A stretch of 56,759 bases of DNA from a virus. Made by a program: the position numbers and the translations under genes. The stretch lies in IMG/VR virus record IMGVR_UViG_3300016484_000735, positions 78,418 to 135,176 of that record; one strand, given 5' to 3'. Positions 1 to 56,759 of this stretch are shown here, piece by piece; within the stretch, counting starts at the first letter, position 1; every line of letters begins with the position of its first letter. A model generated the notes under the pieces. The model saw only the letters and a program-made list of their open reading frames with translations. It made no database searches and was not told the origin of the DNA.

Positions 1-33
1 GTGTAGGACAGGTGCAGTGGGCAATGGGTCGTG

Positions 34-39
34 TAAATA
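34..39 (+). promoter_or_regulatory. T4-like late promoter core TAAATA (recurring motif)
   Basis: TAAATA occurs at 34, 1389, 4238, 15709, 20466, 26973, 31544, 38142 and 48377 (+) and at 45387-45392 (-), each in an intergenic gap ahead of a gene. Resembles T4 gp55-dependent TATAAATA. Confidence 0.7.
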
Positions 40-97
40 GCTTCATCACCGGGTCTGGAAAAGCACGCAAGGCAGACCACGACCTTTGGGCAAAGGC

Positions 98-475
98 ATG
101 ATTATGGAACATCAAGACGGGATGCCGAACGTGATTCGCGTTCTGCAAATGGCACAACGAGTTTCTCAGTTCTGGCACTGGAAGGTGAAGTCGTTCGCGA
201 TGCACATGGCACTCGGCGAGCTGTATGAGAAGCTTAGGGCGTTCGCAGACGAGCTTGCCGAGATGTACATCGGTGCGCATGGCGACTTCGAACTCCCGCT
301 CTCGGACCCGAACGCGTTCAGCGAACAGGATCCACTCGAGTTCATCACACAACTTTACACAGTTCTCGCTCAGCTTGAGACGACATTCCCACAAGAGGGG
401 TTCCTGGTCAATAAATACCAGGAACTGCAAGGCGAAGTCGCCCGTGTGAAGTACAAACTGGAGAACTTGAAGTGA
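98..475 (+). CDS. Ferritin/Dps-like four-helix-bundle protein
   Basis: HW-x6-H-x2-LGELY...DELAE pattern typical of Dps/ferritin-like ferroxidase helices. Start at ATG 98 or 104; TAAATA at 34-39 upstream. Confidence 0.65.
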   Translation: MIMEHQDGMPNVIRVLQMAQRVSQFWHWKVKSFAMHMALGELYEKLRAFADELAEMYIGAHGDFELPLSDPNAFSEQDPLEFITQLYTVLAQLETTFPQEGFLVNKYQELQGEVARVKYKLENLK

Positions 476-723
476 AGGTATCTGAACTGTTCGAAGACAG
501 CGCGAGCGAGTACGGCATCTACCGCAAAGAGACGTACATCGCCAAGAAGACTACTGAGATCTTCAAGAAGGGTGATGAAGTGTACGTGACCTCGGCGATG
601 CACGCCCCAGAGTACCGCGTGTTCATCAACCCAACCGATGACTCTGAGGCCGACGTTGACGACATCGCTGTGACGTACGATGATCTCGTTGCCGCCGGTA
701 TCAAGGGCACGAAGAAGAAGTAA
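472..723 (+). CDS. Hypothetical protein
   Basis: GTGA overlap with previous gene; phage-like codon usage. Confidence 0.7.
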   Translation: MKVSELFEDSASEYGIYRKETYIAKKTTEIFKKGDEVYVTSAMHAPEYRVFINPTDDSEADVDDIAVTYDDLVAAGIKGTKKK

Positions 724-725
724 TC

Positions 726-1022
726 ATGGCACTGTTCCCAGCATCGAATTCACTGAAGACCGCTCGTGATGATCTGCGCCTTGAGATTCAACGTCTTGAA
801 GCGATCGTAGCGACTGCGCGCGAGTGGACCGAAGCGCTGGAGAAGGATCGCACGCCGATGGGTGCCGCAGACGAGGCAACGTTCGATGCAGCGATGCTGC
901 CGATCGCAACGTCACTCCTCTCGAACATTCGCGCCGAGACGTCGAAGACATCGACGGTCGGGTTGTACCACCGAATCCTGAACGTCCTTGGCATCAAGGC
1001 GAAGACCGAGAGCTACTCATGA
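726..1022 (+). CDS. Hypothetical protein
   Basis: Tightly packed ORF with operon-like spacing. Confidence 0.65.
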   Translation: MALFPASNSLKTARDDLRLEIQRLEAIVATAREWTEALEKDRTPMGAADEATFDAAMLPIATSLLSNIRAETSKTSTVGLYHRILNVLGIKAKTESYS

Positions 1023-1372
1023 GCGGCAAGATCGAAGACACCATCCAGAAGATGGCAGTTTCCATGCTTCACTCGTCGATGCGCGGTACCCGCGTGAATG
1101 ACACTACTGAGCAGATCGAGGCAGCGATCGATAACGGCGACATCGAATCGACGAAGCGCCTTGAGACGGGTGGCGGCGATTGGATTCTCCGTCTGTTTAC
1201 CTGGCCTCGCAAGAACCTCGAAGTCGTCCAAGTGCAGCAGCCTGACAAGGTGATCTGGTACGTGGTGCCTGCGATGGCAGAGTCGAAGCTCACGTTCAAG
1301 ACATGGTACAGCCTCGATGCCGAGCTCAAGGTAGCTCTCGAAGAACACGGCATCACGGTTCACGACGAATAA
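1019..1372 (+). CDS. Hypothetical protein
   Basis: ATGA overlap at 1019-1022 gives the start MSGKIED. Confidence 0.65.
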   Translation: MSGKIEDTIQKMAVSMLHSSMRGTRVNDTTEQIEAAIDNGDIESTKRLETGGGDWILRLFTWPRKNLEVVQVQQPDKVIWYVVPAMAESKLTFKTWYSLDAELKVALEEHGITVHDE

Positions 1373-1430
1373 GCACATCCTGAGGGTGTAAATACTTGTG
1401 TTGTAACACACATCACAGGGTCACCCGCAA

Positions 1431-2012
1431 ATGAAGGTCGTGTACATTCATGGTCTGAACTCTTCAGATCGTAGCTTTGCGTACATCCTTCGGCAGCTTC
1501 CAGAACATGATGCAGTTCGTGTGAACTACAGGTCACACCAGCCGTTGAAAGATTCGATCGCCGAAGTTACACTCCAATTGCCTAAGAGGGGTCCGTTCGC
1601 GATCGTAGGGCACTCACTAGGCGGTGTGATCGGTTCGATCATCGCCACCGAACATCCGAAGGTCTCGAAGCTGATCACGATCAGCTCACCACTCGGCGGG
1701 TCGAAGGCGGCGAACATCCTCCAATGGTTGCCGAATCATCCGCCGTTGGTTCGTGACATCACCCCTCGCGCTCCGTACGTAGAACTTCTTCGTGAGTTCG
1801 AGTTCAAGATCCCGACGTTGAGCATCATCAGCACTGGCGGTTCGCTGCCAACGACGAACGAACCGAACGATTCTGTGGTGACCGTTGCAAGTCAGAAGTC
1901 GATGTTCCACGCTAAGAAGGTCGAAGTGAAAGCGAATCACTTCGAGGTCTTGGTTCACGATGACACGGTTGACCTTGTGAAGATCCACCTATTCGGAGAA
2001 GACAAAGAATGA
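1431..2012 (+). CDS. Alpha/beta hydrolase (lipase/esterase-like)
   Basis: IHGLNS oxyanion motif, GHSLGG nucleophile elbow, NDSVV acid, and ANHF histidine. Confidence 0.85.
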   Translation: MKVVYIHGLNSSDRSFAYILRQLPEHDAVRVNYRSHQPLKDSIAEVTLQLPKRGPFAIVGHSLGGVIGSIIATEHPKVSKLITISSPLGGSKAANILQWLPNHPPLVRDITPRAPYVELLREFEFKIPTLSIISTGGSLPTTNEPNDSVVTVASQKSMFHAKKVEVKANHFEVLVHDDTVDLVKIHLFGEDKE

Positions 2013-2653
2013 TCTACAGCTCGAGCCACAAGTACCATCAGGAAGCTCAGAACAGGCAACTGATGGATTACGCCCTCTGTCTTGATGACCCGAAGAAGTT
2101 CTCATCGCTCATGAAGATCAGCGGCACCCCGTTGGTGCTGAATTCAGAACAAGAGCAGATGATGGACGAGTACCACAAGTTCTCGCGAGTGATCTGCAAG
2201 CATCGGCGACGGGTAGGAGCTTCGACTGTTTCGGCTGTGTACGCGCTGTGGTTTGCTTTGATGAAGCCGCACAAGGTCGTGTCTCTGGTCGCCCCGTCAC
2301 ATGCGTGGGCGATGACCTATATCCAGCTGATCGCTGAGCTGTTCAAGTCGCTGCCGGCACACATGAAGCCGACTGTGGTTCGTAGCACGAAGCACACGAT
2401 CGAGTTCGACAACGGCTCGTCAATCTATGTCATTGCAGCAACCCCAAATGCGCTTCGCGGAATGACGATCGGTCTCCTGATCTTTGCCGACTTCGCGCAC
2501 GTCCCAGATGACGTCGCCGCTGAACTCCTGGCGGTCATCGGTCCGGCGATTGCGACCGGCACTTCGTTGGTGATGTTCTCGGATGACTCAGGAATCTCAT
2601 CAACATTCACAAGCCTCTGGAAGCACTCGCCGTATCATCGTCTCGAAGTATGA
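2009..2653 (+). CDS. Degenerate, truncated paralog of the large terminase ATPase domain
   Basis: Colinear with the N-half of the downstream TerL (LWFA, IEFDNGS, RGMTI), but Walker A GKT->GAS, Walker B DE->AD and STPNG->SDDSG; no nuclease domain. Confidence 0.75.
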   Translation: MIYSSSHKYHQEAQNRQLMDYALCLDDPKKFSSLMKISGTPLVLNSEQEQMMDEYHKFSRVICKHRRRVGASTVSAVYALWFALMKPHKVVSLVAPSHAWAMTYIQLIAELFKSLPAHMKPTVVRSTKHTIEFDNGSSIYVIAATPNALRGMTIGLLIFADFAHVPDDVAAELLAVIGPAIATGTSLVMFSDDSGISSTFTSLWKHSPYHRLEV

Positions 2654-4224
2654 AGAACCCACAACTGAAGCGTGCGCACTCCACGGATGAGTACACACCA
2701 GAGATGGTGATGGAACTCAAGAAGTGCATGGAAGATCCGGTGTACTTCATGCGGAACTATGTGAAGGTGCAGCACCCGAAGAAGGGTACGATCCCATTTG
2801 ATCTGTTCGAGTACCAAGAACGGTTCGTTCGGCACATGCAGGAGAACCGGTTCACGATCACGCTGCAACCTCGTCAGTGCGGCAAGACCGTGACCGCCGC
2901 TATGTACCTCCTGTGGTTCGCGTGCTTCAACCCAGACATGACGGTGCTGATCGCATCGAAGAACCAGAGCCACGCTCTTGAGATCGCATCACGGGTCCGG
3001 TTCGCATACGAAGAACTTCCGAACTGGCTGAAGCCTGGACTGAAGTACTACAACATGCACAAGATCGAACTCGACAACGGTTCGCGGATCATCTCTGAAG
3101 CCACGACCGAGAAGACCGGTCGTGGTCTCTCGATCTCGAAGATGTACCTCGACGAGTTGGCGTTCATCTCGCCGCGCGTTCAAGAACTGCTCTGGGCCTC
3201 GTTGGCTCCGACGCTCTCGACCGGCGGTTCCGCCATCATCTCCTCGACGCCGAACGGCGACACTGAGCTCTTTGCACAGCTCTGGCGTGGTGCGATGTCC
3301 GGTCTCGCAGCGAAGAAGAGCGACGAGGCTCAAGAAGAGCAGATCAACTTCGTCCCATTCCAAGTGAACTGGCGTGAGCATCCGGAGCGTGACGAGAAGT
3401 ACTGGCAGATGATGGTGAACATGCTGGGTCTGCTGAAGACCCGGCAAGAGGTCGGCTGCGAGTTCCTGTCTTCAGACGCGATGCTGCTGAGTTCGATGAA
3501 GCTTCAGCAGATCGTGGACAAAGATCCACTGTACGAAGACATGGGGTTCAAGTTCTGGGTTCCACAGGAGAACATCGGCGGATACGGAAAGCAGTACCTC
3601 GTCTCGTTGGATCCGGCAACTGGATCCGGGAACGACTTCACAGCGATCGAGGTGTTCGAGTTCCCGAGCCTGAAGCAGGTCGCCGAGTGGCGATCGAACG
3701 AGATCAAGATCCCGCTGCTGTACGCGAAGCTGAAGTGGATCCTGAACAAGCTCACTGAGATCAAGGGTCGTGGTCGGGCAGAGTGCCTCTGGACGTTCGA
3801 ACGGAACGGCGTTGGCGAGGCGATCGCTGCGCTGTACATGAACGATGAGAAGCAGCCAGAGTTCGCCGAACTGTACAGCGATGTTCCAGGAAAGTACGGC
3901 GTGTACACCTCTGGCAAGACGAAGATCCTCGCTTGCCTCCAGATGAAGTCATTGATCGAGAAGGTCTCGTCAGGGTTCCAACTGTACTCGAAGTCACTGC
4001 TGTTCGAACTGAAGAACTTCATCGCCAAGGGTGGTTCGTACGAGGCGAAGCAGGGCGCAACTGATGACTGTGTGATGGCGCTGGTTGGCATCACTCGTCT
4101 GATCAAGCGTCTAGCCGACTACGATGAGAACGCGTTCAAGGTTGTGAACGAATACGTTGATCCAGACTCAAACGAAGACCGGGATGACTTCGGAGGTGAC
4201 CCAGTACCATTTGCCGTCTTGTAA
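2650..4224 (+). CDS. terL: Terminase large subunit (T4 gp17-like)
   Basis: PRQCGKT Walker A, YLDELAF Walker B, SSTPNG, nuclease LDPATGSGND and DDCVMAL. Confidence 0.95.
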   Translation: MKNPQLKRAHSTDEYTPEMVMELKKCMEDPVYFMRNYVKVQHPKKGTIPFDLFEYQERFVRHMQENRFTITLQPRQCGKTVTAAMYLLWFACFNPDMTVLIASKNQSHALEIASRVRFAYEELPNWLKPGLKYYNMHKIELDNGSRIISEATTEKTGRGLSISKMYLDELAFISPRVQELLWASLAPTLSTGGSAIISSTPNGDTELFAQLWRGAMSGLAAKKSDEAQEEQINFVPFQVNWREHPERDEKYWQMMVNMLGLLKTRQEVGCEFLSSDAMLLSSMKLQQIVDKDPLYEDMGFKFWVPQENIGGYGKQYLVSLDPATGSGNDFTAIEVFEFPSLKQVAEWRSNEIKIPLLYAKLKWILNKLTEIKGRGRAECLWTFERNGVGEAIAALYMNDEKQPEFAELYSDVPGKYGVYTSGKTKILACLQMKSLIEKVSSGFQLYSKSLLFELKNFIAKGGSYEAKQGATDDCVMALVGITRLIKRLADYDENAFKVVNEYVDPDSNEDRDDFGGDPVPFAVL

Positions 4225-4283
4225 AGCCCCGATCCCATAAATAGGCGGACGTACGATCAAGTCCTTTCCTATAGGGGTCAATA

Positions 4284-6770
4284 ATGCTTCAAGACGGTCT
4301 GCTTCTTGCCGATTCATCGGTTGCAGTGAACTTTCAGATTCAGAACGGGACGGCGTTGCCGAGCACCGGCCTGAACGTTGGCGAGCTGTTCTTCCTCACT
4401 GCCGGTACCTCAACAGAGATCGGCCTTTACGTGTTCGACGGGTCCTCCTGGATCCGTTCGACGAACACGATCTCCTCTTACACGCTCTCCGGCGACCTCG
4501 TCGGCACGATTGACGGCGGCACTGACGCGGTGTCACTGGCAACTGTGAATGGCACTGTCGGCACGTTCGGCGCTGCGAACAAGGCTGCTTCGTTCACTGT
4601 GAACGGCAAGGGCCTGATCACCGCAGCGGCAGAGGCCCCGATTGCGATTGCTGGCTCACAGATCACGTCTGGTGTGATCAGCGACGCTCAGATCTCTCAG
4701 ACGTCGGTGACACAGCACCAAGCGCACATCGCGATCGATGGCTCACAAGTGGTGTCTGGCTCGTTGCCGAATGCACGTATTTCATTTAACTCTGTCGCCC
4801 AACACCAGTCGTCGCTGTGGTTCGACGCGTCGCAGATCACCACCGGCACATTCGATGCTGCCCGCATTGGGCAGACCGGTGTAACACGTCACGAAGCCGC
4901 CCTGACGATCACTGAGAATCAGATCCCGAACTCGACGATCCTCGCTCGTGTCGCAGACAACGAGACGATCACCGGTTCCTGGACGTTCAACACCGGCGTC
5001 GTCGGTGCTACCCCGACTGCGGCATCGCACCTCGCTACGAAGCAGTACGTCGACAACGCAGTGAACGGCCTGTCGTGGAAGCACTCGGTGAAGGTCGGTA
5101 CTACGGCGAACATCACCCTGTCTGGCACGCAGACGATCGACGGTGTCGCAGTCGTTGCTGGGAACCGTGTCCTGGTCAAGGATCAAACGACAGCATCCGA
5201 GAACGGCGTGTACGTCGTGGCAGCTGGCGCTTGGGCACGTTCTACCGACTTCGACGAAGTGTCGCCGATCGACGAGATCAACAGCGCTGCTGTGTTCATT
5301 GAGCAAGGCGCGACGCAAGCTGACACTGGCTGGACTCAGACCGCTACCGTCACGACCGTTGGCTCGGACGCGATCTCGTTCACTCAGTTCTCGGCATCTG
5401 GCGCGTACGTTGGTGGCGCCGGTCTCACGCTGTCTGGGAACACGTTCAACGTTGGTACAGCGTCGGCATCGCGCATCGTCGTGAACGTCGACAACATCGA
5501 CCTCGCTACCGTCACTGATTCTGGCGCAGGTTCGTTCAAGAAGATCACCGTTGACGGGTACGGTCGTGTCACTGGCACCACCGCAGTCGTTGCTGCTGAC
5601 ATCACCGGCCTCTCGCCGTACGCTGCCGGCACTGGTCTCACTCTGACCTCTGGTACGTTCGCTCTCAGCACCCTCGCTGATGCTGGCGCTGGCTCGTTCC
5701 TGAAGATCACTCGTGACTCATACGGTCGTGTGTCTGGTACGACCGCAGTTGCAGCATCTGACATCCTCGGTCTCTCGCCGTACGCTGCTGGTACCGGCCT
5801 CACACTGGCATCTGGCACATTCTCGCTGAACACGCTGGCTGACTCTGGCGCCGGTTCGTTCCTGAAGATCACTCGTGACACGTACGGTCGTGTGTCTGGC
5901 ACTGCTGCCGTGACTACGGCTGACATCACCGCTCTCGTTGGCTCGACGTACGTTGACGTCGCCGGTGACACGATGTCAGGTGCCCTGACTGTGAACAGCA
6001 CGATCACCGCGTCTGGCGCCCTGTCCGCTGCATCGGTTGCTGTGACTAGCAACTCTGGTCCAGCGAACGGTCTGTTCCTGCCAGCAACGAACGCTCTCGG
6101 CATCACGACGAACAGCCTTGAGCGTGTTCGTGTTGACGCTTCTGGCAACGTTGGTGTTGGCACCACGAATCCGGGTTCGAAGCTGCATGTTGCCGGCGGC
6201 GGGATCGCCATTACTAACAGCGCATCAACGGCGTCCCAAACTGCTTACGCAGGGAATGGTACAACAGTCGGGACTTCTGATTTCGTAGTCGGAATGGACT
6301 CGGCGGGCACCGGCGTTCTGTATCAACGCGCCAACAGCCCGATCGTGATCTCGGTGAATGGCGCTGAACGTCTGCGCTTTGGTTCCGATGGTGCGAACTA
6401 CTTCACCGGCACCACGAACTTCAACGGTTCGATCATCGTTGGCACTCACATGTCGACCGGCGGCGGCAGCACCCCGGTGAACACTCTGACGACAACTGCG
6501 ATCGACACGTTCGCCGCAGCAACGTACCGTTCAGCGAAGTACTTCGTGCAGGTCACCGACCAGACGAACTCGCAGTACCACGTTGTCGAGATCTCTGTGA
6601 TGCACGACGGCACGAACGTGTACAAGGTCGAGTACGGTGAGATGACCTCGGCGGCGTCGCTCGGTACGTTCGACGCATCGCTGAGCTCTGGCACTGTCTC
6701 GCTGACGTTCACCGCATCCGCACTCTCTTCGAAGGCAGTGAAGTTCAGCCGAACTCTGATCGCAGTGTAA
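4284..6770 (+). CDS. Tail fibre / fibre-hub virion protein
   Basis: ATKQYVD, TLSGTQTIDGV..RVLVKDQT..ENGVY, ITVDGYGRVT repeats, ERVRVDASGNVG and a C-terminal DTF..YRSAKY domain, all typical of phage fibres. Late promoter at 4238. Confidence 0.85.
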   Translation: MLQDGLLLADSSVAVNFQIQNGTALPSTGLNVGELFFLTAGTSTEIGLYVFDGSSWIRSTNTISSYTLSGDLVGTIDGGTDAVSLATVNGTVGTFGAANKAASFTVNGKGLITAAAEAPIAIAGSQITSGVISDAQISQTSVTQHQAHIAIDGSQVVSGSLPNARISFNSVAQHQSSLWFDASQITTGTFDAARIGQTGVTRHEAALTITENQIPNSTILARVADNETITGSWTFNTGVVGATPTAASHLATKQYVDNAVNGLSWKHSVKVGTTANITLSGTQTIDGVAVVAGNRVLVKDQTTASENGVYVVAAGAWARSTDFDEVSPIDEINSAAVFIEQGATQADTGWTQTATVTTVGSDAISFTQFSASGAYVGGAGLTLSGNTFNVGTASASRIVVNVDNIDLATVTDSGAGSFKKITVDGYGRVTGTTAVVAADITGLSPYAAGTGLTLTSGTFALSTLADAGAGSFLKITRDSYGRVSGTTAVAASDILGLSPYAAGTGLTLASGTFSLNTLADSGAGSFLKITRDTYGRVSGTAAVTTADITALVGSTYVDVAGDTMSGALTVNSTITASGALSAASVAVTSNSGPANGLFLPATNALGITTNSLERVRVDASGNVGVGTTNPGSKLHVAGGGIAITNSASTASQTAYAGNGTTVGTSDFVVGMDSAGTGVLYQRANSPIVISVNGAERLRFGSDGANYFTGTTNFNGSIIVGTHMSTGGGSTPVNTLTTTAIDTFAAATYRSAKYFVQVTDQTNSQYHVVEISVMHDGTNVYKVEYGEMTSAASLGTFDASLSSGTVSLTFTASALSSKAVKFSRTLIAV
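5517..5930 (+). repeat. In-frame 162-bp (54-aa) tandem repeat, about 2.5 copies
   Basis: D-x-GAGSF units start at 5517, 5679 and 5841. Confidence 0.85.
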
Positions 6771-6778
6771 CAATTCTC

Positions 6779-6801
6779 GGGAGGCTTCGGCCTCCCCTTT
6801 T
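6779..6801 (+). terminator. Rho-independent terminator / attenuator hairpin
   Basis: GGGAGGC-TTCG-GCCTCCC followed by CTTTT. Confidence 0.8.
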
Positions 6802-6819
6802 GACGGATAGGGAAGTCAA

Positions 6820-9567
6820 ATGGCTAACAATGTGAACTTCAAGGTCAAGAACGGCCTTGTCATCGGGGGCGATGCGTACCTGAACAACGCTTCGTATCTC
6901 CACGGGAAGTTGCTGAACGGCACGGACACTCGGATGTTCGGCATTAACTCAGCGAACACCCTGTACATCGGATCGATCGACACCGCCACTGGCGGCGATT
7001 GGATCTTCATCAACGGCGCTGAGCGGATGCGGATCAATGCTGCTGGCACCGTCCGCATCAACACGGCGTCGAACCTGAACACAAACGCTCAGTTCAGTGT
7101 ATACGCTTCCGACCAGAAGGTCATGGAGCTGTACTCAGGCGGGTCGTTGACTCGTCTGATGCTAGCGAACGACAACAACCTGAACACAATCGATTCGAAC
7201 AACGGCGCGCTCACGTTCAACTACAATCCTGGCACGCTGACTGAAGCCGGTCGATTCACCGTCGGTGGCGCGTTCACGGTTGGTCGCACCTCACAGTACG
7301 CAACGTACGACATCGCTTCGTTCGAGAAGAGCGCGAATGCCGATTACGGTATCTCGATCAGCAACCAGAACTCGACGGCTGGCTCGTACGCCCGTCTGAC
7401 GCTTGGCGCGTACGGTGCTGACTGGAACCTGCGCGTTGGTGCCGCCGCAACGAACAACACGGCGTTCACGATTGGACGTGCGGCAGTCGAGATGCTGCGC
7501 ATCACCTCAGCTGGCAACGTTGGCATCGGGACCTCAAACCCAAGCGAGCAGCTGCATCTTGGGCGCGCCACGTACCCAACGCTGAAACTCGAAGAAACTA
7601 CGACCGGTAATGTGGTTCTTCTGCAGCACCATTCTGGCGCCAGCGAGACTCAACTGACGGTGGTTGGCGCGTACCCGCTTGTGTTCAAAACTTCCAACAT
7701 CGAGCGTCTGCGGATCTCGGCGGCAGGCAACGTTGGCATCAAGAATATTTCGCCGTCGCATACTGTTGACATCGGGCAATCAACAGATGCAACAAACGAA
7801 CTCTACGTGAATGCCGCAGCATCTGGTGTTGCCCGCGTGTATGCGAACACGTGGGGTACTTCGTCTGCAGCGCTCGTTGCGAACAACTCTTCAAGCGCAA
7901 CTGGCGACGGTGTTCCAGCGAACACATTGGGTATCGCTTTCAACGGCGGCCTCCCAGCAACGTTCGTTGTGAATGCTGTAGAGCGGATGCGCATTGACTC
8001 ATCGGGCAACGTCGGTGTTGGCATCACGCCGAAGACTTGGGGTAGCGACTACCGCGCCGTGGAACTTGGCACCTACGGCCGTCTGTACTCGTCGTCCAAT
8101 GGGAAGACCGGCTTCGCAGCTAATGCGACATTCAACGGCACGAACTGGATTGCTGGCATCACAACCGTAGGTTCGCTGTATGAACAGCCGTTGGACGGAA
8201 GTGGTCACGTCTTCTCCACAGCGGCCAGCACCACGGCCGGCGCGACGATGACGTTCACAGAGCGGATGCGCATCGACTCGTCTGGCAACGTCGGCATCGG
8301 GACGTCGGCACCGACTCGCGCGCTTCATGTTCGCGGCACAGCTGCAAGCGCATCCATCGAAAACACCAGCACTGCAGCTGGGGACTTTGTCGATCTTGCT
8401 ATTGTTGGCAATGACACTACCGGCCGATTCTCAGCATACGGATCTCAACACAGCTCACGAGCCAATCAAGTATGGTTGAATGCTAATACAAGTTCTTCGC
8501 TTGTACTTGGGACCAACAATACAGAGCGGGTGCGCATCACATCGGCTGGCGATGTTGGCATTGGCACTGGATCACCGCAACGGAAGCTCCACGTGGTCGG
8601 CGATGCCGGCATCGCCGTGTCTGATACCGCAACCGGTGCAATCACAACTCTTGCGGCGACAACTACCGTCACGTCGATTGATTGCTACACCACGAATGTT
8701 GCTGGTCAAGCCTTTGTGGTTCGCACGAACAGTACTGGTGGTACTGGTACAGCAGAGCGGTTCCGCATCACATCTACAGGTCAGATCGGTATCAACACCT
8801 CGCTGCCGTCATTTGACTTCGATCTGCAGAAATCACAGAATGCTGCATCGGTGATGCGCGTGTACAACGGGAACACCGGCGCTTCTGCATCCTCGGTGAT
8901 CGTTGCGCAGTCTGACACAGTGACGTTGAACATGTTCGCGAACGGTTCTGGGAACACTCTCGGATCGGTCGCATCGCTGGCTGGTATTCAGGTCACCACG
9001 AACACACCGTTCGGGATCTGGACGAACAACGCTGAACGCATTCGAATCACGGCTTCGTCTGGCTACATTGGCATCAACGGGAATACGAACGGTGTAGTTG
9101 CTGGGCTGCAACACCAACTGGCTCTGTATCACGCTGGTGCGAGCTCAGTGTACGGCATCGGCATCCGTGCGCTGAACAACTCGACGACCACACAGGCCCT
9201 GACGTTCGCGAACGCGTCTGATGCCCAGGTCGGTTGTGTCTCTGTCACCGCTTCGGCAACCACGTACTCGACGACTTCCGATCGCCGCCTGAAGGAGAAC
9301 GTCCAGCCGGCTGGATCGTTCGGTTCGAAGATCGATCAGATCGAGGTCGTCTCGTTTGATTGGAAGGCGGATGGGAAGCATCAAGAGGCCGGGTTCATCG
9401 CTCAAGACCTGTACAAGGTCGCTCCTGATGCTGTCCACGTCGGCGATGCTGATGACGTTGAGGTGCTGAAGCACACCTGGGGTGTCGATGCTTCGAAGCT
9501 CGTACCGATGCTGATCAAGGAAATCCAAGAGCTGCGTGCACGCGTCGCTGCCCTCGAAACCAAGTAA
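6820..9567 (+). CDS. Tail fibre with repeated ERMRI-x-SSGNVGIG modules and C-terminal intramolecular chaperone (peptidase S74-like)
   Basis: Many TERMRIDSSGNVGIG repeats; TSDRRLKEN..GFIAQD..LIKEIQEL at the C-terminus. Confidence 0.9.
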   Translation: MANNVNFKVKNGLVIGGDAYLNNASYLHGKLLNGTDTRMFGINSANTLYIGSIDTATGGDWIFINGAERMRINAAGTVRINTASNLNTNAQFSVYASDQKVMELYSGGSLTRLMLANDNNLNTIDSNNGALTFNYNPGTLTEAGRFTVGGAFTVGRTSQYATYDIASFEKSANADYGISISNQNSTAGSYARLTLGAYGADWNLRVGAAATNNTAFTIGRAAVEMLRITSAGNVGIGTSNPSEQLHLGRATYPTLKLEETTTGNVVLLQHHSGASETQLTVVGAYPLVFKTSNIERLRISAAGNVGIKNISPSHTVDIGQSTDATNELYVNAAASGVARVYANTWGTSSAALVANNSSSATGDGVPANTLGIAFNGGLPATFVVNAVERMRIDSSGNVGVGITPKTWGSDYRAVELGTYGRLYSSSNGKTGFAANATFNGTNWIAGITTVGSLYEQPLDGSGHVFSTAASTTAGATMTFTERMRIDSSGNVGIGTSAPTRALHVRGTAASASIENTSTAAGDFVDLAIVGNDTTGRFSAYGSQHSSRANQVWLNANTSSSLVLGTNNTERVRITSAGDVGIGTGSPQRKLHVVGDAGIAVSDTATGAITTLAATTTVTSIDCYTTNVAGQAFVVRTNSTGGTGTAERFRITSTGQIGINTSLPSFDFDLQKSQNAASVMRVYNGNTGASASSVIVAQSDTVTLNMFANGSGNTLGSVASLAGIQVTTNTPFGIWTNNAERIRITASSGYIGINGNTNGVVAGLQHQLALYHAGASSVYGIGIRALNNSTTTQALTFANASDAQVGCVSVTASATTYSTTSDRRLKENVQPAGSFGSKIDQIEVVSFDWKADGKHQEAGFIAQDLYKVAPDAVHVGDADDVEVLKHTWGVDASKLVPMLIKEIQELRARVAALETK

Positions 9568-9576
9568 GGAAACAAA

Positions 9577-11220
9577 ATGGCTACTAACAAGGACTTCAAG
9601 GTCTCACAAGGGAACATCGTTGGTAACGGGTTCCGTGCTGCACAAGGCGTACCGTCGAACGGCGACGGTTCTCTGAATGGGTACGCATTTGGGGTGGACG
9701 GCGACACTGGTCTGTTCTCGCCTGGCTCAGGTGGCGGGAACGGTGCCCTCGCATTCTTCACGAACAACACCGAACGCGTTCGCCTCACAGCCGGCGGCCA
9801 GTTCGGTATCGGTACTTCGGCACCGTCGCAGCTTCTGACCGTCGTTGGCACCACTCCGTACATCCGCCTGGAAGACGCGTCTGGAAGCGCGAAGCGTCTT
9901 GACCTGTCGGTCGACTCCACCGGTGTTGCGACGATCGCGGCGAACCAGTCGGCTCAGCAGCTCGTGTTCCAGACAGTTGGCGCTGAGCGGATGCGCATTG
10001 ACTCATCGGGCAACGTCGGTGTTGGTGCGGTCCCTGTAGCTGCGCTCAACGGTGTCCTGGTTCATCGCTCTTCTGGTACTGCGAACATTGTCGTGAACTC
10101 CACCGATGCGACGATGTACTCCAGCATCCGCCTGAACAACGGGAACGCAGCGCCAGCCGCGGTCGGCTGTGCTCTGCACCACATGGGTGCGTCGTACCCG
10201 GCAGGTTCTGAGTACGCTCCAGACGGCTCATCGCTTACCGGCTTCGGCAGTAACGGCTTGTTCCTGAACGCATGGCATTCAACCGGGACGGTAAAGATCA
10301 CCACGGCCAGCGTCGAACGGATGCGCATTGATTCGTCGGGTAACGTCGGTGTTGGCACGACAGCGCCAGGCGCAAAGCTTGACGTGAATGGGCAGCTTCG
10401 TGCCCCAACAGTGATTCTGGCACGGAACGATTCTGGCAATGAGGGCGGTGAGATCGTCTTCAACGAGCCGAATAACAACCTCCGAGCTTTTGCTCTTGAC
10501 TGCTACGGCGCGAACGTTCTGAATGGATCTCAAACGTCTTCATTCCGGTTGTTCTCGACGACAGCGGCAACTACCCCAGTGAGTACTGAGCTGCTTTCGG
10601 TGTCCATGGCTGGGCAGCTGAAGATGAAGGTTGGTCCGATCTCGGTGTACTCGCCGACCACTACTACCGTCGGCGGTATCATGGGCATCGAGAACGCTGC
10701 CGATACCTTCACCGTCGACACGAATAAGGTCCTGTCTCATTACGGCCTCACTTGGAAGAGTCTCTCAGACAACGCTGAACTCCAAGCGCATCTTTCGTCG
10801 TACGGTGGCCTGAACTTCTACGCGGCTGGTGCTCTGCGCCTCAAGGTCGAGACGAACGGCGCCGTCCGTCCTGGCACCACACAAGCACAGACACTTGGCT
10901 CTGCGGCGTACCGCTGGTCGACGATCTATTCTGACCAAGCGCTGAACGTTTCGTCGGATGAACGTCTGAAGCACGACATTCAAGACATCACCGAAGTTGA
11001 GGCTCGCGTTGCGACGCGTCTGAAGAGCCTCGTGAAGACGTATCGTCTGAATGTGGATCCTTCGAAGAAGCAAGTCGGTGTGATCGCGCAAGAGGTCGTG
11101 GCGGCATTCGCCGCCGAAGGCTTGGATGCTCTTGATTACTCAATCGTATCGATGGGCGAAGACGGAATGTACGCGGTCTGCTACGATCCGCTGATCATGT
11201 TCATGTTCTCTTCACTCTGA
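9577..11220 (+). CDS. Tail fibre with C-terminal S74-like chaperone
   Basis: ERMRIDSSGNVG repeats; SSDERLK..GVIAQEV. Confidence 0.9.
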   Translation: MATNKDFKVSQGNIVGNGFRAAQGVPSNGDGSLNGYAFGVDGDTGLFSPGSGGGNGALAFFTNNTERVRLTAGGQFGIGTSAPSQLLTVVGTTPYIRLEDASGSAKRLDLSVDSTGVATIAANQSAQQLVFQTVGAERMRIDSSGNVGVGAVPVAALNGVLVHRSSGTANIVVNSTDATMYSSIRLNNGNAAPAAVGCALHHMGASYPAGSEYAPDGSSLTGFGSNGLFLNAWHSTGTVKITTASVERMRIDSSGNVGVGTTAPGAKLDVNGQLRAPTVILARNDSGNEGGEIVFNEPNNNLRAFALDCYGANVLNGSQTSSFRLFSTTAATTPVSTELLSVSMAGQLKMKVGPISVYSPTTTTVGGIMGIENAADTFTVDTNKVLSHYGLTWKSLSDNAELQAHLSSYGGLNFYAAGALRLKVETNGAVRPGTTQAQTLGSAAYRWSTIYSDQALNVSSDERLKHDIQDITEVEARVATRLKSLVKTYRLNVDPSKKQVGVIAQEVVAAFAAEGLDALDYSIVSMGEDGMYAVCYDPLIMFMFSSL

Positions 11221-11234
11221 TTTAAGGGCACAAA

Positions 11235-13646
11235 ATGGCTACTAACAAGGACTTCAAGGTTTCACAAGGGAACATCGTTGGCAACGGGTTCCGTGCCGCA
11301 CAAGGAACACCGACGAACGCAGATCTGTCGCTGAACGGGTACGCGTTCGGTGGTGATGGCGATACGGGGATGTTCTCGCCGGGCTCTGGCGGGTCTAACG
11401 GTGTTCTCGCGTTCTTCACGAATAACACCGAACGTGTTCGACTCGCCGCCAACGGACAGCTCGGCATCGGTACATCGTCACCAGCGTACCCGCTGCACGT
11501 CGAAGGTGCAACTGTTGACGACGTCCTGCGAGTGAATGCTACGAACAACCCATCGATCTCGATCGCTCGTGGTGGTGTTCGACAGATGTACCTGCAAGCA
11601 ACTGCATCTGGTGCTGCGCTGAACGTCGAAACGGCAGTGCCGTTCGGGATCTTCACGAACAATCTCGAGCGGATGCGCATCGACGCTACTGGGAACATCG
11701 GGGTCGGTACATCAAACCCGCTCGCGGCTGTAGAACTGAACTCAGCGAACGTGGCTGGTGATGACAACCGTGGAAACCTGTACGTTCGTACGTCTACTGC
11801 GTATGCTGCTGACGTTGGCGGCAAGATCACGCTTGGCGGGTTCTACAACGGCGCGGCCCATTTCCCGTTCGCCGGTGTGTCTGGGCGCAAGGCGAATGCT
11901 ACGGCGAGCGATGTATCTGGGTACTTGCAGTTCTTGACGACGACCTCAGCTGGAGCTCTGACCGAACGGATGCGGATCGATGCGTCTGGGAACGTTGGCG
12001 TCGGCACTGCATCACCGGCTGCTCGCCTGCACATGCTGGTAGCCGACGGGGCGAGGGTCGACATTGCCAAGTTTGAACAGACCGGGCAAGGATCATTGAC
12101 TGTTCAGGGGCAGTGGGGTAATGCGGATCTTGGGACGAACGCCGGAACACTGCTGTATTCGGCTGGACCGTCGTACAACATCGGATTCCGGAACGGGACC
12201 AGCGGTGCAGCTAGCCTCGTTCTGAACAACGGGAATGTCGCGATCGCGCACTTCGAGAACGGTCTGCAGGCCCCAGCTCGTCTGTCCGTTCAGGAACACG
12301 CCACTGGATTCGCAGGCATCGGCGTTCGTAGCACACGCGCTGGCACTTCTGGATCTGCTCAGCGTGCTTACACGACGACAATCATTCAGGCTTCTGGTGC
12401 GAACTACAGCTACGATGGTTCTGTAGCCATCAAGTTCCATCACAACGATTTCCACAACCTCAGCGGCGACCTGTCATTCTGGACTAAGAACGAGTCTAAC
12501 ACTCAGTCTGAGCGGATGCGTATCACGGCGGCCGGATACGTCGGCATCGGCACCGCCTCGCCTGGGTACGCTCTCGACGTGAACGGGAACGGGCGGTTCT
12601 CGTCGTTCCTGTTCCTTGGGCGGAATGATAACTCGAATGAAGGCGGTCAGCTCGACTTCGCTGAGCCGAACAACAACTCGACGGCTTGGTCACTCGACGT
12701 GTACGGTGGCACGAATCCGGCCTTCCGGATCCTGGAGACCGTGAGCAGCGTCACGTCCGAACGGGTCCGTATCGTTGCCGGCGGGAAGATGGCGATCGGC
12801 GCAACAACCACGTACTCTGAACTCACAGTGAACAACGGCTCAGCATCTGGCTCGCTGTCTCTGTCGCCAGTGAGTGGTGGCGGTGGTGTGTCGTATATCC
12901 TGATGGGGAACGCCAACGGCGGTGGCGCGACTGGCCCAACTATGATCGCCTCGGCGAACCGTACGTTGCAGTTCGGCGTTGGTACTTCGTTCACGAGTCG
13001 TGATGGCGGCACGTTCACCGAGTTCATGCGCATCGACTCTGGCGGCAACGTCGGTATCGGCATTTCGGTCCCATCGGCTCGTCTGCATGTTGCCGGTGCA
13101 TCAGAAGCCATTCGGATGCAGCACGACAATGCATACATCAGCGGATACAACAGTGCGAACACAGTTCGAAACGGGTACTTGCAGTTCTCTGGCGCTGGCA
13201 CGACCTTGGCAGCTGATGCTGGTGGTTCGGCGAACCTGGTGTTTTCGACCAATAGCGCGAACCGCCTCATCATCGAAGTCGGTGGCGCCGTTCGTCCTGG
13301 TGCCACACAAGCTCAGACACTCGGTTCAGCAACATACCGGTGGTCGACGATCTACTCTGACCAAGCTCTGAACGTTTCGTCGGATGAGCGTCTGAAGGCA
13401 GACGTTCAAGACCTTACTGAAGCCGAGACCCGGGTGGCGAAGCGCTTGAAGGGTCTTGTGAAGACGTATCGTCTGCTCGCACGTCCAGACAAGAAGCGCA
13501 TCGGTGTGATCGCTCAAGAGGTCGTGGCGGCGTTCGAAGCCGAAGGTCTGGACGCTCTTGACTACGAGGTTGTCTCGATGGGTGAAGACGGGATGTACGC
13601 GGTTTGCTACGAACCGCTGACCTTGTTCATCGTCTCCGCGATGTAA
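11235..13646 (+). CDS. Tail fibre with C-terminal S74-like chaperone; paralog of 9577-11220
   Basis: Near-identical N-terminus (MATNKDFKVSQGNIVGNGFRAAQG) and C-terminal chaperone domain. Confidence 0.9.
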   Translation: MATNKDFKVSQGNIVGNGFRAAQGTPTNADLSLNGYAFGGDGDTGMFSPGSGGSNGVLAFFTNNTERVRLAANGQLGIGTSSPAYPLHVEGATVDDVLRVNATNNPSISIARGGVRQMYLQATASGAALNVETAVPFGIFTNNLERMRIDATGNIGVGTSNPLAAVELNSANVAGDDNRGNLYVRTSTAYAADVGGKITLGGFYNGAAHFPFAGVSGRKANATASDVSGYLQFLTTTSAGALTERMRIDASGNVGVGTASPAARLHMLVADGARVDIAKFEQTGQGSLTVQGQWGNADLGTNAGTLLYSAGPSYNIGFRNGTSGAASLVLNNGNVAIAHFENGLQAPARLSVQEHATGFAGIGVRSTRAGTSGSAQRAYTTTIIQASGANYSYDGSVAIKFHHNDFHNLSGDLSFWTKNESNTQSERMRITAAGYVGIGTASPGYALDVNGNGRFSSFLFLGRNDNSNEGGQLDFAEPNNNSTAWSLDVYGGTNPAFRILETVSSVTSERVRIVAGGKMAIGATTTYSELTVNNGSASGSLSLSPVSGGGGVSYILMGNANGGGATGPTMIASANRTLQFGVGTSFTSRDGGTFTEFMRIDSGGNVGIGISVPSARLHVAGASEAIRMQHDNAYISGYNSANTVRNGYLQFSGAGTTLAADAGGSANLVFSTNSANRLIIEVGGAVRPGATQAQTLGSATYRWSTIYSDQALNVSSDERLKADVQDLTEAETRVAKRLKGLVKTYRLLARPDKKRIGVIAQEVVAAFEAEGLDALDYEVVSMGEDGMYAVCYEPLTLFIVSAM

Positions 13647-13652
13647 CCACTG

Positions 13653-13695
13653 AACCTAGGAACTGCTACGCGTGGTTCCTAGGTTGTGGTACAGT
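13653..13695 (+). promoter_or_regulatory. AACCTAGGAAC/GTTCCTAGGTT inverted repeat overlapping a promoter (-10 TACAGT)
   Basis: Perfect 11-bp arms at 13653-13663 and 13675-13685; TGnTACAGT ending 13695; ATG 6 nt later. Confidence 0.6.
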
Positions 13696-13701
13696 ACGCG
13701 C

Positions 13702-13962
13702 ATGAACACACCTGGATACATGGTGTTCTGGTTCCGCCAGGGACCAGAATGCGAGTACTTCGAACCGTCGCAGATGACGGAAGCCCTGGCTCTGATGAAC
13801 GAACTCCGGAAGGATCCTTCGAACGAGTTCGTCACGTTCGCCTCACAAGACCCGAACTCGGTTGGCAAGCCGGGCGTGGATTCGATCGAGAACGGCAAGA
13901 CTCCGGACGGTCATCCGTACGAGTGGTCGAAGGCAGGGCGCGCTGGCAAGATGCGCCGGTAA
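13702..13962 (+). CDS. Hypothetical protein
   Basis: ORF directly after a -10 element, likely leaderless. Confidence 0.7.
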   Translation: MNTPGYMVFWFRQGPECEYFEPSQMTEALALMNELRKDPSNEFVTFASQDPNSVGKPGVDSIENGKTPDGHPYEWSKAGRAGKMRR

Positions 13963-13983
13963 TAAGACGCGCGTACGTGCGTC

Positions 13984-14043
13984 GTTACAGGTCCAGGGTC
14001 GTTACAATTTCGCTGGTACAGGTTCCCAGGTTCGTGTTATGAT
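13984..14043 (+). promoter_or_regulatory. Paired-GTTACA promoter, copy 1
   Basis: GTTACA at 13984 and 14001; TGnTATGAT -10 at 14038. Confidence 0.75.
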
Positions 14044-14069
14044 GAGAACATCGAATCGTGGAGAGCAAC

Positions 14070-14495
14070 ATGTACATCCGGTTCCTGAAGTCTGGTGAGA
14101 TCGATACGTATGCCGAGTCCCTCTCGCCCGAGATGGCGCAGGATCGGCAGTGGACCGATCGCTGGAACTGGAGGGACTTCGCAACGGTCGAGAAGATCGC
14201 TGCGCACCTCACCGAGAAGCTCGGGTACCTGTGGTTGCCAGTCGACCGAGGCGAATCGACCTCGCCGCGATACGATGTGATGGTCGCTCCCCGCGTCGGT
14301 GACAAGGTCTCGCGCGGTTTCAACGGCGACTACTACCCCGATGGCGTGATCGAGAAGATCACGCCGAAGTTCCAGATCAAGACCTCTGGTGGTCACACCT
14401 TCCGCCGCGTGAAGAACACGAGCACGTGGATCATGAGCGGCGGTACCTGGGGCCTCGTGAGCGGTCACATCGACGAACGTAACCCGCACTTCTGA
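14070..14495 (+). CDS. Hypothetical protein
   Basis: GGAG RBS; downstream of promoter copy 1. Confidence 0.75.
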   Translation: MYIRFLKSGEIDTYAESLSPEMAQDRQWTDRWNWRDFATVEKIAAHLTEKLGYLWLPVDRGESTSPRYDVMVAPRVGDKVSRGFNGDYYPDGVIEKITPKFQIKTSGGHTFRRVKNTSTWIMSGGTWGLVSGHIDERNPHF

Positions 14496-14498
14496 ATC

Positions 14499-14723
14499 AT
14501 GAACACCACTCTGATCATCCAAGGTCCGAACGACCGAGAACTCCTGCGCGTCGAGGTCACACCGCACGACGCCGATAAGCCGCCGTTGCGGGTCCCGAAG
14601 GTCGGTGATACCGTTCGGGTGAAGTTCGAACGGTACAAGGTCATCGAGCGTGAGTTCGAGTACCTCGAGAACAACTGGGGCTCGATGACCTGCTACGTCA
14701 CGGTGTTCGTGGAAGAGATCTGA
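14499..14723 (+). CDS. Hypothetical protein
   Basis: Packed ORF. Confidence 0.65.
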   Translation: MNTTLIIQGPNDRELLRVEVTPHDADKPPLRVPKVGDTVRVKFERYKVIEREFEYLENNWGSMTCYVTVFVEEI

Positions 14724-14740
14724 AACCCTGAAGGAAGTCG

Positions 14741-14896
14741 ATGCAGTACGTGCCGTACCTGATCCTGATCGCTCTGGCGTTCATCTGTGTTCTCGCGCTG
14801 TTCGAAGGCGCGAGCATCCACAAGACAGCCGAAGAACAGAAGCGAGATGACGAGGAGCAAGCGGAAGCCATCCGCAAGGGGAATCGCCGAACCTAA
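14741..14896 (+). CDS. Small membrane protein (51 aa; not in the ORF track)
   Basis: AAGGAAG RBS; MQYVPYLILIALAFICVLALF hydrophobic N-terminus followed by a charged tail. Confidence 0.6.
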   Translation: MQYVPYLILIALAFICVLALFEGASIHKTAEEQKRDDEEQAEAIRKGNRRT

Positions 14897-14999
14897 AAAC
14901 GACTCGTACATTTCTTTACCTGGGAATCCGCCCTTGGTCTAAAATAGCTGTACTGGGCGAAGTCCAGCCTCTCAGCCTGAAACCATCTTGGAGTATCAA

Positions 15000-15677
15000 A
15001 TGAAGCTCATGTCTGCTCTGGCCGCTCTGGCCCTCTCGCTGGCGTCGACGCTGGCATCCGCCGTGCCGGTCACGACCTGCAACACCGCCGATCTGGTCGG
15101 CTCGTACGCCTGTGCCGGTCGGTACGAAGGCAACGACATCGGCAACAGCTCGACCATCGCGAGGACCGTCGCTCGCTTCGATGCGATCGACTCGAACGAC
15201 TTCTCGGCCTGGACCCTGATCGACACGACCAGTTCGGCCTCCGGCTCGCAAGTCGCACTGATCTACTCGAGCGGCGGTTCGAGCGGTTCGCTGCTGCTGG
15301 TCGATCCGCTGGGTCTTCTGGCTCACAACTACTTCGGCATCACGCTGAAGGCTGCGGACTACTACAGCGAGTTCGTGTTCGACGGCGGCGCGCTGTATAA
15401 CCTCGGCCTCCTGAACAACGTCGGCACTGGCGTGACTTCGCTGGACTTCTCGACGGCGAGTACTGCCTCGAACCGCCAAGGCATCGCCCAGAACCTGAGC
15501 CACGCCTCGCTGTGGGGGTTCACGACCTCGACGACCGGGAACTTCGGTGACTCGTGCGGCACCGGCAACGACTGCAACCCGCTGCCGGTGCCGGAACCGA
15601 GCTCGATGGCTCTGACCCTCGCCGGCCTGGGCATGATGGGCTTCATCGCCCGCCGCCGCAGCGGCAAGACCGCCTGA
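15000..15677 (+). CDS. Secreted PEP-CTERM sorting-domain protein
   Basis: Signal peptide MKLMSALAALALSLASTLASA; C-terminal VPEPSSMALTLAGLGMMGFIARRR (PEP, TM helix, Arg cluster). Confidence 0.9.
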   Translation: MKLMSALAALALSLASTLASAVPVTTCNTADLVGSYACAGRYEGNDIGNSSTIARTVARFDAIDSNDFSAWTLIDTTSSASGSQVALIYSSGGSSGSLLLVDPLGLLAHNYFGITLKAADYYSEFVFDGGALYNLGLLNNVGTGVTSLDFSTASTASNRQGIAQNLSHASLWGFTTSTTGNFGDSCGTGNDCNPLPVPEPSSMALTLAGLGMMGFIARRRSGKTA

Positions 15678-15758
15678 TCGGTCGCAGGCCTGTGGCCTGC
15701 TCCTCGAATAAATACCAGGACCCACACGGGTCCTGTGTTCGTTTCTAGGAGTACAACT

Positions 15759-15896
15759 ATGTGGCAGAAGTTCGTAAGCTGGCTGAAGAGCCTGTTTGCA
15801 AGTGTTGAGCCAACCGTCGATGACGTGGCTCACCTGCAAGGGTGGATCAAGGACAAGCCGGATGCCCGCGATCAGGTGTTCGGGGAGGAGAAGTGA
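15759..15896 (+). CDS. 45-aa protein resembling the propeptide of bacterial C1A cysteine proteases
   Basis: AGGAG RBS; encodes GWIKDKPDARDQVF; its TGA overlaps the protease ATG (TGATG). Confidence 0.65.
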   Translation: MWQKFVSWLKSLFASVEPTVDDVAHLQGWIKDKPDARDQVFGEEK

Positions 15897-16546
15897 TGGC
15901 TTCTGTTGACCTCCGCTCGAAGCTCGGACCGATCGAGCAACAAGGTGCGCCGAACTCGTGCGTTGCACACGCAACGACCTCTGCCCTCGAAGCAGTGCTC
16001 GGTGTTCAAGACCTCTCTCGTCTGTTCGTGTACTACAATGCTCGTCTGGTTGCGAATCAGCAATCGTATGATGCTGGCTGCACGCCGCGGAACGCGATGA
16101 AGGCCCTCGCTACGTACGGCGCCCCGCTCGAAGCCGAGTGGGCGTACGATACATCGAAGATCACGGCCGTGCCGCCGGCTTCGGCGTACGCGAGCGGGAA
16201 GCCGCTCGCTTCGAAGATCAAGGCGTACCAGTCGGTCCTCTCGCTGACGGCGATGAAGTCGGCTCTCTCACAGGGTCTGCCAGTCGTGTTCGGGTTCCAA
16301 GTTCCTGACACGTTCGTGTCTGTCACGAAGTACAACGGTATCCAACCAATGTACACGAGTACCACGAAGTGGATCGGACGTCACGCTGTTCTCGCCGTCG
16401 GGTTCGATGACGTTACTCAAACGGTCCTGTGCCGGAACTCGTTCGGTCCGACCTGGGGAAATCAAGGGTACTTCACGATGGGGTACGGTTGGTTCTCGAA
16501 CTTCTACGGGTACGTGTCTGACGCCTGGGTGATTATCCCGGCATAA
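15896..16546 (+). CDS. Papain-like (C1A) cysteine protease
   Basis: SVDLR, QG..NSC (catalytic Cys), LSRLFVYYNAR, HAVLAVGFD (His), RNSFGPTWG (Asn). Confidence 0.9.
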   Translation: MASVDLRSKLGPIEQQGAPNSCVAHATTSALEAVLGVQDLSRLFVYYNARLVANQQSYDAGCTPRNAMKALATYGAPLEAEWAYDTSKITAVPPASAYASGKPLASKIKAYQSVLSLTAMKSALSQGLPVVFGFQVPDTFVSVTKYNGIQPMYTSTTKWIGRHAVLAVGFDDVTQTVLCRNSFGPTWGNQGYFTMGYGWFSNFYGYVSDAWVIIPA

Positions 16547-16548
16547 TC

Positions 16549-16609
16549 GTTACAAGTTCAGGATCGTTACACTTCAACGGGGCGCGATGTGCCCCGTTTG
16601 TGTTAGAAT
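16549..16609 (+). promoter_or_regulatory. Paired-GTTACA promoter, copy 2
   Basis: GTTACA at 16549 and 16566; TGnTAGAAT at 16604. Confidence 0.7.
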
Positions 16610-16635
16610 GGATTCATCGGTTCAAATGGTGACCT

Positions 16636-17115
16636 ATGAAACACATCCTGATCCTCGCTTCCCTGATCGCCTCGACGGCATTCGCCGGACAAGCGCCCAA
16701 GGCAGGTTCGCAAGAGCCCTCCACGATCGTGGATGCCGTGGCGATGCCGCGCGCCATCACCTGGCCCGAGAAGCGGCTCTGGAACTCGACGGTAGGCGAA
16801 ATCCTCGTGTGTCCGTTCCAGTACAAGGCATCGTCATACGACAAGGAGTGCGTGTCTGATGTGAAGGGCGACACGAAGCAGTACTGGATGCCACTCCAGA
16901 ATTACAAGGTTCCTGGCATGGTGCTGAAGGGTTACGAGTACCGCTTCACTGGCACCAGCGGGTACCAGGTCCTGATCACGTACTTTGGTCCGCCGACCGC
17001 TCCGACCCAAGCACCCGCTGCCGGCCAGCCGTCGGTGACTGTGCAGAACCCGGTCCTGAAGTTCGAAGGTCCGGTCACGATCGACGCGAAGCGCGTCACG
17101 ATTCGGAAGCGCTGA
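16636..17115 (+). CDS. Secreted/periplasmic hypothetical protein
   Basis: Signal peptide MKHILILASLIASTAFA. Confidence 0.75.
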   Translation: MKHILILASLIASTAFAGQAPKAGSQEPSTIVDAVAMPRAITWPEKRLWNSTVGEILVCPFQYKASSYDKECVSDVKGDTKQYWMPLQNYKVPGMVLKGYEYRFTGTSGYQVLITYFGPPTAPTQAPAAGQPSVTVQNPVLKFEGPVTIDAKRVTIRKR

Positions 17116-17116
17116 C

Positions 17117-17449
17117 ATGACCGTCAAAGACTACACGAAGGAACTGAAGATCCTCGAGGAGGCAGCCGACGCTGCCGTTCGAGCGACGAACGAGTACAAC
17201 GGCGGCTGGTACCCGTGCGGGTTCGCGTGGGTCACGGTGAAGCCGGCTCGTGGCCCGCTGATCGCTGCGATGAAACACTTCAAGATCGGCGACCGTGGAT
17301 ACGATGGCGGGTACATAATCTACAACCCGTCCGGATCCTCGACCCAGAGCATGGAAGCGAAGGCTCTCGGTGCGAACGCGTACGCCGAGATCCTGAAGAA
17401 GCACTACGGCGAGAAGTACAAGATCACCGTCGAAACCCGAGTGGACTGA
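17117..17449 (+). CDS. Hypothetical phage protein (CGFAWV motif)
   Basis: YPCGFAWV..TQSMEAK..A..YAEIL; packed ORF. Confidence 0.75.
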   Translation: MTVKDYTKELKILEEAADAAVRATNEYNGGWYPCGFAWVTVKPARGPLIAAMKHFKIGDRGYDGGYIIYNPSGSSTQSMEAKALGANAYAEILKKHYGEKYKITVETRVD

Positions 17450-17451
17450 AC

Positions 17452-18072
17452 ATGACCGACGTCTTCCTGATCTTCGACTTCATCACCTCGAAGCTCATGT
17501 GTACGGGCGCGCTGATCATGCTCTGGCCTGTCCCGTTGGCAGCGTACTTGATCGCGCCGTACATGATCGCTGCCGAGTGTCGCGAGACTTGGATCAGCGG
17601 CGAGAAAGAAGTGAAATTCAATCTGTCTACCAAGTCTCGCAAAATCGGTCTGGTGGTGATGTACGTGTTCGCTCTGCCGTTCTTGATGGCGTACTACGGG
17701 AAGATCTGGCCAAGTCAGCCGCTGCAGTACACGCACGGCACCGATTCCCTTCACAAGGTGTTCCTCGAATCTCTTGATGAGTTCAAGGCTCGTGTCGATG
17801 CTAAGAATCCGGTGATCACCGAGCTTGGCACGGAACTCCGCCGGTACCGTCTCGACAGCTGGAATCCGCCAAAGCACTTCTACGTGACGATCACCGACTT
17901 GAAGACTGGTGTTACTTCTGAGCGTGTGTACGTGTCGAAGCACTGTAACTCAGCCAGCAGCCTCGTTCGCGGAACCGAGTACAACCTTGTCCTGCGGAAG
18001 TACCAGACGTCGAATGAACCCGGCGTCGTGAAGTACGACTTCACCGGACTGTACGAAGCGTTCTGTTCTTGA
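17452..18072 (+). CDS. Membrane protein
   Basis: Two hydrophobic segments; ATG 2 nt after the previous stop. Confidence 0.65.
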   Translation: MTDVFLIFDFITSKLMCTGALIMLWPVPLAAYLIAPYMIAAECRETWISGEKEVKFNLSTKSRKIGLVVMYVFALPFLMAYYGKIWPSQPLQYTHGTDSLHKVFLESLDEFKARVDAKNPVITELGTELRRYRLDSWNPPKHFYVTITDLKTGVTSERVYVSKHCNSASSLVRGTEYNLVLRKYQTSNEPGVVKYDFTGLYEAFCS

Positions 18073-18121
18073 ACCTAGAATGAGTTCGACCTAAGGTTCG
18101 AAGCACACGATACAATACATC

Positions 18122-18238
18122 ATGCCAGGATTCATCCCGCCCGAGTCCGGACCGTCGATCGAACAACGAATTCGACGGGCACTTGTACTGATCGCAGTAT
18201 CATGTGTCATCGGGGTCATCTTGGCGTTCTCTTCGTGA
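18122..18238 (+). CDS. Small membrane peptide (38 aa; not in the ORF track)
   Basis: ATG 5 nt after TACAAT; RRALVLIAVSCVIGVILAF. Confidence 0.45.
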   Translation: MPGFIPPESGPSIEQRIRRALVLIAVSCVIGVILAFSS

Positions 18239-18244
18239 GGCTGT

Positions 18245-18478
18245 ATGTTCGAGAAACTGAAGATGATCGGGACGATCGTCGGTGTGTTCATGGCAGCATG
18301 CGTCGTCGGCGTCGCAGTGATGGCGATGTGGTCGTTCATCTACATGGTCGTGATCGGGTTCCTGACCCTGCTCGTCCTGTGCTGGGCGTGCGGACTTCGC
18401 TTGAACATGTACGCTGATGTCGACGGCAAGAAGACTCGCGTTGGGTACCTCCGTTGGTTCACGTTCACGAAAGTCTGA
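18245..18478 (+). CDS. Small membrane protein
   Basis: Two TM-like segments; GAGG RBS. Confidence 0.65.
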   Translation: MFEKLKMIGTIVGVFMAACVVGVAVMAMWSFIYMVVIGFLTLLVLCWACGLRLNMYADVDGKKTRVGYLRWFTFTKV

Positions 18479-18479
18479 G

Positions 18480-18947
18480 ATGAGTTTTCGCAAGATCACG
18501 CTTCGGCGCAGTCCTGCCGACTATGTCGAGTTCGAGTACGCCGTCGGGCGATACTGTACACACATCAAGAAGATCGGCGACTTCAGCAATGCCGTGATCG
18601 GGAACTGCGCCGACATCTCAATGGACAAGTACACGGTGACTCCTGCGGATATTCGTCGAGCAATCCTCTCGAGCCCGCATTGTCCGCCTGCCGTGCTGGA
18701 GTTCGAGCGAGCGTTCGACGAACAGCGTTCGGCGGCGGCCGCGGTAAAGAAAGATCCTGGTCCTCGTACTCGAGGGTTCAAGCAGCTCGTCGGGAAGCGC
18801 ATCGTCGACTTCCGAATGTCTGATCACGGCGAGATCATTCTAGAGGATGAGGAGGCGGGGCGGTACCGGATCGAAGTCTCGTACAGTCGTGAGTTCGACG
18901 CGGTTGTTCCGTCGCTGTTCATGATCGAGGGCAACGAGCCTGAGTGA
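18480..18947 (+). CDS. Hypothetical protein
   Basis: ATG 1 nt after the previous stop. Confidence 0.65.
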   Translation: MSFRKITLRRSPADYVEFEYAVGRYCTHIKKIGDFSNAVIGNCADISMDKYTVTPADIRRAILSSPHCPPAVLEFERAFDEQRSAAAAVKKDPGPRTRGFKQLVGKRIVDFRMSDHGEIILEDEEAGRYRIEVSYSREFDAVVPSLFMIEGNEPE

Positions 18948-18949
18948 TC

Positions 18950-19010
18950 GTTACAAGTTCAGGGTCTGTTACAATTCCCTGGTGTACATACATCCAGGGC
19001 ATGATATAGT
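18950..19010 (+). promoter_or_regulatory. Paired-GTTACA promoter, copy 3 (leaderless)
   Basis: GTTACA at 18950 and 18968; GTGTAC-17-TATAGT (19005); ATG at 19017. Confidence 0.75.
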
Positions 19011-19016
19011 ACAACC

Positions 19017-20183
19017 ATGAACTCGATTCAAGCATTCAACAAGATCTGGGATGTCGTGAAGGGCACGTCGAACTGGCGTACCATGGAAGCGACCGTCGAA
19101 GGTTCCGAGTGGCACCGTGAGGCGAACGTGGCCGTGCACACCACGATGTGCATCGAGCACTACATCGCGAACACGGCTTCTCAGCGCTCGGAACGCGAGC
19201 AGATCTTGACGCTGGTCACGTTGTTGTTCCACGACTTCGGGAAGCCGGAGGCTGAGGAGCACGTCACGAAGGACGACGGGTCGGTGTACCGTCGGTACGC
19301 TGGCCACGAGCCGGTGTCGGCGAACGAGTTCATCTCGTTCGTGTGCGACCATCCGGAAGTCGTGAAGATGTTCGCGGACGTCGGTATCGGCTGGGGCGAG
19401 ATCATGAAAATCAAGTTCATGATCGAGAACCACTTGCCGTATGGCTTGAAGAACGAGCAGAAGGTCAAGAACTTCCGGGCGACGGTGATCGGTGTCTTGG
19501 GCGCTGACGAGCAGTGCTTCTACGACCAGTTGTGGTCGGACTGCAACGGGCGGATCTCGGACGACCACGAGACGAAGCGTCAGAAGGTCGTGGACTGGGT
19601 CCAGTGGTTCAAGGCGATCGAGCCGGCAGTCGTGAAGAAGTGCGTCTCCGACAAGGTGATGTACGTGTTGTGCGGTGTCGTCGGCGTCGGGAAGTCGACG
19701 TGGACGAAGCAGTTCAAGTCGTTGAACAAGGGCGCGGAGATCATCGTGATCTCCGAGGACACGTACCGTGAGGATTTGTACCGAGCGTCGATGACGGCGG
19801 TCGAGGCTGAAGCGTACAAGGCGCTCTCCCGCAAGGAGCAGTACGCCGTGGCGTGGCAGTGGTGCGCGGACTCTGGTACGGTGTACGAACAGTACGTGAA
19901 GGCTCAGTTGGCTGCCGCCGTGTCCTCGGGTGCGACGTTGGTCTTGGACCGCACGAACCAGACGCGCAAGTCCCGGTCGAAGTGGATCACTGCTGCGAAG
20001 CAGAAGGGCTACAAGGTCGTGGCGGTGCAGTTCTACTGTTCCGAGCGAGTGATGCACGAGCGTCAGAAGTCTCGCGCCGACAAGGACGTGCCGTACCGTC
20101 GTGCTCACGAGATCTTCATGAAGATGGAGACGCCGTGGTACCCGATCGAAGTCGATGACGTCGAGATCGTGCCGCCGTTCTGA
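19017..20183 (+). CDS. HD phosphoesterase-P-loop kinase fusion (HD-Pnk-like end-healing enzyme)
   Basis: WH.E..V..HT, LFHDFGKP, GHE..SA, IENH and SD..GR form the HD domain; GVVGVGKST and VLDRTN form the kinase. Confidence 0.8.
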   Translation: MNSIQAFNKIWDVVKGTSNWRTMEATVEGSEWHREANVAVHTTMCIEHYIANTASQRSEREQILTLVTLLFHDFGKPEAEEHVTKDDGSVYRRYAGHEPVSANEFISFVCDHPEVVKMFADVGIGWGEIMKIKFMIENHLPYGLKNEQKVKNFRATVIGVLGADEQCFYDQLWSDCNGRISDDHETKRQKVVDWVQWFKAIEPAVVKKCVSDKVMYVLCGVVGVGKSTWTKQFKSLNKGAEIIVISEDTYREDLYRASMTAVEAEAYKALSRKEQYAVAWQWCADSGTVYEQYVKAQLAAAVSSGATLVLDRTNQTRKSRSKWITAAKQKGYKVVAVQFYCSERVMHERQKSRADKDVPYRRAHEIFMKMETPWYPIEVDDVEIVPPF

Positions 20184-20204
20184 CTGAACGCTGCTCCAAC
20201 AAGA

Positions 20205-20228
20205 GAAAGGATCCTTCGGGATCCTTTC
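20205..20228. terminator. Terminator hairpin
   Basis: GAAAGGATCC-TTCG-GGATCCTTTC. Confidence 0.75.
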
Positions 20229-20269
20229 GGGCATTCAGGGGATCGATCTCCTCCCCACCGCTCCGACGG

Positions 20270-20301
20270 AAATACAGCATTAGGTGCTGAATAAAATCGC
20301 G
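20270..20301. repeat. 32-bp exact direct repeat, copy 1 (copy 2 at 51159-51190)
   Basis: AAATACAGCATTAGGTGCTGAATAAAATCGCG at both sites. Confidence 0.9.
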
Positions 20302-20534
20302 GCGCACTCTCAGGTTCAAGGGGTCGTATCACATTCTGATGTGCCGCTCGTCCGTCGTTCAGGATGCAGACACCGTTCGCCAAGTTACAATAACAGAACT
20401 GACTACTGAGATCCGAATGGTGTTGAACCTAAAACGGATCCCAGTGAAGTTCAGCTCGGAGACGATAAATAGAAGCGTGGAGCAATACTGCTACCACGAC
20501 TTTCCAACCAACTTTGACTTTTGGAGATTTGACT

Positions 20535-21446
20535 ATGGCAAAGCGTTCCCTCGCAGAACTGACCGAACAGTTCAAGCAGAAGACCAACGAAGGCGGTTCC
20601 GGCAATGCGACCTGGAAGCTGTTCTTCAACTTCTGGAAGGCAGACATGGACACCACGTCCGTGGTTCGCTTCCTTCCGGATGCCGACGAAGAGAACCCGA
20701 TGGGCTTCCTCGTCGAGAACCTCACCCACTCCCTGACCATCAACGGCAAGCGTGAGACCGTTCCGTGCCTGAAGATGTACGGTGAGGAATGCCCGATCTG
20801 CGCCCTGTCGCAGGACTACTACGACGAGAAGTCGCCGAACCACAACGAGACCCTGGGCAAGAAGTACTACCGCAAGAAGTCGTACATCGGCCAAGTGCTG
20901 GTGATGGAGACCCCGATCGAACACGACGCTGAACAGCTCGTGAAGCTGATCGAGTTCGGTCCGGCCGTGTTCAAGCAGATCCAAGCTGCGTTCCAGTCTG
21001 GTGACCTCGAGGAAGCTCCGTACGAACTGAAGGGTGGGTACAACTTCCGCATCAAGAAGACGAAGTCCGGCGAGTACGCCTCGTACACGACCTCGAGCTT
21101 CGCTCCGAAGCAGACCGACGTCGGCGACGACGTGATCGAGCAGCTCGAACTGTTCGACCTCAAGGAGTACCGTGCAACGAAGGTCTCGCGTGAACAGCTG
21201 GAAGCGATGCTGGTTGCTGACCAGACCGGCTCCACGTTCGGTGACTCGAAGTCCAAGGACGAAGCCCCGAAGGCCAACGGTTTGGCCCTGAACCGGAAGC
21301 CGAAGGCCGCCGCACCGACTCCGTCCGATGACGGTGATGCAGCTGAAGAAGCTGCTCCGGCACCGACTCCGGCCGCTGGCAAGAAGTCGCTGGTCGAGAC
21401 GCTCCGCGAGCGTGCTGCGGCCGCAAAGGCTGCTCAGTCCGAGTAA
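20535..21446 (+). CDS. Single-stranded DNA-binding protein (T4 gp32-like)
   Basis: VVRFLPD, PCLKMYGEECPIC, GYNFRIKK..Y..SSF and an acidic/Ala-rich tail; adjacent to uvsX. Confidence 0.85.
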   Translation: MAKRSLAELTEQFKQKTNEGGSGNATWKLFFNFWKADMDTTSVVRFLPDADEENPMGFLVENLTHSLTINGKRETVPCLKMYGEECPICALSQDYYDEKSPNHNETLGKKYYRKKSYIGQVLVMETPIEHDAEQLVKLIEFGPAVFKQIQAAFQSGDLEEAPYELKGGYNFRIKKTKSGEYASYTTSSFAPKQTDVGDDVIEQLELFDLKEYRATKVSREQLEAMLVADQTGSTFGDSKSKDEAPKANGLALNRKPKAAAPTPSDDGDAAEEAAPAPTPAAGKKSLVETLRERAAAAKAAQSE

Positions 21447-21461
21447 GTTCGTTCCAATGTG

Positions 21462-21498
21462 ATCAGGTGCTGATGGTCGATGACCATCGGTATCTGAT
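21462..21498 (+). other. 17-bp RNA hairpin between gp32 and uvsX
   Basis: ATCAGGTGCTGATGGTC / GACCATCGGTATCTGAT; all three mismatches are G-U on the + strand. Confidence 0.6.
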
Positions 21499-21518
21499 GC
21501 TGTCTGAAAGGAGACACT

Positions 21519-22640
21519 ATGGCAGGACTCCCATTCCTGGCAAAGTTCAAGAAGGAAGTTGCGAAGCTTGACACCGTCGGCGTCGGCATCAAGACCGTCG
21601 AGACCTGGCTGAGCACCGGGAACTACGCGCTGAATCGTGCACTCTCTGGCGACTACATGCGCGGCATCCCGCTGCGGAAGCTGTCCGGCTTCATGGGTCC
21701 TTCGGGCTCAGGTAAGTCGTTCATCGCCGGTAACCTCGTGAAGCAGGCGCAAAAGGACGGATACCACGTTCTGTACCTGGACTCCGAACACGCTGTTGAC
21801 GTCGAGTACCTCGAGAAGATCGGCGTGAACGTCGACGAAGAAGCCCTGACGTACCTCTCGGTCGCCACGATCGAAGACGTGAACGGCATCCTCTCCGAGT
21901 TCTTCGTGAACTACAAGAAGACGTACGGCAAGGACAACGAGACCGCACCGAAGACGCTGATCGTTCTGGACTCCCTGGCGATGCTCTCGAGCTCGACCGA
22001 AATGGAGAACTACGACAAGGGCGTTGTGAAGGGTGACCAAGGTCAGCTCGCGAAGCGCCGGAAGGCGATGCTGCGTCTGGCTTGCGGGAACATCGGGAAC
22101 CTCCCGATCGCGATGGTGATGACTGACCACGTGTACCCGCAGGACGTGATGCTCGGCGACGGCCCTTGGGCTATCACGAACTCAGTGAAGTACTCGCTGT
22201 CGATCATCGGCATCGTCACGAAGCTGAAGCTGAAGGACGAAGGCGAAGTCACCGGTGTTCGGATGCGCTTCGAGACGTACAAGTCCCGATTCGCGAAGCT
22301 CGGTACGAAGGTCGAACTCGAAGTTCCGTACAACAAGGGAATGAGCCCGTTCAGTGGTCTGATCGAACTGCTTGAAGCCGATGGTGTGATCGCCAAGGGT
22401 ACCGAAGCAGGCGAGAAGCTTCTGTGGGTCACCGAAGTGAACGGCGAGAAGATCAAGTTCAAGGAGAAGGACCTCACGGTCGAGATCGCTGAGAAGATCC
22501 TCACCGGACACCCGCTGTGCCAGCCGTTGAAGGCTCGTGCGGCTCCGGAAGTCACGGAAGAAGACATCGAGAACATCGTCGACGCTGACGAAGAACCAAC
22601 CCCAGTCCCGGCCAAGCGCGGTCGGAAACCAAAGGCCTAA
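21519..22640 (+). CDS. uvsX: RecA-like recombinase UvsX
   Basis: STGNYALN, GPSGSGKS Walker A, YLDSEHA, IVLDSLAML. Confidence 0.9.
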   Translation: MAGLPFLAKFKKEVAKLDTVGVGIKTVETWLSTGNYALNRALSGDYMRGIPLRKLSGFMGPSGSGKSFIAGNLVKQAQKDGYHVLYLDSEHAVDVEYLEKIGVNVDEEALTYLSVATIEDVNGILSEFFVNYKKTYGKDNETAPKTLIVLDSLAMLSSSTEMENYDKGVVKGDQGQLAKRRKAMLRLACGNIGNLPIAMVMTDHVYPQDVMLGDGPWAITNSVKYSLSIIGIVTKLKLKDEGEVTGVRMRFETYKSRFAKLGTKVELEVPYNKGMSPFSGLIELLEADGVIAKGTEAGEKLLWVTEVNGEKIKFKEKDLTVEIAEKILTGHPLCQPLKARAAPEVTEEDIENIVDADEEPTPVPAKRGRKPKA

Positions 22641-22662
22641 CGGCCATCCATAGGAGAATCAC

Positions 22663-22851
22663 ATGTCGCAAGAAACCGCAATCGTCATCAGCCTGGTCCA
22701 CGGTGGCTACGTTCTGAACACCCCGTCGGAAGACGCTGATGGTCGCACCGAGGTGTTCACCTCGACCGCGAAGCTGCTGAAGGCTGTTCGCACCGCCGTC
22801 GAAGAGAACACTCTGGTCGTGAAGACCAAGGGTGACGCTGACGCCGAGTAA
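22663..22851 (+). CDS. Hypothetical protein
   Basis: AGGAGA RBS; good codon usage. Confidence 0.7.
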   Translation: MSQETAIVISLVHGGYVLNTPSEDADGRTEVFTSTAKLLKAVRTAVEENTLVVKTKGDADAE

Positions 22852-22870
22852 GCCACTGAGCTGAACTGAG

Positions 22871-22893
22871 AACGGGGACTTCGGTCCCCGTTT
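22871..22893 (+). terminator. Terminator hairpin
   Basis: AACGGGGAC-TTCG-GTCCCCGTT followed by T. Confidence 0.75.
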
Positions 22894-22899
22894 GCGTCT

Positions 22900-23145
22900 A
22901 TGGAAATCACACCCGCCGCGCTGAGAGTCATCGAACGGATCTCTCAGGATTCGCCGTTCAAGGTATCGGTTCATGGTTCGATGATCCTTGGGTATCATCT
23001 CGACCTGATTGCGAATTCGGAACCGCTGCCGAACGATGTTACAATCTGTACTGATCCGTGGGTAATCGCTGATCTACCAGCGATCACGTACCTGATGAAC
23101 CGAACACTTGACTGCACGAACGATGAGTTCGTGATCAACCTATGA
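22900..23145 (+). CDS. IscA/HesB-like protein lacking the Fe-S cysteines
   Basis: ITPAA..FKVSVHG..GY.L..EP.PND..VIAD..YL...LD matches the IscA fold pattern; no GGCSG or CGCG. Confidence 0.5.
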   Translation: MEITPAALRVIERISQDSPFKVSVHGSMILGYHLDLIANSEPLPNDVTICTDPWVIADLPAITYLMNRTLDCTNDEFVINL

Positions 23146-23603
23146 TCTCACTCTTCGCCATCGACGAACAGAACCTCGAAACCGAACTGCCGAGCTTGTT
23201 CGAGATGATGGAGGCTGAGATCGCGAAGGCCGAACCACTATTCGAAATCGACGGCGAACGTCTCGAGAAGCTCGCCCGCGACCTGCCGAAGCACCAAGCC
23301 CACTACTCTGGTCTCCGTCAAGACATGAAGCACTTGATGCGCTGGCTCGAGAACTGGAAGTCCAAGGAAGAAGCGATCCTCCTGAAGAACTACCAGAAGG
23401 GTCAGCGTGCCCTCACCGCCAGCGACACGAAGACGCTGATCAACGGTGAGAAGAGCATCATCGAAGCGAACCAGATGATCATCGTGGCAAGCCAGCTGTA
23501 CATGAAGCTCGATGACATCGTCGAGTGCTTCAAGCAAATGGGCTGGATGATCGGGAACATCACGAAGCTCCGAGTGGCAGAACTCGGAGACATCATTGTC
23601 TAA
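23142..23603 (+). CDS. uvsY: Recombination mediator UvsY-like
   Basis: Helical 153-aa protein with RALT..D...ING..I and KQMGWMIGNITKLR; located between uvsX and uvsW. Confidence 0.75.
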   Translation: MISLFAIDEQNLETELPSLFEMMEAEIAKAEPLFEIDGERLEKLARDLPKHQAHYSGLRQDMKHLMRWLENWKSKEEAILLKNYQKGQRALTASDTKTLINGEKSIIEANQMIIVASQLYMKLDDIVECFKQMGWMIGNITKLRVAELGDIIV

Positions 23604-24348
23604 GGGAACCATGAACATCCTGCGCTACATTCAAGAACAGATCGGGTCGTACTGTGATGAACTGTACTTCGAGCCGATGGACCATCTGCTGGTAGAACGT
23701 CTGAAGTCGTACATCGGCGGTGAGCTTCGCCAGCTGATGGAGAATGGCCAGATCTACGACTACAGCGTGAAAAACCCGCAGTTCGTCGTTGACGAGAAAA
23801 CCGATCGCATGATGGTTCAGGTCGATGTGGCGTTCCAAGAACACGCCGGCAGTCCGTTCGTGTACACGCACGTTCAGCTGAGTAACGCGAACCCACCGAT
23901 CTCGGCTGCCACTGCACCAGTGAACACTGGTACGAACGGAAACGTCCCGACGAACCGTGGATACAACGCGAACGGTCAAGGCACGATCAGTGCTGGCATG
24001 ATCAGTGCTGGCACGATCACCGCACCGACGGCGAACGTCACGTACAACGCATCCACGGGGATGTTCCACGTGAACACGATGTCACTGAATGCTGTGAACG
24101 TTGGCGTCACCTCGACTCCGACACAAGCTCAAACGGCTGACCTCCCGCCGATCTCGTGGTCATGCTTCGACGAACACCATCGCGTGATCCGCATGGTCCT
24201 GGAACCAGAAGGCTCGATCAGCGCGCACGATGCATTCCGTCTCACGATGATGATGAACGCATCCGCTGCGGCACCGTACTCGTTCAACCCGTACCTGTAC
24301 GTGAAGAAGCACTCGCTGGAACGTCACTTCAAGTTCAGCCAAGTATGA
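23596..24348 (+). CDS. Protein with an N-terminal tail-sheath C-terminal-like domain
   Basis: YIQEQI...LYFEPMD......LKSYI...LRQL...GQIYDYSV resembles the sheath C-terminal FEPND...IYDF.V segment. Confidence 0.5.
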   Translation: MSKGTMNILRYIQEQIGSYCDELYFEPMDHLLVERLKSYIGGELRQLMENGQIYDYSVKNPQFVVDEKTDRMMVQVDVAFQEHAGSPFVYTHVQLSNANPPISAATAPVNTGTNGNVPTNRGYNANGQGTISAGMISAGTITAPTANVTYNASTGMFHVNTMSLNAVNVGVTSTPTQAQTADLPPISWSCFDEHHRVIRMVLEPEGSISAHDAFRLTMMMNASAAAPYSFNPYLYVKKHSLERHFKFSQV

Positions 24349-25760
24349 GCAAGAAGGCTTACATCCACGTTCACGACGAGGTGTACTGCACGGTTGCAGG
24401 CCTTGCTCCAGAACACCAAGAGTTCCTGGAGAACAAGTTCGCGATCATGGTCGACGGCGCGTTCTTCATGCCGGCGTACAAGCTCGGCCGTTGGGACGGC
24501 AAGATCAGGTTCTTCGAGAAGACCGGTAAGGTGTTCTGGCGTCTGCTGGACGAGATCACCCCGTACATCGAGGGCTGGGGTTACGACCTCGAGATCGAAG
24601 ACCACCGGACCGAGACGTCGCTCGTCCAAGCCCGCATCGATGCCGAGTGGTTCCGTCGTGTCCCAGGCGTCGAACTCAAGGTGAACCTTCGTCCGTATCA
24701 GGTCGACTCGGTGAACGCCGCGCTGGCCGCCGGTTCAGGGTTCGTAGTTGCTGCGACCGGTTCCGGCAAGACCTGGATGGTCGCAGGTCTGTGCTCAGTT
24801 CTGAACTCCGAGCAGAAGCGCTGCATCGTGATCGTCCCGTCGTCCGACCTCGTTGAGCAGACTGCAGCAACGTTCCGGCTCGGGATGCTGGACTGCGGGA
24901 TCTACAGCGGGTCGAAGAAGGACATCCATCACCTCACTGTTGTCGCGACCTGGCAGGCTCTGCAGAACAACCCACGCATCGTTGAAGACTTCGATGCAGT
25001 GATCATCGATGAAGCGCACGGTGCCACGGCGAAGACGATCGGTGAGCTGATGAACGTCCACGGTCGGAACCTCGCGTACCGATTCGGCTTCACTGGTACG
25101 ATGCCGAAGGCGAAGATCGATCAGATGACCCTGCGTGGTTCGATCGGTGAAGTACTGTTCAGCATCACTGCTGCCGAACTGATGGAGATGGGGTACCTCG
25201 CGAAGCTCGAGATCGAACCGCTCCAGATCATCGACGAAGCGATCGAGGAAGAGTTCCCAGACTACTCCAGCGAGAAGACGTTCCTGTCGAAGTCGCCGAA
25301 GCGTCTGGACCTGCTCGCTGATCTGATCATCGCGAAGGCTGGCACGTACGGGAACACGCTGGTGCTCGTGAACAGCATCAAGCAGGGTAAGCAGCTTCAG
25401 AAGCTCATCAAGGACTCGGTGTTCCTGCACGGTGCTGACGACAACGACGTCCGCGCTGAGTGGTACTCGATGTTCGAGAAGCGCGATGATCTGATCGTGA
25501 TCGCTACCAGCGGTATCGCTTCAACGGGAATTTCTATCGATAGGGTTTTCGCGCTCGTTCTCATTGATGCTGGCAAGAGCTTCGTGAAATGCATCCAGTC
25601 GATTGGTCGCGGTCTCCGCAAGGGTCACGACAAGGACTTCGTGCACTGCGTCGACATCCACTCGAATCTGAAGTGGTCGATGAAGCACTTCCGCGAGCGG
25701 AACAAGTATTACAAGGAAGCGCGGTACGCCGTGACGAAGGTCGTGAAGGTCAAGATCTGA
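24345..25760 (+). CDS. uvsW: SF2 DNA helicase UvsW
   Basis: WDGKIRFF, LRPYQ, ATGSGKT, IDEAH, FGFTGT, QSIGRGLR. Confidence 0.9.
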   Translation: MSKKAYIHVHDEVYCTVAGLAPEHQEFLENKFAIMVDGAFFMPAYKLGRWDGKIRFFEKTGKVFWRLLDEITPYIEGWGYDLEIEDHRTETSLVQARIDAEWFRRVPGVELKVNLRPYQVDSVNAALAAGSGFVVAATGSGKTWMVAGLCSVLNSEQKRCIVIVPSSDLVEQTAATFRLGMLDCGIYSGSKKDIHHLTVVATWQALQNNPRIVEDFDAVIIDEAHGATAKTIGELMNVHGRNLAYRFGFTGTMPKAKIDQMTLRGSIGEVLFSITAAELMEMGYLAKLEIEPLQIIDEAIEEEFPDYSSEKTFLSKSPKRLDLLADLIIAKAGTYGNTLVLVNSIKQGKQLQKLIKDSVFLHGADDNDVRAEWYSMFEKRDDLIVIATSGIASTGISIDRVFALVLIDAGKSFVKCIQSIGRGLRKGHDKDFVHCVDIHSNLKWSMKHFRERNKYYKEARYAVTKVVKVKI

Positions 25761-26179
25761 TGCAGAAGCCTCTAATCGTACACATCATGGATGCCGACAA
25801 GCCGAACGCGAACAACCGAGTGTACCCTCGTAAGGAGCTCGAACGAGCGATCCTCGAGGTGAATCAAGACTCGGCGAAGCAGCGTCGAGTGTTCGGTCAA
25901 GTCGGGATGCCACAACGTGGTCTAGAGCTCGAGAAGCTCGCGTTCATCACTGGCGAACTTCAGCTCGACGAGAATGGTGCTCTGACCGGCACCGTCGCTT
26001 GGCTTGACACACCGGCCGGCAAGGAGGCAAAAGCGATGTACGAAGAAGCCGATGCTGCCGGAAATCAGCCGTGGTCATTCCGAACGGCGGGTGCAGGCAA
26101 GACACGAGTAGTGAACGGCGTCACCGAGATCTACGACTTCAAGATCTCATCTATCAACATGGTCCTGAACGGAGCCTAA
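25760..26179 (+). CDS. Degenerate T4 gp21-like prohead protease paralog
   Basis: N.NNRVYP..ELERA and LDTPAGK retained; GELxHP->GQVGMP and SSRGxG->RTAGAG. Confidence 0.65.
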   Translation: MQKPLIVHIMDADKPNANNRVYPRKELERAILEVNQDSAKQRRVFGQVGMPQRGLELEKLAFITGELQLDENGALTGTVAWLDTPAGKEAKAMYEEADAAGNQPWSFRTAGAGKTRVVNGVTEIYDFKISSINMVLNGA

Positions 26180-26183
26180 GAAC

Positions 26184-26693
26184 ATGCAAATCCTCTCCGA
26201 AGTGAATCGTCCGTACATGATCGATTCGTTCACAGCGCCCATGGGCGTCAGCCACTTCTGGACGCTCAGCGGTCACGCTCTGGACTTCAAGCTCGAGCCT
26301 GCCACGTACCTCGAAGAGATCGTCGGTCAGACGATTCGAATTCGAGTGCAGAACCTCGACATCGACCTGCCGGCTTCGTGGAACATCCTGATCGTCGACA
26401 AGGAGACCTCGACGATCGACATGGTGCCGATCGCTCACTGCGCTTCGTTCGATCAAGACGTGTTCCTTTTCTCGCCTGAAGACGGGAAGCTCAAGACCGG
26501 CAAGGCGAAGGTGATCGAGTACAAGAAGAAGGCGCCGTGTATCGCGCCTGAGATCCCGAAGGGTTCGGCGATGGTTCACCCAACCGGCCCGGAGTTGATC
26601 CACGGCCGCAGTGTGTTCTACGGGATCGTTGTAGGCCCGCATGACCTGTATCGTTGGATCGGCGGAAAGGCAGTTGGAGACATTCTGACATGA
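26184..26693 (+). CDS. Hypothetical protein
   Basis: Beta-rich ORF with good codon usage in the uvsW operon. Confidence 0.7.
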   Translation: MQILSEVNRPYMIDSFTAPMGVSHFWTLSGHALDFKLEPATYLEEIVGQTIRIRVQNLDIDLPASWNILIVDKETSTIDMVPIAHCASFDQDVFLFSPEDGKLKTGKAKVIEYKKKAPCIAPEIPKGSAMVHPTGPELIHGRSVFYGIVVGPHDLYRWIGGKAVGDILT

Positions 26694-26953
26694 GTCAGAT
26701 CACTATCACTGGGGCCGGTGGCCTCATCAGCCGTGAGGTCGTTCTGATCATGGGGCTGCTGAAGTCCATCGGGTACAACGTCAGCGTCGAGGATGAGTAC
26801 ACGTTCAACGACGAGCCGTTCTCAGAAGAGCGGTACCAAGAACTGTTGAAGAGTACGTCGGAATGGAACGAGAACCCGCCAAAATTCGATACATTCCAGT
26901 GCGGAAAGATGGCTGTTCACATCAAGGCCGTTCACATTCCGTGGGGTGGCTGA
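26690..26953 (+). CDS. Hypothetical protein
   Basis: ATGA overlap. Confidence 0.6.
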   Translation: MSQITITGAGGLISREVVLIMGLLKSIGYNVSVEDEYTFNDEPFSEERYQELLKSTSEWNENPPKFDTFQCGKMAVHIKAVHIPWGG

Positions 26954-27006
26954 GGTATCAAAAGCCCAGGCATAAATAGGTACTCAGACAAGCTCGGGAG
27001 TACCCA

Positions 27007-27597
27007 ATGACTGCGTTCACCAAGGCCTTTGATGCCGCCGTTGACCATGCGATGCTGTATGAAGTCGGTGGCTTCTGGAAGCTCACGCCAGAAGTCATCG
27101 CCGGCCTTTGCGACACGCCAGCCCGTAAGAAGGCTACTGGGTACGTGAATGACCCGGACGATCCGGGTGGCGAAACGAAGTTCGGCGTCGCGAAGAACGC
27201 GAACACTGATCTGAACATCAAGACTCTGACCTGGGATGGCGCGAAGACTGTGTACTTCAATCGGTACTGGATCGCTGGATCCTGCGACAAGCTTCCGCCG
27301 CGTCTGGCTGTTCTGCACTTCGATGGCTGTGTGAACCACGGCGTGAAGAAGGCGAACATGTTCCTGCAGCAAGCCGCCGGCGTCGTCGCTGACGGCGACA
27401 TCGGTCCAGTGACCCTCTCGAAGATCGTCGGTTCGTCCGAGATCGGCCTGTGCAACAAGGTCTGCGACCTTCGTGCAAAGTTCTACAACGACATCGTGAA
27501 GAACAAGCCAACCTCGGCGAAGTACCTTGCCGGTTGGCTCCGTCGCATCACCGAGATGCGTGTATTCGTCACGGACTCGAAGCAAACCTTCCAATAA
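27007..27597 (+). CDS. Endolysin, glycoside hydrolase family 108 with peptidoglycan-binding domain
   Basis: GYVNDPDDPGGETKFGV, FD..VNHG, DG.IGP.T, GWLRR; late promoter at 26973. Confidence 0.9.
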   Translation: MTAFTKAFDAAVDHAMLYEVGGFWKLTPEVIAGLCDTPARKKATGYVNDPDDPGGETKFGVAKNANTDLNIKTLTWDGAKTVYFNRYWIAGSCDKLPPRLAVLHFDGCVNHGVKKANMFLQQAAGVVADGDIGPVTLSKIVGSSEIGLCNKVCDLRAKFYNDIVKNKPTSAKYLAGWLRRITEMRVFVTDSKQTFQ

Positions 27598-27710
27598 CCT
27601 GAACCTGAGAAATCCTGTTGCGCAGAGGTTCTCAGGGGCCTGTGCGGAGCGATGAAGCCACAACCGAGATCTCGGTTCGTAACCAATCAACGTCGAAGTA
27701 CAATACCAGA

Positions 27711-30101
27711 ATGCAAAAGACAAACATCAACGTAACGAAGCGCGACGGAACCACGATGCCGTTCGATCTTGCCAAGTGGCAGGCTCAGATCGCAACCGTG
27801 TGCGAAGGGATCCCGAACGTTTCACCATCCATGATCGAGATTGCTGCGCAAGCGGAGTTCCGAGATGGCATGACAACCCGTGAACTCGACCAGATCGCTC
27901 TGAAGTCGATGGTGAACCTGATCGACGAGGAAGAGAACCCGGACGTTGGTGCTGTGGAGTACGCCCTCGCCGCTGGTCGCCAACGCGTCTCGATGCTGCG
28001 AAAGGACGTGTACGGTCAGTACACCGTCCCGCACCTGTACGACATCGTGAAGAAGAACGTCGAACTCGATCTGTACACGCACGAACTCCTCGAGTGGTAC
28101 ACGAAGGACGAGTGGAACAAGATGAACTCGTGGATCGACCACGAGCGCGATGAAGAGCTGCCGTACGCCGCCGTCGATCAGCTGATCGAGAAGTACCTCG
28201 TTCGGAACCGTGCCACGAACCTGATCGTCGAGACGCCGCAAGTCCGGTACATGATCGCTGCTGCCGTTGCGTTCCATGCCGAGAAGAAGGATCGGATGAA
28301 GTGGGTTCGCGACTTCTACGATGCTGCCTCTGAAGGGATGTTCACGCTGGCGACTCCGGTTCTGGCTGGTCTCGGCACGAAGACGAAGCAGTTCAGCTCG
28401 TGCGTTCTGCTGAAGACCGACGACTCGTTGAAGTCGATCTTCGCCACCGGACAGGTGATGGCTGAGTACGCATCGAAGCGTGCTGGTATCGGGCTGGACA
28501 TCGGTCGGATGCGTCCGCTCGGCGCTTCGATCCGGAACGGCGAAGTGATGCACACTGGCATCGTTCCGTTCCTGAAGAAGTGGTTCGGCGATCTGCGTTC
28601 GTGCTCGCAAGGCGGGATCCGGAACGCTTCGGCAACTGTGAACCTTCCGATCTGGCACTACCAGTTCGACGACTTCATCGTTCTGAAGAACAACCAGGGC
28701 ACCGACGAAACTCGCGTTCGCCAGATGGACTACTGCGTGGTGATGTCGGCGTTCTTCTGGCGTCGGTACTACTCGCAAGGCACGATCACGTTCTTCGACC
28801 CGAACCAGGTGCCGGACCTGTACGAAGCGTACTACCGCGACAGCGCCGAGTTCGAACGCCTGTACAAGCTGTATGAGACGCGCAAGGATCTGCGCACGAA
28901 AACGCTGCCGGCTGAGAAGGTGATCAATTCGATGTTCATGAAGGAACGCTCGGACACTGGGCGGTACTACATCCTGAACATCGACAACGTCCAAGCTCAG
29001 GGCCCGTTCGATGCGTCGATCCACCCGGTGTACCAGACGAATCTGTGCACTGAGATCATGCAGCACACTCGTCCGTTCCAGACGGTCGAGGATCCGGATG
29101 GTCGAATCGCGCTATGCACGCTGGGTTCGGTGAACTGGGGCAAGTTCCGTCATCCGGAAGAGATGCGTCGTCCGATCCGTCTGCTGCATCGCTGCCTCCA
29201 CAACCTGCTGCAGTACCAGGACTTCCTGTCGGTGCACAGCGAGATGCACAACAAGGAGTTCGAGCCGCTGGGTATCGGCGTCACGAACCTTGCGTACTGG
29301 CACGCGAAGCGCAAGATGAAGTACGGGTCGGAAGACTCGCTGGCTGAAGTGAAGCGCTGGATGGAACACCAGTCGTTCTATCTCACCGAGATGAGCGTTG
29401 ATCTGGCTGAAGAGAAGGGGAAGTGTCTCGCCTCAGATGACACGTGGTACGGCAAGGGTGTGTTCACTCACGAACGTCGTGCACCTGGCGTGAACGAACT
29501 CACTGACTTCACGCCGGAGATGCCGTGGGAAGACCTCCGTCCTCGCATGATCAAGTTCGGTGTTCGGAACGCCACGACGGGCGCGATCGCTCCAGTCGAA
29601 TCGTCGTCCGTCGTGCTGACCTCGACGAACGGTGTGAACTGGGTGAAGCAGCTGATCGTCGTGAAGGAGTCGAAGGCTGGTCTGGTGGTCCAAGTCGTGC
29701 CTGAGTACCGGAAGCTCAAGAAGCACTACGAGATCATGTTCGATCAACCGGACTGCGCACCGTACCTGAAGGTCGTCGCTGTGATGCAAGCGTACGTCGA
29801 TCAAGGGATCAGTGCCGATACGCCGTACTCGCCGAAGCACTTCAAGGACGGCAAGATCCCGCTGACCCTCGTCGTGAAGAACCTGATGCTCGCACACAAG
29901 TGGGGCTTCAAGTCGCACTACTACCACCTGGTCGACAAGGAAGGCGCGATCGCTGCGATCAAGAAGGACGAACACCAAGAAGCCCGTGAGCGCGATGTAG
30001 CTGCCGTGAAGGCAGCGACGATCGAGCAGAAGGTGCTGTCGCTGACGACACTTCAAGCCGATGCGGGCGATGACGACTACTGCGAGAGCTGCGTACTGTA
30101 A
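27711..30101 (+). CDS. nrdA: Ribonucleotide reductase class Ia alpha subunit
   Basis: VTKRDG ATP cone, ETPQ, QFSSC, TNLCTEI, ALCTLG and C-terminal CESC. Confidence 0.95.
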   Translation: MQKTNINVTKRDGTTMPFDLAKWQAQIATVCEGIPNVSPSMIEIAAQAEFRDGMTTRELDQIALKSMVNLIDEEENPDVGAVEYALAAGRQRVSMLRKDVYGQYTVPHLYDIVKKNVELDLYTHELLEWYTKDEWNKMNSWIDHERDEELPYAAVDQLIEKYLVRNRATNLIVETPQVRYMIAAAVAFHAEKKDRMKWVRDFYDAASEGMFTLATPVLAGLGTKTKQFSSCVLLKTDDSLKSIFATGQVMAEYASKRAGIGLDIGRMRPLGASIRNGEVMHTGIVPFLKKWFGDLRSCSQGGIRNASATVNLPIWHYQFDDFIVLKNNQGTDETRVRQMDYCVVMSAFFWRRYYSQGTITFFDPNQVPDLYEAYYRDSAEFERLYKLYETRKDLRTKTLPAEKVINSMFMKERSDTGRYYILNIDNVQAQGPFDASIHPVYQTNLCTEIMQHTRPFQTVEDPDGRIALCTLGSVNWGKFRHPEEMRRPIRLLHRCLHNLLQYQDFLSVHSEMHNKEFEPLGIGVTNLAYWHAKRKMKYGSEDSLAEVKRWMEHQSFYLTEMSVDLAEEKGKCLASDDTWYGKGVFTHERRAPGVNELTDFTPEMPWEDLRPRMIKFGVRNATTGAIAPVESSSVVLTSTNGVNWVKQLIVVKESKAGLVVQVVPEYRKLKKHYEIMFDQPDCAPYLKVVAVMQAYVDQGISADTPYSPKHFKDGKIPLTLVVKNLMLAHKWGFKSHYYHLVDKEGAIAAIKKDEHQEARERDVAAVKAATIEQKVLSLTTLQADAGDDDYCESCVL

Positions 30102-30113
30102 AGAGAACAACGA

Positions 30114-31223
30114 ATGAGCACATCTGACTTCACCAAGAACCCTGAGTACCTCGGTCGCCAGATGTTCCTCGACCCAGCCGGTCGAGTGACCATCCAACGA
30201 TACGAGGAGCACGCGTACCCGACGGTCGCGAAGTACGTCGACACTCAGAAGGGCTTCTTCTGGGTTCCAGAGGAGATCACCCTCGTCAAGGACAAGATTG
30301 ACTTCAAGAACGCGAGCGACACGGTCCGTCACATCTTCACGTCGAACCTCCTGCGCCAGACCGCGCTCGACTCGATTCAAGGTCGTTCGCCCGTCGAGTG
30401 CTTCTTCCCGGTCGTGTCCGTGCCGGAAGCCGAAGCTCTCGTGCTGTGGTGGTCGTCGTTCGAGCAGATCCACAGCAAGTCGTACTCGCACATCATTCGG
30501 AACATCTACAATGTTCCTGAAGAGGAGTTCAACCGGATCCACGATACGAAGGAGATCGTGGCGATGGCAGCGAACATCGGGAAGTACTACGAGGAGCTGT
30601 ACCGCATCAATGCGATCCTGACGATCTACGGCGGGTACAACGAAGGTCCACTGCCGGTCACCGAAGAACAGCACATCGATGCGATCTGGATGGCACTGCA
30701 CGCGAGCTACGCTCTCGAGGCGATCCGGTTCATGGTCTCGTTCGCGACGTCGCTCGGGATGGTCGAGAACAAGATCTTCATCGGGAACGGGAACGTGATC
30801 AGCCTGATTCTGAAGGACGAGCTGCTGCACACCGACTGGACCGCGTACATTCTGAACCGCATCGTTCGTGATGACCCACGATTCGCCGCTGCTCGCGATC
30901 GTTGCAAGGACGCCGTGTACGCGATGTACATGAGTGTGATCGACGAAGAGAAGGCTTGGGCGGACTACCTGTTCAAGCTCGGCACAGTGATCGGCCTGAA
31001 CGCTCAGGTCATGAAGAACTTCGTCGACTTCACCGCTCAGTTCCGCCTGCGCGAGATCGGCATCCGTTACGATGCCGGCATCAAGTCGACGCCGCTGCCT
31101 TGGTTCAACAAGCACCTGAACACCTCGAAGAAGCAGACCGCGCTTCAAGAGAACGAAAGCACCGCGTACGTGATCGGCTCGATGACGTCCGACGTGAACT
31201 ACGAAGAACTGCCACGCATCTAA
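30114..31223 (+). CDS. nrdB: Ribonucleotide reductase class Ia beta subunit
   Basis: FFWVPEE, QTALDSIQGR, EQIHSKSY, LEAIRF, DELLH, ALQE.E..AY. Confidence 0.95.
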   Translation: MSTSDFTKNPEYLGRQMFLDPAGRVTIQRYEEHAYPTVAKYVDTQKGFFWVPEEITLVKDKIDFKNASDTVRHIFTSNLLRQTALDSIQGRSPVECFFPVVSVPEAEALVLWWSSFEQIHSKSYSHIIRNIYNVPEEEFNRIHDTKEIVAMAANIGKYYEELYRINAILTIYGGYNEGPLPVTEEQHIDAIWMALHASYALEAIRFMVSFATSLGMVENKIFIGNGNVISLILKDELLHTDWTAYILNRIVRDDPRFAAARDRCKDAVYAMYMSVIDEEKAWADYLFKLGTVIGLNAQVMKNFVDFTAQFRLREIGIRYDAGIKSTPLPWFNKHLNTSKKQTALQENESTAYVIGSMTSDVNYEELPRI

Positions 31224-31235
31224 GGAGAACTCCGA

Positions 31236-31481
31236 ATGTACACCGTGTACTCGAAACCGAACTGCACTTTCTGCGACCAATCGAAGGCCCTGCTCGAGTC
31301 GAAGGGGATCTCGTTCGAGGTCGTGAACCTTGATGTTGGTCAGCCGAAGGCGGATGATCAGCAGTACATCAGCCGTGATGACCTGCTCTCGAAGATCCCA
31401 GGCGCTCGTACGATGCCGCAGATCATGGAGGACGGTGTTCTCGTCGGTGGGTTCCAGGAGCTGCGGAAGCGCCTGGGCTGA
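31236..31481 (+). CDS. Glutaredoxin
   Basis: CTFC, TMPQI, VGGF; follows nrdB. Confidence 0.9.
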   Translation: MYTVYSKPNCTFCDQSKALLESKGISFEVVNLDVGQPKADDQQYISRDDLLSKIPGARTMPQIMEDGVLVGGFQELRKRLG

Positions 31482-31497
31482 TCGAGTTCTGATTCAA

Positions 31498-31521
31498 GAA
31501 GGGGCCCAATTGGGTCCCTTC
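31498..31521. terminator. Terminator-like hairpin
   Basis: GAAGGGGCCC-AATT-GGGTCCCTTC. Confidence 0.6.
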
Positions 31522-31568
31522 GGGCTTCTAGACGGCAGAGCCATAAATAGGCTATCGCAGGAGTTCAC

Positions 31569-32030
31569 ATGGCAGACCTTTCCGTATCGGCAGAAGTAGC
31601 AGCTTCTGCAACCACCGCAGTAGCAGACCCGATCCTGAAGCAGAAGTCGTATATCGTCGACCTCTTCGGGCTGTACTTCAATGCGCCAGCCGTTGCTGTC
31701 CTGTTGCTGACGCTCGGCATCTTGTTCCTGTTCTACCGGATTCAGAAGTCTGGGAAGCTTGACTTCGCAGACATGCTCACGAAGGATGGGCGTGCGATCT
31801 CGCTCACGAAGGTCCTGCAGTTGATCGGCGGCCTCACAGCCACTTGGATCATGATCAAGCTCACCCTGACGAACACGCTCACTGAGTCGCTGCTCGGTCT
31901 GTACCTTGCGTACGTTGGCGCTATCGAGGGATACTCGAAGTTCGTTGCCGCGAAGTACAACTACAAGGAAGGCTCAGTGCTTGACAATGAGCGTGCTCCT
32001 ACCGAAGAAACAAAGTCCAAGACGGAGTAA
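31569..32030 (+). CDS. Membrane protein, possible holin
   Basis: Three hydrophobic segments and a charged C-tail; late promoter at 31544. Confidence 0.5.
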   Translation: MADLSVSAEVAASATTAVADPILKQKSYIVDLFGLYFNAPAVAVLLLTLGILFLFYRIQKSGKLDFADMLTKDGRAISLTKVLQLIGGLTATWIMIKLTLTNTLTESLLGLYLAYVGAIEGYSKFVAAKYNYKEGSVLDNERAPTEETKSKTE

Positions 32031-32033
32031 CCA

Positions 32034-35000
32034 ATGAACCTGTCCTTCCGCCAAGGCCTGATCTCGTTCCAGAGCGGCGCCTTCCTCACCCCTTCGAACA
32101 CGAACGGGTACATCGATCTCTCGGTGACGCCAACACCGTTCATCGGCACGATCGCTCACGGCTCGTCTGACTACCTGATCCGCTTCGACGCTACCGTCGC
32201 CCCGGCTTGGGGTCCGCTCCAGCCTGGCCTCGACAACTACCTGTTCCTCGAGCTGAACCTGATCACTGGTGCGATCACTCACGGGATCACGACACGGGAG
32301 CCGATCTCGTCGACTGTTGAGCCAACCGTCGGCATCGTTGCCGGCCAGATGTGGTTCGACCTCACCGAGAAGGTGTTCAAGGTCCGCAGCAACGACAACA
32401 CGAAGTGGATCGTCTCACCACGTCTGGTCGTTGGTTACGCTGAGAACGGCTCGACGAACGGCATCCAGATGTACTCCGCCGGCACTCGTGTCGGTCTGAA
32501 CGAACAAGGTCGTCCTGGGTACTTCATGCTCGACTCGCAGCTCCGCCCGCTGCGTACTTCGACTGGTGAACTCCTGACCCAAGCAACTCCGGTCCGAGTG
32601 AAGACTACGGTCGGCACAGCCGGTGTGCTTGCTGAGCCGATGAACACGTTCATCCCGGCTCGCGCAGATCAGCCGATCCCAGCACTGCGTCTTGTGTACT
32701 TCAGCGGATCTGACTCGATCTCACTCGCATCGTCTGATCCGTCGCTCACTTCGCTGAAGACGCCAGTCGGTATCGTTCAACACGCGCTGGCCACGAACGA
32801 AGTTGGCACTGTCGTTCAGAACGGCGTGATCACCTCAGACCAGTTCAACTGGGCATCGACTGAAATCGGGAAGCCGCTGTACTGTGGGTTCGCTGGCGAG
32901 ATCACGACGTCTCGTCCGCAGTCGATCCTCGCGTACCGTGTCGGCTACGTGAAGAACGCGAACTCGATGCTGTTCGACATCGACGCTGAGACGGCCGTTC
33001 AAGTCGCCGCCGCCGAAGCCACGATCATCTCTGGCGTCCCACCGCTGAACGCAGACACCGCGCCGAACGCACTGAACGAGAACGTCACAACGATCTCGAT
33101 GACGGAAGCTGACAGCCTGCACGACGGGTACCTCACCTCCGTGAACTACAACACGTTCACTGGGTTCGGCACTCGCATTACCGATGCTGAAGCGAACATC
33201 GTCGATCTTCAGACGAACAAGGCTGACGTCACGCACACACAGCCGATCGACTCTGTCATCGGCCTGACCTCTGCGCTCGATGTGCTCACGGCCGCCGTCG
33301 ACTCGAAGGCTACGAAGGCGATCCCAGCCGTCGCTGGCACGTTCCCATCGCTCACCGCTCAGGGCGATCTCGTTGACAGCCTGCTCGGCCCGTCGTCGTT
33401 CGCTCTGGCGCTGCACACTCACCCGATCTCAGAAGTCACGAACCTCCAGACCGTGCTCGACGGGAAGTCGAACGTCGGACACACTCACGTGATCACCGAC
33501 ACGACTGGACTGCAAGCGGCGCTAGATGCGAAGGCTGCTGTGAACCACAGCCACACGATCGCGAACGTCACTGGACTTCAGACCGCCCTCGACAACAAGG
33601 CTCCGCTGGTGCACTCGCACATCATCACCGATGTGACTGGGCTGCAGGAAGCGCTCGATGCGAAGGCGGCGTTCGTGCACCTGCACGAGATCTCTGATGT
33701 GAACGGGCTTCAACTCGCACTGAACGGCAAGGCGAACACCGTGCACACGCACGCGATCGCTGACACCACTGGTCTTCAGGCTGCACTCGACGGCAAGGCT
33801 TCGCTCGCGCACACGCATGTTTCGTCTGATGTCACCGACTTCGGCGAAGCAGTCGATGATCGTGTTTCGACTCTGCTGCAAGCAGGGGCTGGCATCTCGC
33901 TGCAGTACCTCGACGGTTCGAACCAGCTCGTTATCGCATCGACTGGCTCGGCCGCTTCGCTGCTCCTGACCTCGACTGACGCATCCGGCACGCTTGTCAC
34001 ATCAGAGGCTACATCTGACCTGGTGCTCTCGCCGCAGTTCCAGACGAACAAGCCAGTTGGCCAGCCGCGCACGATTTCCATCCGCCCTCTGAACATCTAC
34101 GAAGGTGGAACTCTGCGGATGACGTATCCGTCGAGCCTCGGCAACGCGCTCACCGAGATGAAGCTCGTGTTCGGCACTGGTCTCACGGCCACTGTCTCTG
34201 GCACGAACGACTCGGTCGTCACCGTGAACTCGGTCGCCCCGACGTCGCTTGACGCACTCGACGACGTGGTCCTGACCTCGCCGACCTCAAACGAAGTCCT
34301 GTCGTTCAACGGGTCTGAGTGGGTGAACAGCCCACTTCAGATCCCACAAGTTCTGAAGAATCTGAACGACGTCGATGATCTTCTGGCGCCGGGCGAAGGG
34401 CAGGTCCTGATGTTCACCAGCGGCCAGTGGACAGCTGGTTCTGTGAACGTGCCGACCGTGCTGATGAACCTCGACGACGTGGCGAACGAAGTCGCCACGA
34501 GCGGCCAGATCCTGAAGTTCAATGGCACTGAGTGGGCACCAGGTTACGAGTCGATCACCACGCTCGCATCGCTCACCGACGTGGCGAACACCGTGCCGAC
34601 GCCTGGTCAAGTCCTGACGTTCGACGGCTCTCAGTGGATTGCTAGCAATGCAGCCACTGCGGGTGCAAGCACCCTGGCTTCGCTCACCGACGTGTCGATC
34701 CCGTCGCCGATTTCAGGCCAAGTCCTGAAGTACAACGGTGGACAATGGGTTGCTGCTGCAGACAATGCGCCAGTGAACCTCAGCGATCTGAACGATGTTG
34801 CATCGACCGCTCCGACGACAGGCCAAGTCCTGAAGTTCAACGGAACCGAGTGGGCACCTGGTATTGATTCGGCTCCAGCTGTTCTTGCCGAGCTCACTGA
34901 CGTGTCGAACACCCCACCGACGGCAGGCCAAGTCCTGAAGTTCAACGGAACCGAGTGGGCACCTGGTATTGATTCGGCTCCAGCCGTTCTTGCCGAGCTC

Positions 35001-35255
35001 ACCGACGTGTCGGACACGGCTCCAGTGGCAGGCCAAGTCCTGAAGTACAACGGCACCGAGTGGGCACCTGGCGCCGTTCAAGTTCCGCAGACGATCGACG
35101 AACTCACAGACGTTGATACGACGACAGTTGCTCCAACTGTCGGCCAGGTACTTGCCTGGACCGGCTCCACCTGGGCTCCGGCCACGGTCGCTTCTGGTGG
35201 CTCGAACCTCACCCCAACCACAACGGTCACGTTCGGTACCCCGATCATGTCGTAA
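32034..35255 (+). CDS. Large virion fibre protein with HxH repeats and L.DL.DV..GQVL.FNG..W repeats
   Basis: Seven 22-aa HxH..D..GLQ.ALD.K repeats and nine GQVLKFNGTEW-type repeats. Confidence 0.85.
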   Translation: MNLSFRQGLISFQSGAFLTPSNTNGYIDLSVTPTPFIGTIAHGSSDYLIRFDATVAPAWGPLQPGLDNYLFLELNLITGAITHGITTREPISSTVEPTVGIVAGQMWFDLTEKVFKVRSNDNTKWIVSPRLVVGYAENGSTNGIQMYSAGTRVGLNEQGRPGYFMLDSQLRPLRTSTGELLTQATPVRVKTTVGTAGVLAEPMNTFIPARADQPIPALRLVYFSGSDSISLASSDPSLTSLKTPVGIVQHALATNEVGTVVQNGVITSDQFNWASTEIGKPLYCGFAGEITTSRPQSILAYRVGYVKNANSMLFDIDAETAVQVAAAEATIISGVPPLNADTAPNALNENVTTISMTEADSLHDGYLTSVNYNTFTGFGTRITDAEANIVDLQTNKADVTHTQPIDSVIGLTSALDVLTAAVDSKATKAIPAVAGTFPSLTAQGDLVDSLLGPSSFALALHTHPISEVTNLQTVLDGKSNVGHTHVITDTTGLQAALDAKAAVNHSHTIANVTGLQTALDNKAPLVHSHIITDVTGLQEALDAKAAFVHLHEISDVNGLQLALNGKANTVHTHAIADTTGLQAALDGKASLAHTHVSSDVTDFGEAVDDRVSTLLQAGAGISLQYLDGSNQLVIASTGSAASLLLTSTDASGTLVTSEATSDLVLSPQFQTNKPVGQPRTISIRPLNIYEGGTLRMTYPSSLGNALTEMKLVFGTGLTATVSGTNDSVVTVNSVAPTSLDALDDVVLTSPTSNEVLSFNGSEWVNSPLQIPQVLKNLNDVDDLLAPGEGQVLMFTSGQWTAGSVNVPTVLMNLDDVANEVATSGQILKFNGTEWAPGYESITTLASLTDVANTVPTPGQVLTFDGSQWIASNAATAGASTLASLTDVSIPSPISGQVLKYNGGQWVAAADNAPVNLSDLNDVASTAPTTGQVLKFNGTEWAPGIDSAPAVLAELTDVSNTPPTAGQVLKFNGTEWAPGIDSAPAVLAELTDVSDTAPVAGQVLKYNGTEWAPGAVQVPQTIDELTDVDTTTVAPTVGQVLAWTGSTWAPATVASGGSNLTPTTTVTFGTPIMS
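33414..33830 (+). repeat. 66-bp in-frame repeat x7 (HxH motif)
   Basis: H-x-H codons at a 66-bp period from 33414 to 33810. Confidence 0.85.
34819..35072 (+). repeat. 105-bp near-identical tandem repeat, about 2.5 copies
   Basis: CAGGCCAAGTCCTGAAG at 34819, 34924 and 35029. Confidence 0.85.
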
Positions 35256-35269
35256 TCAAGGAATAACAA

Positions 35270-35968
35270 ATGCCGATTGTTTCTGGTGTAACCCATACCC
35301 TTCGTGCCTCCGATGAAGGCACTCGTGTACGCCTGCATGTTCTAGTCTCACCGACCGTGACGGTGTTGATCGGCTCCACGGAGGAGACTTGGACCCCGGG
35401 TTCAAAGATCGAAGTTGTGAATCACCTCGGATCATACGATACAATCACCTTCGGCGGCGATGCCGGAGTCACTGTTAATTCGTACCCAGACGGCGAGGTC
35501 GCTCTTGCGCCGGGTGAGGCGGCAACAGTGTACTGCGTCTCAGCGACCGAGTTCGATGTCCAGAAGGTCGCGAAGGCGCCGAACCTGACTGATTACGCTC
35601 GTTTGAGCGAAGTGAACGTATTCTCAGCTGCGCAGGTCGTGGCCCCGGCTTATCCGACCGGCAGCGGTCTGGTCTCGTTCGACTGCACGCTCTCGAATAC
35701 GTTCTTCTTTGAACTCACTGGTTCCACTACGATCACGATGACCGGTGCGTACAACGGCCAGATCGTGAACATCATCGTTCGGAATGCTGGTACTGGACTC
35801 GAAACCCTGTCCTTCGATACTTCGATGCTCTGGGCTGGTGGCGTTGTCCCGACGAACACACAAGAAGTCGGTGCCGTTGACTTGATCGTTGCACGGTACA
35901 GCTCCGACCTGAGCTCTTGGCTCTGCACGATGTACGCCGACTTCAAGGCAGCTGCTCTGCCGTCGTAA
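35270..35968 (+). CDS. Putative virion structural protein
   Basis: Beta-rich; W.GG..PT...GAVD tail-associated motif; co-transcribed with the fibre gene. Confidence 0.7.
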   Translation: MPIVSGVTHTLRASDEGTRVRLHVLVSPTVTVLIGSTEETWTPGSKIEVVNHLGSYDTITFGGDAGVTVNSYPDGEVALAPGEAATVYCVSATEFDVQKVAKAPNLTDYARLSEVNVFSAAQVVAPAYPTGSGLVSFDCTLSNTFFFELTGSTTITMTGAYNGQIVNIIVRNAGTGLETLSFDTSMLWAGGVVPTNTQEVGAVDLIVARYSSDLSSWLCTMYADFKAAALPS

Positions 35969-35969
35969 T

Positions 35970-36029
35970 TGTAACGTCTTCCGTTCGTTACAATTTTCCG
36001 ATGTACTGATTCGGAGGGCGTGGTATAGT
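35970..36029 (+). promoter_or_regulatory. Paired-box promoter, copy 4 (leaderless)
   Basis: TGTAAC 35970, GTTACA 35987, ATGTAC-17-TATAGT (36024); ATG at 36037. Confidence 0.75.
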
Positions 36030-36036
36030 TCATCCT

Positions 36037-36336
36037 ATGCTACAACTCTCCGCTGAACATTCCGCCCGCTGGTGTCATGCTCGGAACCTTCTGATGGCGA
36101 TCGTCGTGAAGGCCGAGACACACGGCGCCGCGATCCGGTACCGAGACGAGTTCGTGAAGCCTGATCAGTTCGTGTTCGACGACCTGCGTGGGCGTGTCAC
36201 GATCGTCGACGGGAACGTCACGTACCTTCTGTACGATGCGAACCCGGAACTCGATCACGGATCGTACGACACGATCGAGCACACCGCTGCGTGGATCCGT
36301 GAAGCCTTCAAGCTGTACAAGCCTGTGGAGTACTGA
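36037..36336 (+). CDS. Hypothetical protein
   Basis: ORF after promoter copy 4. Confidence 0.65.
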   Translation: MLQLSAEHSARWCHARNLLMAIVVKAETHGAAIRYRDEFVKPDQFVFDDLRGRVTIVDGNVTYLLYDANPELDHGSYDTIEHTAAWIREAFKLYKPVEY

Positions 36337-36337
36337 C

Positions 36338-36544
36338 ATGACCCTGTTCATCGCGAAGTACGACCTGGAGAAGCGTGAGTACCTCGGCGACAACATGATC
36401 GTTGAGACCGGCAGCGTCGCGCTAGTCCGGGCCGACGACATCCGCGCTGCCGAGGCGAAGCTCGAAGATCACCTGAACCGCCCCGATCCGTACGGCACCT
36501 CGTACCGGATCGTGAACGTGGAGCTCTCCGCCTGCATCGAGTGA
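36338..36544 (+). CDS. Hypothetical protein
   Basis: ATG 1 nt after the previous stop. Confidence 0.6.
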   Translation: MTLFIAKYDLEKREYLGDNMIVETGSVALVRADDIRAAEAKLEDHLNRPDPYGTSYRIVNVELSACIE

Positions 36545-36591
36545 CCTAGTTCTAGGTTCGTCGAATGTCATGCCTGAAGTAAAATTCAGGC

Positions 36592-37062
36592 ATGGAACAG
36601 AATCTACCACCAATCACCATCAACCCGAACCGGATCGAGCTAGATGAAGCGTACCTTCAGATGGCAGAAGTCTGGGCGAAACGCTCGAAGGCGAATCGAC
36701 TTCAGGTCGGTGCTCTCGTCGTGGTCGGCACGCAGATCATCTCTGACGGATACAACGGGATGCCGAGTGGCTGGCCCGATGACGTCTGCGAAGTGCACGG
36801 TCCCGACGGGAAGCTGCTCACGAAGCCGGAACTCCTTCACGCGGAAGCGAACGCGCTTACGAAGATCGCACGTGACGGCCACGGTCGAGCGAATGGCGGG
36901 ACGCTGTACACCACCGACTCTCCGTGCCCTGAGTGCGCGAAGCTCGCGAAGCAGTGCGGCATCAGCCGCGTCGTGTACCGTCGGCAGTACCGTCTGCTGG
37001 ACGGGATCCGGATGCTCGAACGTCTCGGCATCCCGGTCGAACAACTGAAGGCACCAGAATGA
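36592..37062 (+). CDS. dCMP deaminase
   Basis: GYNGMP, HAEANAL, SPCPECAK. Confidence 0.92.
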   Translation: MEQNLPPITINPNRIELDEAYLQMAEVWAKRSKANRLQVGALVVVGTQIISDGYNGMPSGWPDDVCEVHGPDGKLLTKPELLHAEANALTKIARDGHGRANGGTLYTTDSPCPECAKLAKQCGISRVVYRRQYRLLDGIRMLERLGIPVEQLKAPE

Positions 37063-37316
37063 TCATCAAGACCACCGTCACCGAGAAGCGTGACGTCGAA
37101 GTTCAAGTGACGCCGTTCGAGGCGTACGTCGCTCTTCGCGAAGAAGTGCTTCGCGATCTTGGCATCAAGGACCCGTGGGCCTACGTGTCCGATGATGGAC
37201 GTATCGTCGCGGCGGCAGGCAGCACCGAGATCGAGCTCATTCGGGAACCGAGCGACATCCAGAAGCGAGCCCTGAAGGCGTTCAGCGAGATCCACTGGCT
37301 CCTAATCCGTGACTGA
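37059..37316 (+). CDS. Hypothetical protein
   Basis: ATGA overlap. Confidence 0.65.
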   Translation: MIIKTTVTEKRDVEVQVTPFEAYVALREEVLRDLGIKDPWAYVSDDGRIVAAAGSTEIELIREPSDIQKRALKAFSEIHWLLIRD

Positions 37317-37337
37317 ACACGAACCGCCGAGGACACC

Positions 37338-37589
37338 ATGCCAAGTTTCGAATCGACCCCGCAGTACATCGAGAAGCACAAGTTCGTGAAGAACCCGCAA
37401 GTTCGTCGTGAGACGTTCAATCCCGAGAACGACGCACACGTTGCCTCGTTCCGTTCGTTCGTCGCCACCGGGAACTGGGGCGACGTGATGTTCTTCAGCG
37501 AGTTCCCGCACACCACGGTGCCATCGACCGTCACTGCGAAGTACCTGCGGTACATGCTCGGAATCACGGATGCAAAGTCTTCGAACTGA
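37338..37589 (+). CDS. Hypothetical protein
   Basis: GAGGA RBS; overlaps the next gene by 20 nt. Confidence 0.7.
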   Translation: MPSFESTPQYIEKHKFVKNPQVRRETFNPENDAHVASFRSFVATGNWGDVMFFSEFPHTTVPSTVTAKYLRYMLGITDAKSSN

Positions 37590-38130
37590 ACTGAACGACC
37601 GCATCCTCCGGTTCGACGGGATCTCGATCATCGAACCGGAGCTGGCTGCCAAGGCTCTCGTCCGCGGCATCCCGCCTTCTGCCCTCCGTGTCTCTCACGT
37701 CACGGAGGAGATCGCGTTGTTCAACGCGCAAGTCACTGAAGCGGAGCAGATCCTCGAGGCTACCGATCACCCGGTGGTCCTCACAATGGACTGGCTCCTG
37801 CCGGAGTCGTATCAAGACCTCGATCTTGACGCATACGTCCTAGGTCTGTTCGAATCGAAGCTCCAGAAGTTCGCAGCGAAGTACTCAGAAGCTGAACTCG
37901 AAGAAGCGATTCAGCGTCTTGACCTCGAGCTTCACGAAGTGAAGCGACGCGGGATGTCTGAGTTCTTGAAGACGATCATCTACATCCTCGACACGTTCCG
38001 GGCGAACGATCAGGTCTGGGGTGTCGGCCGCGGATCCTCTTGCGCTTGCTACATCCTGTACGTCCTCGGATTGCACTCGGTCGATTGCATTCGGCATCAG
38101 ATCCCGATGACCGAATTCTTTCACGATTGA
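37570..38130 (+). CDS. DnaE (Pol III alpha)-like N-terminal palm fragment
   Basis: RL..EL.....G....L......D.......WGVGRGSS....LY.LG...VD...Q.P..EF matches the DnaE GPGRGS..AYAL.IT..DP....FERF region. Confidence 0.8.
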   Translation: MQSLRTELNDRILRFDGISIIEPELAAKALVRGIPPSALRVSHVTEEIALFNAQVTEAEQILEATDHPVVLTMDWLLPESYQDLDLDAYVLGLFESKLQKFAAKYSEAELEEAIQRLDLELHEVKRRGMSEFLKTIIYILDTFRANDQVWGVGRGSSCACYILYVLGLHSVDCIRHQIPMTEFFHD

Positions 38131-38190
38131 AATTCTAGGCATAAATATAGAGCGGTCTCATGCCGACCGTGAACACGTGGAGAACTATAC

Positions 38191-38424
38191 ATGGCGCACA
38201 GGATTCGTTCCGCTCGCGGTGAAGTCGTCGACTTTGAACTGCTGGCAATCAAAGCACAACTCGCAGCAACTCCGGCCCCGAAGGTCGTTGAAGAACGGAA
38301 GCAAGCGATCGATGAGAAGGACGGTGTTCGCACGGACGTCGTTCAGGACGTCGACTTCCTCTCTGCTTCCATCGAGGCTGCCTCGGCTTCTGCTTCCGTC
38401 GGGAAGCAACTCAAGAAGAAGTGA
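38191..38424 (+). CDS. Hypothetical protein
   Basis: GGAG RBS; late promoter at 38142. Confidence 0.7.
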   Translation: MAHRIRSARGEVVDFELLAIKAQLAATPAPKVVEERKQAIDEKDGVRTDVVQDVDFLSASIEAASASASVGKQLKKK

Positions 38425-38466
38425 TCTTCTTCTGAACCATACCCATACATCATAAGGAACTTCCAC

Positions 38467-38796
38467 ATGGCAACGATTCGACCACTGAACAACAACATCA
38501 TGTTCCAGTTCCTGGAGCAGACCGGAGGCAAGAAGGGCGTATTCCAAGAGGACGCTCGCGCTTCCGGAATCATCATCGTTGCTTCGAACGACAAGCAGAA
38601 GGTTCATCGCTGGGCAGAAGTCCTGGCAGTCGGACCGAAGGTCGACGGCGTCGTCCCTGGCGACTTCATCCTGATCGAAGCGCTGATGTGGATGGAAGGC
38701 ACTGAGGTCGACGGCGTTCGCATGTGGAAGACCGACGATTCGAAGGTTCTGGCAGTCACGAACGATCGAGCGTCCTGCCAGGCCCAAGCTCTCTGA
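38467..38796 (+). CDS. groES: Co-chaperonin GroES-like
   Basis: IRPL, SGIII mobile loop, AEVLAVGP, V.PGD.IL, ..D..VLAV. Confidence 0.8.
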   Translation: MATIRPLNNNIMFQFLEQTGGKKGVFQEDARASGIIIVASNDKQKVHRWAEVLAVGPKVDGVVPGDFILIEALMWMEGTEVDGVRMWKTDDSKVLAVTNDRASCQAQAL

Positions 38797-38826
38797 TTGA
38801 TCCGCTGCGGCGGGTGAAAGTCCCAG

Positions 38827-40152
38827 ATGTTCTTCGCACTTCTCACGTTCTTCGCAGCGTTCTCCATCGAATTCCTCGGCACGTACGTGTCGGTGATCGG
38901 GCTCTCGGCCCTGTTCGGGTCGAACCCTGTGATCATCTCGCTTGCCATCGGTCTTGACCTTGGCAAGCTCATCGTCGTTTCGCTCCTGTACAAACACTGG
39001 GAGCGCCTTGGAGTATTCATGCGTTCGTACGCCCTCGTTGCTGCCATCGTCACGATGGTGATTACTTCTGCTGGTGCTGCTGGGTACCTTTCTGGCGAGT
39101 TCCAGAAGGCGATCACCGGCACACAAGAGATCACTCTTCAAGTTGATACGCTGAAGGCGCAGCAAGCGAAGTACGAAGAGCGGAAGAAGCAGATCGATGA
39201 TCAGATCGCTGCGATCCCTGAGAAGTATTCGGCGAACCAACGCATTCGCCTGATGAACCAGTTCAAGGCTGAGCAGGCAGACCTTCAAGCTAAGATCGCG
39301 AAGATTGACACCGAGCTGCCAGAACTTCAAGCGAAGCAGATCAGCGTGAACGCGAAGGCCGGACCGATCCTGACGATCGCGAAGTCGTTCGACATCACCG
39401 TTGAAGAAGCGATCAAGTGGGTGATCGCTGCCGTGATCCTCGTGTTCGACCCGTTGGCAGTGTTCCTCGTGATCGCCGGGAACTTCCTGTGGCGTCTGTA
39501 CAAGGAGACACCGAAGGAACAGCCGAAGCCGCTCGTGCCTGAAGAGCTGGTTGTTGAAGCCGAAGCTGTGCCAGCCACACCAATCGTCCTGCCGGAGCCA
39601 ATGCCAGAACCAGCCCCGAACCTGGTCGCTGACGGGACGCTTCGTCCGAACGGTGATGTGATCGAACGGTTCGAGGATGGTGAGTGGAAGCCAATGGAAC
39701 TGCCGAAGGCGAAGACGTTCATCCGTCAGCGTCGTACTGTTCCTCGTCGTGAGCGGAAGTTCATCGGACCGGTCGTGAACGGCGTCCCGCTGGCAGAACA
39801 GCCGGAAGCGGTCATCGAAGCGCCAATCATTGATCCGGTCGTCGAGGCGCCAGCGGACGCACCAGTACCGGTGATCGATGCCGAGCCGATCACAGCTGCG
39901 CCAGCCGTCGCCGAAGTAGCGGCTGCTGCCGAGCCGACATTGAACCCGATCGTGAAGCCGGAGGTCCATCCGATCCGTCGCACGATGGTGAACGCGAACG
40001 GCGTCCGCGTGCCGGTTCGTGACGTTGAACCACAGCGCGAGCAGATCACGCTGTCATCGCTCGGTGCCGTGAAGGCAGATCCAAAGACGATCACGGATGT
40101 CGGCGCGTTGGATCCGTCGGTCCGACCAGACATCTTCCCGCCGAAGGGTTGA
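38827..40152 (+). CDS. Multi-pass membrane protein with coiled coil and Pro/Ala/Glu-rich tail
   Basis: Three N-terminal TMs, a coiled coil, and a VFDPLAV TM. Confidence 0.75.
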   Translation: MFFALLTFFAAFSIEFLGTYVSVIGLSALFGSNPVIISLAIGLDLGKLIVVSLLYKHWERLGVFMRSYALVAAIVTMVITSAGAAGYLSGEFQKAITGTQEITLQVDTLKAQQAKYEERKKQIDDQIAAIPEKYSANQRIRLMNQFKAEQADLQAKIAKIDTELPELQAKQISVNAKAGPILTIAKSFDITVEEAIKWVIAAVILVFDPLAVFLVIAGNFLWRLYKETPKEQPKPLVPEELVVEAEAVPATPIVLPEPMPEPAPNLVADGTLRPNGDVIERFEDGEWKPMELPKAKTFIRQRRTVPRRERKFIGPVVNGVPLAEQPEAVIEAPIIDPVVEAPADAPVPVIDAEPITAAPAVAEVAAAAEPTLNPIVKPEVHPIRRTMVNANGVRVPVRDVEPQREQITLSSLGAVKADPKTITDVGALDPSVRPDIFPPKG

Positions 40153-40226
40153 TCCTGGATCGAGGTTCGTACCCCAACCTCAATGGGGTACAATGTTTCT
40201 GTACATCAACTTTCTAAGGTTTGCCA

Positions 40227-41141
40227 ATGATCAACAAGGTCTGGGTCGAGAAGCATCGCCCGCGTTCTGTCGAGAACGTGATCATGCCCGACGAACGCAC
40301 GCGTAAGATCTTCGCTGGGTACGTGAAGTCCGGCGAGATCCCGAACATTCTGATGTACGGCGGTCCCGGCACCGGCAAGACATCGATGTCACAAGCGCTG
40401 ATCCGTGACCTGGGCGTCGAGAAGATGGACGTCCTGAAGGTGAACTGCTCGGACGAGAAGATCGACGCCCTCCGCGACAAGGTCAAGGGGTTCGCTACCA
40501 CGATGGCGATGGGGAAGTTCAAGGTCGTCCGCCTCGAGGAGTTCGACTATCTGAACCACGAAGCACAAGCGCTGCTTCGCGCTCTGATCGAAGAAGTCTC
40601 GGGTTCGTGCCGGTTCATCGCGACGTGTAACTACATCGCGAAGGTCACCCCGCCGCTCCGCTCCCGCTTCCAAGAGTTCCAGATCTCGGCACCGGCTCGT
40701 GAAGACGTGATCGTGCTCGCTGCCGAGATCCTCGAAGCCGAGGGTGTGAAGTTCAAGGAAGCAGATCTCGAGAACGTCGTCGCTGCTGCGTACCCCGATG
40801 TCCGCAAGATGATCCAGCTCCTCGAGGGTTCCTCGATCAGCGGGAAGCTCGTGCTCGGTTCCGCCGATGCCGTGGCTGACTGGAAGCTGGACCTGCTGCC
40901 TGCGCTGGAAGCTGGTGATCTGGCTGCCGCTCGGAAGATCGTGTGCGAATCGGCGACCGAGCAAGAGCTCGGCGAAGTGTACCGGTTCCTGTTCGACAAC
41001 ATCCATCGGGTGAAGAAGCTCAAGGGCAAGATCGATGACGCGATCGTTCTGATCGCCGAGTACCAGTACAAGCACGCGTTCGTCGCCGACAAGGAGATCA
41101 ACGTCGCTGCGCTGTTCATCGAGATCGGGATGCTGGCATGA
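40227..41141 (+). CDS. Clamp loader AAA+ subunit (gp44/RFC-like)
   Basis: WVEKHRP, GGPGTGKT, EEFDYL, ALLRALIE, CRFIATCNY, LRSR. Confidence 0.92.
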   Translation: MINKVWVEKHRPRSVENVIMPDERTRKIFAGYVKSGEIPNILMYGGPGTGKTSMSQALIRDLGVEKMDVLKVNCSDEKIDALRDKVKGFATTMAMGKFKVVRLEEFDYLNHEAQALLRALIEEVSGSCRFIATCNYIAKVTPPLRSRFQEFQISAPAREDVIVLAAEILEAEGVKFKEADLENVVAAAYPDVRKMIQLLEGSSISGKLVLGSADAVADWKLDLLPALEAGDLAAARKIVCESATEQELGEVYRFLFDNIHRVKKLKGKIDDAIVLIAEYQYKHAFVADKEINVAALFIEIGMLA

Positions 41142-41332
41142 CCGTGAACCTCACGTACTTCCGGATCGCCGAGATGAAGATCGTGCATGGTGATACCGGT
41201 TCGATCGCTGAACAAGTGAACAACATGATCGCTCAAGGCTGGCAACCCTGGGGCGATCTGATCGTCAAGAACGGAGCGCTGATTCAGGCGCTCGTGAAGC
41301 TGGAACCCCTGCGAGGAGAAGATGATGAGTGA
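41138..41332 (+). CDS. Small protein (DUF1737-like)
   Basis: VN..IAQGWQPWG...QA.VK pattern. Confidence 0.6.
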   Translation: MTVNLTYFRIAEMKIVHGDTGSIAEQVNNMIAQGWQPWGDLIVKNGALIQALVKLEPLRGEDDE

Positions 41333-41612
41333 GATGATTGACCACGGCGACCACCAGCACACGCCTGAAGAAATGATGCGCGCGTACGCTATGGAAGCGA
41401 TGCAGCTGGCTGATCGAGTTCAGTCGCTGTCGTTCTCGAACGCGATCCTCCGTCGTGCGCTGCACACCGTCCTAACTCGGAACGGCGAGGACCTTGTGAA
41501 CGTTGATCTGGGTGAGCTCTCGTCGCTGATGACGGATGACGAAGGCGACGAGATCCGCATCGTCTCGTTGTACGTGAATGGCGACGAGATCGACATCCGA
41601 AAGGCTGACTGA
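41322..41612 (+). CDS. Hypothetical protein
   Basis: Overlapping ORF; GAGGAG RBS. Confidence 0.6.
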   Translation: MMSEMIDHGDHQHTPEEMMRAYAMEAMQLADRVQSLSFSNAILRRALHTVLTRNGEDLVNVDLGELSSLMTDDEGDEIRIVSLYVNGDEIDIRKAD

Positions 41613-42154
41613 TGGCGAACCCGTTCGTTGAAGACGTCGCTGGTCCGGCGGCAGCTCTCTCGCGTTCGGGTGGTCTGACCTGGTTCGACGGGCTCTCCGA
41701 GGAGAAGCAGAAGAAGCTCTCGGTGTTCATGATCGCTCGGATGATGGCCGGGACGAACGACCCGGTGCACCTGATCCGTCTGAACACTGTGTTCAACCCG
41801 TACCACTTCGGCGACAAGGCGAACGGCGTCCTGGACCTGCGGAAGCAGGATCAGATGAAGCTGCTCGCCGTGGCTGCGAACCACGGTCGGAAGGTCTCGT
41901 ACCGCTGGATCAAGGGACCAGGTCGAAAGGCCTCGAACACCGTGCTAGAATGCATCTGTCAGTACTACGAATGTTCGGCCCGTGAGGCAGCTACATACAA
42001 GGTACAGGCTGAGACCCTAGAACAGATGGCAGAAGAGCTCGGCTGGGACAAGGACCAGATCGCGAAGCTCAAGAAGGAGTGTGACGATGGATCGGGAAGC
42101 GCTGCGAAAGCAAGCAGCAAGCCGGCGAAGCCGGGACGTGGAAAGCGAGCCTGA
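41612..42154 (+). CDS. Possible clamp loader small subunit (gp62-like)
   Basis: F..L...QKK.S.FM..R.M and YYECS.REA..Y; position near gp44. Confidence 0.5.
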   Translation: MANPFVEDVAGPAAALSRSGGLTWFDGLSEEKQKKLSVFMIARMMAGTNDPVHLIRLNTVFNPYHFGDKANGVLDLRKQDQMKLLAVAANHGRKVSYRWIKGPGRKASNTVLECICQYYECSAREAATYKVQAETLEQMAEELGWDKDQIAKLKKECDDGSGSAAKASSKPAKPGRGKRA

Positions 42155-42839
42155 GGCACCGAAGAAGCCGGTGTGGCGGTGCGAGTTCTGCGCACGTTCC
42201 TTCGTGAACGAGACACCGTTCATGAACCATCGGTGCAAGGAGCGTGAACGGATCGAAGAACTGAAGGGTGCGATCGGGCAGGCAGCGTACGCTCACTACA
42301 GTGAGTGGATGCGCTCGTCGAAGAAGAGCGTCCCGCCGATCGAGACGTTCGCGACTTCGAAGCTGTACAGCACGTTCGTGAAGTTCGCAGAGCACGCAGC
42401 GAAGACGAACATCCCGAACGTGAAGCAGTTCATCAAGCTCATGATCTCGCACGGGAATGTGTCGCCGGCGCTGTGGTGTCGTGACAACGTGTACGCGATG
42501 TACCTTGAGTGGTACGATGAAGCGTACCCCCCAGAGGTCCAGGTGCTTGAGTCTCTCGAGTTCTTGAAGGAGCTCGTGAAGGACTACGATGCGACACCGG
42601 CGACTGTGTTCAGCGAGGTCCCAGTGGACACGCTGGTCACGCACATCAAGCGGCGCAAGATCAGCCCGTGGTTCCTGGCATCGTCGAAGGTGTTCCGTGA
42701 CCACACTCGCACGTGCCCGCCAGAGGAGAAGGATAAGCTCGAACGAGCGATGAACATGGGAGCGATGATCGCTCGGATTCAGAAGGACGCGGGTCTGTTC
42801 GCGTTCTTCAACCGAGTCACTCTGTCCGAAGGGTTCTGA
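42087..42839 (+). CDS. Zn-finger replication-cluster protein
   Basis: CEFC..F......HRC near the N-terminus; ISPW motif. Confidence 0.65.
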   Translation: MDREALRKQAASRRSRDVESEPEAPKKPVWRCEFCARSFVNETPFMNHRCKERERIEELKGAIGQAAYAHYSEWMRSSKKSVPPIETFATSKLYSTFVKFAEHAAKTNIPNVKQFIKLMISHGNVSPALWCRDNVYAMYLEWYDEAYPPEVQVLESLEFLKELVKDYDATPATVFSEVPVDTLVTHIKRRKISPWFLASSKVFRDHTRTCPPEEKDKLERAMNMGAMIARIQKDAGLFAFFNRVTLSEGF

Positions 42840-43078
42840 TGCCGCAGCGGATGTTCAGAACGATGCCGCCGGATGTCGCGAGGTTCTACCACACGATCGT
42901 GAATCGCGCGCTCCTAAACATTCTCGCTGTGAAGCTCGGGATCTTTGATACAATCTTCTGTCAGTCGGTTGATCCGACAGTGTACTCTCGCTGGGAGCAG
43001 AAGCTGCCAGGAATTTTGACCGAGATCGAACTCAGACAAGGACCAGCAAGTGGACGTAGACGTCGACGTACCGACTAA
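42839..43078 (+). CDS. Hypothetical protein
   Basis: TGATG coupling; overlaps the next gene by 29 nt. Confidence 0.5.
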   Translation: MPQRMFRTMPPDVARFYHTIVNRALLNILAVKLGIFDTIFCQSVDPTVYSRWEQKLPGILTEIELRQGPASGRRRRRTD

Positions 43079-43622
43079 CTTCGATTCGATGAAGGTGTTC
43101 CCGAAGTGGACGCGGGCTGCCGTGGTTCGTGACGGGAAGATCACATCGCATCCGTGCGGTGTGTACCCACAAGCGATCCCACGCGATCCGATGACCTCGT
43201 TCAGTGCGATCCCGTACACCGAAGCCGAAGAGCTCGGGTACTTGAAGGTCGACTTCCTGCACGTGTCAGCGTACAACAAGTTCAAGTCCCGTCAAGAGAT
43301 CGACGAGCTCATGGACAAGGAACCCGACTGGTCGCTCCTACAGATCAGCTCAACTTGGTCGAAGCTCTTTCAGCTCTCGAAGCACGGCGAGCTTCTGTCG
43401 AACCTGAAGCCGAAGACGATCGCCGAGCTCGCGGACTGCATGGCGTTGATCCGTCCAGGCAAGAAGGCACTGCTCGGTCTGTACATGAAGAACCGAGCCG
43501 AGGCACGTAAGGCACTGTACTCGAAGGACGAGAACGGGTATAGCTTCAAGAAGAGTCACGCGTTCGCGTACGCGTACGTGGTGTGGCTACAACTGCACCT
43601 GATCGAGCAGGGTCGTCTGTGA
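43050..43622 (+). CDS. DnaE (Pol III alpha)-like catalytic palm/fingers fragment
   Basis: DVDVD, HPCGVY, GYLKVDFL, LFQL, ALIRPG, GYSFKKSHAFAY. Confidence 0.85.
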   Translation: MDVDVDVPTNFDSMKVFPKWTRAAVVRDGKITSHPCGVYPQAIPRDPMTSFSAIPYTEAEELGYLKVDFLHVSAYNKFKSRQEIDELMDKEPDWSLLQISSTWSKLFQLSKHGELLSNLKPKTIAELADCMALIRPGKKALLGLYMKNRAEARKALYSKDENGYSFKKSHAFAYAYVVWLQLHLIEQGRL

Positions 43623-43625
43623 CTT

Positions 43626-43686
43626 TGTAACGACGCAGGCCCTGTTACAATTTTGTTGTTTACGAACTCGGAGTTCGTGTTATGAT
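43626..43686 (+). promoter_or_regulatory. Paired-box promoter, copy 5
   Basis: TGTAAC 43626, GTTACA 43644, GTTTAC, TGnTATGAT at 43681. Confidence 0.75.
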
Positions 43687-43696
43687 GGAGACATCG

Positions 43697-43876
43697 ATGA
43701 AGCTCAGTCGCAAGAAGCGTGAACGGATGCTGGAGATCCTGCAAGGCAAGGTTCCAGTGAACGAGATCACCGACAAGGAGATGCAGTTCTTGCAAGAGCG
43801 GATCATGGAAGGCATCGCCGTGAAGCGTGCCGAGGCCCAACAAGTCGTCTTCCGAGAACACAGGACACTGCAATGA
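43697..43876 (+). CDS. Hypothetical protein
   Basis: Short basic ORF after promoter copy 5; ATGA overlap with the next gene. Confidence 0.6.
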   Translation: MKLSRKKRERMLEILQGKVPVNEITDKEMQFLQERIMEGIAVKRAEAQQVVFREHRTLQ

Positions 43877-44946
43877 AATTCGTACCCACTGATGGCAAGG
43901 ACGTGATGTTCGTTGTCGAGTACGGCTCGAAGCTGTACGGCACGAACACGCCGACTTCCGATACCGACTACAAGGTCGTGTACCTGCCGGACCTGAGCGA
44001 CGTGCTGCTCGGCAAGAAGATGGTGAGCACGAAGGTTCGCTTCGACGCCGAAGGCAAGAAACTCACCGACGACAACCAGCCGATGCCGGCGAACGGCGTC
44101 GAATGCGAGTTCGTTCCGTTCCAGACGTTCGTCCGTGAATTCGTCCGTGGCCAGACGTACGCTGTGGAATGCGCGTACGCTCTGCTGACGCAGGGCCCGA
44201 GCGCGCCGGATGCGGCGTCGGTTCGTGAACACGAGCTGCTCGTCGAGATGGTCGATCGGTTCTCGAACTCGAGCGTGTACTCGATGGTCTCGTTCGCTCA
44301 GAAGCAGACGTTCGACTACGTTCGTCGCGGTGAGCGGAAGGCCGAGGCCGAGCTCGTTCTGGCTGCGTTCGACACGGTGCTCTCGGTGTTCGACAAGAAC
44401 CAGTCGGCCTCAGCCTCGAAGTTCGAGCCGCGACTCGATACGCCGTGGAACGGGAAGACCGTGCTGGATCACGTGGTCTCGGTCACCGGCCTGAAGGTCG
44501 GGCAGTCGGTGAACAACAACAAGGCTCAACGGACTCTCGAACTGAACGGGCGGAGCTACCTCGAGTCGACGACGGTGCGTCACGTTCGTGATCAGGTGCA
44601 GAAGACCGTGGGCGCGTACGGTGACCGTACCGATGCCGCTTCGAAGAAGGGTGTCGACACGAAGTCGCTGAGCCACGCGGTTCGCGTGTACCAACAGTCG
44701 CTGGAACTCCTGGCGACCGGGAAAGTCTCGTTCCCGCGGCCGAACGCTGCTGAACTGCTCGCGGTGAAGCAAGGTGTCACGCCGCTGGAAGAAGTGAAGA
44801 AGCTGCTCGTCGAGCTTGACGATCAGGTGCTCAAGGCGCAGGCTGAGTCGACGGTTCGTCCTCGGACTCCGGAACTGGAGGCTGAAGCTGAACAATGGCT
44901 GCTTGGAGCGCTTCGAGAGCTTTACGATCTTCCGAAGAGCGCTTGA
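43873..44946 (+). CDS. Pol-beta-fold nucleotidyltransferase (RlaP-like)
   Basis: YGSKLYGTNTPTSDTDYK (GS..DxD); D.K...HAVR..Q..ELL.TG...FPRP. Confidence 0.8.
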   Translation: MKFVPTDGKDVMFVVEYGSKLYGTNTPTSDTDYKVVYLPDLSDVLLGKKMVSTKVRFDAEGKKLTDDNQPMPANGVECEFVPFQTFVREFVRGQTYAVECAYALLTQGPSAPDAASVREHELLVEMVDRFSNSSVYSMVSFAQKQTFDYVRRGERKAEAELVLAAFDTVLSVFDKNQSASASKFEPRLDTPWNGKTVLDHVVSVTGLKVGQSVNNNKAQRTLELNGRSYLESTTVRHVRDQVQKTVGAYGDRTDAASKKGVDTKSLSHAVRVYQQSLELLATGKVSFPRPNAAELLAVKQGVTPLEEVKKLLVELDDQVLKAQAESTVRPRTPELEAEAEQWLLGALRELYDLPKSA

Positions 44947-45361
44947 GGCGAATCTCCGTCCCCGCCGGGATCAACGATACTCGGCGGCGACGGATCTTCG
45001 GTGCCTCTTCGAAGTTGTACCGGAAGTCGCAGCCAATCAGACGAGTGACGTGAGTGAGTTCGAACGTCTTGTAGATCCGGTTCGCTGCCGGTGTCACACC
45101 GAGACGTGAGAACTCGAAGCTCAGTGGGTAATCAGATGATCCGCGGTAGAACCAGTACGTGATTACGTTCATCAGCTGCTTCAGATCGAGCTGTTCTTGT
45201 TGAGCATAGTCGAGAACGTACGCGCCGACTTCTTCGGATGTGATGTTGTCGACGATCACAAGGTAGTTCTTCCGGCGGTACTCGATCACGCTCAGAAAGA
45301 ACAGGTTCCCCGAGTCCGAGGCGTACTCGACGATCAGGTTAGGAATTCGCTTCTTCGCCAA
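44831..45361 (-). CDS. Hypothetical protein (only convincing minus-strand gene)
   Basis: TTG start with AGGAG RBS and CATAAATA late promoter on the minus strand; phage-like codon usage. Confidence 0.75.
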   Translation of the reverse strand: MAKKRIPNLIVEYASDSGNLFFLSVIEYRRKNYLVIVDNITSEEVGAYVLDYAQQEQLDLKQLMNVITYWFYRGSSDYPLSFEFSRLGVTPAANRIYKTFELTHVTRLIGCDFRYNFEEAPKIRRRRVSLIPAGTEIRLKRSSEDRKALEALQAAIVQLQPPVPESEDEPSTQPAP

Positions 45362-45412
45362 GGGAGGCTCCTAGAGTTCTATGCGGTATTTATGATCGAG
45401 GATCCGCGAACT

Positions 45413-45473
45413 CGTAACGATGCGATTGTCGTTACAATCTTCCGGTGTACTCGGTCATAGGGCATGTTATAGT
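45413..45473 (+). promoter_or_regulatory. Paired-box promoter, copy 6
   Basis: CGTAAC 45413, GTTACA 45431, GTGTAC-17-TATAGT (45468). Confidence 0.75.
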
Positions 45474-45500
45474 TCACTCATCATCAACAAGGTCTGAACG

Positions 45501-45860
45501 ATGTCATTCACCCTGAAGCTGAACGAAGGCGCCGAGATCTCGGCGGTGCGCCTCGCCGCGTACATCAAGATGTTCCGCTATGAGATGTCGACGGCGGAAG
45601 CACTGATGCACGCCCGAGTCCTGATCGGCGGTGGTGACATGGAGATCGCGTACCTGCCGTACGGATTCAGCGACATCGCCGCACCGTGGACCGTGATCGA
45701 ACACCGTTCGCCGATCGCCCTCGAGTTCGACGAGCGATGGTCGAAGTACAACCTCGGTGAGAAGCTCGCTGAGCTCGGCGCGGAAGGCGATGCCGAGAGC
45801 GCGATCGAGTTCTGCAAGATGTTCCTCGCTGGCGACATGGCCAACTTCTGCATGGGATGA
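45501..45860 (+). CDS. Hypothetical protein
   Basis: ORF after promoter copy 6. Confidence 0.7.
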   Translation: MSFTLKLNEGAEISAVRLAAYIKMFRYEMSTAEALMHARVLIGGGDMEIAYLPYGFSDIAAPWTVIEHRSPIALEFDERWSKYNLGEKLAELGAEGDAESAIEFCKMFLAGDMANFCMG

Positions 45861-46288
45861 TCAAGATGCCTCTGAATTTGAAACAAGCCGTCTGCGTGGT
45901 CTTGCTCTCCGAGACTCCGTTCATGTATATCGCCGTCTCGCGTCGGAATGACCCGACGCAGATCGGTCTGCCAGGCGGCAAGGTCGATCCTGGCGAATCG
46001 CCAGAACAAGCGGCGATCCGCGAAACGAAGGAAGAGGTCGGTCTGATGATGGACCCTTCGCGACTCGTGCCGATCTGGGCGGGTGCATGCCCGGGTGAAG
46101 TCACGTACTGGGTCACCACGTACCTGTACTTGAATCACGTCCCTGTGAGCTCGCTGACTGCTGAGGAAGGTCTGACGATCAGCGAACGTAGCTCGCTAGA
46201 TCTTCGTGATCCTGCGATGTCGCCGTTCGCTGCGTACAACCAGGAAGTGTTCGGATCCCTCTCCGACGCCGCCGAGCAGATCTACTGA
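45857..46288 (+). CDS. Nudix hydrolase
   Basis: Nudix box GGKVDPGESPEQAAIRETKEEVGL. Confidence 0.92.
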   Translation: MIKMPLNLKQAVCVVLLSETPFMYIAVSRRNDPTQIGLPGGKVDPGESPEQAAIRETKEEVGLMMDPSRLVPIWAGACPGEVTYWVTTYLYLNHVPVSSLTAEEGLTISERSSLDLRDPAMSPFAAYNQEVFGSLSDAAEQIY

Positions 46289-46290
46289 TC

Positions 46291-46351
46291 GTTACAAGAC
46301 CTAGGATCGTTACACATTCGACGTTCACACTTACCCATGGTGTGATACAAT
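46291..46351 (+). promoter_or_regulatory. Paired-GTTACA promoter, copy 7
   Basis: GTTACA at 46291 and 46309; TGnTACAAT at 46346. Confidence 0.75.
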
Positions 46352-46378
46352 GTGTACATCATCTGGAGATACTGATAC

Positions 46379-47698
46379 ATGACGAACTTCGTACAAGTCC
46401 TCGACAAGTGCCGGAACGCTGGTGGTGCCGGCTCGAAGGCGGTGATTCAAGAAGCCCTGGGCTGGGCGGACGCCGAGGCCCGTGACCTGATCGAGGCCGC
46501 GCTGAACCCGTACCGCACGTTCGGTGTGAAGCAGTACGAGATGCCGACCACGTACGCGGCACCTGGCTACGCCAGCATCGGCCAGTTCCATGATCTTCTG
46601 CAGGCCCTCGAGTCGCGCTCGCTCACCGGCGATGCTGCACGAGCAGCCGTCACGAACACCCTGGCCCTGTATCCGAAGGACCTCGCCGAAGCCCTGACCT
46701 GCGTGCTGGACAAGGACCTGCGCGGTGGGTTCAGCGCGGACTCGGTGAACAAGGCCTGGAAGGCGAACCCGATCCCCGGTGATATGGAGCGTCGCCTGAT
46801 TCCGACGTTCGAGGTGATGCTCGCCGACAAGTGCGACGACACCGAGGACTTCGAGAAGTACGTCACGTTCCCGTGTCAAGCCGACTGGAAGTACGACGGT
46901 CAGCGCACGATCGCCATCGTCCGCCAAGGCCAGCAGGTCGAGTACCGTGCTCGTTCCGGGAAGCCCATGGATCACCTGATCGGCACGTACGATGCTGATC
47001 TCGCAATGATGCGCGAGCGCCTTGGGTACGACTTCGTCGTTGACGGCGAATCGTTCGCCGGTGACTTCACGACCACGATCAACGCGAAGAAGTCCGACAA
47101 CCAAGCAGCGAAGGACGCCCTCCGTCTGCGCGTGTTCTTCGTGATGCCGCTGACCGACTGGATGAACCAGCGCACCACGATCACGATGCGCCAGAACCGC
47201 GAAGCCCTGCCGGCGATGCTGGAAGGCTGCACGCGGATGGAGATCAGCAAGGGTCGCGAGGTCAAAGACTACTCGGACATGATCGAGTACTGCAACCACG
47301 TGATCGACGTGGAGAAGCAGGAAGGTCTGATCCTGAAGGACTGGGACGCCGTGTACACCTGGGATCGCACGTTCGCCTGGACGAAGGTGAAGCGGTTCTA
47401 TGATGTGGACGCGAAGGTCGTCGGATTCTACAAGGGGAAGCCGAAGACCAAGAACGCGAACCGCCTTGGCGGCATCAAGATCTGGGGTCGTCTGGAAGAT
47501 GGCACCGAGTTCGAAGCCGACTGCGGTTCGGGTTTCACTGACGCGCAGCGTGACGAGATCTGGGCGAACCAGGCGAAGTACCTCGGTATGACGGCTGTGA
47601 TCAAGTACCAAGAAGTTTCGAAGTCGAAGAACAAGGCGATGGCATCGCTGCGGTTCCTGACGTTCGAACACTTCCGTGACGACAAAATCGTGGAGTGA
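46379..47698 (+). CDS. lig: ATP-dependent DNA ligase
   Basis: KYDGQR, VVDGE, EGLILK, WTKVK, GSGFTD, FRDDK. Confidence 0.92.
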   Translation: MTNFVQVLDKCRNAGGAGSKAVIQEALGWADAEARDLIEAALNPYRTFGVKQYEMPTTYAAPGYASIGQFHDLLQALESRSLTGDAARAAVTNTLALYPKDLAEALTCVLDKDLRGGFSADSVNKAWKANPIPGDMERRLIPTFEVMLADKCDDTEDFEKYVTFPCQADWKYDGQRTIAIVRQGQQVEYRARSGKPMDHLIGTYDADLAMMRERLGYDFVVDGESFAGDFTTTINAKKSDNQAAKDALRLRVFFVMPLTDWMNQRTTITMRQNREALPAMLEGCTRMEISKGREVKDYSDMIEYCNHVIDVEKQEGLILKDWDAVYTWDRTFAWTKVKRFYDVDAKVVGFYKGKPKTKNANRLGGIKIWGRLEDGTEFEADCGSGFTDAQRDEIWANQAKYLGMTAVIKYQEVSKSKNKAMASLRFLTFEHFRDDKIVE

Positions 47699-47700
47699 TC

Positions 47701-47847
47701 ATGAAGGTCAGTGACAACATGCTGGGTGCGCTGGTCGCGATCGCATTGTTCGCGTACCTCGCCATTCAAGACTACGACAGAACGCAGGTGAAGATCGCTG
47801 AAGCGAAGGTCGCCGCGGCAGCGGCTTCGGCAACGGGGTGCAAGTGA
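47701..47847 (+). CDS. Small membrane protein (48 aa; not in the ORF track)
   Basis: MKVSDNMLGALVAIALFAYLAI...; TGATG coupling to the next gene. Confidence 0.55.
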   Translation: MKVSDNMLGALVAIALFAYLAIQDYDRTQVKIAEAKVAAAAASATGCK

Positions 47848-48083
47848 TGGGTGAAGAACTGATTCTCGAGATCGTCGCCTTCGTCGGTCTCACGATCGCC
47901 TTGTGGTTCGTGTTCGCGAACCTGTTCGTTTCGAAGTTCATGGATGACCCAGAGCTGTTCCCGGACGAGCCGCGGTACAAGATCTTCGACCTACCGATCT
48001 TCATTCGCGTCTCGATCCTGTGCGCTGCACTCACGTTCTCGATGCTGGCGTTCATGCTCGCTCCGATCCTGATGAGGTGGTGA
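47847..48083 (+). CDS. Small membrane protein
   Basis: Two TM segments. Confidence 0.6.
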   Translation: MGEELILEIVAFVGLTIALWFVFANLFVSKFMDDPELFPDEPRYKIFDLPIFIRVSILCAALTFSMLAFMLAPILMRW

Positions 48084-48086
48084 GCT

Positions 48087-48371
48087 ATGGGACGAGTGCT
48101 AGTCGTTGAGCACCTGTGCTCGATACAGGACGTGCGGAGGATCGTGAAGCACCTGAACCTGAAGCGGAACCAACCGTTCGGGTTCGAGGTCGAGGTCGAT
48201 GATCTTGGGCTGAAGGTGAACGATCTCTGGAAGCTGTGTGAGCGGGTTCCGCAGTTCTTCCAGACGCCACAGTTCACATCTGGCGGACGGTGGTGGAAGG
48301 CTCGGAACCCGTACCGCGACTACCCGGCCGGCACTGAAATGTTCCACGTCAGAGTGTACAAGCCAACCTGA
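48087..48371 (+). CDS. Hypothetical protein
   Basis: GGTGA RBS; packed ORF. Confidence 0.6.
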   Translation: MGRVLVVEHLCSIQDVRRIVKHLNLKRNQPFGFEVEVDDLGLKVNDLWKLCERVPQFFQTPQFTSGGRWWKARNPYRDYPAGTEMFHVRVYKPT

Positions 48372-48408
48372 GGGTGTAAATACCCCTGAAATACTGGGGT
48401 TGCCGATC

Positions 48409-48582
48409 ATGCGGCTATATGACTTCTCGATCTATGCCGAACGTCGCAAGTTGAAGAAGGCAGCTGAAGCCGTTGCGAACACCGCAACGGATCTTCAAAG
48501 ACCTGGGGCCGTGATTCAGCTGAAGACCGAGGTGCGACACTGGTTCGCACTGCACCAAGAAGTATCAAGGAAAGTGAAATGA
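48409..48582 (+). CDS. Hypothetical protein
   Basis: Follows TAAATA at 48377; ATGA overlap with the next gene. Confidence 0.5.
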   Translation: MRLYDFSIYAERRKLKKAAEAVANTATDLQRPGAVIQLKTEVRHWFALHQEVSRKVK

Positions 48583-49430
48583 AGTTCATCCGCGTCGCAT
48601 CCGATCTGCACCTCGAGGGCTTCGTTGGGCGCACGCCTGAACAGCTGGCTCAGTGGTTCCTGACGCCGGATGATCGCGACGCGGAGTCGGTCCTTGTGCT
48701 GGCTGGAGACATCTCGTCGCAACCGGATCAACTCGTTGAGTTCATCGCACACGTTCGCCCGCGCTTCCAAGAAGTGTTGTACGTGCCTGGGAACCACGAG
48801 TACTACCGCCAGCACTACCAAGATCTGAACGCTGCGCTGAACGTGGCACTGAAGGATCACGCGTACGTGGCAGCTGGAACAGTCGATGCGGTCACGATCG
48901 ATGGTGTTCGCTTCGTCCTCGGCACGCTCTGGGGTGACGGTGGTCCGACGCTCGCCGATCAGGCGCAGGTCGGGTTCTACCTGAACGACTTCCGCCTGAT
49001 CAAGTTCGAAGACCGTCGGTTCACCACCGGCGACATGATCGAGATTGCGAAGGAACAGCGCGCGAAGATCCGAACGATCCTCGAGCAGAAGTTCGATGGA
49101 CCGACGGTGGTCGTCACTCACCACATGCCGTCTCGTCGCCTCGTGTCTGGCCGATTCTGGCCGAAGGACGGTTCCGATGGTGCGAACGGTGGGTTCGTGA
49201 ATGACTGCGAGAACATCATCGCGACGCTCGAGCCGAACCTCTGGATCCACGGACACACGCACGACCAAATCGACACCGAGCTCTGGAACACCAAGATCGT
49301 GTGCCACCCGTGTGGGTACCGCGGTGAGTGGGGTTCAGAGTTCAACGAGGTGATGGAGATCGTTCGCGAGCCGAACACTCCGGCAAGCGTCCGTTCAGCA
49401 CCGATGTTCATCGAGGTCTCGGAGCTCTGA
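48579..49430 (+). CDS. Calcineurin-like metallophosphoesterase
   Basis: SDLH, LAGD, PGNHEYY, VTHH.P, IHGHTH. Confidence 0.92.
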   Translation: MKFIRVASDLHLEGFVGRTPEQLAQWFLTPDDRDAESVLVLAGDISSQPDQLVEFIAHVRPRFQEVLYVPGNHEYYRQHYQDLNAALNVALKDHAYVAAGTVDAVTIDGVRFVLGTLWGDGGPTLADQAQVGFYLNDFRLIKFEDRRFTTGDMIEIAKEQRAKIRTILEQKFDGPTVVVTHHMPSRRLVSGRFWPKDGSDGANGGFVNDCENIIATLEPNLWIHGHTHDQIDTELWNTKIVCHPCGYRGEWGSEFNEVMEIVREPNTPASVRSAPMFIEVSEL

Positions 49431-49840
49431 TGGCAGAAGTGATCGACTTCGCTGCAGCCGCAGGTAAGCGGAAGAAGCCGTCGATCACCGAGATCGTTGG
49501 GTACTGCACGGACGAGATCCTGCAGGACTGGGCACGGTTCGCCACGAACAACAAGCTCAACGAGTACTTCACGTCATGCATCCCGACGTACTGTCGGTTC
49601 GATGTGAACTACCTTGACGACCTCACTTCGCTCTCGTACATCGAAGCGAAGGCAAAGATCGACGTCCAAGTGATCTCGCCTGGGTTCCAGACGGAGAATG
49701 TTCTCGGGTGGATCGCTGCGACTCGCGTTCGCGGCGAGGTTGTTGCTACACCGCCGATGGTGAATGAGAACTACGCTCGGTGCTTCAACATCCTGCTGTA
49801 CCTGAAGGTAAAGCGAGAAGTGAACAAGCACGGATTGTAA
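49430..49840 (+). CDS. Hypothetical protein
   Basis: TGATG coupling. Confidence 0.65.
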   Translation: MAEVIDFAAAAGKRKKPSITEIVGYCTDEILQDWARFATNNKLNEYFTSCIPTYCRFDVNYLDDLTSLSYIEAKAKIDVQVISPGFQTENVLGWIAATRVRGEVVATPPMVNENYARCFNILLYLKVKREVNKHGL

Positions 49841-49896
49841 CGGAGTTCCGTTCGTTACAATTTAGTCTAGCACGGCTTCAAGGATCGTGTTATAGT
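49836..49896 (+). promoter_or_regulatory. Paired-box promoter, copy 8
   Basis: TGTAAC 49836, GTTACA 49854, TGnTATAGT at 49891. Confidence 0.75.
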
Positions 49897-49928
49897 AGTA
49901 CCATCGTCACCGTTTATGAACGCCGCTG

Positions 49929-50567
49929 ATGCAGTTCTACTACTTCACCACGACCATTGAGGAGGGCATGGCGCTCCTCGAGACGCCGAAGCCTGAGCGG
50001 GTGTTCAAGGGTCGCACGCTCAGTAACCCGAGTGGTGCTGAACTGTTCCTGCACCTCCACAAGACCGGTGGTCGCCTGAAGTGCTGGCACTGTGGTGTCG
50101 AGGCCTCGATGTTCATCGCGAACAAGGGTCAGCGCGACATTCCCGCGAAGTCGCCGATCCTGGACCTGTACGCCGTCGACAAGGTCGGCCGCCCGATCCT
50201 GATGACCCGTGACCACATCATCCCGAAGAGCTACGGTGGATCCGACGATGTTCGGAACCTGCGCGTCGGGTGCGGTCCGTGTAATCACGGACGAGGGAAC
50301 GGCATCGAGCCAGAGGACATCGCGTTCATGCGAGCGAACCCGGACCTGATCATGCCGTCGCGGATCCGGTTCACGGTGCCTGAAGGTGCCGAGACGGTGA
50401 AGAAGACCGAGGCGGCGAAGGGTCCTGCGATCACTGACGCTGAGCGGAAGGCGAAGCGAAGAGCAAAAGACCGAGCCCGCAAGAAACGAGCGAAGGCAAA
50501 GAAGGCAGCAGAGCGACTGGCCGAGAAGCAACGAGCACTCCATGAGCGAGAACCTCTCAGCGAATGA
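49929..50567 (+). CDS. HNH endonuclease
   Basis: CWHCG...TRDHIIPKSYGGSD...NL...C..CN..RG; basic C-tail. Confidence 0.85.
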   Translation: MQFYYFTTTIEEGMALLETPKPERVFKGRTLSNPSGAELFLHLHKTGGRLKCWHCGVEASMFIANKGQRDIPAKSPILDLYAVDKVGRPILMTRDHIIPKSYGGSDDVRNLRVGCGPCNHGRGNGIEPEDIAFMRANPDLIMPSRIRFTVPEGAETVKKTEAAKGPAITDAERKAKRRAKDRARKKRAKAKKAAERLAEKQRALHEREPLSE

Positions 50568-50796
50568 GATTGAAGCCCTTGACTGGCTGAAGTCAAAGGG
50601 TGGAGAAGTCCTGATCACTTCGGTGCCGGACAAGAACGAGCGAGACCACATCGGCGTCTTCACGCCGGGTCTCACGCTGTTCAAGAAGCTCGCAAAGAAA
50701 GGACTCGTGTACTTCACGATCGAGGATCCTCTGGTCCTTGACGATGGTACCGAGTTCGAGTTCACACAGGCAATCTGCCTTGGAGACGGATCATGA
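50542..50796 (+). CDS. Hypothetical protein
   Basis: Overlapping ORF. Confidence 0.6.
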   Translation: MSENLSANEIEALDWLKSKGGEVLITSVPDKNERDHIGVFTPGLTLFKKLAKKGLVYFTIEDPLVLDDGTEFEFTQAICLGDGS

Positions 50797-51158
50797 AAGC
50801 ACTGCACCCGACCAACAAGAACTTCATGGCAGTCGTGAACCACCGTCGGAACGAGTTCATCGAGATCGCGCACCGCATGGGCATCGGTCACACCGTGTAT
50901 CCATCGAAGCACTTCTTCGAACGAATCGTTGAGCGAGGTCTCGAGGCACTGGACGTTGCGTTCATGCTGGTCCCAGTGATCAAGGAGTTCAAGGGCACCA
51001 CATACAACCTCCGCACGTTCTGTGTACTGTGGAAGCAGTACAAGCTGGTTGCGATGATCACCACCGGCGTTGTGAGCGGGCAGCGTCGAATCGTCCTGAA
51101 GACCGTGTTCGAGAAGGACGTGAACGAAGCGGACTTCGACGTTGTCGTCACCGTGTGA
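50793..51158 (+). CDS. Hypothetical protein
   Basis: ATGA overlap; SKHF.ER..ER motif. Confidence 0.65.
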   Translation: MKALHPTNKNFMAVVNHRRNEFIEIAHRMGIGHTVYPSKHFFERIVERGLEALDVAFMLVPVIKEFKGTTYNLRTFCVLWKQYKLVAMITTGVVSGQRRIVLKTVFEKDVNEADFDVVVTV

Positions 51159-51190
51159 AAATACAGCATTAGGTGCTGAATAAAATCGCG
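51159..51190. repeat. 32-bp exact direct repeat, copy 2
   Basis: Identical to 20270-20301. Confidence 0.9.
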
Positions 51191-51193
51191 TTC

Positions 51194-51254
51194 GTTACAA
51201 GTTCAGGGACTGTTACACTTTCCCGATGTACAGATCCTAGGTTCGTGTTATAGT
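51194..51254 (+). promoter_or_regulatory. Paired-GTTACA promoter, copy 9
   Basis: GTTACA at 51194 and 51212; ATGTAC-17-TATAGT (51249). Confidence 0.75.
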
Positions 51255-51294
51255 ACAACCTATCGACAACGCCACAGCTTCTTCGGAGTACACG

Positions 51295-51519
51295 ATGTAC
51301 CAAAAGATCCACGACCACACCAGCCCTGCTTTCGCTGCGGGTGAGCGTTGGTACCTTGAAGACTGCGTTGAGTTCTGTGAGATCATCAGCGTCGACAAAA
51401 ACTTCAGCGACGGCCGGTTCTTCGTGAGCTACACGATGGACGGCTTCGACTTCCGTGAAGAACTCCAATCGTTCCAGATGACGTTCACGCACTCTCTGGA
51501 GCTGGGTCTGGATTCGTAA
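51295..51519 (+). CDS. Hypothetical protein
   Basis: GGAG RBS; has its own promoter. Confidence 0.7.
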   Translation: MYQKIHDHTSPAFAAGERWYLEDCVEFCEIISVDKNFSDGRFFVSYTMDGFDFREELQSFQMTFTHSLELGLDS

Positions 51520-51575
51520 CAATCCAGGCACTGTTACAACTTCCCAGTTTACAACCACGCAGGGCGTGGTACAAT
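51515..51575 (+). promoter_or_regulatory. Paired-box promoter, copy 10
   Basis: CGTAAC 51515, GTTACA 51533, GTTTAC-17-TACAAT (51570). Confidence 0.75.
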
Positions 51576-51599
51576 GTGAACATCACATCGAAACAGGAC

Positions 51600-52865
51600 A
51601 TGAACATGAGCGAAACCTTCGAAGTCGTTGAAACCCGGAAGCTGGCCAGCTTCCGTACCGTGGATGCCATCGAGCCGATCGAAGGCGCCGATGCGATCGA
51701 GCTCGCCGTCGTGGGTGGCTGGAAGGTCGTGACCAAGAAGGGCGAGTTCAAGGTCGGTGACCTGGCCGTGTACTTCGAGATCGACAGCTTCCTGCCGACC
51801 GGTGTTCCGGCTTGGCAGTTCCTGGTCGACAAGCAGAGCCGCACTCAGGGCGATGTCGTCGGTCACCGTCTGCGCACGATCAAGCTGCGCGGCCAGATCA
51901 GCCAAGGTCTGATCCTGCCGGTGGCTGCGTTCGGCGATACGCTGGCCGAGCTGGCGAAGCGCGACGATGTGTTCGACCTGAACCTGAACGAGGTCCTGAA
52001 CATCACGAAGTGGGATCCGCCGCTGCCTGCTCAGCTGGCTGGCCTGGCCGCTGGTCTGTTCCCGAGCTTCATCCAGAAGACCGACCAGGAACGTGCCCAG
52101 AACCTGAAGCCTGAGATCTTCCAGTACGACGACGTCGTGAGCCCGATCGACCTCACCGTCGAGCAAGCCGCCGAAGGCATCGCTGCTGGTCGTCTGACCG
52201 TGATCGACGGCGTCGTGCACACGATCCGCGCTGGCAAGGCGAAGCGTGGTGCGCGGTACGAAGTCACGATGAAGATGGACGGCAGCAGCGCCACGTTCTT
52301 CCACTACAACGGTGAAATCGGTGTCTGCAGCCGGAACCTGCAGCTGAAGACCACCGACGAGAACAAGGAGAACAGCTTCGTCCGGATGCTGTTCGACAGC
52401 GGCCTGAACTGGGCGATGGAGAAGTACGGGAACATCGCGATCCAAGGCGAGCTCATGGGTCCGGCGATCCAAGGGAACCGTGAGAACCTGAAGGACTTCC
52501 GTCTGTACGTGTTCGACATCCAGCTGCTGGACGAAGGTCGCAAGGCCACGGCCGCCGAGCGGTACGCGATCCTGAGCGACATGATCAGCCGTGGCGTGAA
52601 CCCGAACAAGGTGTTCATCGCTCCGATCCTGGTCGCCGTCGAAGGTGCGAAGCTGAAGTTCGTGGATCACCTGACCGAACTGAATCAGGCCCGCACCTTC
52701 AGCCTGGAAGAACTGGGTCTGGACACGATGGAGAAGCTGCTGGCTTTCGCCGAAGGTCCGAGCCTGGTTCACGCCGTCCGCGAAGGCCTGGTGTACAAGC
52801 GCGAAGGTGACCAGTTCAGCTTCAAGACGATCAGCAACGCTTACCTGGCGAAGGAGAAGGACTAA
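51600..52865 (+). CDS. RNA ligase, DRB0094/DraRnl-type, with N-terminal OB domain
   Basis: RKLAS...PIEGAD.IE...V.GW.VV, KLRGQISQGL, FP.FI.KTDQER.QN, KMDGSS, QGELMG, EGLVYK, FK.ISN.YL. Confidence 0.9.
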   Translation: MNMSETFEVVETRKLASFRTVDAIEPIEGADAIELAVVGGWKVVTKKGEFKVGDLAVYFEIDSFLPTGVPAWQFLVDKQSRTQGDVVGHRLRTIKLRGQISQGLILPVAAFGDTLAELAKRDDVFDLNLNEVLNITKWDPPLPAQLAGLAAGLFPSFIQKTDQERAQNLKPEIFQYDDVVSPIDLTVEQAAEGIAAGRLTVIDGVVHTIRAGKAKRGARYEVTMKMDGSSATFFHYNGEIGVCSRNLQLKTTDENKENSFVRMLFDSGLNWAMEKYGNIAIQGELMGPAIQGNRENLKDFRLYVFDIQLLDEGRKATAAERYAILSDMISRGVNPNKVFIAPILVAVEGAKLKFVDHLTELNQARTFSLEELGLDTMEKLLAFAEGPSLVHAVREGLVYKREGDQFSFKTISNAYLAKEKD

Positions 52866-52902
52866 GTCCTTCTTCCCGAGGTAAAACGATCAAGGAACAG
52901 CA

Positions 52903-54033
52903 ATGAACATCACGATGATCTGGTTGATGGCGATCCCGCTCGTCATCGGTGCAGGTGTCTGGTACGTCCTGAAGGACCGATTCAGCGATGCGTGGATCCC
53001 GGCGCTGGCGAACGCCGGTGTCGGCATCGTGATGCTGTTCGCAGCGTTCTACGGTGCTCGCGGTGTCGCCACCGCCGATACCGAGATCTGGAACGGTCAC
53101 GTCACCGGCAAGACCCGTGACCACGGCTCGTACGAGGAGTCGTACGACTGTAACTGCCGCACTGTGACTCGCACCGTTGGCTCTGGCAAGGACCAACGAA
53201 CGGTGTCCGAGACGAAGTGCGACACGTGCTACCGCACGCACTACACTGTGAAGTGGGACTGCCAGACGACGCTCGGCACGATCCGAGTTGCAGATGAAGA
53301 CTCGCTCTCCTCGTCTGTGTACATGACGCCGGACCCGCAACGGTACCGGAACATCGTGATCGGCGAGCCTGCCTCGAAGACTCACATGTACACGAACTAC
53401 ATCCAGGCGGTGCCGGACTCGTTGTTCAAGCCTGCGGCTGAATCGCTGAAGGCGAAGTTCGCTGGACTGATTCCGCAGTACCCGCTCGGGATCTACGAGA
53501 TGTACAAGATCGACCGGTTCCTGTCGCCTGGGTACTCGATCCCCGAGGCGAAGCTCTGGAGCCAGGACATCTCGAAGATGCTGATCGATCTGGGTCCGAA
53601 GAAGCAAGTGAACGCGATCGTCGTCGTGGCGAAGACCGATGACCCGAACTACGAGTACGCTCTGCGGGACGCTTGGGAAGGTGCGAACAAGAACGATGTG
53701 GTCCTCGTGATCGGTTCGAAGGAGTATCCGAAGATCGACTTCGTCCGAGTGATCAGCTGGACGAAGAGTGAGCTGTTCAAGAACGAACTCCGTGATGCGG
53801 TGATGGACATCGGCGAGGTCCGTCGTGAGCCGATCCTGACTGCTCTGAACACTCAGATCTCGAAGAACTTCGAACGCCGTCGGATGCGTGAGTTCCAGTA
53901 CCTGGAGGCCGAGATCGACCCGCCGCTGTGGGTGATGGTCACGACGATCGTCCTGCTGCTCGCCATCGGTGCCGGCACCGTGTTCTACATCCAGAAGCAG
54001 ACTCGGTTCATGTCCCGTCGATACCGCCGCTGA
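52903..54033 (+). CDS. Membrane protein with Cys-rich hairpin and TPM-like periplasmic domain
   Basis: N- and C-terminal TMs; CNC..CDTC; W.G..KNDVVLVIG. Confidence 0.7.
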   Translation: MNITMIWLMAIPLVIGAGVWYVLKDRFSDAWIPALANAGVGIVMLFAAFYGARGVATADTEIWNGHVTGKTRDHGSYEESYDCNCRTVTRTVGSGKDQRTVSETKCDTCYRTHYTVKWDCQTTLGTIRVADEDSLSSSVYMTPDPQRYRNIVIGEPASKTHMYTNYIQAVPDSLFKPAAESLKAKFAGLIPQYPLGIYEMYKIDRFLSPGYSIPEAKLWSQDISKMLIDLGPKKQVNAIVVVAKTDDPNYEYALRDAWEGANKNDVVLVIGSKEYPKIDFVRVISWTKSELFKNELRDAVMDIGEVRREPILTALNTQISKNFERRRMREFQYLEAEIDPPLWVMVTTIVLLLAIGAGTVFYIQKQTRFMSRRYRR

Positions 54034-54113
54034 ACCTAGGAACAGACATGCCTGCCGAAGGTCAGGTACAGTAAAATCACCTTCACCTCACTACTCACTC
54101 AAAGGTAATCGCA

Positions 54114-54695
54114 ATGAAGAAGCAAGTTCGTGGTCTGTCGACCACCGGTGTTCTGGGTCTGGTCGGCGCTGGTGCCGTCGCTCTGATGGTCGTCGGCAGC
54201 TACATCAGCGCCGCGAACCAAGGGAACCGACTGGAGGTCGCGATCTCCGCGAAGTACCAGGACAACGAGAATGTGTACGCGAACGGCACCCAGAAGGTGA
54301 TGGAGATCGCCCAGGTGCCGGCGATGATGGCCGACGACCTGGCCCGCGTCACCCGTGAAGCGATCGGCGGCCGTTACGGTGCGAACGGCTCGCAAGCCGT
54401 GTTCCAGATGCTGCGTGAACAGAACCCGCAGCTCGACGCTTCGATGTACCGCAAGATCCAGACCGTGATCGAGTCGTTCCGCGACGAGTTCAAGAACTCG
54501 CAGACCCAGCTGCTGGACCAGTGCCGGAACTACGAGACCCTGCGCGGGAACGTGTGGTCCGGGTTCTGGCTGAACCTGGCCGGGTACCCGAAGAAGGACA
54601 TCAACAAGATGTGCACGATCGTGACGACCGAGAAGGCTCGTCAGACCTTCGAGACGAAGCGCGACACCGGCATCCAGCTGCGTCCGGCCCACTGA
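54114..54695 (+). CDS. LemA-like membrane-anchored helical protein
   Basis: Single N-terminal TM; E.NP.L....Y...Q..IE..R..F...Q......Y.......W.......GY. Confidence 0.6.
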   Translation: MKKQVRGLSTTGVLGLVGAGAVALMVVGSYISAANQGNRLEVAISAKYQDNENVYANGTQKVMEIAQVPAMMADDLARVTREAIGGRYGANGSQAVFQMLREQNPQLDASMYRKIQTVIESFRDEFKNSQTQLLDQCRNYETLRGNVWSGFWLNLAGYPKKDINKMCTIVTTEKARQTFETKRDTGIQLRPAH

Positions 54696-54720
54696 TCACG
54701 TCACGAACAAGGAGAACCAC

Positions 54721-55371
54721 ATGGGTTTCATGGACTCACTGAAGGGAGTGATCTGGAACGATCCGGCCGCTGCTCCCGCCGCTTCGACGAAGCCGACCGC
54801 AGCCGCGGCTGTGCCTGGAACCGCACCAGCTCTCGCCGCTGCACCTGGTCTGAACACCGAGATGCTCGCCGCGATCAAGAAGGCAGTGTTCGGCCGGAAC
54901 ACCGCGTACACCCAGCTGCTCACTGCGGCTGAAGCACTGGCCGACGTGATCCCGGATCCGACGATGCGTCTGAAGGCTGCTCACAAGACCGGCGCCGCTG
55001 GTCGCACCGTGCAGCAGATCACAGCCGCAGTCGATGTGCATCTGCAAGACGTCGACGGCGAGGAGCTCCGCTTCAAGACGATGCTCGACCAGAAGGCACA
55101 AGAGGTCGGTGGGAACCTGAAGCGACAGTCGGAAGTTGCTCGCGGGCAGGCCACCGCCGCTGCAGCAGAGATCGAACGTCTGCAACAGCGGATCACCGAA
55201 CTCACGACCGCGATCGCTGAGCAGAACACGCTGGCCGCTCAGGCCGATGCTTCGTACAACGAGCACACCGCTGGTTTCGCGAAGACCGAACAAGAATTCA
55301 AGGCCGCTGCACAAGCAGTTCGCGCCGAGCTGATCGCTGGGAAGACCGCAATCAGCACCACCCTGGCTTAA
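54721..55371 (+). CDS. Coiled-coil protein
   Basis: AAGGAG RBS; amphipathic N-terminus, Ala/Pro linker, long coiled coil. Confidence 0.75.
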   Translation: MGFMDSLKGVIWNDPAAAPAASTKPTAAAAVPGTAPALAAAPGLNTEMLAAIKKAVFGRNTAYTQLLTAAEALADVIPDPTMRLKAAHKTGAAGRTVQQITAAVDVHLQDVDGEELRFKTMLDQKAQEVGGNLKRQSEVARGQATAAAAEIERLQQRITELTTAIAEQNTLAAQADASYNEHTAGFAKTEQEFKAAAQAVRAELIAGKTAISTTLA

Positions 55372-55381
55372 GGAGGTCATC

Positions 55382-56416
55382 ATGGGAATGGGAATGGAAG
55401 ACACGTCGAGCAAGAAGACGTTCTGGCAACGTCCGGAAGGGACGACCGGGATGCTCACGATCGCCGGTGCGGCCGTTGGTCTGTACTTCGCCTCGCCAGC
55501 GCTGATCGCGTTCGCTGATCGCATGACGAACCTGATCGGTTCGACCATGATGATGGTGACGTACGGCGTCGCCCTGTTCATCCTGCTGAACATCGTGTTC
55601 AACCCGCGAGTGCAGCTCCTGGTGCGATACGGGTTCAAGAGCGCGATGCGCTGGATCACGAAGTGGTTCGTCGAGATCGATCCGATCGGGATCATGAAGA
55701 ACTACATCGAGGACCTGAACTCGAAGCGCGCCACGATGGCCGAGAGCCGTGACAAGCTCAAGGGGCAGATCCGCGTGCTGGAGCGACAGATCCAGTCGAA
55801 CTCCGTCGACTACGAGAACTCGATGGCGAAGGCCCAGGTCGCGAACCGTCAGGGGAATGCCTCGCAGTTCAAGATCGCAGCGAACAACGCCGGCCGCATG
55901 GAGAAGCTGAACAAGGAATCGCTGGTTCCGCTGCTCACTCAGCTTCAACTGCACCTCCGCGCTCTGGACAAGTACTACGAAGTCACGGGTACCGTGATCG
56001 AGGACCTGCGGAACGAGGTGAAGGCCCGTCAGATCGAGCGTGACATGATCCTGGCCTCGCACACCGCGATGAAGGCCGCGAAGGCGATCCTGTCCGGCGG
56101 CTCCGACGCCAAGGAACTGTTCGATCAAGCCATGGAGTTCGTGGTCGAGGACTTCGGCATGAAGATGGGCGAGATCGACAGCTTCATCGAGAACAGCAAG
56201 GGCTTCGTCGAAGGTCTGGACATGCAGAACGGCGTGTACGAGGCCGAGGCCCTGAAGAAGCTGCAGGCCTGGGAAGCGAAGGCCGACAGCATCCTGCTCG
56301 GGAGCGGCAAGGCACAACTGCTGGAGAACACGGCGGCCGCTTCGGTCCTGAACACCGGGATCGGTGCTGCACCGCTCACTCAGACGGTGGATTACTCGAA
56401 CCTGCTGAAGCGATAA
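55382..56416 (+). CDS. Membrane-anchored PspA/ESCRT-III-like coiled-coil protein
   Basis: FW.RPEG, two TMs, DPIGIMK.YI.DL followed by a long coiled coil. Confidence 0.55.
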   Translation: MGMGMEDTSSKKTFWQRPEGTTGMLTIAGAAVGLYFASPALIAFADRMTNLIGSTMMMVTYGVALFILLNIVFNPRVQLLVRYGFKSAMRWITKWFVEIDPIGIMKNYIEDLNSKRATMAESRDKLKGQIRVLERQIQSNSVDYENSMAKAQVANRQGNASQFKIAANNAGRMEKLNKESLVPLLTQLQLHLRALDKYYEVTGTVIEDLRNEVKARQIERDMILASHTAMKAAKAILSGGSDAKELFDQAMEFVVEDFGMKMGEIDSFIENSKGFVEGLDMQNGVYEAEALKKLQAWEAKADSILLGSGKAQLLENTAAASVLNTGIGAAPLTQTVDYSNLLKR

Positions 56417-56485
56417 GCTACATTGCCCGCCGCCAAGAATATGCACTCAGCGGAGAGTAGTGCCTCCATCAACTAGGGAAGTAAG

Positions 56486-56759
56486 ATGTTCAAGAAGTTG
56501 TTTGTTGTTGGAGTTGCTGCGCTCTTGGCAGCCTGTGGTGGCGGTGGTGGCGGTGGTGGCGGTGATGCTGGTACCGGTGGTGGTATGGTTGGGGTTTGGG
56601 TGGACACGAAGTATCCAGACACCGGTAGGATAGTCATCGACACGCGCGGCCAATTCTGGACCCTCTCTGTCGATTCACTGGTGAACCCGACGTATGCTGT
56701 GGTCGGGAACGGGATAATCAGCGATGACGGCACTACAGTCTCGGCGGCTGGGTACAACA
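56486..56759 (+). CDS. Lipoprotein, truncated by the window end (not in the ORF track)
   Basis: MFKKLFVVGVAALLAAC lipobox followed by nine Gly. Confidence 0.75.
   Translation, partial: MFKKLFVVGVAALLAACGGGGGGGGGDAGTGGGMVGVWVDTKYPDTGRIVIDTRGQFWTLSVDSLVNPTYAVVGNGIISDDGTTVSAAGYN

Follow-up and report, generated by a model that had tools for sequence, protein, structure and literature searches.

The analyzed window, a stretch of 56,759 nt, forms the terminal part of a 135-kb IMG/VR contig (IMGVR_UViG_3300016484_000735) from an uncultured jumbo T4-like phage, whose kin are the Xanthomonas phages XaC1, Xoo-sp13, and XacN1. An alpha/beta-hydrolase gene (dN/dS 0.044 vs L062) is followed by a paralogue of the ATPase domain of the large terminase TerL that lacks the catalytic residues (hereafter, the pseudo-ATPase) and then by the genuine TerL, which retains Walker A (RQCGKT), the Walker B/catalytic LDE, and the RNaseH-like nuclease domain (Table 1). 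The hydrolase gene is the conserved left neighbor of the pseudo-ATPase and directly adjoins TerL in relatives devoid of the latter. Further along, a small conserved protein, P0005, is encoded by the first gene past a hairpin at ~22866-22890 and is followed by a UvsY-like recombination mediator, a sheath-like fusion protein (P0003), the UvsW helicase, a pseudoprotease similar to gp21, and a conserved 169-aa protein that has no assigned function and keeps its place to the right of the pseudoprotease in three relatives (L010, L011, and L042). Start and stop codons overlap as ATGA at 2009-2012, 2650-2653, and 24345-24348, and as TGATG at 25758-25762. The T4 late-promoter motif TATAAATA was found nowhere in the window, and scans of the window for sigma-70 promoters and terminators gave results no better than shuffled sequence.

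Table 1. Genes and protein domains at the analyzed loci (window coordinates).
Feature	Length or residues	Position	Strand	Basis
Alpha/beta-hydrolase gene	193 aa	1431..2012	+	Pfam Abhydrolase_6, E 5.6e-7
TerL-ATPase-domain paralogue without catalytic residues (pseudo-ATPase, P0001)	214 aa	2009..2653	+	homology, motif loss, tree, dN/dS
Genuine large terminase TerL (P0002)	524 aa	2650..4224	+	complete
Small conserved protein P0005, predicted IscA/ErpA-like fold	81 aa	22900..23145	+	predicted structure only
UvsY-like recombination mediator	153 aa	23142..23603	+	PHROG 231, E 4.4e-10
P0003/P0007 N-terminal domain, sheath C-terminal/gp25 'handshake' fold	residues 1-92	23611..23886	+	family profile, fold matches
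P0003 linker, low-complexity, predicted disordered	residues 93-176	23887..24138	+	pLDDT 25-47
P0003 C-terminal domain, motif YVKKHSLERHF	residues 177-245	24139..24348	+	conserved family core
UvsW helicase	471 aa from ATG at 24345	24345..25760	+	Pfam ResIII, DEAD, Helicase_C, UvsW_N
gp21 (peptidase S77)-like pseudoprotease (P0004/P0014)	139 aa	25760..26179	+	homology, motif loss, dN/dS
Conserved protein, no assigned function	169 aa	26184..26693	+	PHROG 11279, E 2.9e-16

The pseudo-ATPase lies directly upstream of the intact TerL gene and is translationally coupled, with an ATGA overlap at both of its ends. The protein matches Pfam Terminase_6N (30 bits, cut-off 22 bits) and the PHROG TerL families (best PHROG 5989, E 2.3e-25), and its family profile aligns to the T4 gp17 ATPase structures with an E value of 8e-43. 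Walker A of the window protein reads GAS instead of GKT, the Lys being gone, and the corresponding position in the 12 other members of the family reads G[I/M/T/F/L][S/T]T. The Walker B/catalytic DE pair has likewise disappeared (FADF in the window protein, D-E in none of the members); thus, both the GKT Lys and the catalytic Glu are missing throughout the family (13/13). The ORF does not extend past the ATPase domain and may stop short of its end; it has no RNaseH-like nuclease domain, and Terminase_6C matches the downstream TerL only. A split or intron-separated exon of TerL was ruled out as the identity of this ORF, since the downstream TerL is complete, and ~2.3-kb TerL matches in relatives correspond to the paralogue plus TerL rather than to introns.

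Certain other positions of the pseudo-ATPase are strongly conserved. Both alignments show R67, G70, and G151 without variation, while R150 is invariant in alignment A1 and present in 11 of the 13 members. Most of the pseudo-ATPases retain an Arg-Gly ten residues before Walker B, and the P-loop Arg is retained as well. Judging from its spacing and from the alignment to T4 gp17, this Arg-Gly appears to occupy the type of position held by the trans-arginine finger of P74-26, one of the trans-arginine positions described in TerL (PMC5727402).

In the tree, the pseudo-ATPases constitute one group with branches ~10-20 times as long as those of TerL, and their ORFs are intact over 1-3 substitutions per site; the family goes back to a single ancient duplication of the ATPase domain of TerL. 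For the window's own lineage, its dN/dS is 0.116, and other comparisons give 0.12-0.36, versus 0.08-0.14 for TerL. Of all members, the window protein has diverged furthest; it is shorter than most by ~45 aa and has a degraded C-motif (FSDDSG vs STPNG). Orthologs occur in XaC1 and Xoo-sp13, and the gene has been repeatedly lost in close relatives: it is missing in ~10 relatives with a TerL 50-74% identical, and a single TerL-like gene was found in one 251-kb relative. Since close relatives have lost it, the pseudo-ATPase is dispensable.

For the region between uvsY and uvsW, the original prediction proposed an isolated sheath C-terminal domain spanning 23596-24348. A sheath-like fold is indeed present in residues 1-92 of P0003, but translation most likely begins at 23611 (ATG) rather than at 23596 (TTG), the protein listed in the database, P0007, being 245 aa long, and a conserved C-terminal domain had been overlooked. 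P0003 (23611-24348) consists of two domains joined by a linker, the latter varying in length and sequence across the family, and its likeness to sheath and gp25 is confined to the N-terminal domain. The protein's own match to PF17482 (Phage_sheath_1C) is under threshold (E 9e-4). The family profile matches standalone PF17482 proteins as well as the C-termini of 419-1190-aa proteins (E 7e-12 to 8e-9), and the two of these that were scanned (640 and 1190 aa) both carry sheath PF17482. VIA matches of the N-terminal domain have Z scores of 5-7.8 and include many sheath, gp25, and TssE chains (5li2, Z 7.8; 2ia7, 7.6; TssE 6gj1_D, 6.9) as well as E. coli IraD (6od1_B, 6.2), and Foldseek assigns a probability of 1.0 to the match with T4 gp25. 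Other sheath domains are not found in P0003, the remainder of which is the disordered linker and an unrelated domain. P0003 is not the phage's own gp25, as a true GPW_gp25 gene is located elsewhere in the contig.

The C-terminal domain of P0003 (~70 aa) is predicted with an AF2 pLDDT of 93.7 and has no fold match in PDB (Foldseek best E 1.1; VIA best Z 3.5); the PDB sequence search was empty, and no useful neighbors were obtained from the ESM Atlas. In most relatives this domain stands alone between uvsY and uvsW, and the sheath-like domain is a lineage-specific addition to a different conserved protein. The dN/dS of P0003 is 0.22 for the whole protein, 0.32 for the N-terminal domain, and 0.00 for the C-terminal domain (0 nonsynonymous and 21 synonymous substitutions). 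No P0003 was found in cultured phages by tblastn, and the proteins at the equivalent positions in XaC1 (XaC1_359, 360, and 362) are unrelated to either P0003 or the pseudoprotease.

Homology of the pseudoprotease to prohead proteases is evident from PHROG 207 (head maturation protease, E 1.4e-13) and from a BLASTP match to the phage's own gp21 (E 2e-11), while its Pfam S77 score (24.8 bits) is slightly below the 27-bit cut-off. The catalytic His (T4 His85) is replaced by Met in the motif FGQVGMP; Met stands at this position in the seven close members and L042, and two divergent members have Cys or Pro. In the motif of the catalytic Ser (T4 Ser140, G-x-S-S-R-G), SSR reads FRT in the window (FRTAGAG), and the family has F-R-[P/T]-[A/C]-G. 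The catalytic His and Ser are gone, and the protein cannot cleave. It also lacks the extensions that real gp21 has at its N- and C-termini, and the blocks invariant within the family include those flanking the former active site. The dN/dS is 0.23 (L041/L010 pair), and the rate of evolution is uneven: identity to L042 is 36%, while that of UvsW is 80%. The position after uvsW is kept in L010, L011, L041, L042, and G005; a locus scan with P0014 alone as the query found none, and the family alignment was required. In L010, a gene for Acb1 is situated ~4 kb downstream in the same gene block. The real gp21 (contig 48948-49556) and the real sheath (612 aa, contig 64984-66822) are both encoded upstream of the window, so that intact counterparts do exist elsewhere in the genome.

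A Cys-less IscA had also been suggested at 22900. An IscA/ErpA-like fold is predicted: the ESM Atlas model of P0005 matches a viral ErpA-like (PF01521) cluster with a TM score of 0.82 over all 81 residues. A search of Pfam gave no match even at E 10. The absence of Cys did not hold: P0005 contains two, neither of them conserved among its homologs (L041, L010, and L014), and has no C-terminal Cys-x-Cys.

These elements differ in their distribution. A 97% complete relative (G002) has the pseudo-ATPase and lacks both the pseudoprotease and the sheath-like domain, the complete genome of XaC1 has only the pseudo-ATPase, and another relative (G001) is devoid of the pseudo-ATPase and has the C-terminal domain of P0003 together with a weak match to the pseudoprotease. 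The sheath-like fusion, like the pseudoprotease, is limited to a narrower clade than the pseudo-ATPase, and both always occur beside uvsW. The idea of one set, on which the original prediction was built, is unsupported because each element has its own age and phyletic pattern; the elements arose and pass on separately and are not one decoy system. Much of the remainder of that prediction stood. The ORFs are intact and coupled, the terminase copy without Walker residues and the gp21-like protease without His and Ser are as proposed, the relationships to TerL, gp21, and sheath/gp25 were confirmed, and catalytic residues have been lost while the fold and the reading frame persist. The three families have diverged homologs with dN/dS of 0.12-0.32 and therefore do not represent neutral decay.

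The data thus establish homology, the loss of catalytic residues, conservation and purifying selection, synteny, and a phyletic pattern particular to each element. We propose, with a probability of about 0.55, that the elements are three or four independent exaptations, in which morphogenesis and housekeeping folds would have been stripped of their chemistry and retained as non-catalytic binding or regulatory modules; every partner and function named here is one that we infer. The pseudo-ATPase may dock on TerL as a non-hydrolyzing accessory subunit, tuning assembly of the motor or the firing of its ATPase. The core of the uvsY-uvsW intergenic protein would be the ~70-aa domain of new fold, belonging to the UvsX/UvsY/UvsW module, to which one sublineage appears to have added the sheath/gp25-type domain via a disordered linker; by analogy with E. 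coli IraD, which uses the same fold, the fusion is probably a protein-protein adaptor. The pseudoprotease, having kept the protease core, might bind gp21-type substrates or partners. Some observations sit uneasily with modulators of assembly. The pseudo-ATPase evolves fast and has been lost patchily, and the pseudoprotease has an uneven rate, features at least as compatible with conflict genes as with housekeeping modulators, and the place of the pseudoprotease in a replication/recombination cluster, away from the head genes, is odd for a regulator of assembly.

The reading of the original prediction, that one or more of the proteins are anti-defense decoys or shields, is one that we consider possible though unlikely. 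In its sharpest form, the dead protease would bind the protease-sensitive activation loop of CBASS CD-NTases, or some other sensor of proteases, and block its cleavage by gp21, and the TerL copy would have shed its nucleotide site in order to act without tripping the ATP-reading Avs sensors. CBASS CD-NTases are activated via cleavage by T4 gp21-type prohead proteases (preprint PMC12991175), which lends the decoy idea some plausibility for the pseudoprotease, and the invariant blocks round its former active site, the Acb1 gene in the same block of L010, and the fast, patchy evolution and repeated loss of the families point the same way. Avs2 and Upx sense the ATPase domain of TerL (PMC13601566). 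However, binding activates an Avs sensor, so that a look-alike would trigger rather than titrate it, and EcAvs2 contacts and reads terminase-bound ATP (PMC13601566), which the pseudo-ATPase, without the Lys and Glu to hold it, should not bind; action against Avs-type sensors is therefore mechanistically doubtful. A sensor of sheath is not yet known (PMC13581612), the elements do not occur together, and the promoter and terminator scans of the window gave no sequence sign of early timing. A more specific combination, in which the pseudoprotease acts against CBASS as a substrate trap that, expressed from the recombination operon, covers the protease-sensitive activation loops of CD-NTases and keeps the real prohead protease from firing them, and the pseudo-ATPase is a subunit of the TerL motor selected to lose its nucleotide site and thus unseen by Avs2, is in our estimation a long shot.

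An interaction domain separated from its oligomeric machine is a classic dominant negative. In this way, the dead subunits might poison the packaging motor, prohead protease, or sheath of related phages that co-infect the cell (superinfection exclusion), or they might slow down assembly of the phage itself. These families are accessory and evolve fast, and a sheath/gp25-type domain mediates handshakes between sheath subunits, as the fold matches suggest. We nonetheless find this role distinctly improbable, since the phage's own TerL, gp21, and sheath would be poisoned too unless they were discriminated, and no such specificity is visible; moreover, translational coupling of the pseudo-ATPase with the phage's own TerL probably means that the two are made together, and the pseudoprotease lacks the terminal extensions by which gp21-type proteases are believed to be directed to the prohead. 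It is less probable still that the pseudo-ATPase is the small terminase of this clade, a TerL-derived replacement of TerS that recognizes DNA and activates TerL. The Xoo-sp13 ortholog is annotated as a small terminase, the coupled gene occupies the position of TerS directly upstream of TerL, and a gp16-type TerS (PF11053) was not detected in the contig, XaC1, or Xoo-sp13; yet TerS proteins are too divergent for one Pfam model to exclude another elsewhere, no signature of DNA binding or oligomerization was seen in the pseudo-ATPase, and an essential TerS should persist in the relatives from which it is absent despite a TerL 50-74% identical. Functionless, decaying remnants of duplication could account for the missing catalytic residues and for the truncation and strong divergence of the window pseudo-ATPase. 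The dN/dS values largely refute this explanation (pseudo-ATPase, 0.12; pseudoprotease, 0.23; P0003, 0.22, with 0.00 in its C-terminal domain), and the ORFs intact across 1-3 substitutions per site and the conserved synteny and start-stop overlaps render it highly improbable.

To our knowledge, pseudoenzymes, although familiar in cells, have hardly been catalogued among phage morphogenesis proteins. Neither a dead TerL nor a dead gp21 paralogue was described in the full texts that our literature searches covered or mentioned in a survey of jumbo phages (PMC7824862). Here, TerL and the prohead protease, both among the most conserved enzymes of phages, are each accompanied by a family of dead paralogues that is under purifying selection and has clear residue-level signatures. 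Both enzymes are also read by bacterial immunity, the terminase by Avs1-3 and Upx and the protease, via its activity, by CBASS. The pseudo-ATPase is amenable to simple genetics and biochemistry, as the cultured phages XaC1 and Xoo-sp13 carry it, and a small, confidently folded domain without a PDB match emerges as part of the UvsY-UvsW module in a large clade of uncultured phages. If an anti-CBASS trap and an Avs2-blind TerL subunit were real, phages would evolve 'blind' or 'blunt' copies of their most conserved enzymes against pattern-recognition immunity.

Among known systems, the uncharacterized TerL-ATPase-like protein vs.8 of T4 (NP_049732), which triggers EcAvs2 (PMC13601566), resembles the pseudo-ATPase in being a standalone TerL-ATPase-related protein of ~215 aa that has no nuclease domain and belongs to a T4-type phage. 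By contrast, both Walker A (GKS) and Walker B (IDE) are intact in vs.8 and lost in the pseudo-ATPase family, the vs.8 gene is far from gene 17 rather than directly upstream of TerL, and the similarity of vs.8 to the family profile is not significant (hhalign E 0.71). The small terminase gp16 of T4 (PF11053) is likewise encoded by a coupled gene just upstream of TerL and regulates the gp17 ATPase without being catalytic itself. The two are unrelated in sequence, however, the pseudo-ATPase matching only TerL families and being missing from close relatives. P0005 is similar in its predicted fold to the IscA/ErpA A-type Fe-S carriers (PF01521), from which it differs in having neither C-x-C nor conserved Cys. 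T4 gp21 (S77, PDB 5JBL) has in common with the pseudoprotease the motifs N-x-N-G-R-x-Y-P, G-x-x-x-[H]-P, L-x-T-P-x-G, and G-x-G, whereas gp21-type proteases are 202-212 aa long, compared with ~139 aa for the pseudoprotease without both terminal extensions, and are encoded between the portal and scaffold genes rather than after uvsW. The N-terminal domain of P0003 has the 'handshake' fold that stands alone in the gp25/TssE sheath initiators and E. coli IraD. Unlike in these proteins, the domain of P0003 is fused via a disordered linker to an unrelated conserved domain and encoded in a recombination cluster; in IraD, the same fold is reused as a regulator outside contractile machines.

The presence in this phage of intact ORFs that resemble assembly proteins and lack their catalytic residues is real and somewhat unusual, but the system-level reading of the original prediction, in which dead copies of assembly proteins form one decoy or assembly-regulator set, is not supported. 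The three focal ORFs are indeed intact, with start/stop overlaps with their neighbors (ATGA at 2009, 2650, and 24345; TGATG at 25758-25762). The intact gp21 and sheath genes, expected elsewhere in the genome, were both found upstream of the window on the same contig (Table). The genuine gp21 is a 202-aa S77 protease with both His and Ser and adjoins ORFs that, by size and order only, likely encode the portal, scaffold, and capsid; the genuine sheath has 612 aa, and the contig also carries a genuine GPW_gp25 gene. Since the IMG/VR contig (135,176 bp, with the window at bases 78418-135176) is estimated to be only 43% complete, it represents part of a jumbo phage, whose nearest cultured relatives by TerL are the Xanthomonas jumbo phages XacN1, XaC1, and Xoo-sp13.

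All genes of the focal region are on the plus strand. The four large ORFs downstream of TerL look like tail-fiber genes, since the first matches tail-fiber/virion-structural PHROG families and the other three contain S74 chaperone domains. Located between TerL and the gp32-UvsX block, the latter trio resembles an inserted array of tail-fiber/tail-spike paralogues, and XaC1 lacks this insert. The block continues with gp32, UvsX, a small ORF, a hairpin, the IscA-like ORF, UvsY, the sheath-like ORF, UvsW, the gp21-like ORF, a 169-aa ORF, GH108 lysozyme, and RNR. The 62-aa ORF preceding the hairpin is conserved (motif LVHGGYVL; present also in the relative L042), and the GC-rich hairpin (GGGGAC-TTCG-GTCCCC, then GTTT), located 3' of it and immediately ahead of the IscA-like gene, is a possible operon boundary.

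Coordinates of the features considered (window numbering unless stated otherwise)
Feature	Position	Strand	Remark
Alpha/beta hydrolase, TerL-like ORF, TerL	1431-4224	+
TerL pseudo-ATPase	2009-2653	+	214 aa
Genuine TerL	2650-4224	+
Four tail-fiber-like ORFs	4284-13646	+
S74 ORFs, consecutive	6820-9567, 9577-11220, 11235-13646	+	915, 547, 803 aa; Peptidase_S74 intramolecular chaperone domain at the end of each
62-aa ORF	22663-22851	+
Hairpin	22866-22890
IscA-like ORF	22900-23145	+
Sheath-like ORF	23611-24348	+	245 aa
C-domain of sheath-like ORF	24139-24348	+	alignment A5
gp21-like pseudoprotease	25760-26179	+
ORF in part equivalent to Acb1 locus	31569-32030
Genuine gp21	48948-49556 (contig)
Genuine sheath	64984-66822 (contig)
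138-aa ORF	8552-8968 (L010)
Acb1	13694-14164 (L010)		PF23474
Interrupted TerL	2-772 (L037)	+
Interrupted TerL	4001-4879 (L038, L039)

The TerL-like ORF has an above-threshold Terminase_6N match, matches several TerL PHROG families, and shares 28% identity with the neighboring TerL, whose Walker A RQCGKT and LDEL motifs are replaced by RRVGAST and FADF, respectively. Orthologous short ORFs are located directly upstream of TerL in XaC1 (XaC1_353, annotated as 'large terminase protein') and Xoo-sp13 (Xoosp13_242, 'terminase small subunit'), and ten IMG/VR relatives also have a gene of this type. Neither the Walker A Lys (0/13) nor the D-E pair (0/13) is present in any pseudo-ATPase member. Both pseudo-ATPase alignments show R67, G70, and G151 to be invariant, Q48 is invariant or nearly so, and R150 is invariant in one alignment (A1) and kept in 11 of the 13 members. 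The R150-G151 pair precedes Walker B by ten residues and is matched by an Arg of T4 gp17 in the alignment; the trans-arginine finger R139 of P74-26 TerL was mapped at this type of position, where T4 has Arg too (PMC5727402). Judging from spacing and alignment, R150 would be the equivalent of R139.

In the maximum-likelihood tree, the paralogues constitute one group (support 66/98) with branches approximately 10-20 times longer than those of TerL. This grouping, together with a topology that loosely mirrors the TerL tree, is consistent with one old duplication. The gene is accessory, since it is absent from approximately ten relatives (TerL 50-74% identical), where the hydrolase abuts TerL; it accompanies only one of two sister TerLs (L035 but not L036, L027 but not L028); and a 251-kb relative (70% complete) contains a single TerL-like gene. 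The gene is not in decay: its Nei-Gojobori dN/dS is 0.116 in a comparison with a relative of equal length at 88% identity (58 synonymous changes, 29 nonsynonymous), and other pseudo-ATPase pairs give 0.12-0.36, compared with 0.08-0.14 for TerL. In three relatives (L037, L038, L039), the TerL ORF itself is normal to approximately residue 270 and then continues into unrelated sequence, starting with Cys-Leu/Val-Ser right after the conserved QE-V-x motif; this resembles an intein insertion within the TerL ATPase domain.

The gp21-like ORF matches PHROG 207 (E 1.4e-13) and the phage's own gp21 (BLASTP, E 2e-11). Its motifs are changed from G-E-L-N-H-P to F-G-Q-V-G-M-P and from V-S-S-R-G to S-F-R-T-A-G, with Met at the His85 position in the alignment to the 5JBL chain. 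All six metagenomic homologues (121-138 aa, 55-59% identical) keep FGQVGMP and F-R-[P/T]-[A/C]-G, and the His is also missing from distant pseudoproteases in L042 (36% identity), G005 (133 aa), and L011 (143 aa). The pseudoproteases lack the extensions of the real gp21 (~30 residues N-terminal, ~55 residues C-terminal). The gene is always found downstream of uvsW, directly in the window, L041, L042, L011, and G005, and separated from it by one extra 138-aa ORF in L010; thus, gene content just downstream of uvsW varies among relatives. Its dN/dS is 0.23 (L041/L010 pair) versus 0.078 for UvsW, and its rate is uneven, with 62% identity to L041 (UvsW 65%) and 36% to L042 (UvsW 80%). The same gene block of L010, a close relative, encodes Acb1 (anti-CBASS 1) after RNR and glutaredoxin; in the corresponding part of the window, a single ORF was scanned and gave no Pfam hit.

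The sheath-like ORF, which likely starts with the ATG at 23611 preceded by the purine-rich sequence AAGGGAA, a possible ribosome-binding site, comprises three parts. Residues 1-92 form a helix-helix-four strands fold, best matched by sheath C-terminal domains and gp25/TssE-type proteins (5li2, Z 7.8; 2ia7, Z 7.6; 6gj1_D, Z 6.9; 3hxl, Z 6.6), scores that alone are middling; the Foldseek probability against T4 gp25 is 1.0. The family profile matches the C-termini of 419-1190-aa proteins (E 7e-12 to 8e-9), including PF17482 in both long proteins scanned (640 and 1190 aa), as well as standalone PF17482 proteins, and a PF17482 hit is precomputed for one family member. This sheath C-terminal domain makes up the whole of many metagenomic proteins with 105-145 aa (e.g., P0125, P0129, P0135, and P0147); the one context viewed was a 1.3-kb contig, and such proteins may come from genuine small genes or from sheath-gene fragments.

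Residues 93-176 are of low complexity and predicted to be disordered. The family's actual core is formed by residues 177-245, a ~70-aa domain with a confidently predicted beta-beta-alpha-alpha-beta fold (pLDDT 93.7) and the motif YVKKHxLERHF, for which no PDB match was found. This C-domain occurs alone in ~100-150-aa proteins, encoded between uvsY and uvsW in the contexts that could be read (L010, L014, L041). At an E-value limit of 1e-10, the full-length profile (A3) recovers 117 representative clusters, most of the best-listed ones by the C-domain only; judged from these matches, the family defined by this domain is widespread. A comparison with a relative at 78% identity (80% in the aligned columns) yields a dN/dS of 0.00 in the C-domain, with 21 synonymous changes and 0 nonsynonymous ones, as opposed to 0.32 in the sheath-like domain and 0.31 in the linker. 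Thus, the sheath-type fold proposed for this ORF holds for residues 1-92, but the domain is not isolated, being fused via a linker to a conserved C-domain. Because the latter is the family core, is found alone in relatives, and shows the lower dN/dS, the sheath-like domain is a lineage-specific accretion onto a conserved recombination-cluster protein.

The IscA-like protein has no Pfam hit; the protein itself has an Atlas model (pLDDT 0.82), which resembles a viral ErpA-family cluster (TM 0.82), and homologues of the protein precede uvsY in relatives. With the ligand Cys pattern absent, it may be a fourth degenerate case, weak but plausible.

These elements do not travel together, and their ages, neighbors, and rates differ. 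A 97%-complete relative (G002) has the pseudo-ATPase and a C-domain-only protein and lacks the pseudoprotease; the complete XaC1 genome has the pseudo-ATPase only; G001 has a C-domain-only protein and a weak pseudoprotease match without the pseudo-ATPase. G005 contains the pseudoprotease and a TerL ORF that breaks off at approximately residue 270 into intein-start-like sequence, with neither a sheath-like fusion nor a C-domain protein in its 141 kb (40% complete). Given these differing distributions, the focal elements are not one system.

The common theme is chemistry lost with fold and selection kept, as is characteristic of a binding or regulatory pseudoenzyme. The pseudo-ATPase would act as a non-hydrolyzing TerL partner, as suggested by where its gene lies, by its translational coupling, and by the loss of cis-acting catalytic residues while the candidate trans-Arg is kept. 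Its dispensability argues against the alternative of an essential TerS. The pseudoprotease would keep groove binding, as the sequence blocks surrounding its former catalytic site are invariant.

A role of the TerL copy as a decoy for Avs sensors is weakened by data on EcAvs2. When this sensor binds the ATPase domain of TerL, its contacts involve, among others, the ATP bound by the terminase and a bridging ATP, and T4 vs.8, a TerL-ATPase-like protein, activates it (PMC13601566). Look-alikes therefore trigger such sensors rather than titrate them, and the pseudo-ATPase, unlike vs.8 with its intact Walker motifs, should not hold the ATP that is contacted. The EcAvs2 data allow the idea that Walker-motif loss avoids detection. 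In CBASS, CD-NTases are switched on when a T4 gp21-type protease cleaves their activation loop (preprint PMC12991175); a dead protease that still binds these loops could shield them from cleavage.

Follow-up and report, generated by a model that had tools for sequence, protein, structure and literature searches.

Large terminases (TerL) are generally described as homomeric rings aided by an unrelated small subunit (TerS). In phage T4 the gene of this small subunit (gene 16; gp16, PF11053) precedes gene 17, whose product gp17 carries the N-terminal ATPase domain taken here as a reference (2O0H, 2O0J and 3CPE; Pfam Terminase_6N). Ring ATPases with non-catalytic subunits are known from another ATPase superfamily, where the clamp-loader delta-prime represents such a subunit retaining its arginine finger. 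The TerL ATPase domain is also recognized by host immunity: on its own it activates EcAvs2 and Upx, and a bridging ATP allows EcAvs2 to read the ATP-Mg site (PMC13601566). T4 itself encodes vs.8 (219 aa), a stand-alone TerL-ATPase-like protein which has the fold of the terminase ATPase, is devoid of a nuclease domain and reportedly triggers EcAvs2 (PMC13601566). As for the small subunit of larger genomes, it is present in its classical form in group 2 jumbo phages according to Iyer et al. (PMC7824862).

The closest counterparts of the gene considered below are found in cultured phages, namely XaC1_353, Xoosp13_242, Hallingskeid CDS0387 and 121Q gp3. They share with it the position, a modest length (227–252 aa), overlap with terL or close abutment to it and the loss of both Walker A lysine and catalytic glutamate, RQxG being kept, but are only 20–30% identical to the protein described here. 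Searches of a literature library returned no published function for any of the four and no paper describing lysine-less TerL paralogs, and a comparative paper on jumbo phages makes no mention of such a TerL paralog. Here, we addressed a gene of this kind in the window, i.e., the whole stretch of DNA under analysis, which makes up the final 56.8 kb of an IMG/VR virus record of 135 kb with CheckV completeness of 43%. Contigs related to this record reach 349,660 bp at 97% completeness, which identifies the source of the window as a jumbo phage, uncultured and with a terminase of the T4 type.

The TerL-like gene and its coupled neighbors

The gene occupies positions 2009–2653 of the window (+ strand), its reading frame is intact and its product comprises 214 aa. 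In BLASTP, residues 18–205 align with residues 20–213 of the adjacent TerL (85.9 bits, E = 7e-24, 28% identity), and the protein passes Pfam Terminase_6N (PF03237; 30 bits against the cut-off of 22, E = 5e-7) and matches phrog_5989 “terminase large subunit” (E = 2e-25). The preliminary description had proposed an alignment along the TerL ATPase domain, and every motif pair quoted there is present in ours. The model built by AlphaFold2 from an alignment of 49 related proteins (pLDDT 94.9, pTM 0.90) has the ATPase domain of T4 gp17 (2O0J) as its top Foldseek match (TMq 0.86, rmsd 1.7 Å); further TerL ATPase domains come next, among them the TerL chain of 8DGC, the complex of Avs3 with TerL. The protein is thus predicted to adopt the same ASCE/RecA-like fold as the gp17 N-domain. 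A profile built from 49 lysine-less paralogs, in turn, finds T4 gp17 with E = 1.7e-62.

The homology ends together with the protein. Its C-terminus corresponds approximately to TerL residue 225, just past the strand that matches TerL residues ~217–225, leaving out the helical end portion of the ATPase domain (which ends at ~270), the linker and the whole nuclease domain; the Pfam scan gave no match in the paralog to Terminase_6C or to an RNase H-like nuclease domain, in line with the earlier statement that the gene stops before the nuclease. By sequence and predicted fold, the product is thus a paralog of the TerL ATPase domain without the catalytic features defining a working terminase, and since these are absent, the annotation “large terminase” is not appropriate for it.

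The bona fide TerL is encoded immediately downstream (2650–4224, + strand; 524 aa) and, according to Pfam, PHROG and alignment, has Walker A GKT, Walker B LDE, the C-motif SSTPNG and the nuclease domain, with matches to Terminase_6N (E = 8e-14), Terminase_6C and phrog_36964 (E = 1e-73). These two are the only TerL-like genes in the record. The coupled run begins with an alpha/beta-hydrolase gene (1431–2012, + strand; Pfam Abhydrolase_6 and Abhydrolase_1 above the cut-off), whose stop codon shares the ATGA at 2009–2012 with the start codon of the paralog, and the TGA stop of the latter shares a second ATGA (2650–2653, + strand) with the start of TerL. Both overlaps, and with them the translational coupling directly 5′ of terL, had been noted in the preliminary description and are borne out by the coordinates. 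A Shine-Dalgarno-like GGAGAAG (1995–2001, + strand) is located 10 nt 5′ of the paralog ATG, while the ATG of TerL has no clear Shine-Dalgarno sequence upstream, only GAAG. A scan for promoters and terminators across hydrolase, paralog and terL revealed nothing convincing between the three coupled genes.

Several features of the surroundings are worth recording in their own right. The hydrolase is found at the same place in most relatives (32–59% identity), coupled to the terminase module, and is an odd partner for packaging genes. Positions 86–475 encode a DUF5856 protein with homologs 5′ of the terminase module in several relatives. Four large fibre-like genes follow in a row 3′ of terL (4284–13646), and three of them (6820–9567, 9577–11220 and 11235–13646) each end in a Peptidase_S74 intramolecular chaperone domain.

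The position of the gene immediately 5′ of terL raises the question of whether its product might be a TerL-derived replacement of the small terminase, recognizing phage DNA and starting the packaging. The paralog does sit where T4 has gene 16, as the preliminary description had pointed out, and the record of Xoosp13_242 carries the annotation “terminase small subunit”. T4-type PF11053 and Terminase_2 (PF03592) were not found in five genomes, including the window record, the 97%-complete relative and the complete XaC1 and Xoo-sp13, although this absence is weak since TerS families are many and diverse. The likeness to T4 gp16 is that of gene position; the proteins have no sequence or fold relationship, the Pfam scan of the paralog detected neither a DNA-binding domain nor a match to any small-terminase family, the PHROG scan assigned it to no TerS family either, and a classical small subunit is said to be present in group 2 jumbo phages (PMC7824862). 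Given also that the gene is dispensable in close relatives (see below), which argues against an essential small-terminase role, we consider such a replacement highly improbable.

Residues lost and residues kept

In the window protein, the P-loop is degenerate: RRRVGAST (residues 66–73; 2204–2227, + strand) aligns with PRQCGKT of TerL, Arg67 and Gly70 being kept and the Walker A lysine substituted by Ala71. The segment from R150-G151, which corresponds to the arginine-finger position, to the Walker B remnant LLIFAD (residues 156–161) spans 2456–2491 (+ strand), and alignment of LIFADF with MYLDEL of TerL places Ala160 at the Walker B aspartate and Asp161 at the catalytic glutamate. The C-motif, SST/STP in TerL, is reduced to S191-D192-D193 (2579–2587, + strand). 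The designation as a pseudo-ATPase paralog of TerL, put forward in the preliminary description, is therefore well founded: the homology is clear, and Walker A lysine and catalytic glutamate are lost.

The same loss is common to all 11 paralogs of the window clade, XaC1_353 and Xoosp13_242, and the position of the Walker A lysine in the 11 clade members is taken by A, I, M, F, T or L, the relatives in the clade keeping PRQxG. Conservation of the remaining positions can be judged from the alignment of 49 lysine-less paralogs, whose members were picked for lysine absence, so that the count at this position is circular while all others are free to vary. The lysine is replaced there mostly by I, M, L, V or T. 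Glutamate at the catalytic position (D161 in the window protein) occurs in 2/49 and aspartate at the Walker B position (A160) in 31/49. Much better kept are the glutamine of the Q-motif (Q48; 44/49), arginine and glycine of the P-loop (R67, 48/49; G70, 49/49), serine or threonine after the lysine position (S72; 48/49) and the C-motif serine (S191; 47/49). The finger position (R150) has arginine in 35 and lysine in 7 of the 49 sequences, i.e., Arg or Lys in 42, and the next glycine (G151) is present in 47. The R150 column aligns with R139 of P74-26 TerL, a finger acting in trans, the identity of which is evident from the pair of wild-type chain 4ZNI (LRG) and R139A mutant chain 4ZNJ (LAG).

Compared with the T4 gp17 N-domain and the window TerL, the paralog thus retains the fold, clear sequence homology, the Q-motif, Arg, Gly and Thr of the P-loop and an arginine where P74-26 has R139, but the window copy is devoid of the Walker A lysine, the catalytic glutamate and the C-motif. 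It also lacks ~45 residues at the end of the ATPase domain as well as linker and nuclease domain, and it evolves several times faster than TerL. The lysine-less family has thus lost the residues serving its own catalysis and kept the arginine acting on a neighbor together with much of the old pocket lining. It is this combination that makes its members similar to the clamp-loader delta-prime, which has an inactive nucleotide site of its own but preserves the residue acting on the site of its neighbor; the latter belongs, however, to another ATPase superfamily, and for the paralog, known here from sequence and predicted fold, heteromeric assembly is hypothetical.

Distribution, divergence and repeated loss

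A scan of viral contigs with the window TerL yielded 24 loci with TerLs 42–80% identical to it. An intact TerL-N-like gene lies between hydrolase and terL in L003, L004, L005, L007 (identical to L019), L008, L011, L013, L018, L021 and L026, as established by tblastn and ORF maps, which means that a lysine-less, glutamate-less paralog is present in the same slot at 10/18 related jumbo-phage terL loci. The paralogs of these ten relatives comprise 249–296 aa, overlap terL by 4 nt in eight cases and are always located directly 5′ of it. Beyond this clade, XaC1_353 of the Xanthomonas jumbo phage XaC1 (annotated “large terminase protein”, P-loop FRQAGTTT) and Xoosp13_242 of the Xanthomonas phage Xoo-sp13 (P-loop YRESGTSY) both adjoin terL, Erwinia phage Hallingskeid CDS0387 (“hypothetical protein”) is a weaker yet significant relative by alignment, and coliphage 121Q gp3 (“hypothetical protein”) fits by position and motifs alone, its BLAST homology being not significant. 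BFVD contains further short entries similar to TerL, which belong to phages CBB, Atu_ph07 and fHe-Yen9-04.

In an exhaustive search of 1.84 billion cluster representatives, the 150 best matches were classified. Short (median 260 aa) and lysine-less proteins account for 45 of these 150, and 42 of the 45 have no Asp-Glu pair either; 67 are full-length and have the lysine, and longer lysine-less proteins (345 aa or more) number only six, two of them having just 359 and 372 aa. Within the terminase ATPase family, the lysine-less paralogs form a branch of pseudo-enzymes, and the window protein fits its features, i.e., an ATPase-only size of ~215–320 aa, the lack of Walker A lysine and catalytic glutamate and the position 5′ of terL with an overlap, keeping R67 and R150 as well. 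Three of the representatives (P0102, P0108 and P0118; 535–553 aa) are full-length and TerL-like with no Walker A lysine and the Walker B Asp-Glu kept, and may be second terminases or sequence variants. T4 vs.8 was considered as a member and rejected, since the hmmsearch with the family profile was not significant and its Walker motifs are intact.

For the window protein itself, a single close homolog was found. The word-based protein search returned only P0002, encoded on a 1.5-kb contig and 88% identical; the scan of viral contigs with the window paralog as a query gave no match, and the metagenome scan with the two-sequence alignment of the paralog and P0002 detected no relative. L032, the sole match to a degenerate DNA pattern for the DNA of P0002, is unrelated and was discarded as a chance match. 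P0002 and the window paralog are of equal length, have the same C-terminal sequence and differ mostly by chemically similar residues, and the short form is therefore a stable variant rather than an accident of one genome. It is at the same time the most derived one, with a C-terminus ~45 aa shorter, both C-motif and Walker B aspartate lost and a very long branch.

Divergence of the paralogs is much faster than that of the neighboring terL. In genome pairs whose TerL N-domains are 73–93% identical, the paralogs share 22–62% identity, and for the window and L003 the respective values are 85% and 32%. The dN/dS ratio of the paralog is 0.12 for L004/L005 and 0.31–0.37 for L003 versus L004/L005, compared with 0.08–0.12 for TerL and 0.09–0.12 for the hydrolase. 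Thus, the paralog evolves several times faster than TerL, yet purifying selection holds in the L003/L004/L005 pairs. In the maximum-likelihood tree, one branch (support 77/82; found in 79% of bootstrap trees) separates the paralogs of the window clade, XaC1, Xoo-sp13 and Hallingskeid from TerLs, and the branches of the paralogs are 10–30 times longer than those of TerLs. This topology fits one old duplication, with the reservation that long branches may attract each other. For all lysine-less forms taken together a single global origin is not shown, since on the FastTree tree of 179 sequences the lysine-less state, being strongly clustered, changes 14 times, and at least six of these changes are forced by well-supported branches. 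The paralogs of L018 (5932–6717) and L021 (2047–2847) are strongly supported sisters (100/99), while their TerLs belong to different clades, and this discordance suggests exchange of terL or of the paralog between phages.

A possible source of such genes is seen in the behavior of terL itself, for which a split at codon ~270 is frequent in this clade, i.e., at the ATPase/nuclease boundary (L023:1–2524; L024/L025:5995–8973; L026:6675–11047). The ORFs inserted there encode an HNH_3 + NUMOD3 endonuclease and DUF7487/REase-like proteins, and the C-terminal piece of TerL begins with weak intein/Hint matches. The lysine-less paralogs of the relatives end at TerL codon ~270, exactly where terL is split, so the origin of the paralog from terL split at this codon by endonuclease- or intein-like inserts is possible. 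Two further peculiarities of the terL region were noted: an acidic insertion of ~27 aa immediately following the Walker A helix of TerL in L007/L019 (6001–7641) and a NUMOD3-repeat protein, probably a homing endonuclease, which in L010 (4916–6001) is placed directly 5′ of terL, in the slot taken by hydrolase and paralog in other relatives.

The paralog is absent from 8/18 related terL loci, one of them in a 251-kb record, and a relocated second copy is not seen in these partial records, where the family profile matched only TerL. When mapped on the TerL tree, its presence and absence require at least six gains or losses among 19 genomes and are no more clustered than shuffled labels. A deletion scar is preserved in L022 (5968–6045): the terL frame starts with MKIISKRGREL, equal to the paralog N-terminus of L021/L011, and passes directly into VKNPQLKR of the TerL N-terminus. 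Therefore, the paralog was lost repeatedly and TerL works without it. A similar scar is possible in L014 (5962–6040) and L015, where ~11–13 paralog-like codons are followed by the TerL N-terminus. The preliminary description had regarded absence or frameshifting in close relatives as an argument against its proposal, and the outcome is twofold: the gene is intact in the 88% homolog and in the clade of L003–L005, L007 and L008, and it is missing at the eight loci just mentioned. Since it is intact in the nearest relatives yet dispensed with elsewhere, the paralog appears to be functional but dispensable.

Frequent losses, taken together with the truncation of the window copy and its higher number of missing motifs compared with the relatives, may give the impression of a decaying, functionless duplicate, for instance, of the N-terminal half remaining from a terL that was split or duplicated in part, its frame staying open solely for the delivery of ribosomes to terL. 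The coincidence of the split point with the end of the relatives’ paralogs and the lack of a clear Shine-Dalgarno sequence of TerL’s own are also compatible with this. What speaks for a maintained protein is that all 11 copies and those of cultured phages are intact ORFs despite divergence to 22–38% identity, that dN/dS stays at 0.12–0.37 in the L003/L004/L005 pairs, that specific motif positions are kept in 85–100% of 49 divergent members, that the structure is predicted with pLDDT as high as 94.9 and that P0002 preserves both the length and the exact C-terminus. Decay is accordingly the explanation to which we attach the least credence.

A probable partner of TerL or a possible immune decoy

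The reading we tentatively prefer, while granting it somewhat less than an even chance, is that the paralog, itself non-catalytic and dispensable, serves TerL as a partner or regulator via the old subunit interface. A non-catalytic copy of the TerL ATPase core would be produced together with TerL from the coupled gene run. From the lost motifs it is predicted to be incapable of ATP hydrolysis, and since the P-loop lysine is replaced by a small or hydrophobic residue, its binding of ATP is probably poor. Its mode of action would be binding, and the most likely target is TerL, contacted where the subunits of the packaging ring meet. The kept arginine corresponds to the one that in TerL rings reaches into the active site of a neighbor, and it is because of this residue that pairing with TerL is proposed, the paralog serving as an accessory regulator, e.g., capping or pre-organizing TerL or tuning its ATPase before assembly of the motor. 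Being an ancient duplicate, it may be useful, not essential and easily lost. Both binding to TerL and an effect on the motor are what we infer from coupling to terL across very distant phages, conserved finger and pocket residues, the well-folded core and purifying selection. Dispensability and fast divergence point the other way, as a partner of conserved TerL might itself be expected to be conserved.

Fast divergence, patchy loss and retention, and purifying selection form, on the other hand, a pattern typical of genes involved in conflicts. One may thus suppose that the dead copy interferes with host sensors of the TerL ATPase domain (Avs1-3, Upx), either soaking them up untriggered or covering the ATP-loaded active-site face of TerL. 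Since EcAvs2 reads the ATP-Mg site, a copy devoid of lysine and glutamate could plausibly bind this sensor without activating it, and the match of the paralog model to the TerL chain of 8DGC is in accord with the decoy reading. T4 vs.8, an ATPase-only TerL-like protein with intact Walker motifs, is toxic with EcAvs2 (PMC13601566). vs.8 differs from the paralog in that it keeps Walker A GKS and Walker B IIDE and that its gene belongs to a block of early genes, distant from gene 17. The paralog gene, by contrast, belongs to the late packaging module, coupled to terL, and not to an early accessory block, and nothing was found tying it to any defence system. Besides, having lost the ATP site, the paralog no longer offers the epitope which Avs2 reads, so that mimicry would be poor, and under a pure decoy function the conserved arginine finger is left without reason. 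Immune interference of this kind is in our opinion unlikely, though it is the main rival of the TerL-binding reading.

The conserved arginine finger together with the strict linkage to terL favors the TerL-binding role, and a regulator, an inactive motor subunit and an immune decoy, all three suggested in the preliminary description, cannot be separated by sequence. They may even coincide. In this distinctly improbable version, packaging enzymes of a large group of jumbo phages are heteromeric, and the dead paralog docks by its arginine-finger face on the ATP site of TerL, gating the ATPase until assembly and hiding the ATP-loaded epitope from Avs-type sensors; if true, one gene would be a motor regulator and an immune shield at once.

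In public records, genes of this family go under “large terminase”, “small terminase” and “hypothetical protein” alike, labels that need correcting. The presence of the same gene in cultured phages (XaC1, Xoo-sp13 and probably the Rak2-like group) turns its role into a question that can be addressed at the bench. A dead copy of TerL maintained by selection and supplied with an arginine acting in trans would suggest that the packaging motors of jumbo phages are heteromeric or regulated by a paralog; alternatively, the family would point to a new way of handling host sensors of the terminase ATPase domain.

Follow-up and report, generated by a model that had tools for sequence, protein, structure and literature searches.

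A minimal DNA polymerase III alpha split between two genes of a T4-like jumbo phage, probably an accessory DNA polymerase

We confirm by profile alignment that a family C (DnaE/Pol III alpha) catalytic core is encoded, as an N half and a C half, by two small genes on a giant-phage (jumbo) fragment. The fragment (hereafter the window) comprises 56,759 nucleotides, positions 78,418 to 135,176 of IMG/VR record IMGVR_UViG_3300016484_000735. The genes, at 37570-38130 and 43050-43622, lie 4.9 kb apart; the cut falls inside the palm, immediately before the DxD aspartates, and the two chains together measure about 376 aa. They are likely to represent, one half each, the phage-specific 'minimal split DNA polymerase III alpha' known from group 2.2 (T4-like) jumbo phages, and to form an accessory heterodimeric, template-directed DNA polymerase. 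The data directly support the homology, the motif conservation, the co-occurrence of the halves, purifying selection, the fused forms and the Pol III alpha-like fold of the fused form. The heterodimer in this phage, its activity, its substrate and its role we infer, accessory heterodimeric DNA polymerase being the most likely role.

The split enzyme is not new. A "minimal, split DNA polymerase III alpha" was described from sequence as characteristic of the group 2.2 jumbo phages, where it occurs beside a family B polymerase (Iyer, Anantharaman, Krishnan, Burroughs, Aravind 2021, Viruses 13:63, PMC7824862), and the window is thus one more example. An earlier note on this DNA fairly stated that it knew of no demonstrated function, but overlooked that the enzyme itself had been published; our literature search found no biochemical or genetic study of any split minimal Pol III alpha, only the 2021 sequence analysis. 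To that description we add a wider census, natural single-chain forms with their fold, a polymerase survey of five relatives, a conserved gene module and limits on the upstream ORFs. Neither the p252 neighbour introduced below nor natural fused forms were found in the published account (PMC7824862). The two genes and their neighbours are as follows.

37338..37589, plus strand: 83-aa ORF, its last 20 nt overlapping the start of the N half
37570..38130, plus strand: N half of minimal Pol III alpha, ATG start, 186 aa (PF07733, phrog_11127)
38191-38424, plus strand: 77-aa ORF, syntenic module gene downstream of the N half
38467-38796, plus strand: GroES/gp31-like 109-aa protein (phrog_931, phrog_3188)
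38827-40152, plus strand: 441-aa protein, function unassigned, syntenic module gene downstream of the N half
40221..41141, plus strand: clamp-loader large subunit, T4 gp44-like AAA+ ATPase (phrog_168, E 6e-79; Pfam AAA, E 9e-15; Gp44_lid)
41612..42154, plus strand: probable clamp-loader small subunit, gp62-like (phrog_225 'clamp loader', weak, E 2.5e-4)
42081..42839, plus strand: p252, 252-aa zinc-finger protein (phrog_11058, E 6e-39)
42839..43078, plus strand: 79-aa ORF between p252 and the C half
43050..43622, plus strand: C half of minimal Pol III alpha, 190 aa (phrog_11778, PF17657)
43873..44946, plus strand: RlaP-like (Pol beta superfamily) nucleotidyltransferase (phrog_388, E 3e-50; Pfam RlaP, E 3.5e-8)

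Both half-genes have the coordinates and termini that the earlier note gave them, and Pfam, PHROG and PDB profile alignments agree with its view that they are halves of one minimal family C core with the full set of catalytic residues. The N half consists of an N-terminal domain of unassigned origin (~80-100 aa) and a helical palm part; its C-terminal end (...GVGRGSSCACYILYVLGLHSVDCIRHQIPMTEFFHD) closes on EFFHD, directly before the catalytic DxD. The profile search that the note had proposed matches this half to DNA_pol3_alpha (PF07733, profile positions 9-94 of 260, E 2.6e-10), and phrog_11127 covers its full length (E 5e-32). Residues 286-392 of E. coli Pol III alpha align with it in a profile search against solved structures, and hhalign against DnaE 315-393 returns a probability of 95.6%. 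The WGVGRGSS (GS, or NTP-binding) motif is invariant (columns G151-S157 in the alignment of relatives). TEFFHD occupies the place of FERFLNPER, where the loss of the conserved arginines had been noticed already. These replaced arginines, and the lack of an assigned function for the first ~80-100 residues, were counted against the accessory-polymerase reading.

The C half starts at a GTG preceded by AAGGA, and the protein begins MDVDVDVP. It contains the metal-binding aspartate triad (D2/D4/D6 and K66-x-D68) together with a stub of the thumb and shortened fingers that include RPGK (135-138) and FKKSH (166-170), and it matches phrog_11778 (E 1e-59) and DNA_pol3_finger (PF17657, E 8.7e-5). On Taq Pol III alpha, in a profile search against solved structures, its DxD falls on D463/D465 and KVDFL on K616/D618, followed by FQL, RPG and FNKSH. 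The extent of the reduction was correctly foreseen: 28 residues separate DVD from HPCGV, the thumb is shortened to about 50 residues, and profile searches of both halves found no PHP, HhH or OB domain; neither half has a proofreading domain. The statement that much of the fingers is gone holds for the stretch from RPG to KSH, where about 25 residues remain of about 100, but not for the key motifs, as RPGK and FKKSH are invariant. These nucleotide-binding motifs argue for templated dNTP polymerisation over the end-tailing role that had also been suggested.

The split recurs far beyond chance among aligned sequences. Phage records hold the C half 96 times and the N half 94 times, in the same genera (about 95 isolate phages), and metagenomes add 618 representative clusters at 50% identity. 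In more than 600 clusters the cut point and lengths are the same, all aligned N halves ending and all C halves beginning there. In relatives, distances of up to 180 kb separate the two genes. The GS motif, the aspartate triad, RPGK and FKKSH are invariant across relatives, and the C half has 56 invariant columns. Both half-genes are under purifying selection (dN/dS 0.03-0.28): the C half gives 0.028 against the related locus L095 (41 synonymous and 5 non-synonymous changes) and 0.24 against L096, and the N half 0.28 against L096. Conservation of the split and purifying selection were among the checks that the note had proposed.

Natural single-chain forms bear on how the halves work together. 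Three metagenomic proteins from three samples (P0338, P0386 and P0387; 375-376 aa) have the domain content and motifs of the two halves joined end to end, with a linker of only 9 residues. Such forms are rare, making up 2 of the 150 best representatives and 3 clusters at 90% identity. P0338, a homolog about 26-35% identical to the window's proteins, is modelled by AF2 as a single compact Pol III alpha-like core (pLDDT 88, pTM 0.85), and all 17 significant Foldseek matches to this model are family C polymerases. VIA-align places the model on Mtb DnaE1 at Z 21.8 (347 of 375 residues, rmsd 5.4 A), on Taq Pol III alpha at Z 20.3 and on PolC at Z 18.0; only family C polymerases reach Z of at least 12, with other nucleotidyltransferases at Z 4.1 or below and the next fold at Z 4.1. 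Because single-chain forms exist and one is modelled as a compact core, a heterodimer of the two halves, as first proposed, is strongly implied, on the strength of a homolog rather than of the window's own proteins. We also agree that there is no intein: neither half has surplus terminal residues that could serve as intein halves.

The genes sit in a conserved module ordered N half, clamp loader, p252, C half, so that clamp-loader genes do lie between the halves, the second by a weak match. The gene at 41612..42154 keeps its position immediately upstream of p252 in 26 loci, and in Rak2-like records the gene adjoining p252 is annotated as sliding-clamp-loader small subunit. The three genes in 38191..40152 keep their synteny across 20-25 related loci as well as in RsoM2USA, XacN1 and PA5oct; the RlaP-like gene directly downstream of the C half is found downstream of it in 26 loci. 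A gp32-like SSB, UvsX, UvsY, a UvsW-like helicase and the clamp loader bear out the T4-type replisome setting that had been recognized in the window.

Each half does overlap an ORF of ~80 aa upstream, by 20 nt (N) and 29 nt (C), but neither is a general partner, each occurring in just 9-11 of 83 related loci and missing where neighbours abut. The 83-aa ORF has no Pfam or PHROG match, is matched in 11 loci, not always beside the N half (L016), and is clade-limited and weakly constrained (dN/dS 0.66 against L096). The 79-aa ORF, whose first codon shares bases with the p252 stop (TGATG), is a genuine small gene of clade-limited distribution (dN/dS 0.55 against L096) with homologs in 9 loci plus L095 and L096, and it is absent where p252 abuts the C half. 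An unrelated ORF of ~77 aa fills this slot in the marine clade.

A family B polymerase is encoded by all five complete or near-complete relatives, and the same five have no PHP or HHH_6 domain. The minimal Pol III alpha is thus probably not the only polymerase, a weaker form of the earlier statement that it is not the replicase. The window's contig, about 43% complete, shows no family B polymerase of its own, so the word accessory rests on relatives.

We suggest that the two chains, which share an expression module with the clamp loader, would associate non-covalently to build a single Pol beta-type palm. To this the N half would supply a helical scaffold and the GS (triphosphate-binding) loop, and the C half the strands with three metal-binding aspartates, the thumb stub and the trimmed fingers, which retain the RPG(K) and F(K/N)KSH motifs that contact the incoming nucleotide in DnaE/PolC. 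The assembled ~376-aa enzyme is probably a template-directed DNA polymerase with little intrinsic processivity, as it lacks clamp-binding, HhH and OB domains and almost all of the thumb; productive primer-template binding is not assured, since thumb, DNA-duplex and clamp-binding domains are missing. In a T4-type replisome it would play an accessory part beside the family B replicase, possibly in primer extension, in the synthesis of one strand, or in repair or recombination-dependent synthesis.

Other readings of the pair deserve weighing. DnaE and PolC share a fork in Bacillus, and in T4 gene 43 lies after the clamp-loader genes. The phage enzyme could likewise be a true replicase for one strand, sharing the fork with the family B polymerase and gaining processivity in trans from the phage clamp or from a further protein of the module, p252 for example. 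Its halves are embedded in the clamp-loader module, the C half following the clamp-loader genes as gene 43 does; the C half is very strongly constrained, and the split enzyme is present throughout the clade. A further single-chain form (P0380, 336 aa, without the N-terminal ~75 aa) is encoded beside a PF03090 Replicase gene; their contig is small and may be a replicon with this protein as main polymerase. We nevertheless consider a one-strand replicase unlikely, given the stub of a thumb, the missing clamp-binding, HhH, OB and proofreading domains and the full-size family B polymerase in all complete relatives; no clamp-binding motif was identified, the conserved C-terminal QLHLI being part of a helix whose aligned counterpart in DnaE is structural. 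It is more doubtful still that the pair makes another product, whether by untemplated tailing, RNA or primer synthesis, or as a signalling or anti-defence nucleotide. Many non-replicative nucleotidyltransferases share the Pol beta-type palm, the DNA-binding thumb, HhH and OB domains are lost, and a second Pol beta-superfamily enzyme lies next door, but the context is a replisome module, the fold matches family C only, and the family C finger motifs are invariant, including FKKSH, whose histidine is the sugar steric gate in PolC/DnaE.

The functional unit might instead be a heterotrimer in which p252 replaces the lost DNA-binding or tethering functions, a possibility that we consider improbable. 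p252, a fixed module member located after the clamp-loader small subunit and before the C half, combines an N-terminal C2H2-type zinc finger (C34, C37, H50, C52), which could bind nucleic acid, with an all-helical body containing an SPW motif, is strongly constrained (dN/dS 0.14), and occurs in 93 phage records of the same genera as the halves. It immediately precedes the C half in 73 of 83 loci, among them distant marine-type loci, PA5oct, Atu_ph07 and a Vibrio phage, in which the N half and clamp loader lie at a great distance; many closely related marine loci inflate this count. However, p252 remains next to the clamp loader, with the C half 5-27 kb away, in XacN1, CM1, G001, G003 and G004 (10-27 kb) and in L039 and L040, which indicates linkage to the module and not specifically to the C half, and no p252 relative lies beside the fused forms, on short contigs. 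Fold searches with its AF2 model (pLDDT 91) gave no significant match; a faint resemblance to gp59-type helicase loaders (PDB 1c1k, Z 4.1; BFVD probability 0.82 and 0.28), taken with the absence of any recognisable gp59 from five relatives, points to some other role in the replisome. Two short ORFs matching adjacent parts of a large gene look disrupted at first sight, yet decaying fragments of a broken dnaE, or products trans-spliced as in cyanobacteria, are scarcely credible: the conserved cut and lengths, selection on both halves, invariant active site, termini incapable of intein function, fused forms with only a short linker and separations of up to 180 kb all contradict them.

The phage enzyme can be compared with several known systems. 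With DnaE/Pol III alpha and PolC (PDB 2hnh, 2hpi/3e0d, 5lew, 3f2b) it shares the Pol beta-type palm, the GS motif, DxD with the third aspartate, and the finger motifs RPG and KSH. Those enzymes are single chains of 1100-1450 aa, whereas the phage enzyme has two chains totalling about 376 aa, lacks PHP, beta-clamp-binding, HhH, OB and tau-binding domains, and has a thumb of ~50 aa, trimmed fingers and replaced FERFLNPER arginines. Cyanobacterial split-intein DnaE is likewise a family C polymerase from two separate, distant genes, whose products are trans-spliced to full-length DnaE; its halves bear split-intein parts and are cut elsewhere, in contrast to the intein-free, palm-cut minimal enzyme of the phage. 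The closest likeness is to the published system (PMC7824862), with its N-terminal NTP-binding protein and C-terminal Mg- and template-binding protein, identical cut, no further Pol III domains, and occurrence in T4-like jumbo phages with a family B polymerase. That paper stresses 'distantly located genes', whereas in the window, as in the RsoM2USA-like clade, a separation of only 4.9 kb is seen and the clamp-loader genes are enclosed by the two halves. The window phage is an uncultured relative, with RsoM2USA as its best isolate match (48% identity for the C half, 34% for the N half).

Two small genes in this window encode complementary parts of a minimal, split DNA polymerase III alpha subunit, here called the N half and the C half. 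Both open frames were confirmed in the sequence, at the positions and with the termini that the earlier note gave them. These two genes and the one directly downstream are:

37570–38130, plus strand: N half of the minimal Pol III alpha, 186 aa, ATG start
43050–43622, plus strand: C half of the minimal Pol III alpha, 190 aa, GTG start preceded by AAGGA
43873–44946: RlaP-like Pol beta-superfamily nucleotidyltransferase (phrog_388, E 3e-50)

Profile searches bear out the assignment of both halves to family C that had been made by eye, with the N half matching PF07733 (DNA_pol3_alpha; E 2.6e-10, profile positions 9–94) and the C half matching PF17657, the Pol III finger domain (E 8.7e-5). Each half also matches a small PHROG annotated 'DNA polymerase' over its full length (phrog_11127 for the N half, E 5e-32, positions 3–170 of 171; phrog_11778 for the C half, E 1e-59, positions 7–193 of 197), and thus the two parts of the split form are already catalogued as phage protein families. 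The window covers the last 56.8 kb, at the 3' end, of a 135-kb IMG/VR viral contig that CheckV places at ~43% completeness. This ~43% complete contig holds one PF07733 match, and no further Pol III alpha domains were found in it or, as PHP or HHH_6, in five complete or near-complete relatives, namely RsoM2USA, XacN1, PA5oct and a pair of IMG/VR genomes (332 and 364 kb). No PF02811 (PHP) match was found in the window's proteins or in relatives, and the five relatives gave neither PHP nor HHH_6 domains.

Profile searches against solved structures placed the N half on E. coli Pol III alpha residues 286–392, equated the C-half DxD with Taq D463/D465 and KVDFL with K616/D618, and mapped the C-half FQL, RPG and FNKSH motifs to the matching Taq finger motifs. 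The halves therefore hold a Pol beta-type palm with its GS motif and three catalytic aspartates. All 30 aligned N halves share W-GVGRGSS without variation (in Pol beta-type nucleotidyltransferases this is the GS motif) and end in ...EF(F/I)(H/K)D. Across 24 aligned C halves, 56 columns are invariant, including D2, D4, D6, K66, D68, R135-P136-G137-K138 and F166-K167-x-S169-H170; the window's C half stops 20 residues past KSH, and the KSH helix is its last element. The anatomy proposed earlier holds, apart from one point on the fingers, whose nucleotide-binding motifs are invariant and have not been lost. Because of this retention, the sequences favour templated dNTP polymerisation.

Metagenomes also contain the enzyme as a single chain. 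In P0338, a metagenomic protein of 375 aa, residues 9–181 align to the N-half profile (hhalign probability 99.7%), and a 9-residue linker leads into DFDID and the remaining C-half sequence; two more fused clusters from other samples are 376 aa long, at 78–81% identity. Fused genes of 375–376 aa, from three metagenomic samples, include those at L092:1066-2193 and L094:519-1649. Because their closest relatives are stand-alone C halves of 206–222 aa (51–59% identity), they look like a secondary fusion. When folded from a correctly registered alignment (A6), P0338 gave a compact model (pLDDT 88, pTM 0.85) whose significant Foldseek matches were all family C polymerases (17/17). In VIA-align the model superposed on M. 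tuberculosis DnaE1 with Z 21.8 (rmsd 5.4 Å, 347 of its 375 residues aligned); the scores for the Taq ternary complex and PolC were Z 20.3 and Z 18.0, and the next fold reached Z 4.1. The fused forms are Rosetta-stone evidence, through a modelled homolog and not the window's own proteins, that the halves would make one Pol III alpha-like core. A split-intein DnaE was also considered and rejected: at their termini the halves align without overhang to DnaE and to the fused forms, whose short linker therefore leaves no space, and not one spare residue, for intein parts.

A further single-chain protein, P0380 (336 aa), lies at L093:1516-4181 on an 8-kb JGI metagenome contig, lacks the N-terminal ~75 aa and shows motif variants (LLRGSGGAS and DYDIE). 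Its gene shares 4 nt with the end of a 552-aa gene whose product has an HTH and a PF03090 'Replicase' domain (E 2.5e-13), and the element may be a small replicon with the fused enzyme as its main polymerase. No relatives of P0380 were found in IMG/VR.

The split noted in this one contig is conserved in relatives. By tblastn the N half is present in 94 isolate-phage records and the C half in 96, with equal genus-level counts (Rak2-like, PA5oct-like, XacN1, Atu_ph07 and RsoM2USA, among others), and the distance between the halves in these phages ranges from 4 kb to ~180 kb. An exhaustive profile search, clustered at 50% identity, gave 618 representatives, almost all 185–215 aa long, and more than 594 IMG/VR stretches hold a C half. 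The C half differs from that of L095, a relative at 98% identity, by 41 synonymous and 5 non-synonymous changes (dN/dS 0.028). With L096, which is syntenic, as the comparison, dN/dS comes to 0.28 for the N half and 0.24 for the C half; the values for the 252-aa protein p252 and the clamp loader are 0.14 and 0.20. On sequence grounds, we conclude that the N half and C half are functional genes. One IMG/VR contig (L031:8005-10564) has the order p252 (8005-8742), N half (8754-9236), C half (10004-10564), so that the halves are nearly adjacent, yet separate genes.

Gene order is conserved in the clade, beginning with the N half, a 77-aa ORF, a GroES-like protein, a 441-aa protein and the clamp-loader large subunit, and continuing with small ORFs, the clamp-loader small subunit, p252, (a 79-aa ORF), the C half and the RlaP-like nucleotidyltransferase. 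The last of these, a second nucleotidyltransferase in the block, directly follows the C half in the window and likewise at 26 related loci. The two ~80-aa upstream ORFs stressed in the earlier note are real small genes, restricted to one clade (9–11 of 83 loci), absent at loci with abutting flanking genes and weakly constrained (dN/dS 0.55–0.66); as general partners of the halves we reject them, given this distribution and constraint. Marine-type IMG/VR loci (L044–L086) have a conserved ~77-aa ORF (LSKIDLE..DGD.AV.IK.DGSIG.VIMP...) between p252 and the C half, which takes the place of the window's 79-aa ORF without resembling it in sequence. A 594-aa minus-strand ORF (38185-39969) runs antisense to the 441-aa gene (38827-40152) and its neighbours; it is most likely spurious, since GC-rich DNA often contains open frames of this sort. 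Scanning 36.5–45.1 kb for promoters and terminators gave matches no commoner than in shuffled sequence.

The protein p252 (42081-42839) belongs to phrog_11058, the sole family matched in a PHROGs search, and is confidently modelled as a helical protein (pLDDT 91) with an SPW motif and a C2H2-type zinc finger that is invariant. It occurs in 93 phage records, in the same genera as the halves, and stands directly upstream of the C half at 73 of 83 loci. This adjacency suggested a specific partner of the C half, a reading that we have downgraded, as some lineages keep p252 with the clamp loader: in XacN1, CM1 and the genomes G001, G003 and G004 it lies beside the clamp loader, with the C half 10–27 kb off. 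We therefore regard p252 as a fixed member of the module and a candidate partner only. In G001 (a complete 363-kb IMG/VR jumbo phage, the genome of locus L041), the p252 homolog match at G001:C1:221609-222337 has three in-frame TAA codons, for which gene disruption, a boundary artefact and recoding are possible explanations.

Searches for relatives of p252 gave no match in Pfam or, by Foldseek, in the PDB, where sequence profiles matched the zinc finger alone; a wide VIA structure search found no significant match (best Z 5.2 over 62 residues), BFVD holds one unnamed homolog and the ESM Atlas unnamed viral clusters only. A rival reading would make p252 a gp59-type helicase loader. It draws on faint structural matches to gp59 (PDB 1c1k; Z 4.1, rmsd 12.4 Å) and to BFVD rows named 'DNA helicase loader' (E 0.23 and 1.7), along with the lack of PF08993 and PF08994 (gp59 domain) matches in the five relatives; neither Pfam nor PHROGs gives a sequence signal for it.

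No family A or family B polymerase, and no PF00136 match, was found in the ~43% complete 135-kb contig itself, and all five relatives encode a family B polymerase, in open frames of 880–934 aa or, for PA5oct, in pieces. In PA5oct (NC_071039.1, 217618-221395) its three distinct Pfam matches fall into frames of 825 and 379 aa, and this replicase, judged by its reading frames, is likewise encoded in pieces. The window has genes for a gp32-like SSB, UvsX, UvsY, a UvsW-like helicase, clamp-loader subunits, RNR and dCMP deaminase. The best reading is that the minimal enzyme is a predicted accessory polymerase in a T4-type replisome; the earlier interpretation is partly supported. Iyer, Anantharaman, Krishnan, Burroughs and Aravind (Viruses 2021, 13:63; PMC7824862), who described the minimal split Pol III alpha, reported that a family B polymerase accompanies it and suggested service of one strand, or repair, as its role; a strand-specific replicase is a possible alternative to an accessory polymerase. 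We consider it unlikely that the minimal polymerase, instead of being a two-chain enzyme alone, is the catalytic core of a modular complex encoded by the block from N half through clamp loader and p252 to C half. If it were, the zinc-finger protein p252, and perhaps the phage clamp, would supply in trans the DNA binding and tethering that DnaE has in cis, and a family C polymerase reassembled from individual proteins would work at the fork beside the family B enzyme.

The origin of the N-half N-terminal domain bears on how this enzyme arose. Superposition of the fused model starts at DnaE residues 9–15, the first residues of the PHP domain, and likewise in PolC, and together with a motif resemblance seen by eye this first suggested a PHP relic in N-half residues 1–80. 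Sequence gives no support: hhalign of these residues with the DnaE PHP domain gave a probability of 0.2% or less, and in profile–profile comparison of the full N half with DnaE the palm alone aligns. A PHP relic is at most weakly hinted at by the model. Were it real, the enzyme would be a reduced DnaE and not the ancestral form proposed in 2021 (PMC7824862).

The split minimal Pol III alpha is, to our knowledge, the smallest known family C polymerase core, and we know of few other cases in which an active site is apparently made from two separately encoded chains. Its phages also hold a eukaryote-like family B replicase. If active, the enzyme would set the minimal catalytic unit for the family of bacterial replicases, and would raise a question already posed in 2021, why giant phages keep two unrelated polymerases. 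Literature searches returned nothing on the enzyme past Iyer et al., with no later experimental work and no published assay of template-directed polymerase activity found. The practical value of the window lies in a compact syntenic example, with halves 4.9 kb apart, in fused forms that could be expressed as one chain, and in a confident model of one such form; p252, as a conserved zinc-finger neighbour, is together with the fused forms a useful handle for bench work.

The window's enzyme belongs to an already published kind and brings no new kind of thing. Its halves agree with the type of Iyer et al., having a separate ~170–190-aa GS-bearing N protein and a separate ~190-aa C protein with the Mg-binding aspartates and the template- and nucleotide-binding part. 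DnaE and PolC are single polypeptides of >1000 aa, whereas here two genes stand 4.9 kb apart, and the C-terminal clamp-binding, HhH and OB domains are absent from the minimal enzyme. The remaining core is itself compressed, with ~60 residues between DxD and KxD in the C half against ~150 in DnaE, a thumb of ~50 residues against ~140 in full Pol III alpha, and ~25 residues from RPG to KSH against ~100 in DnaE.
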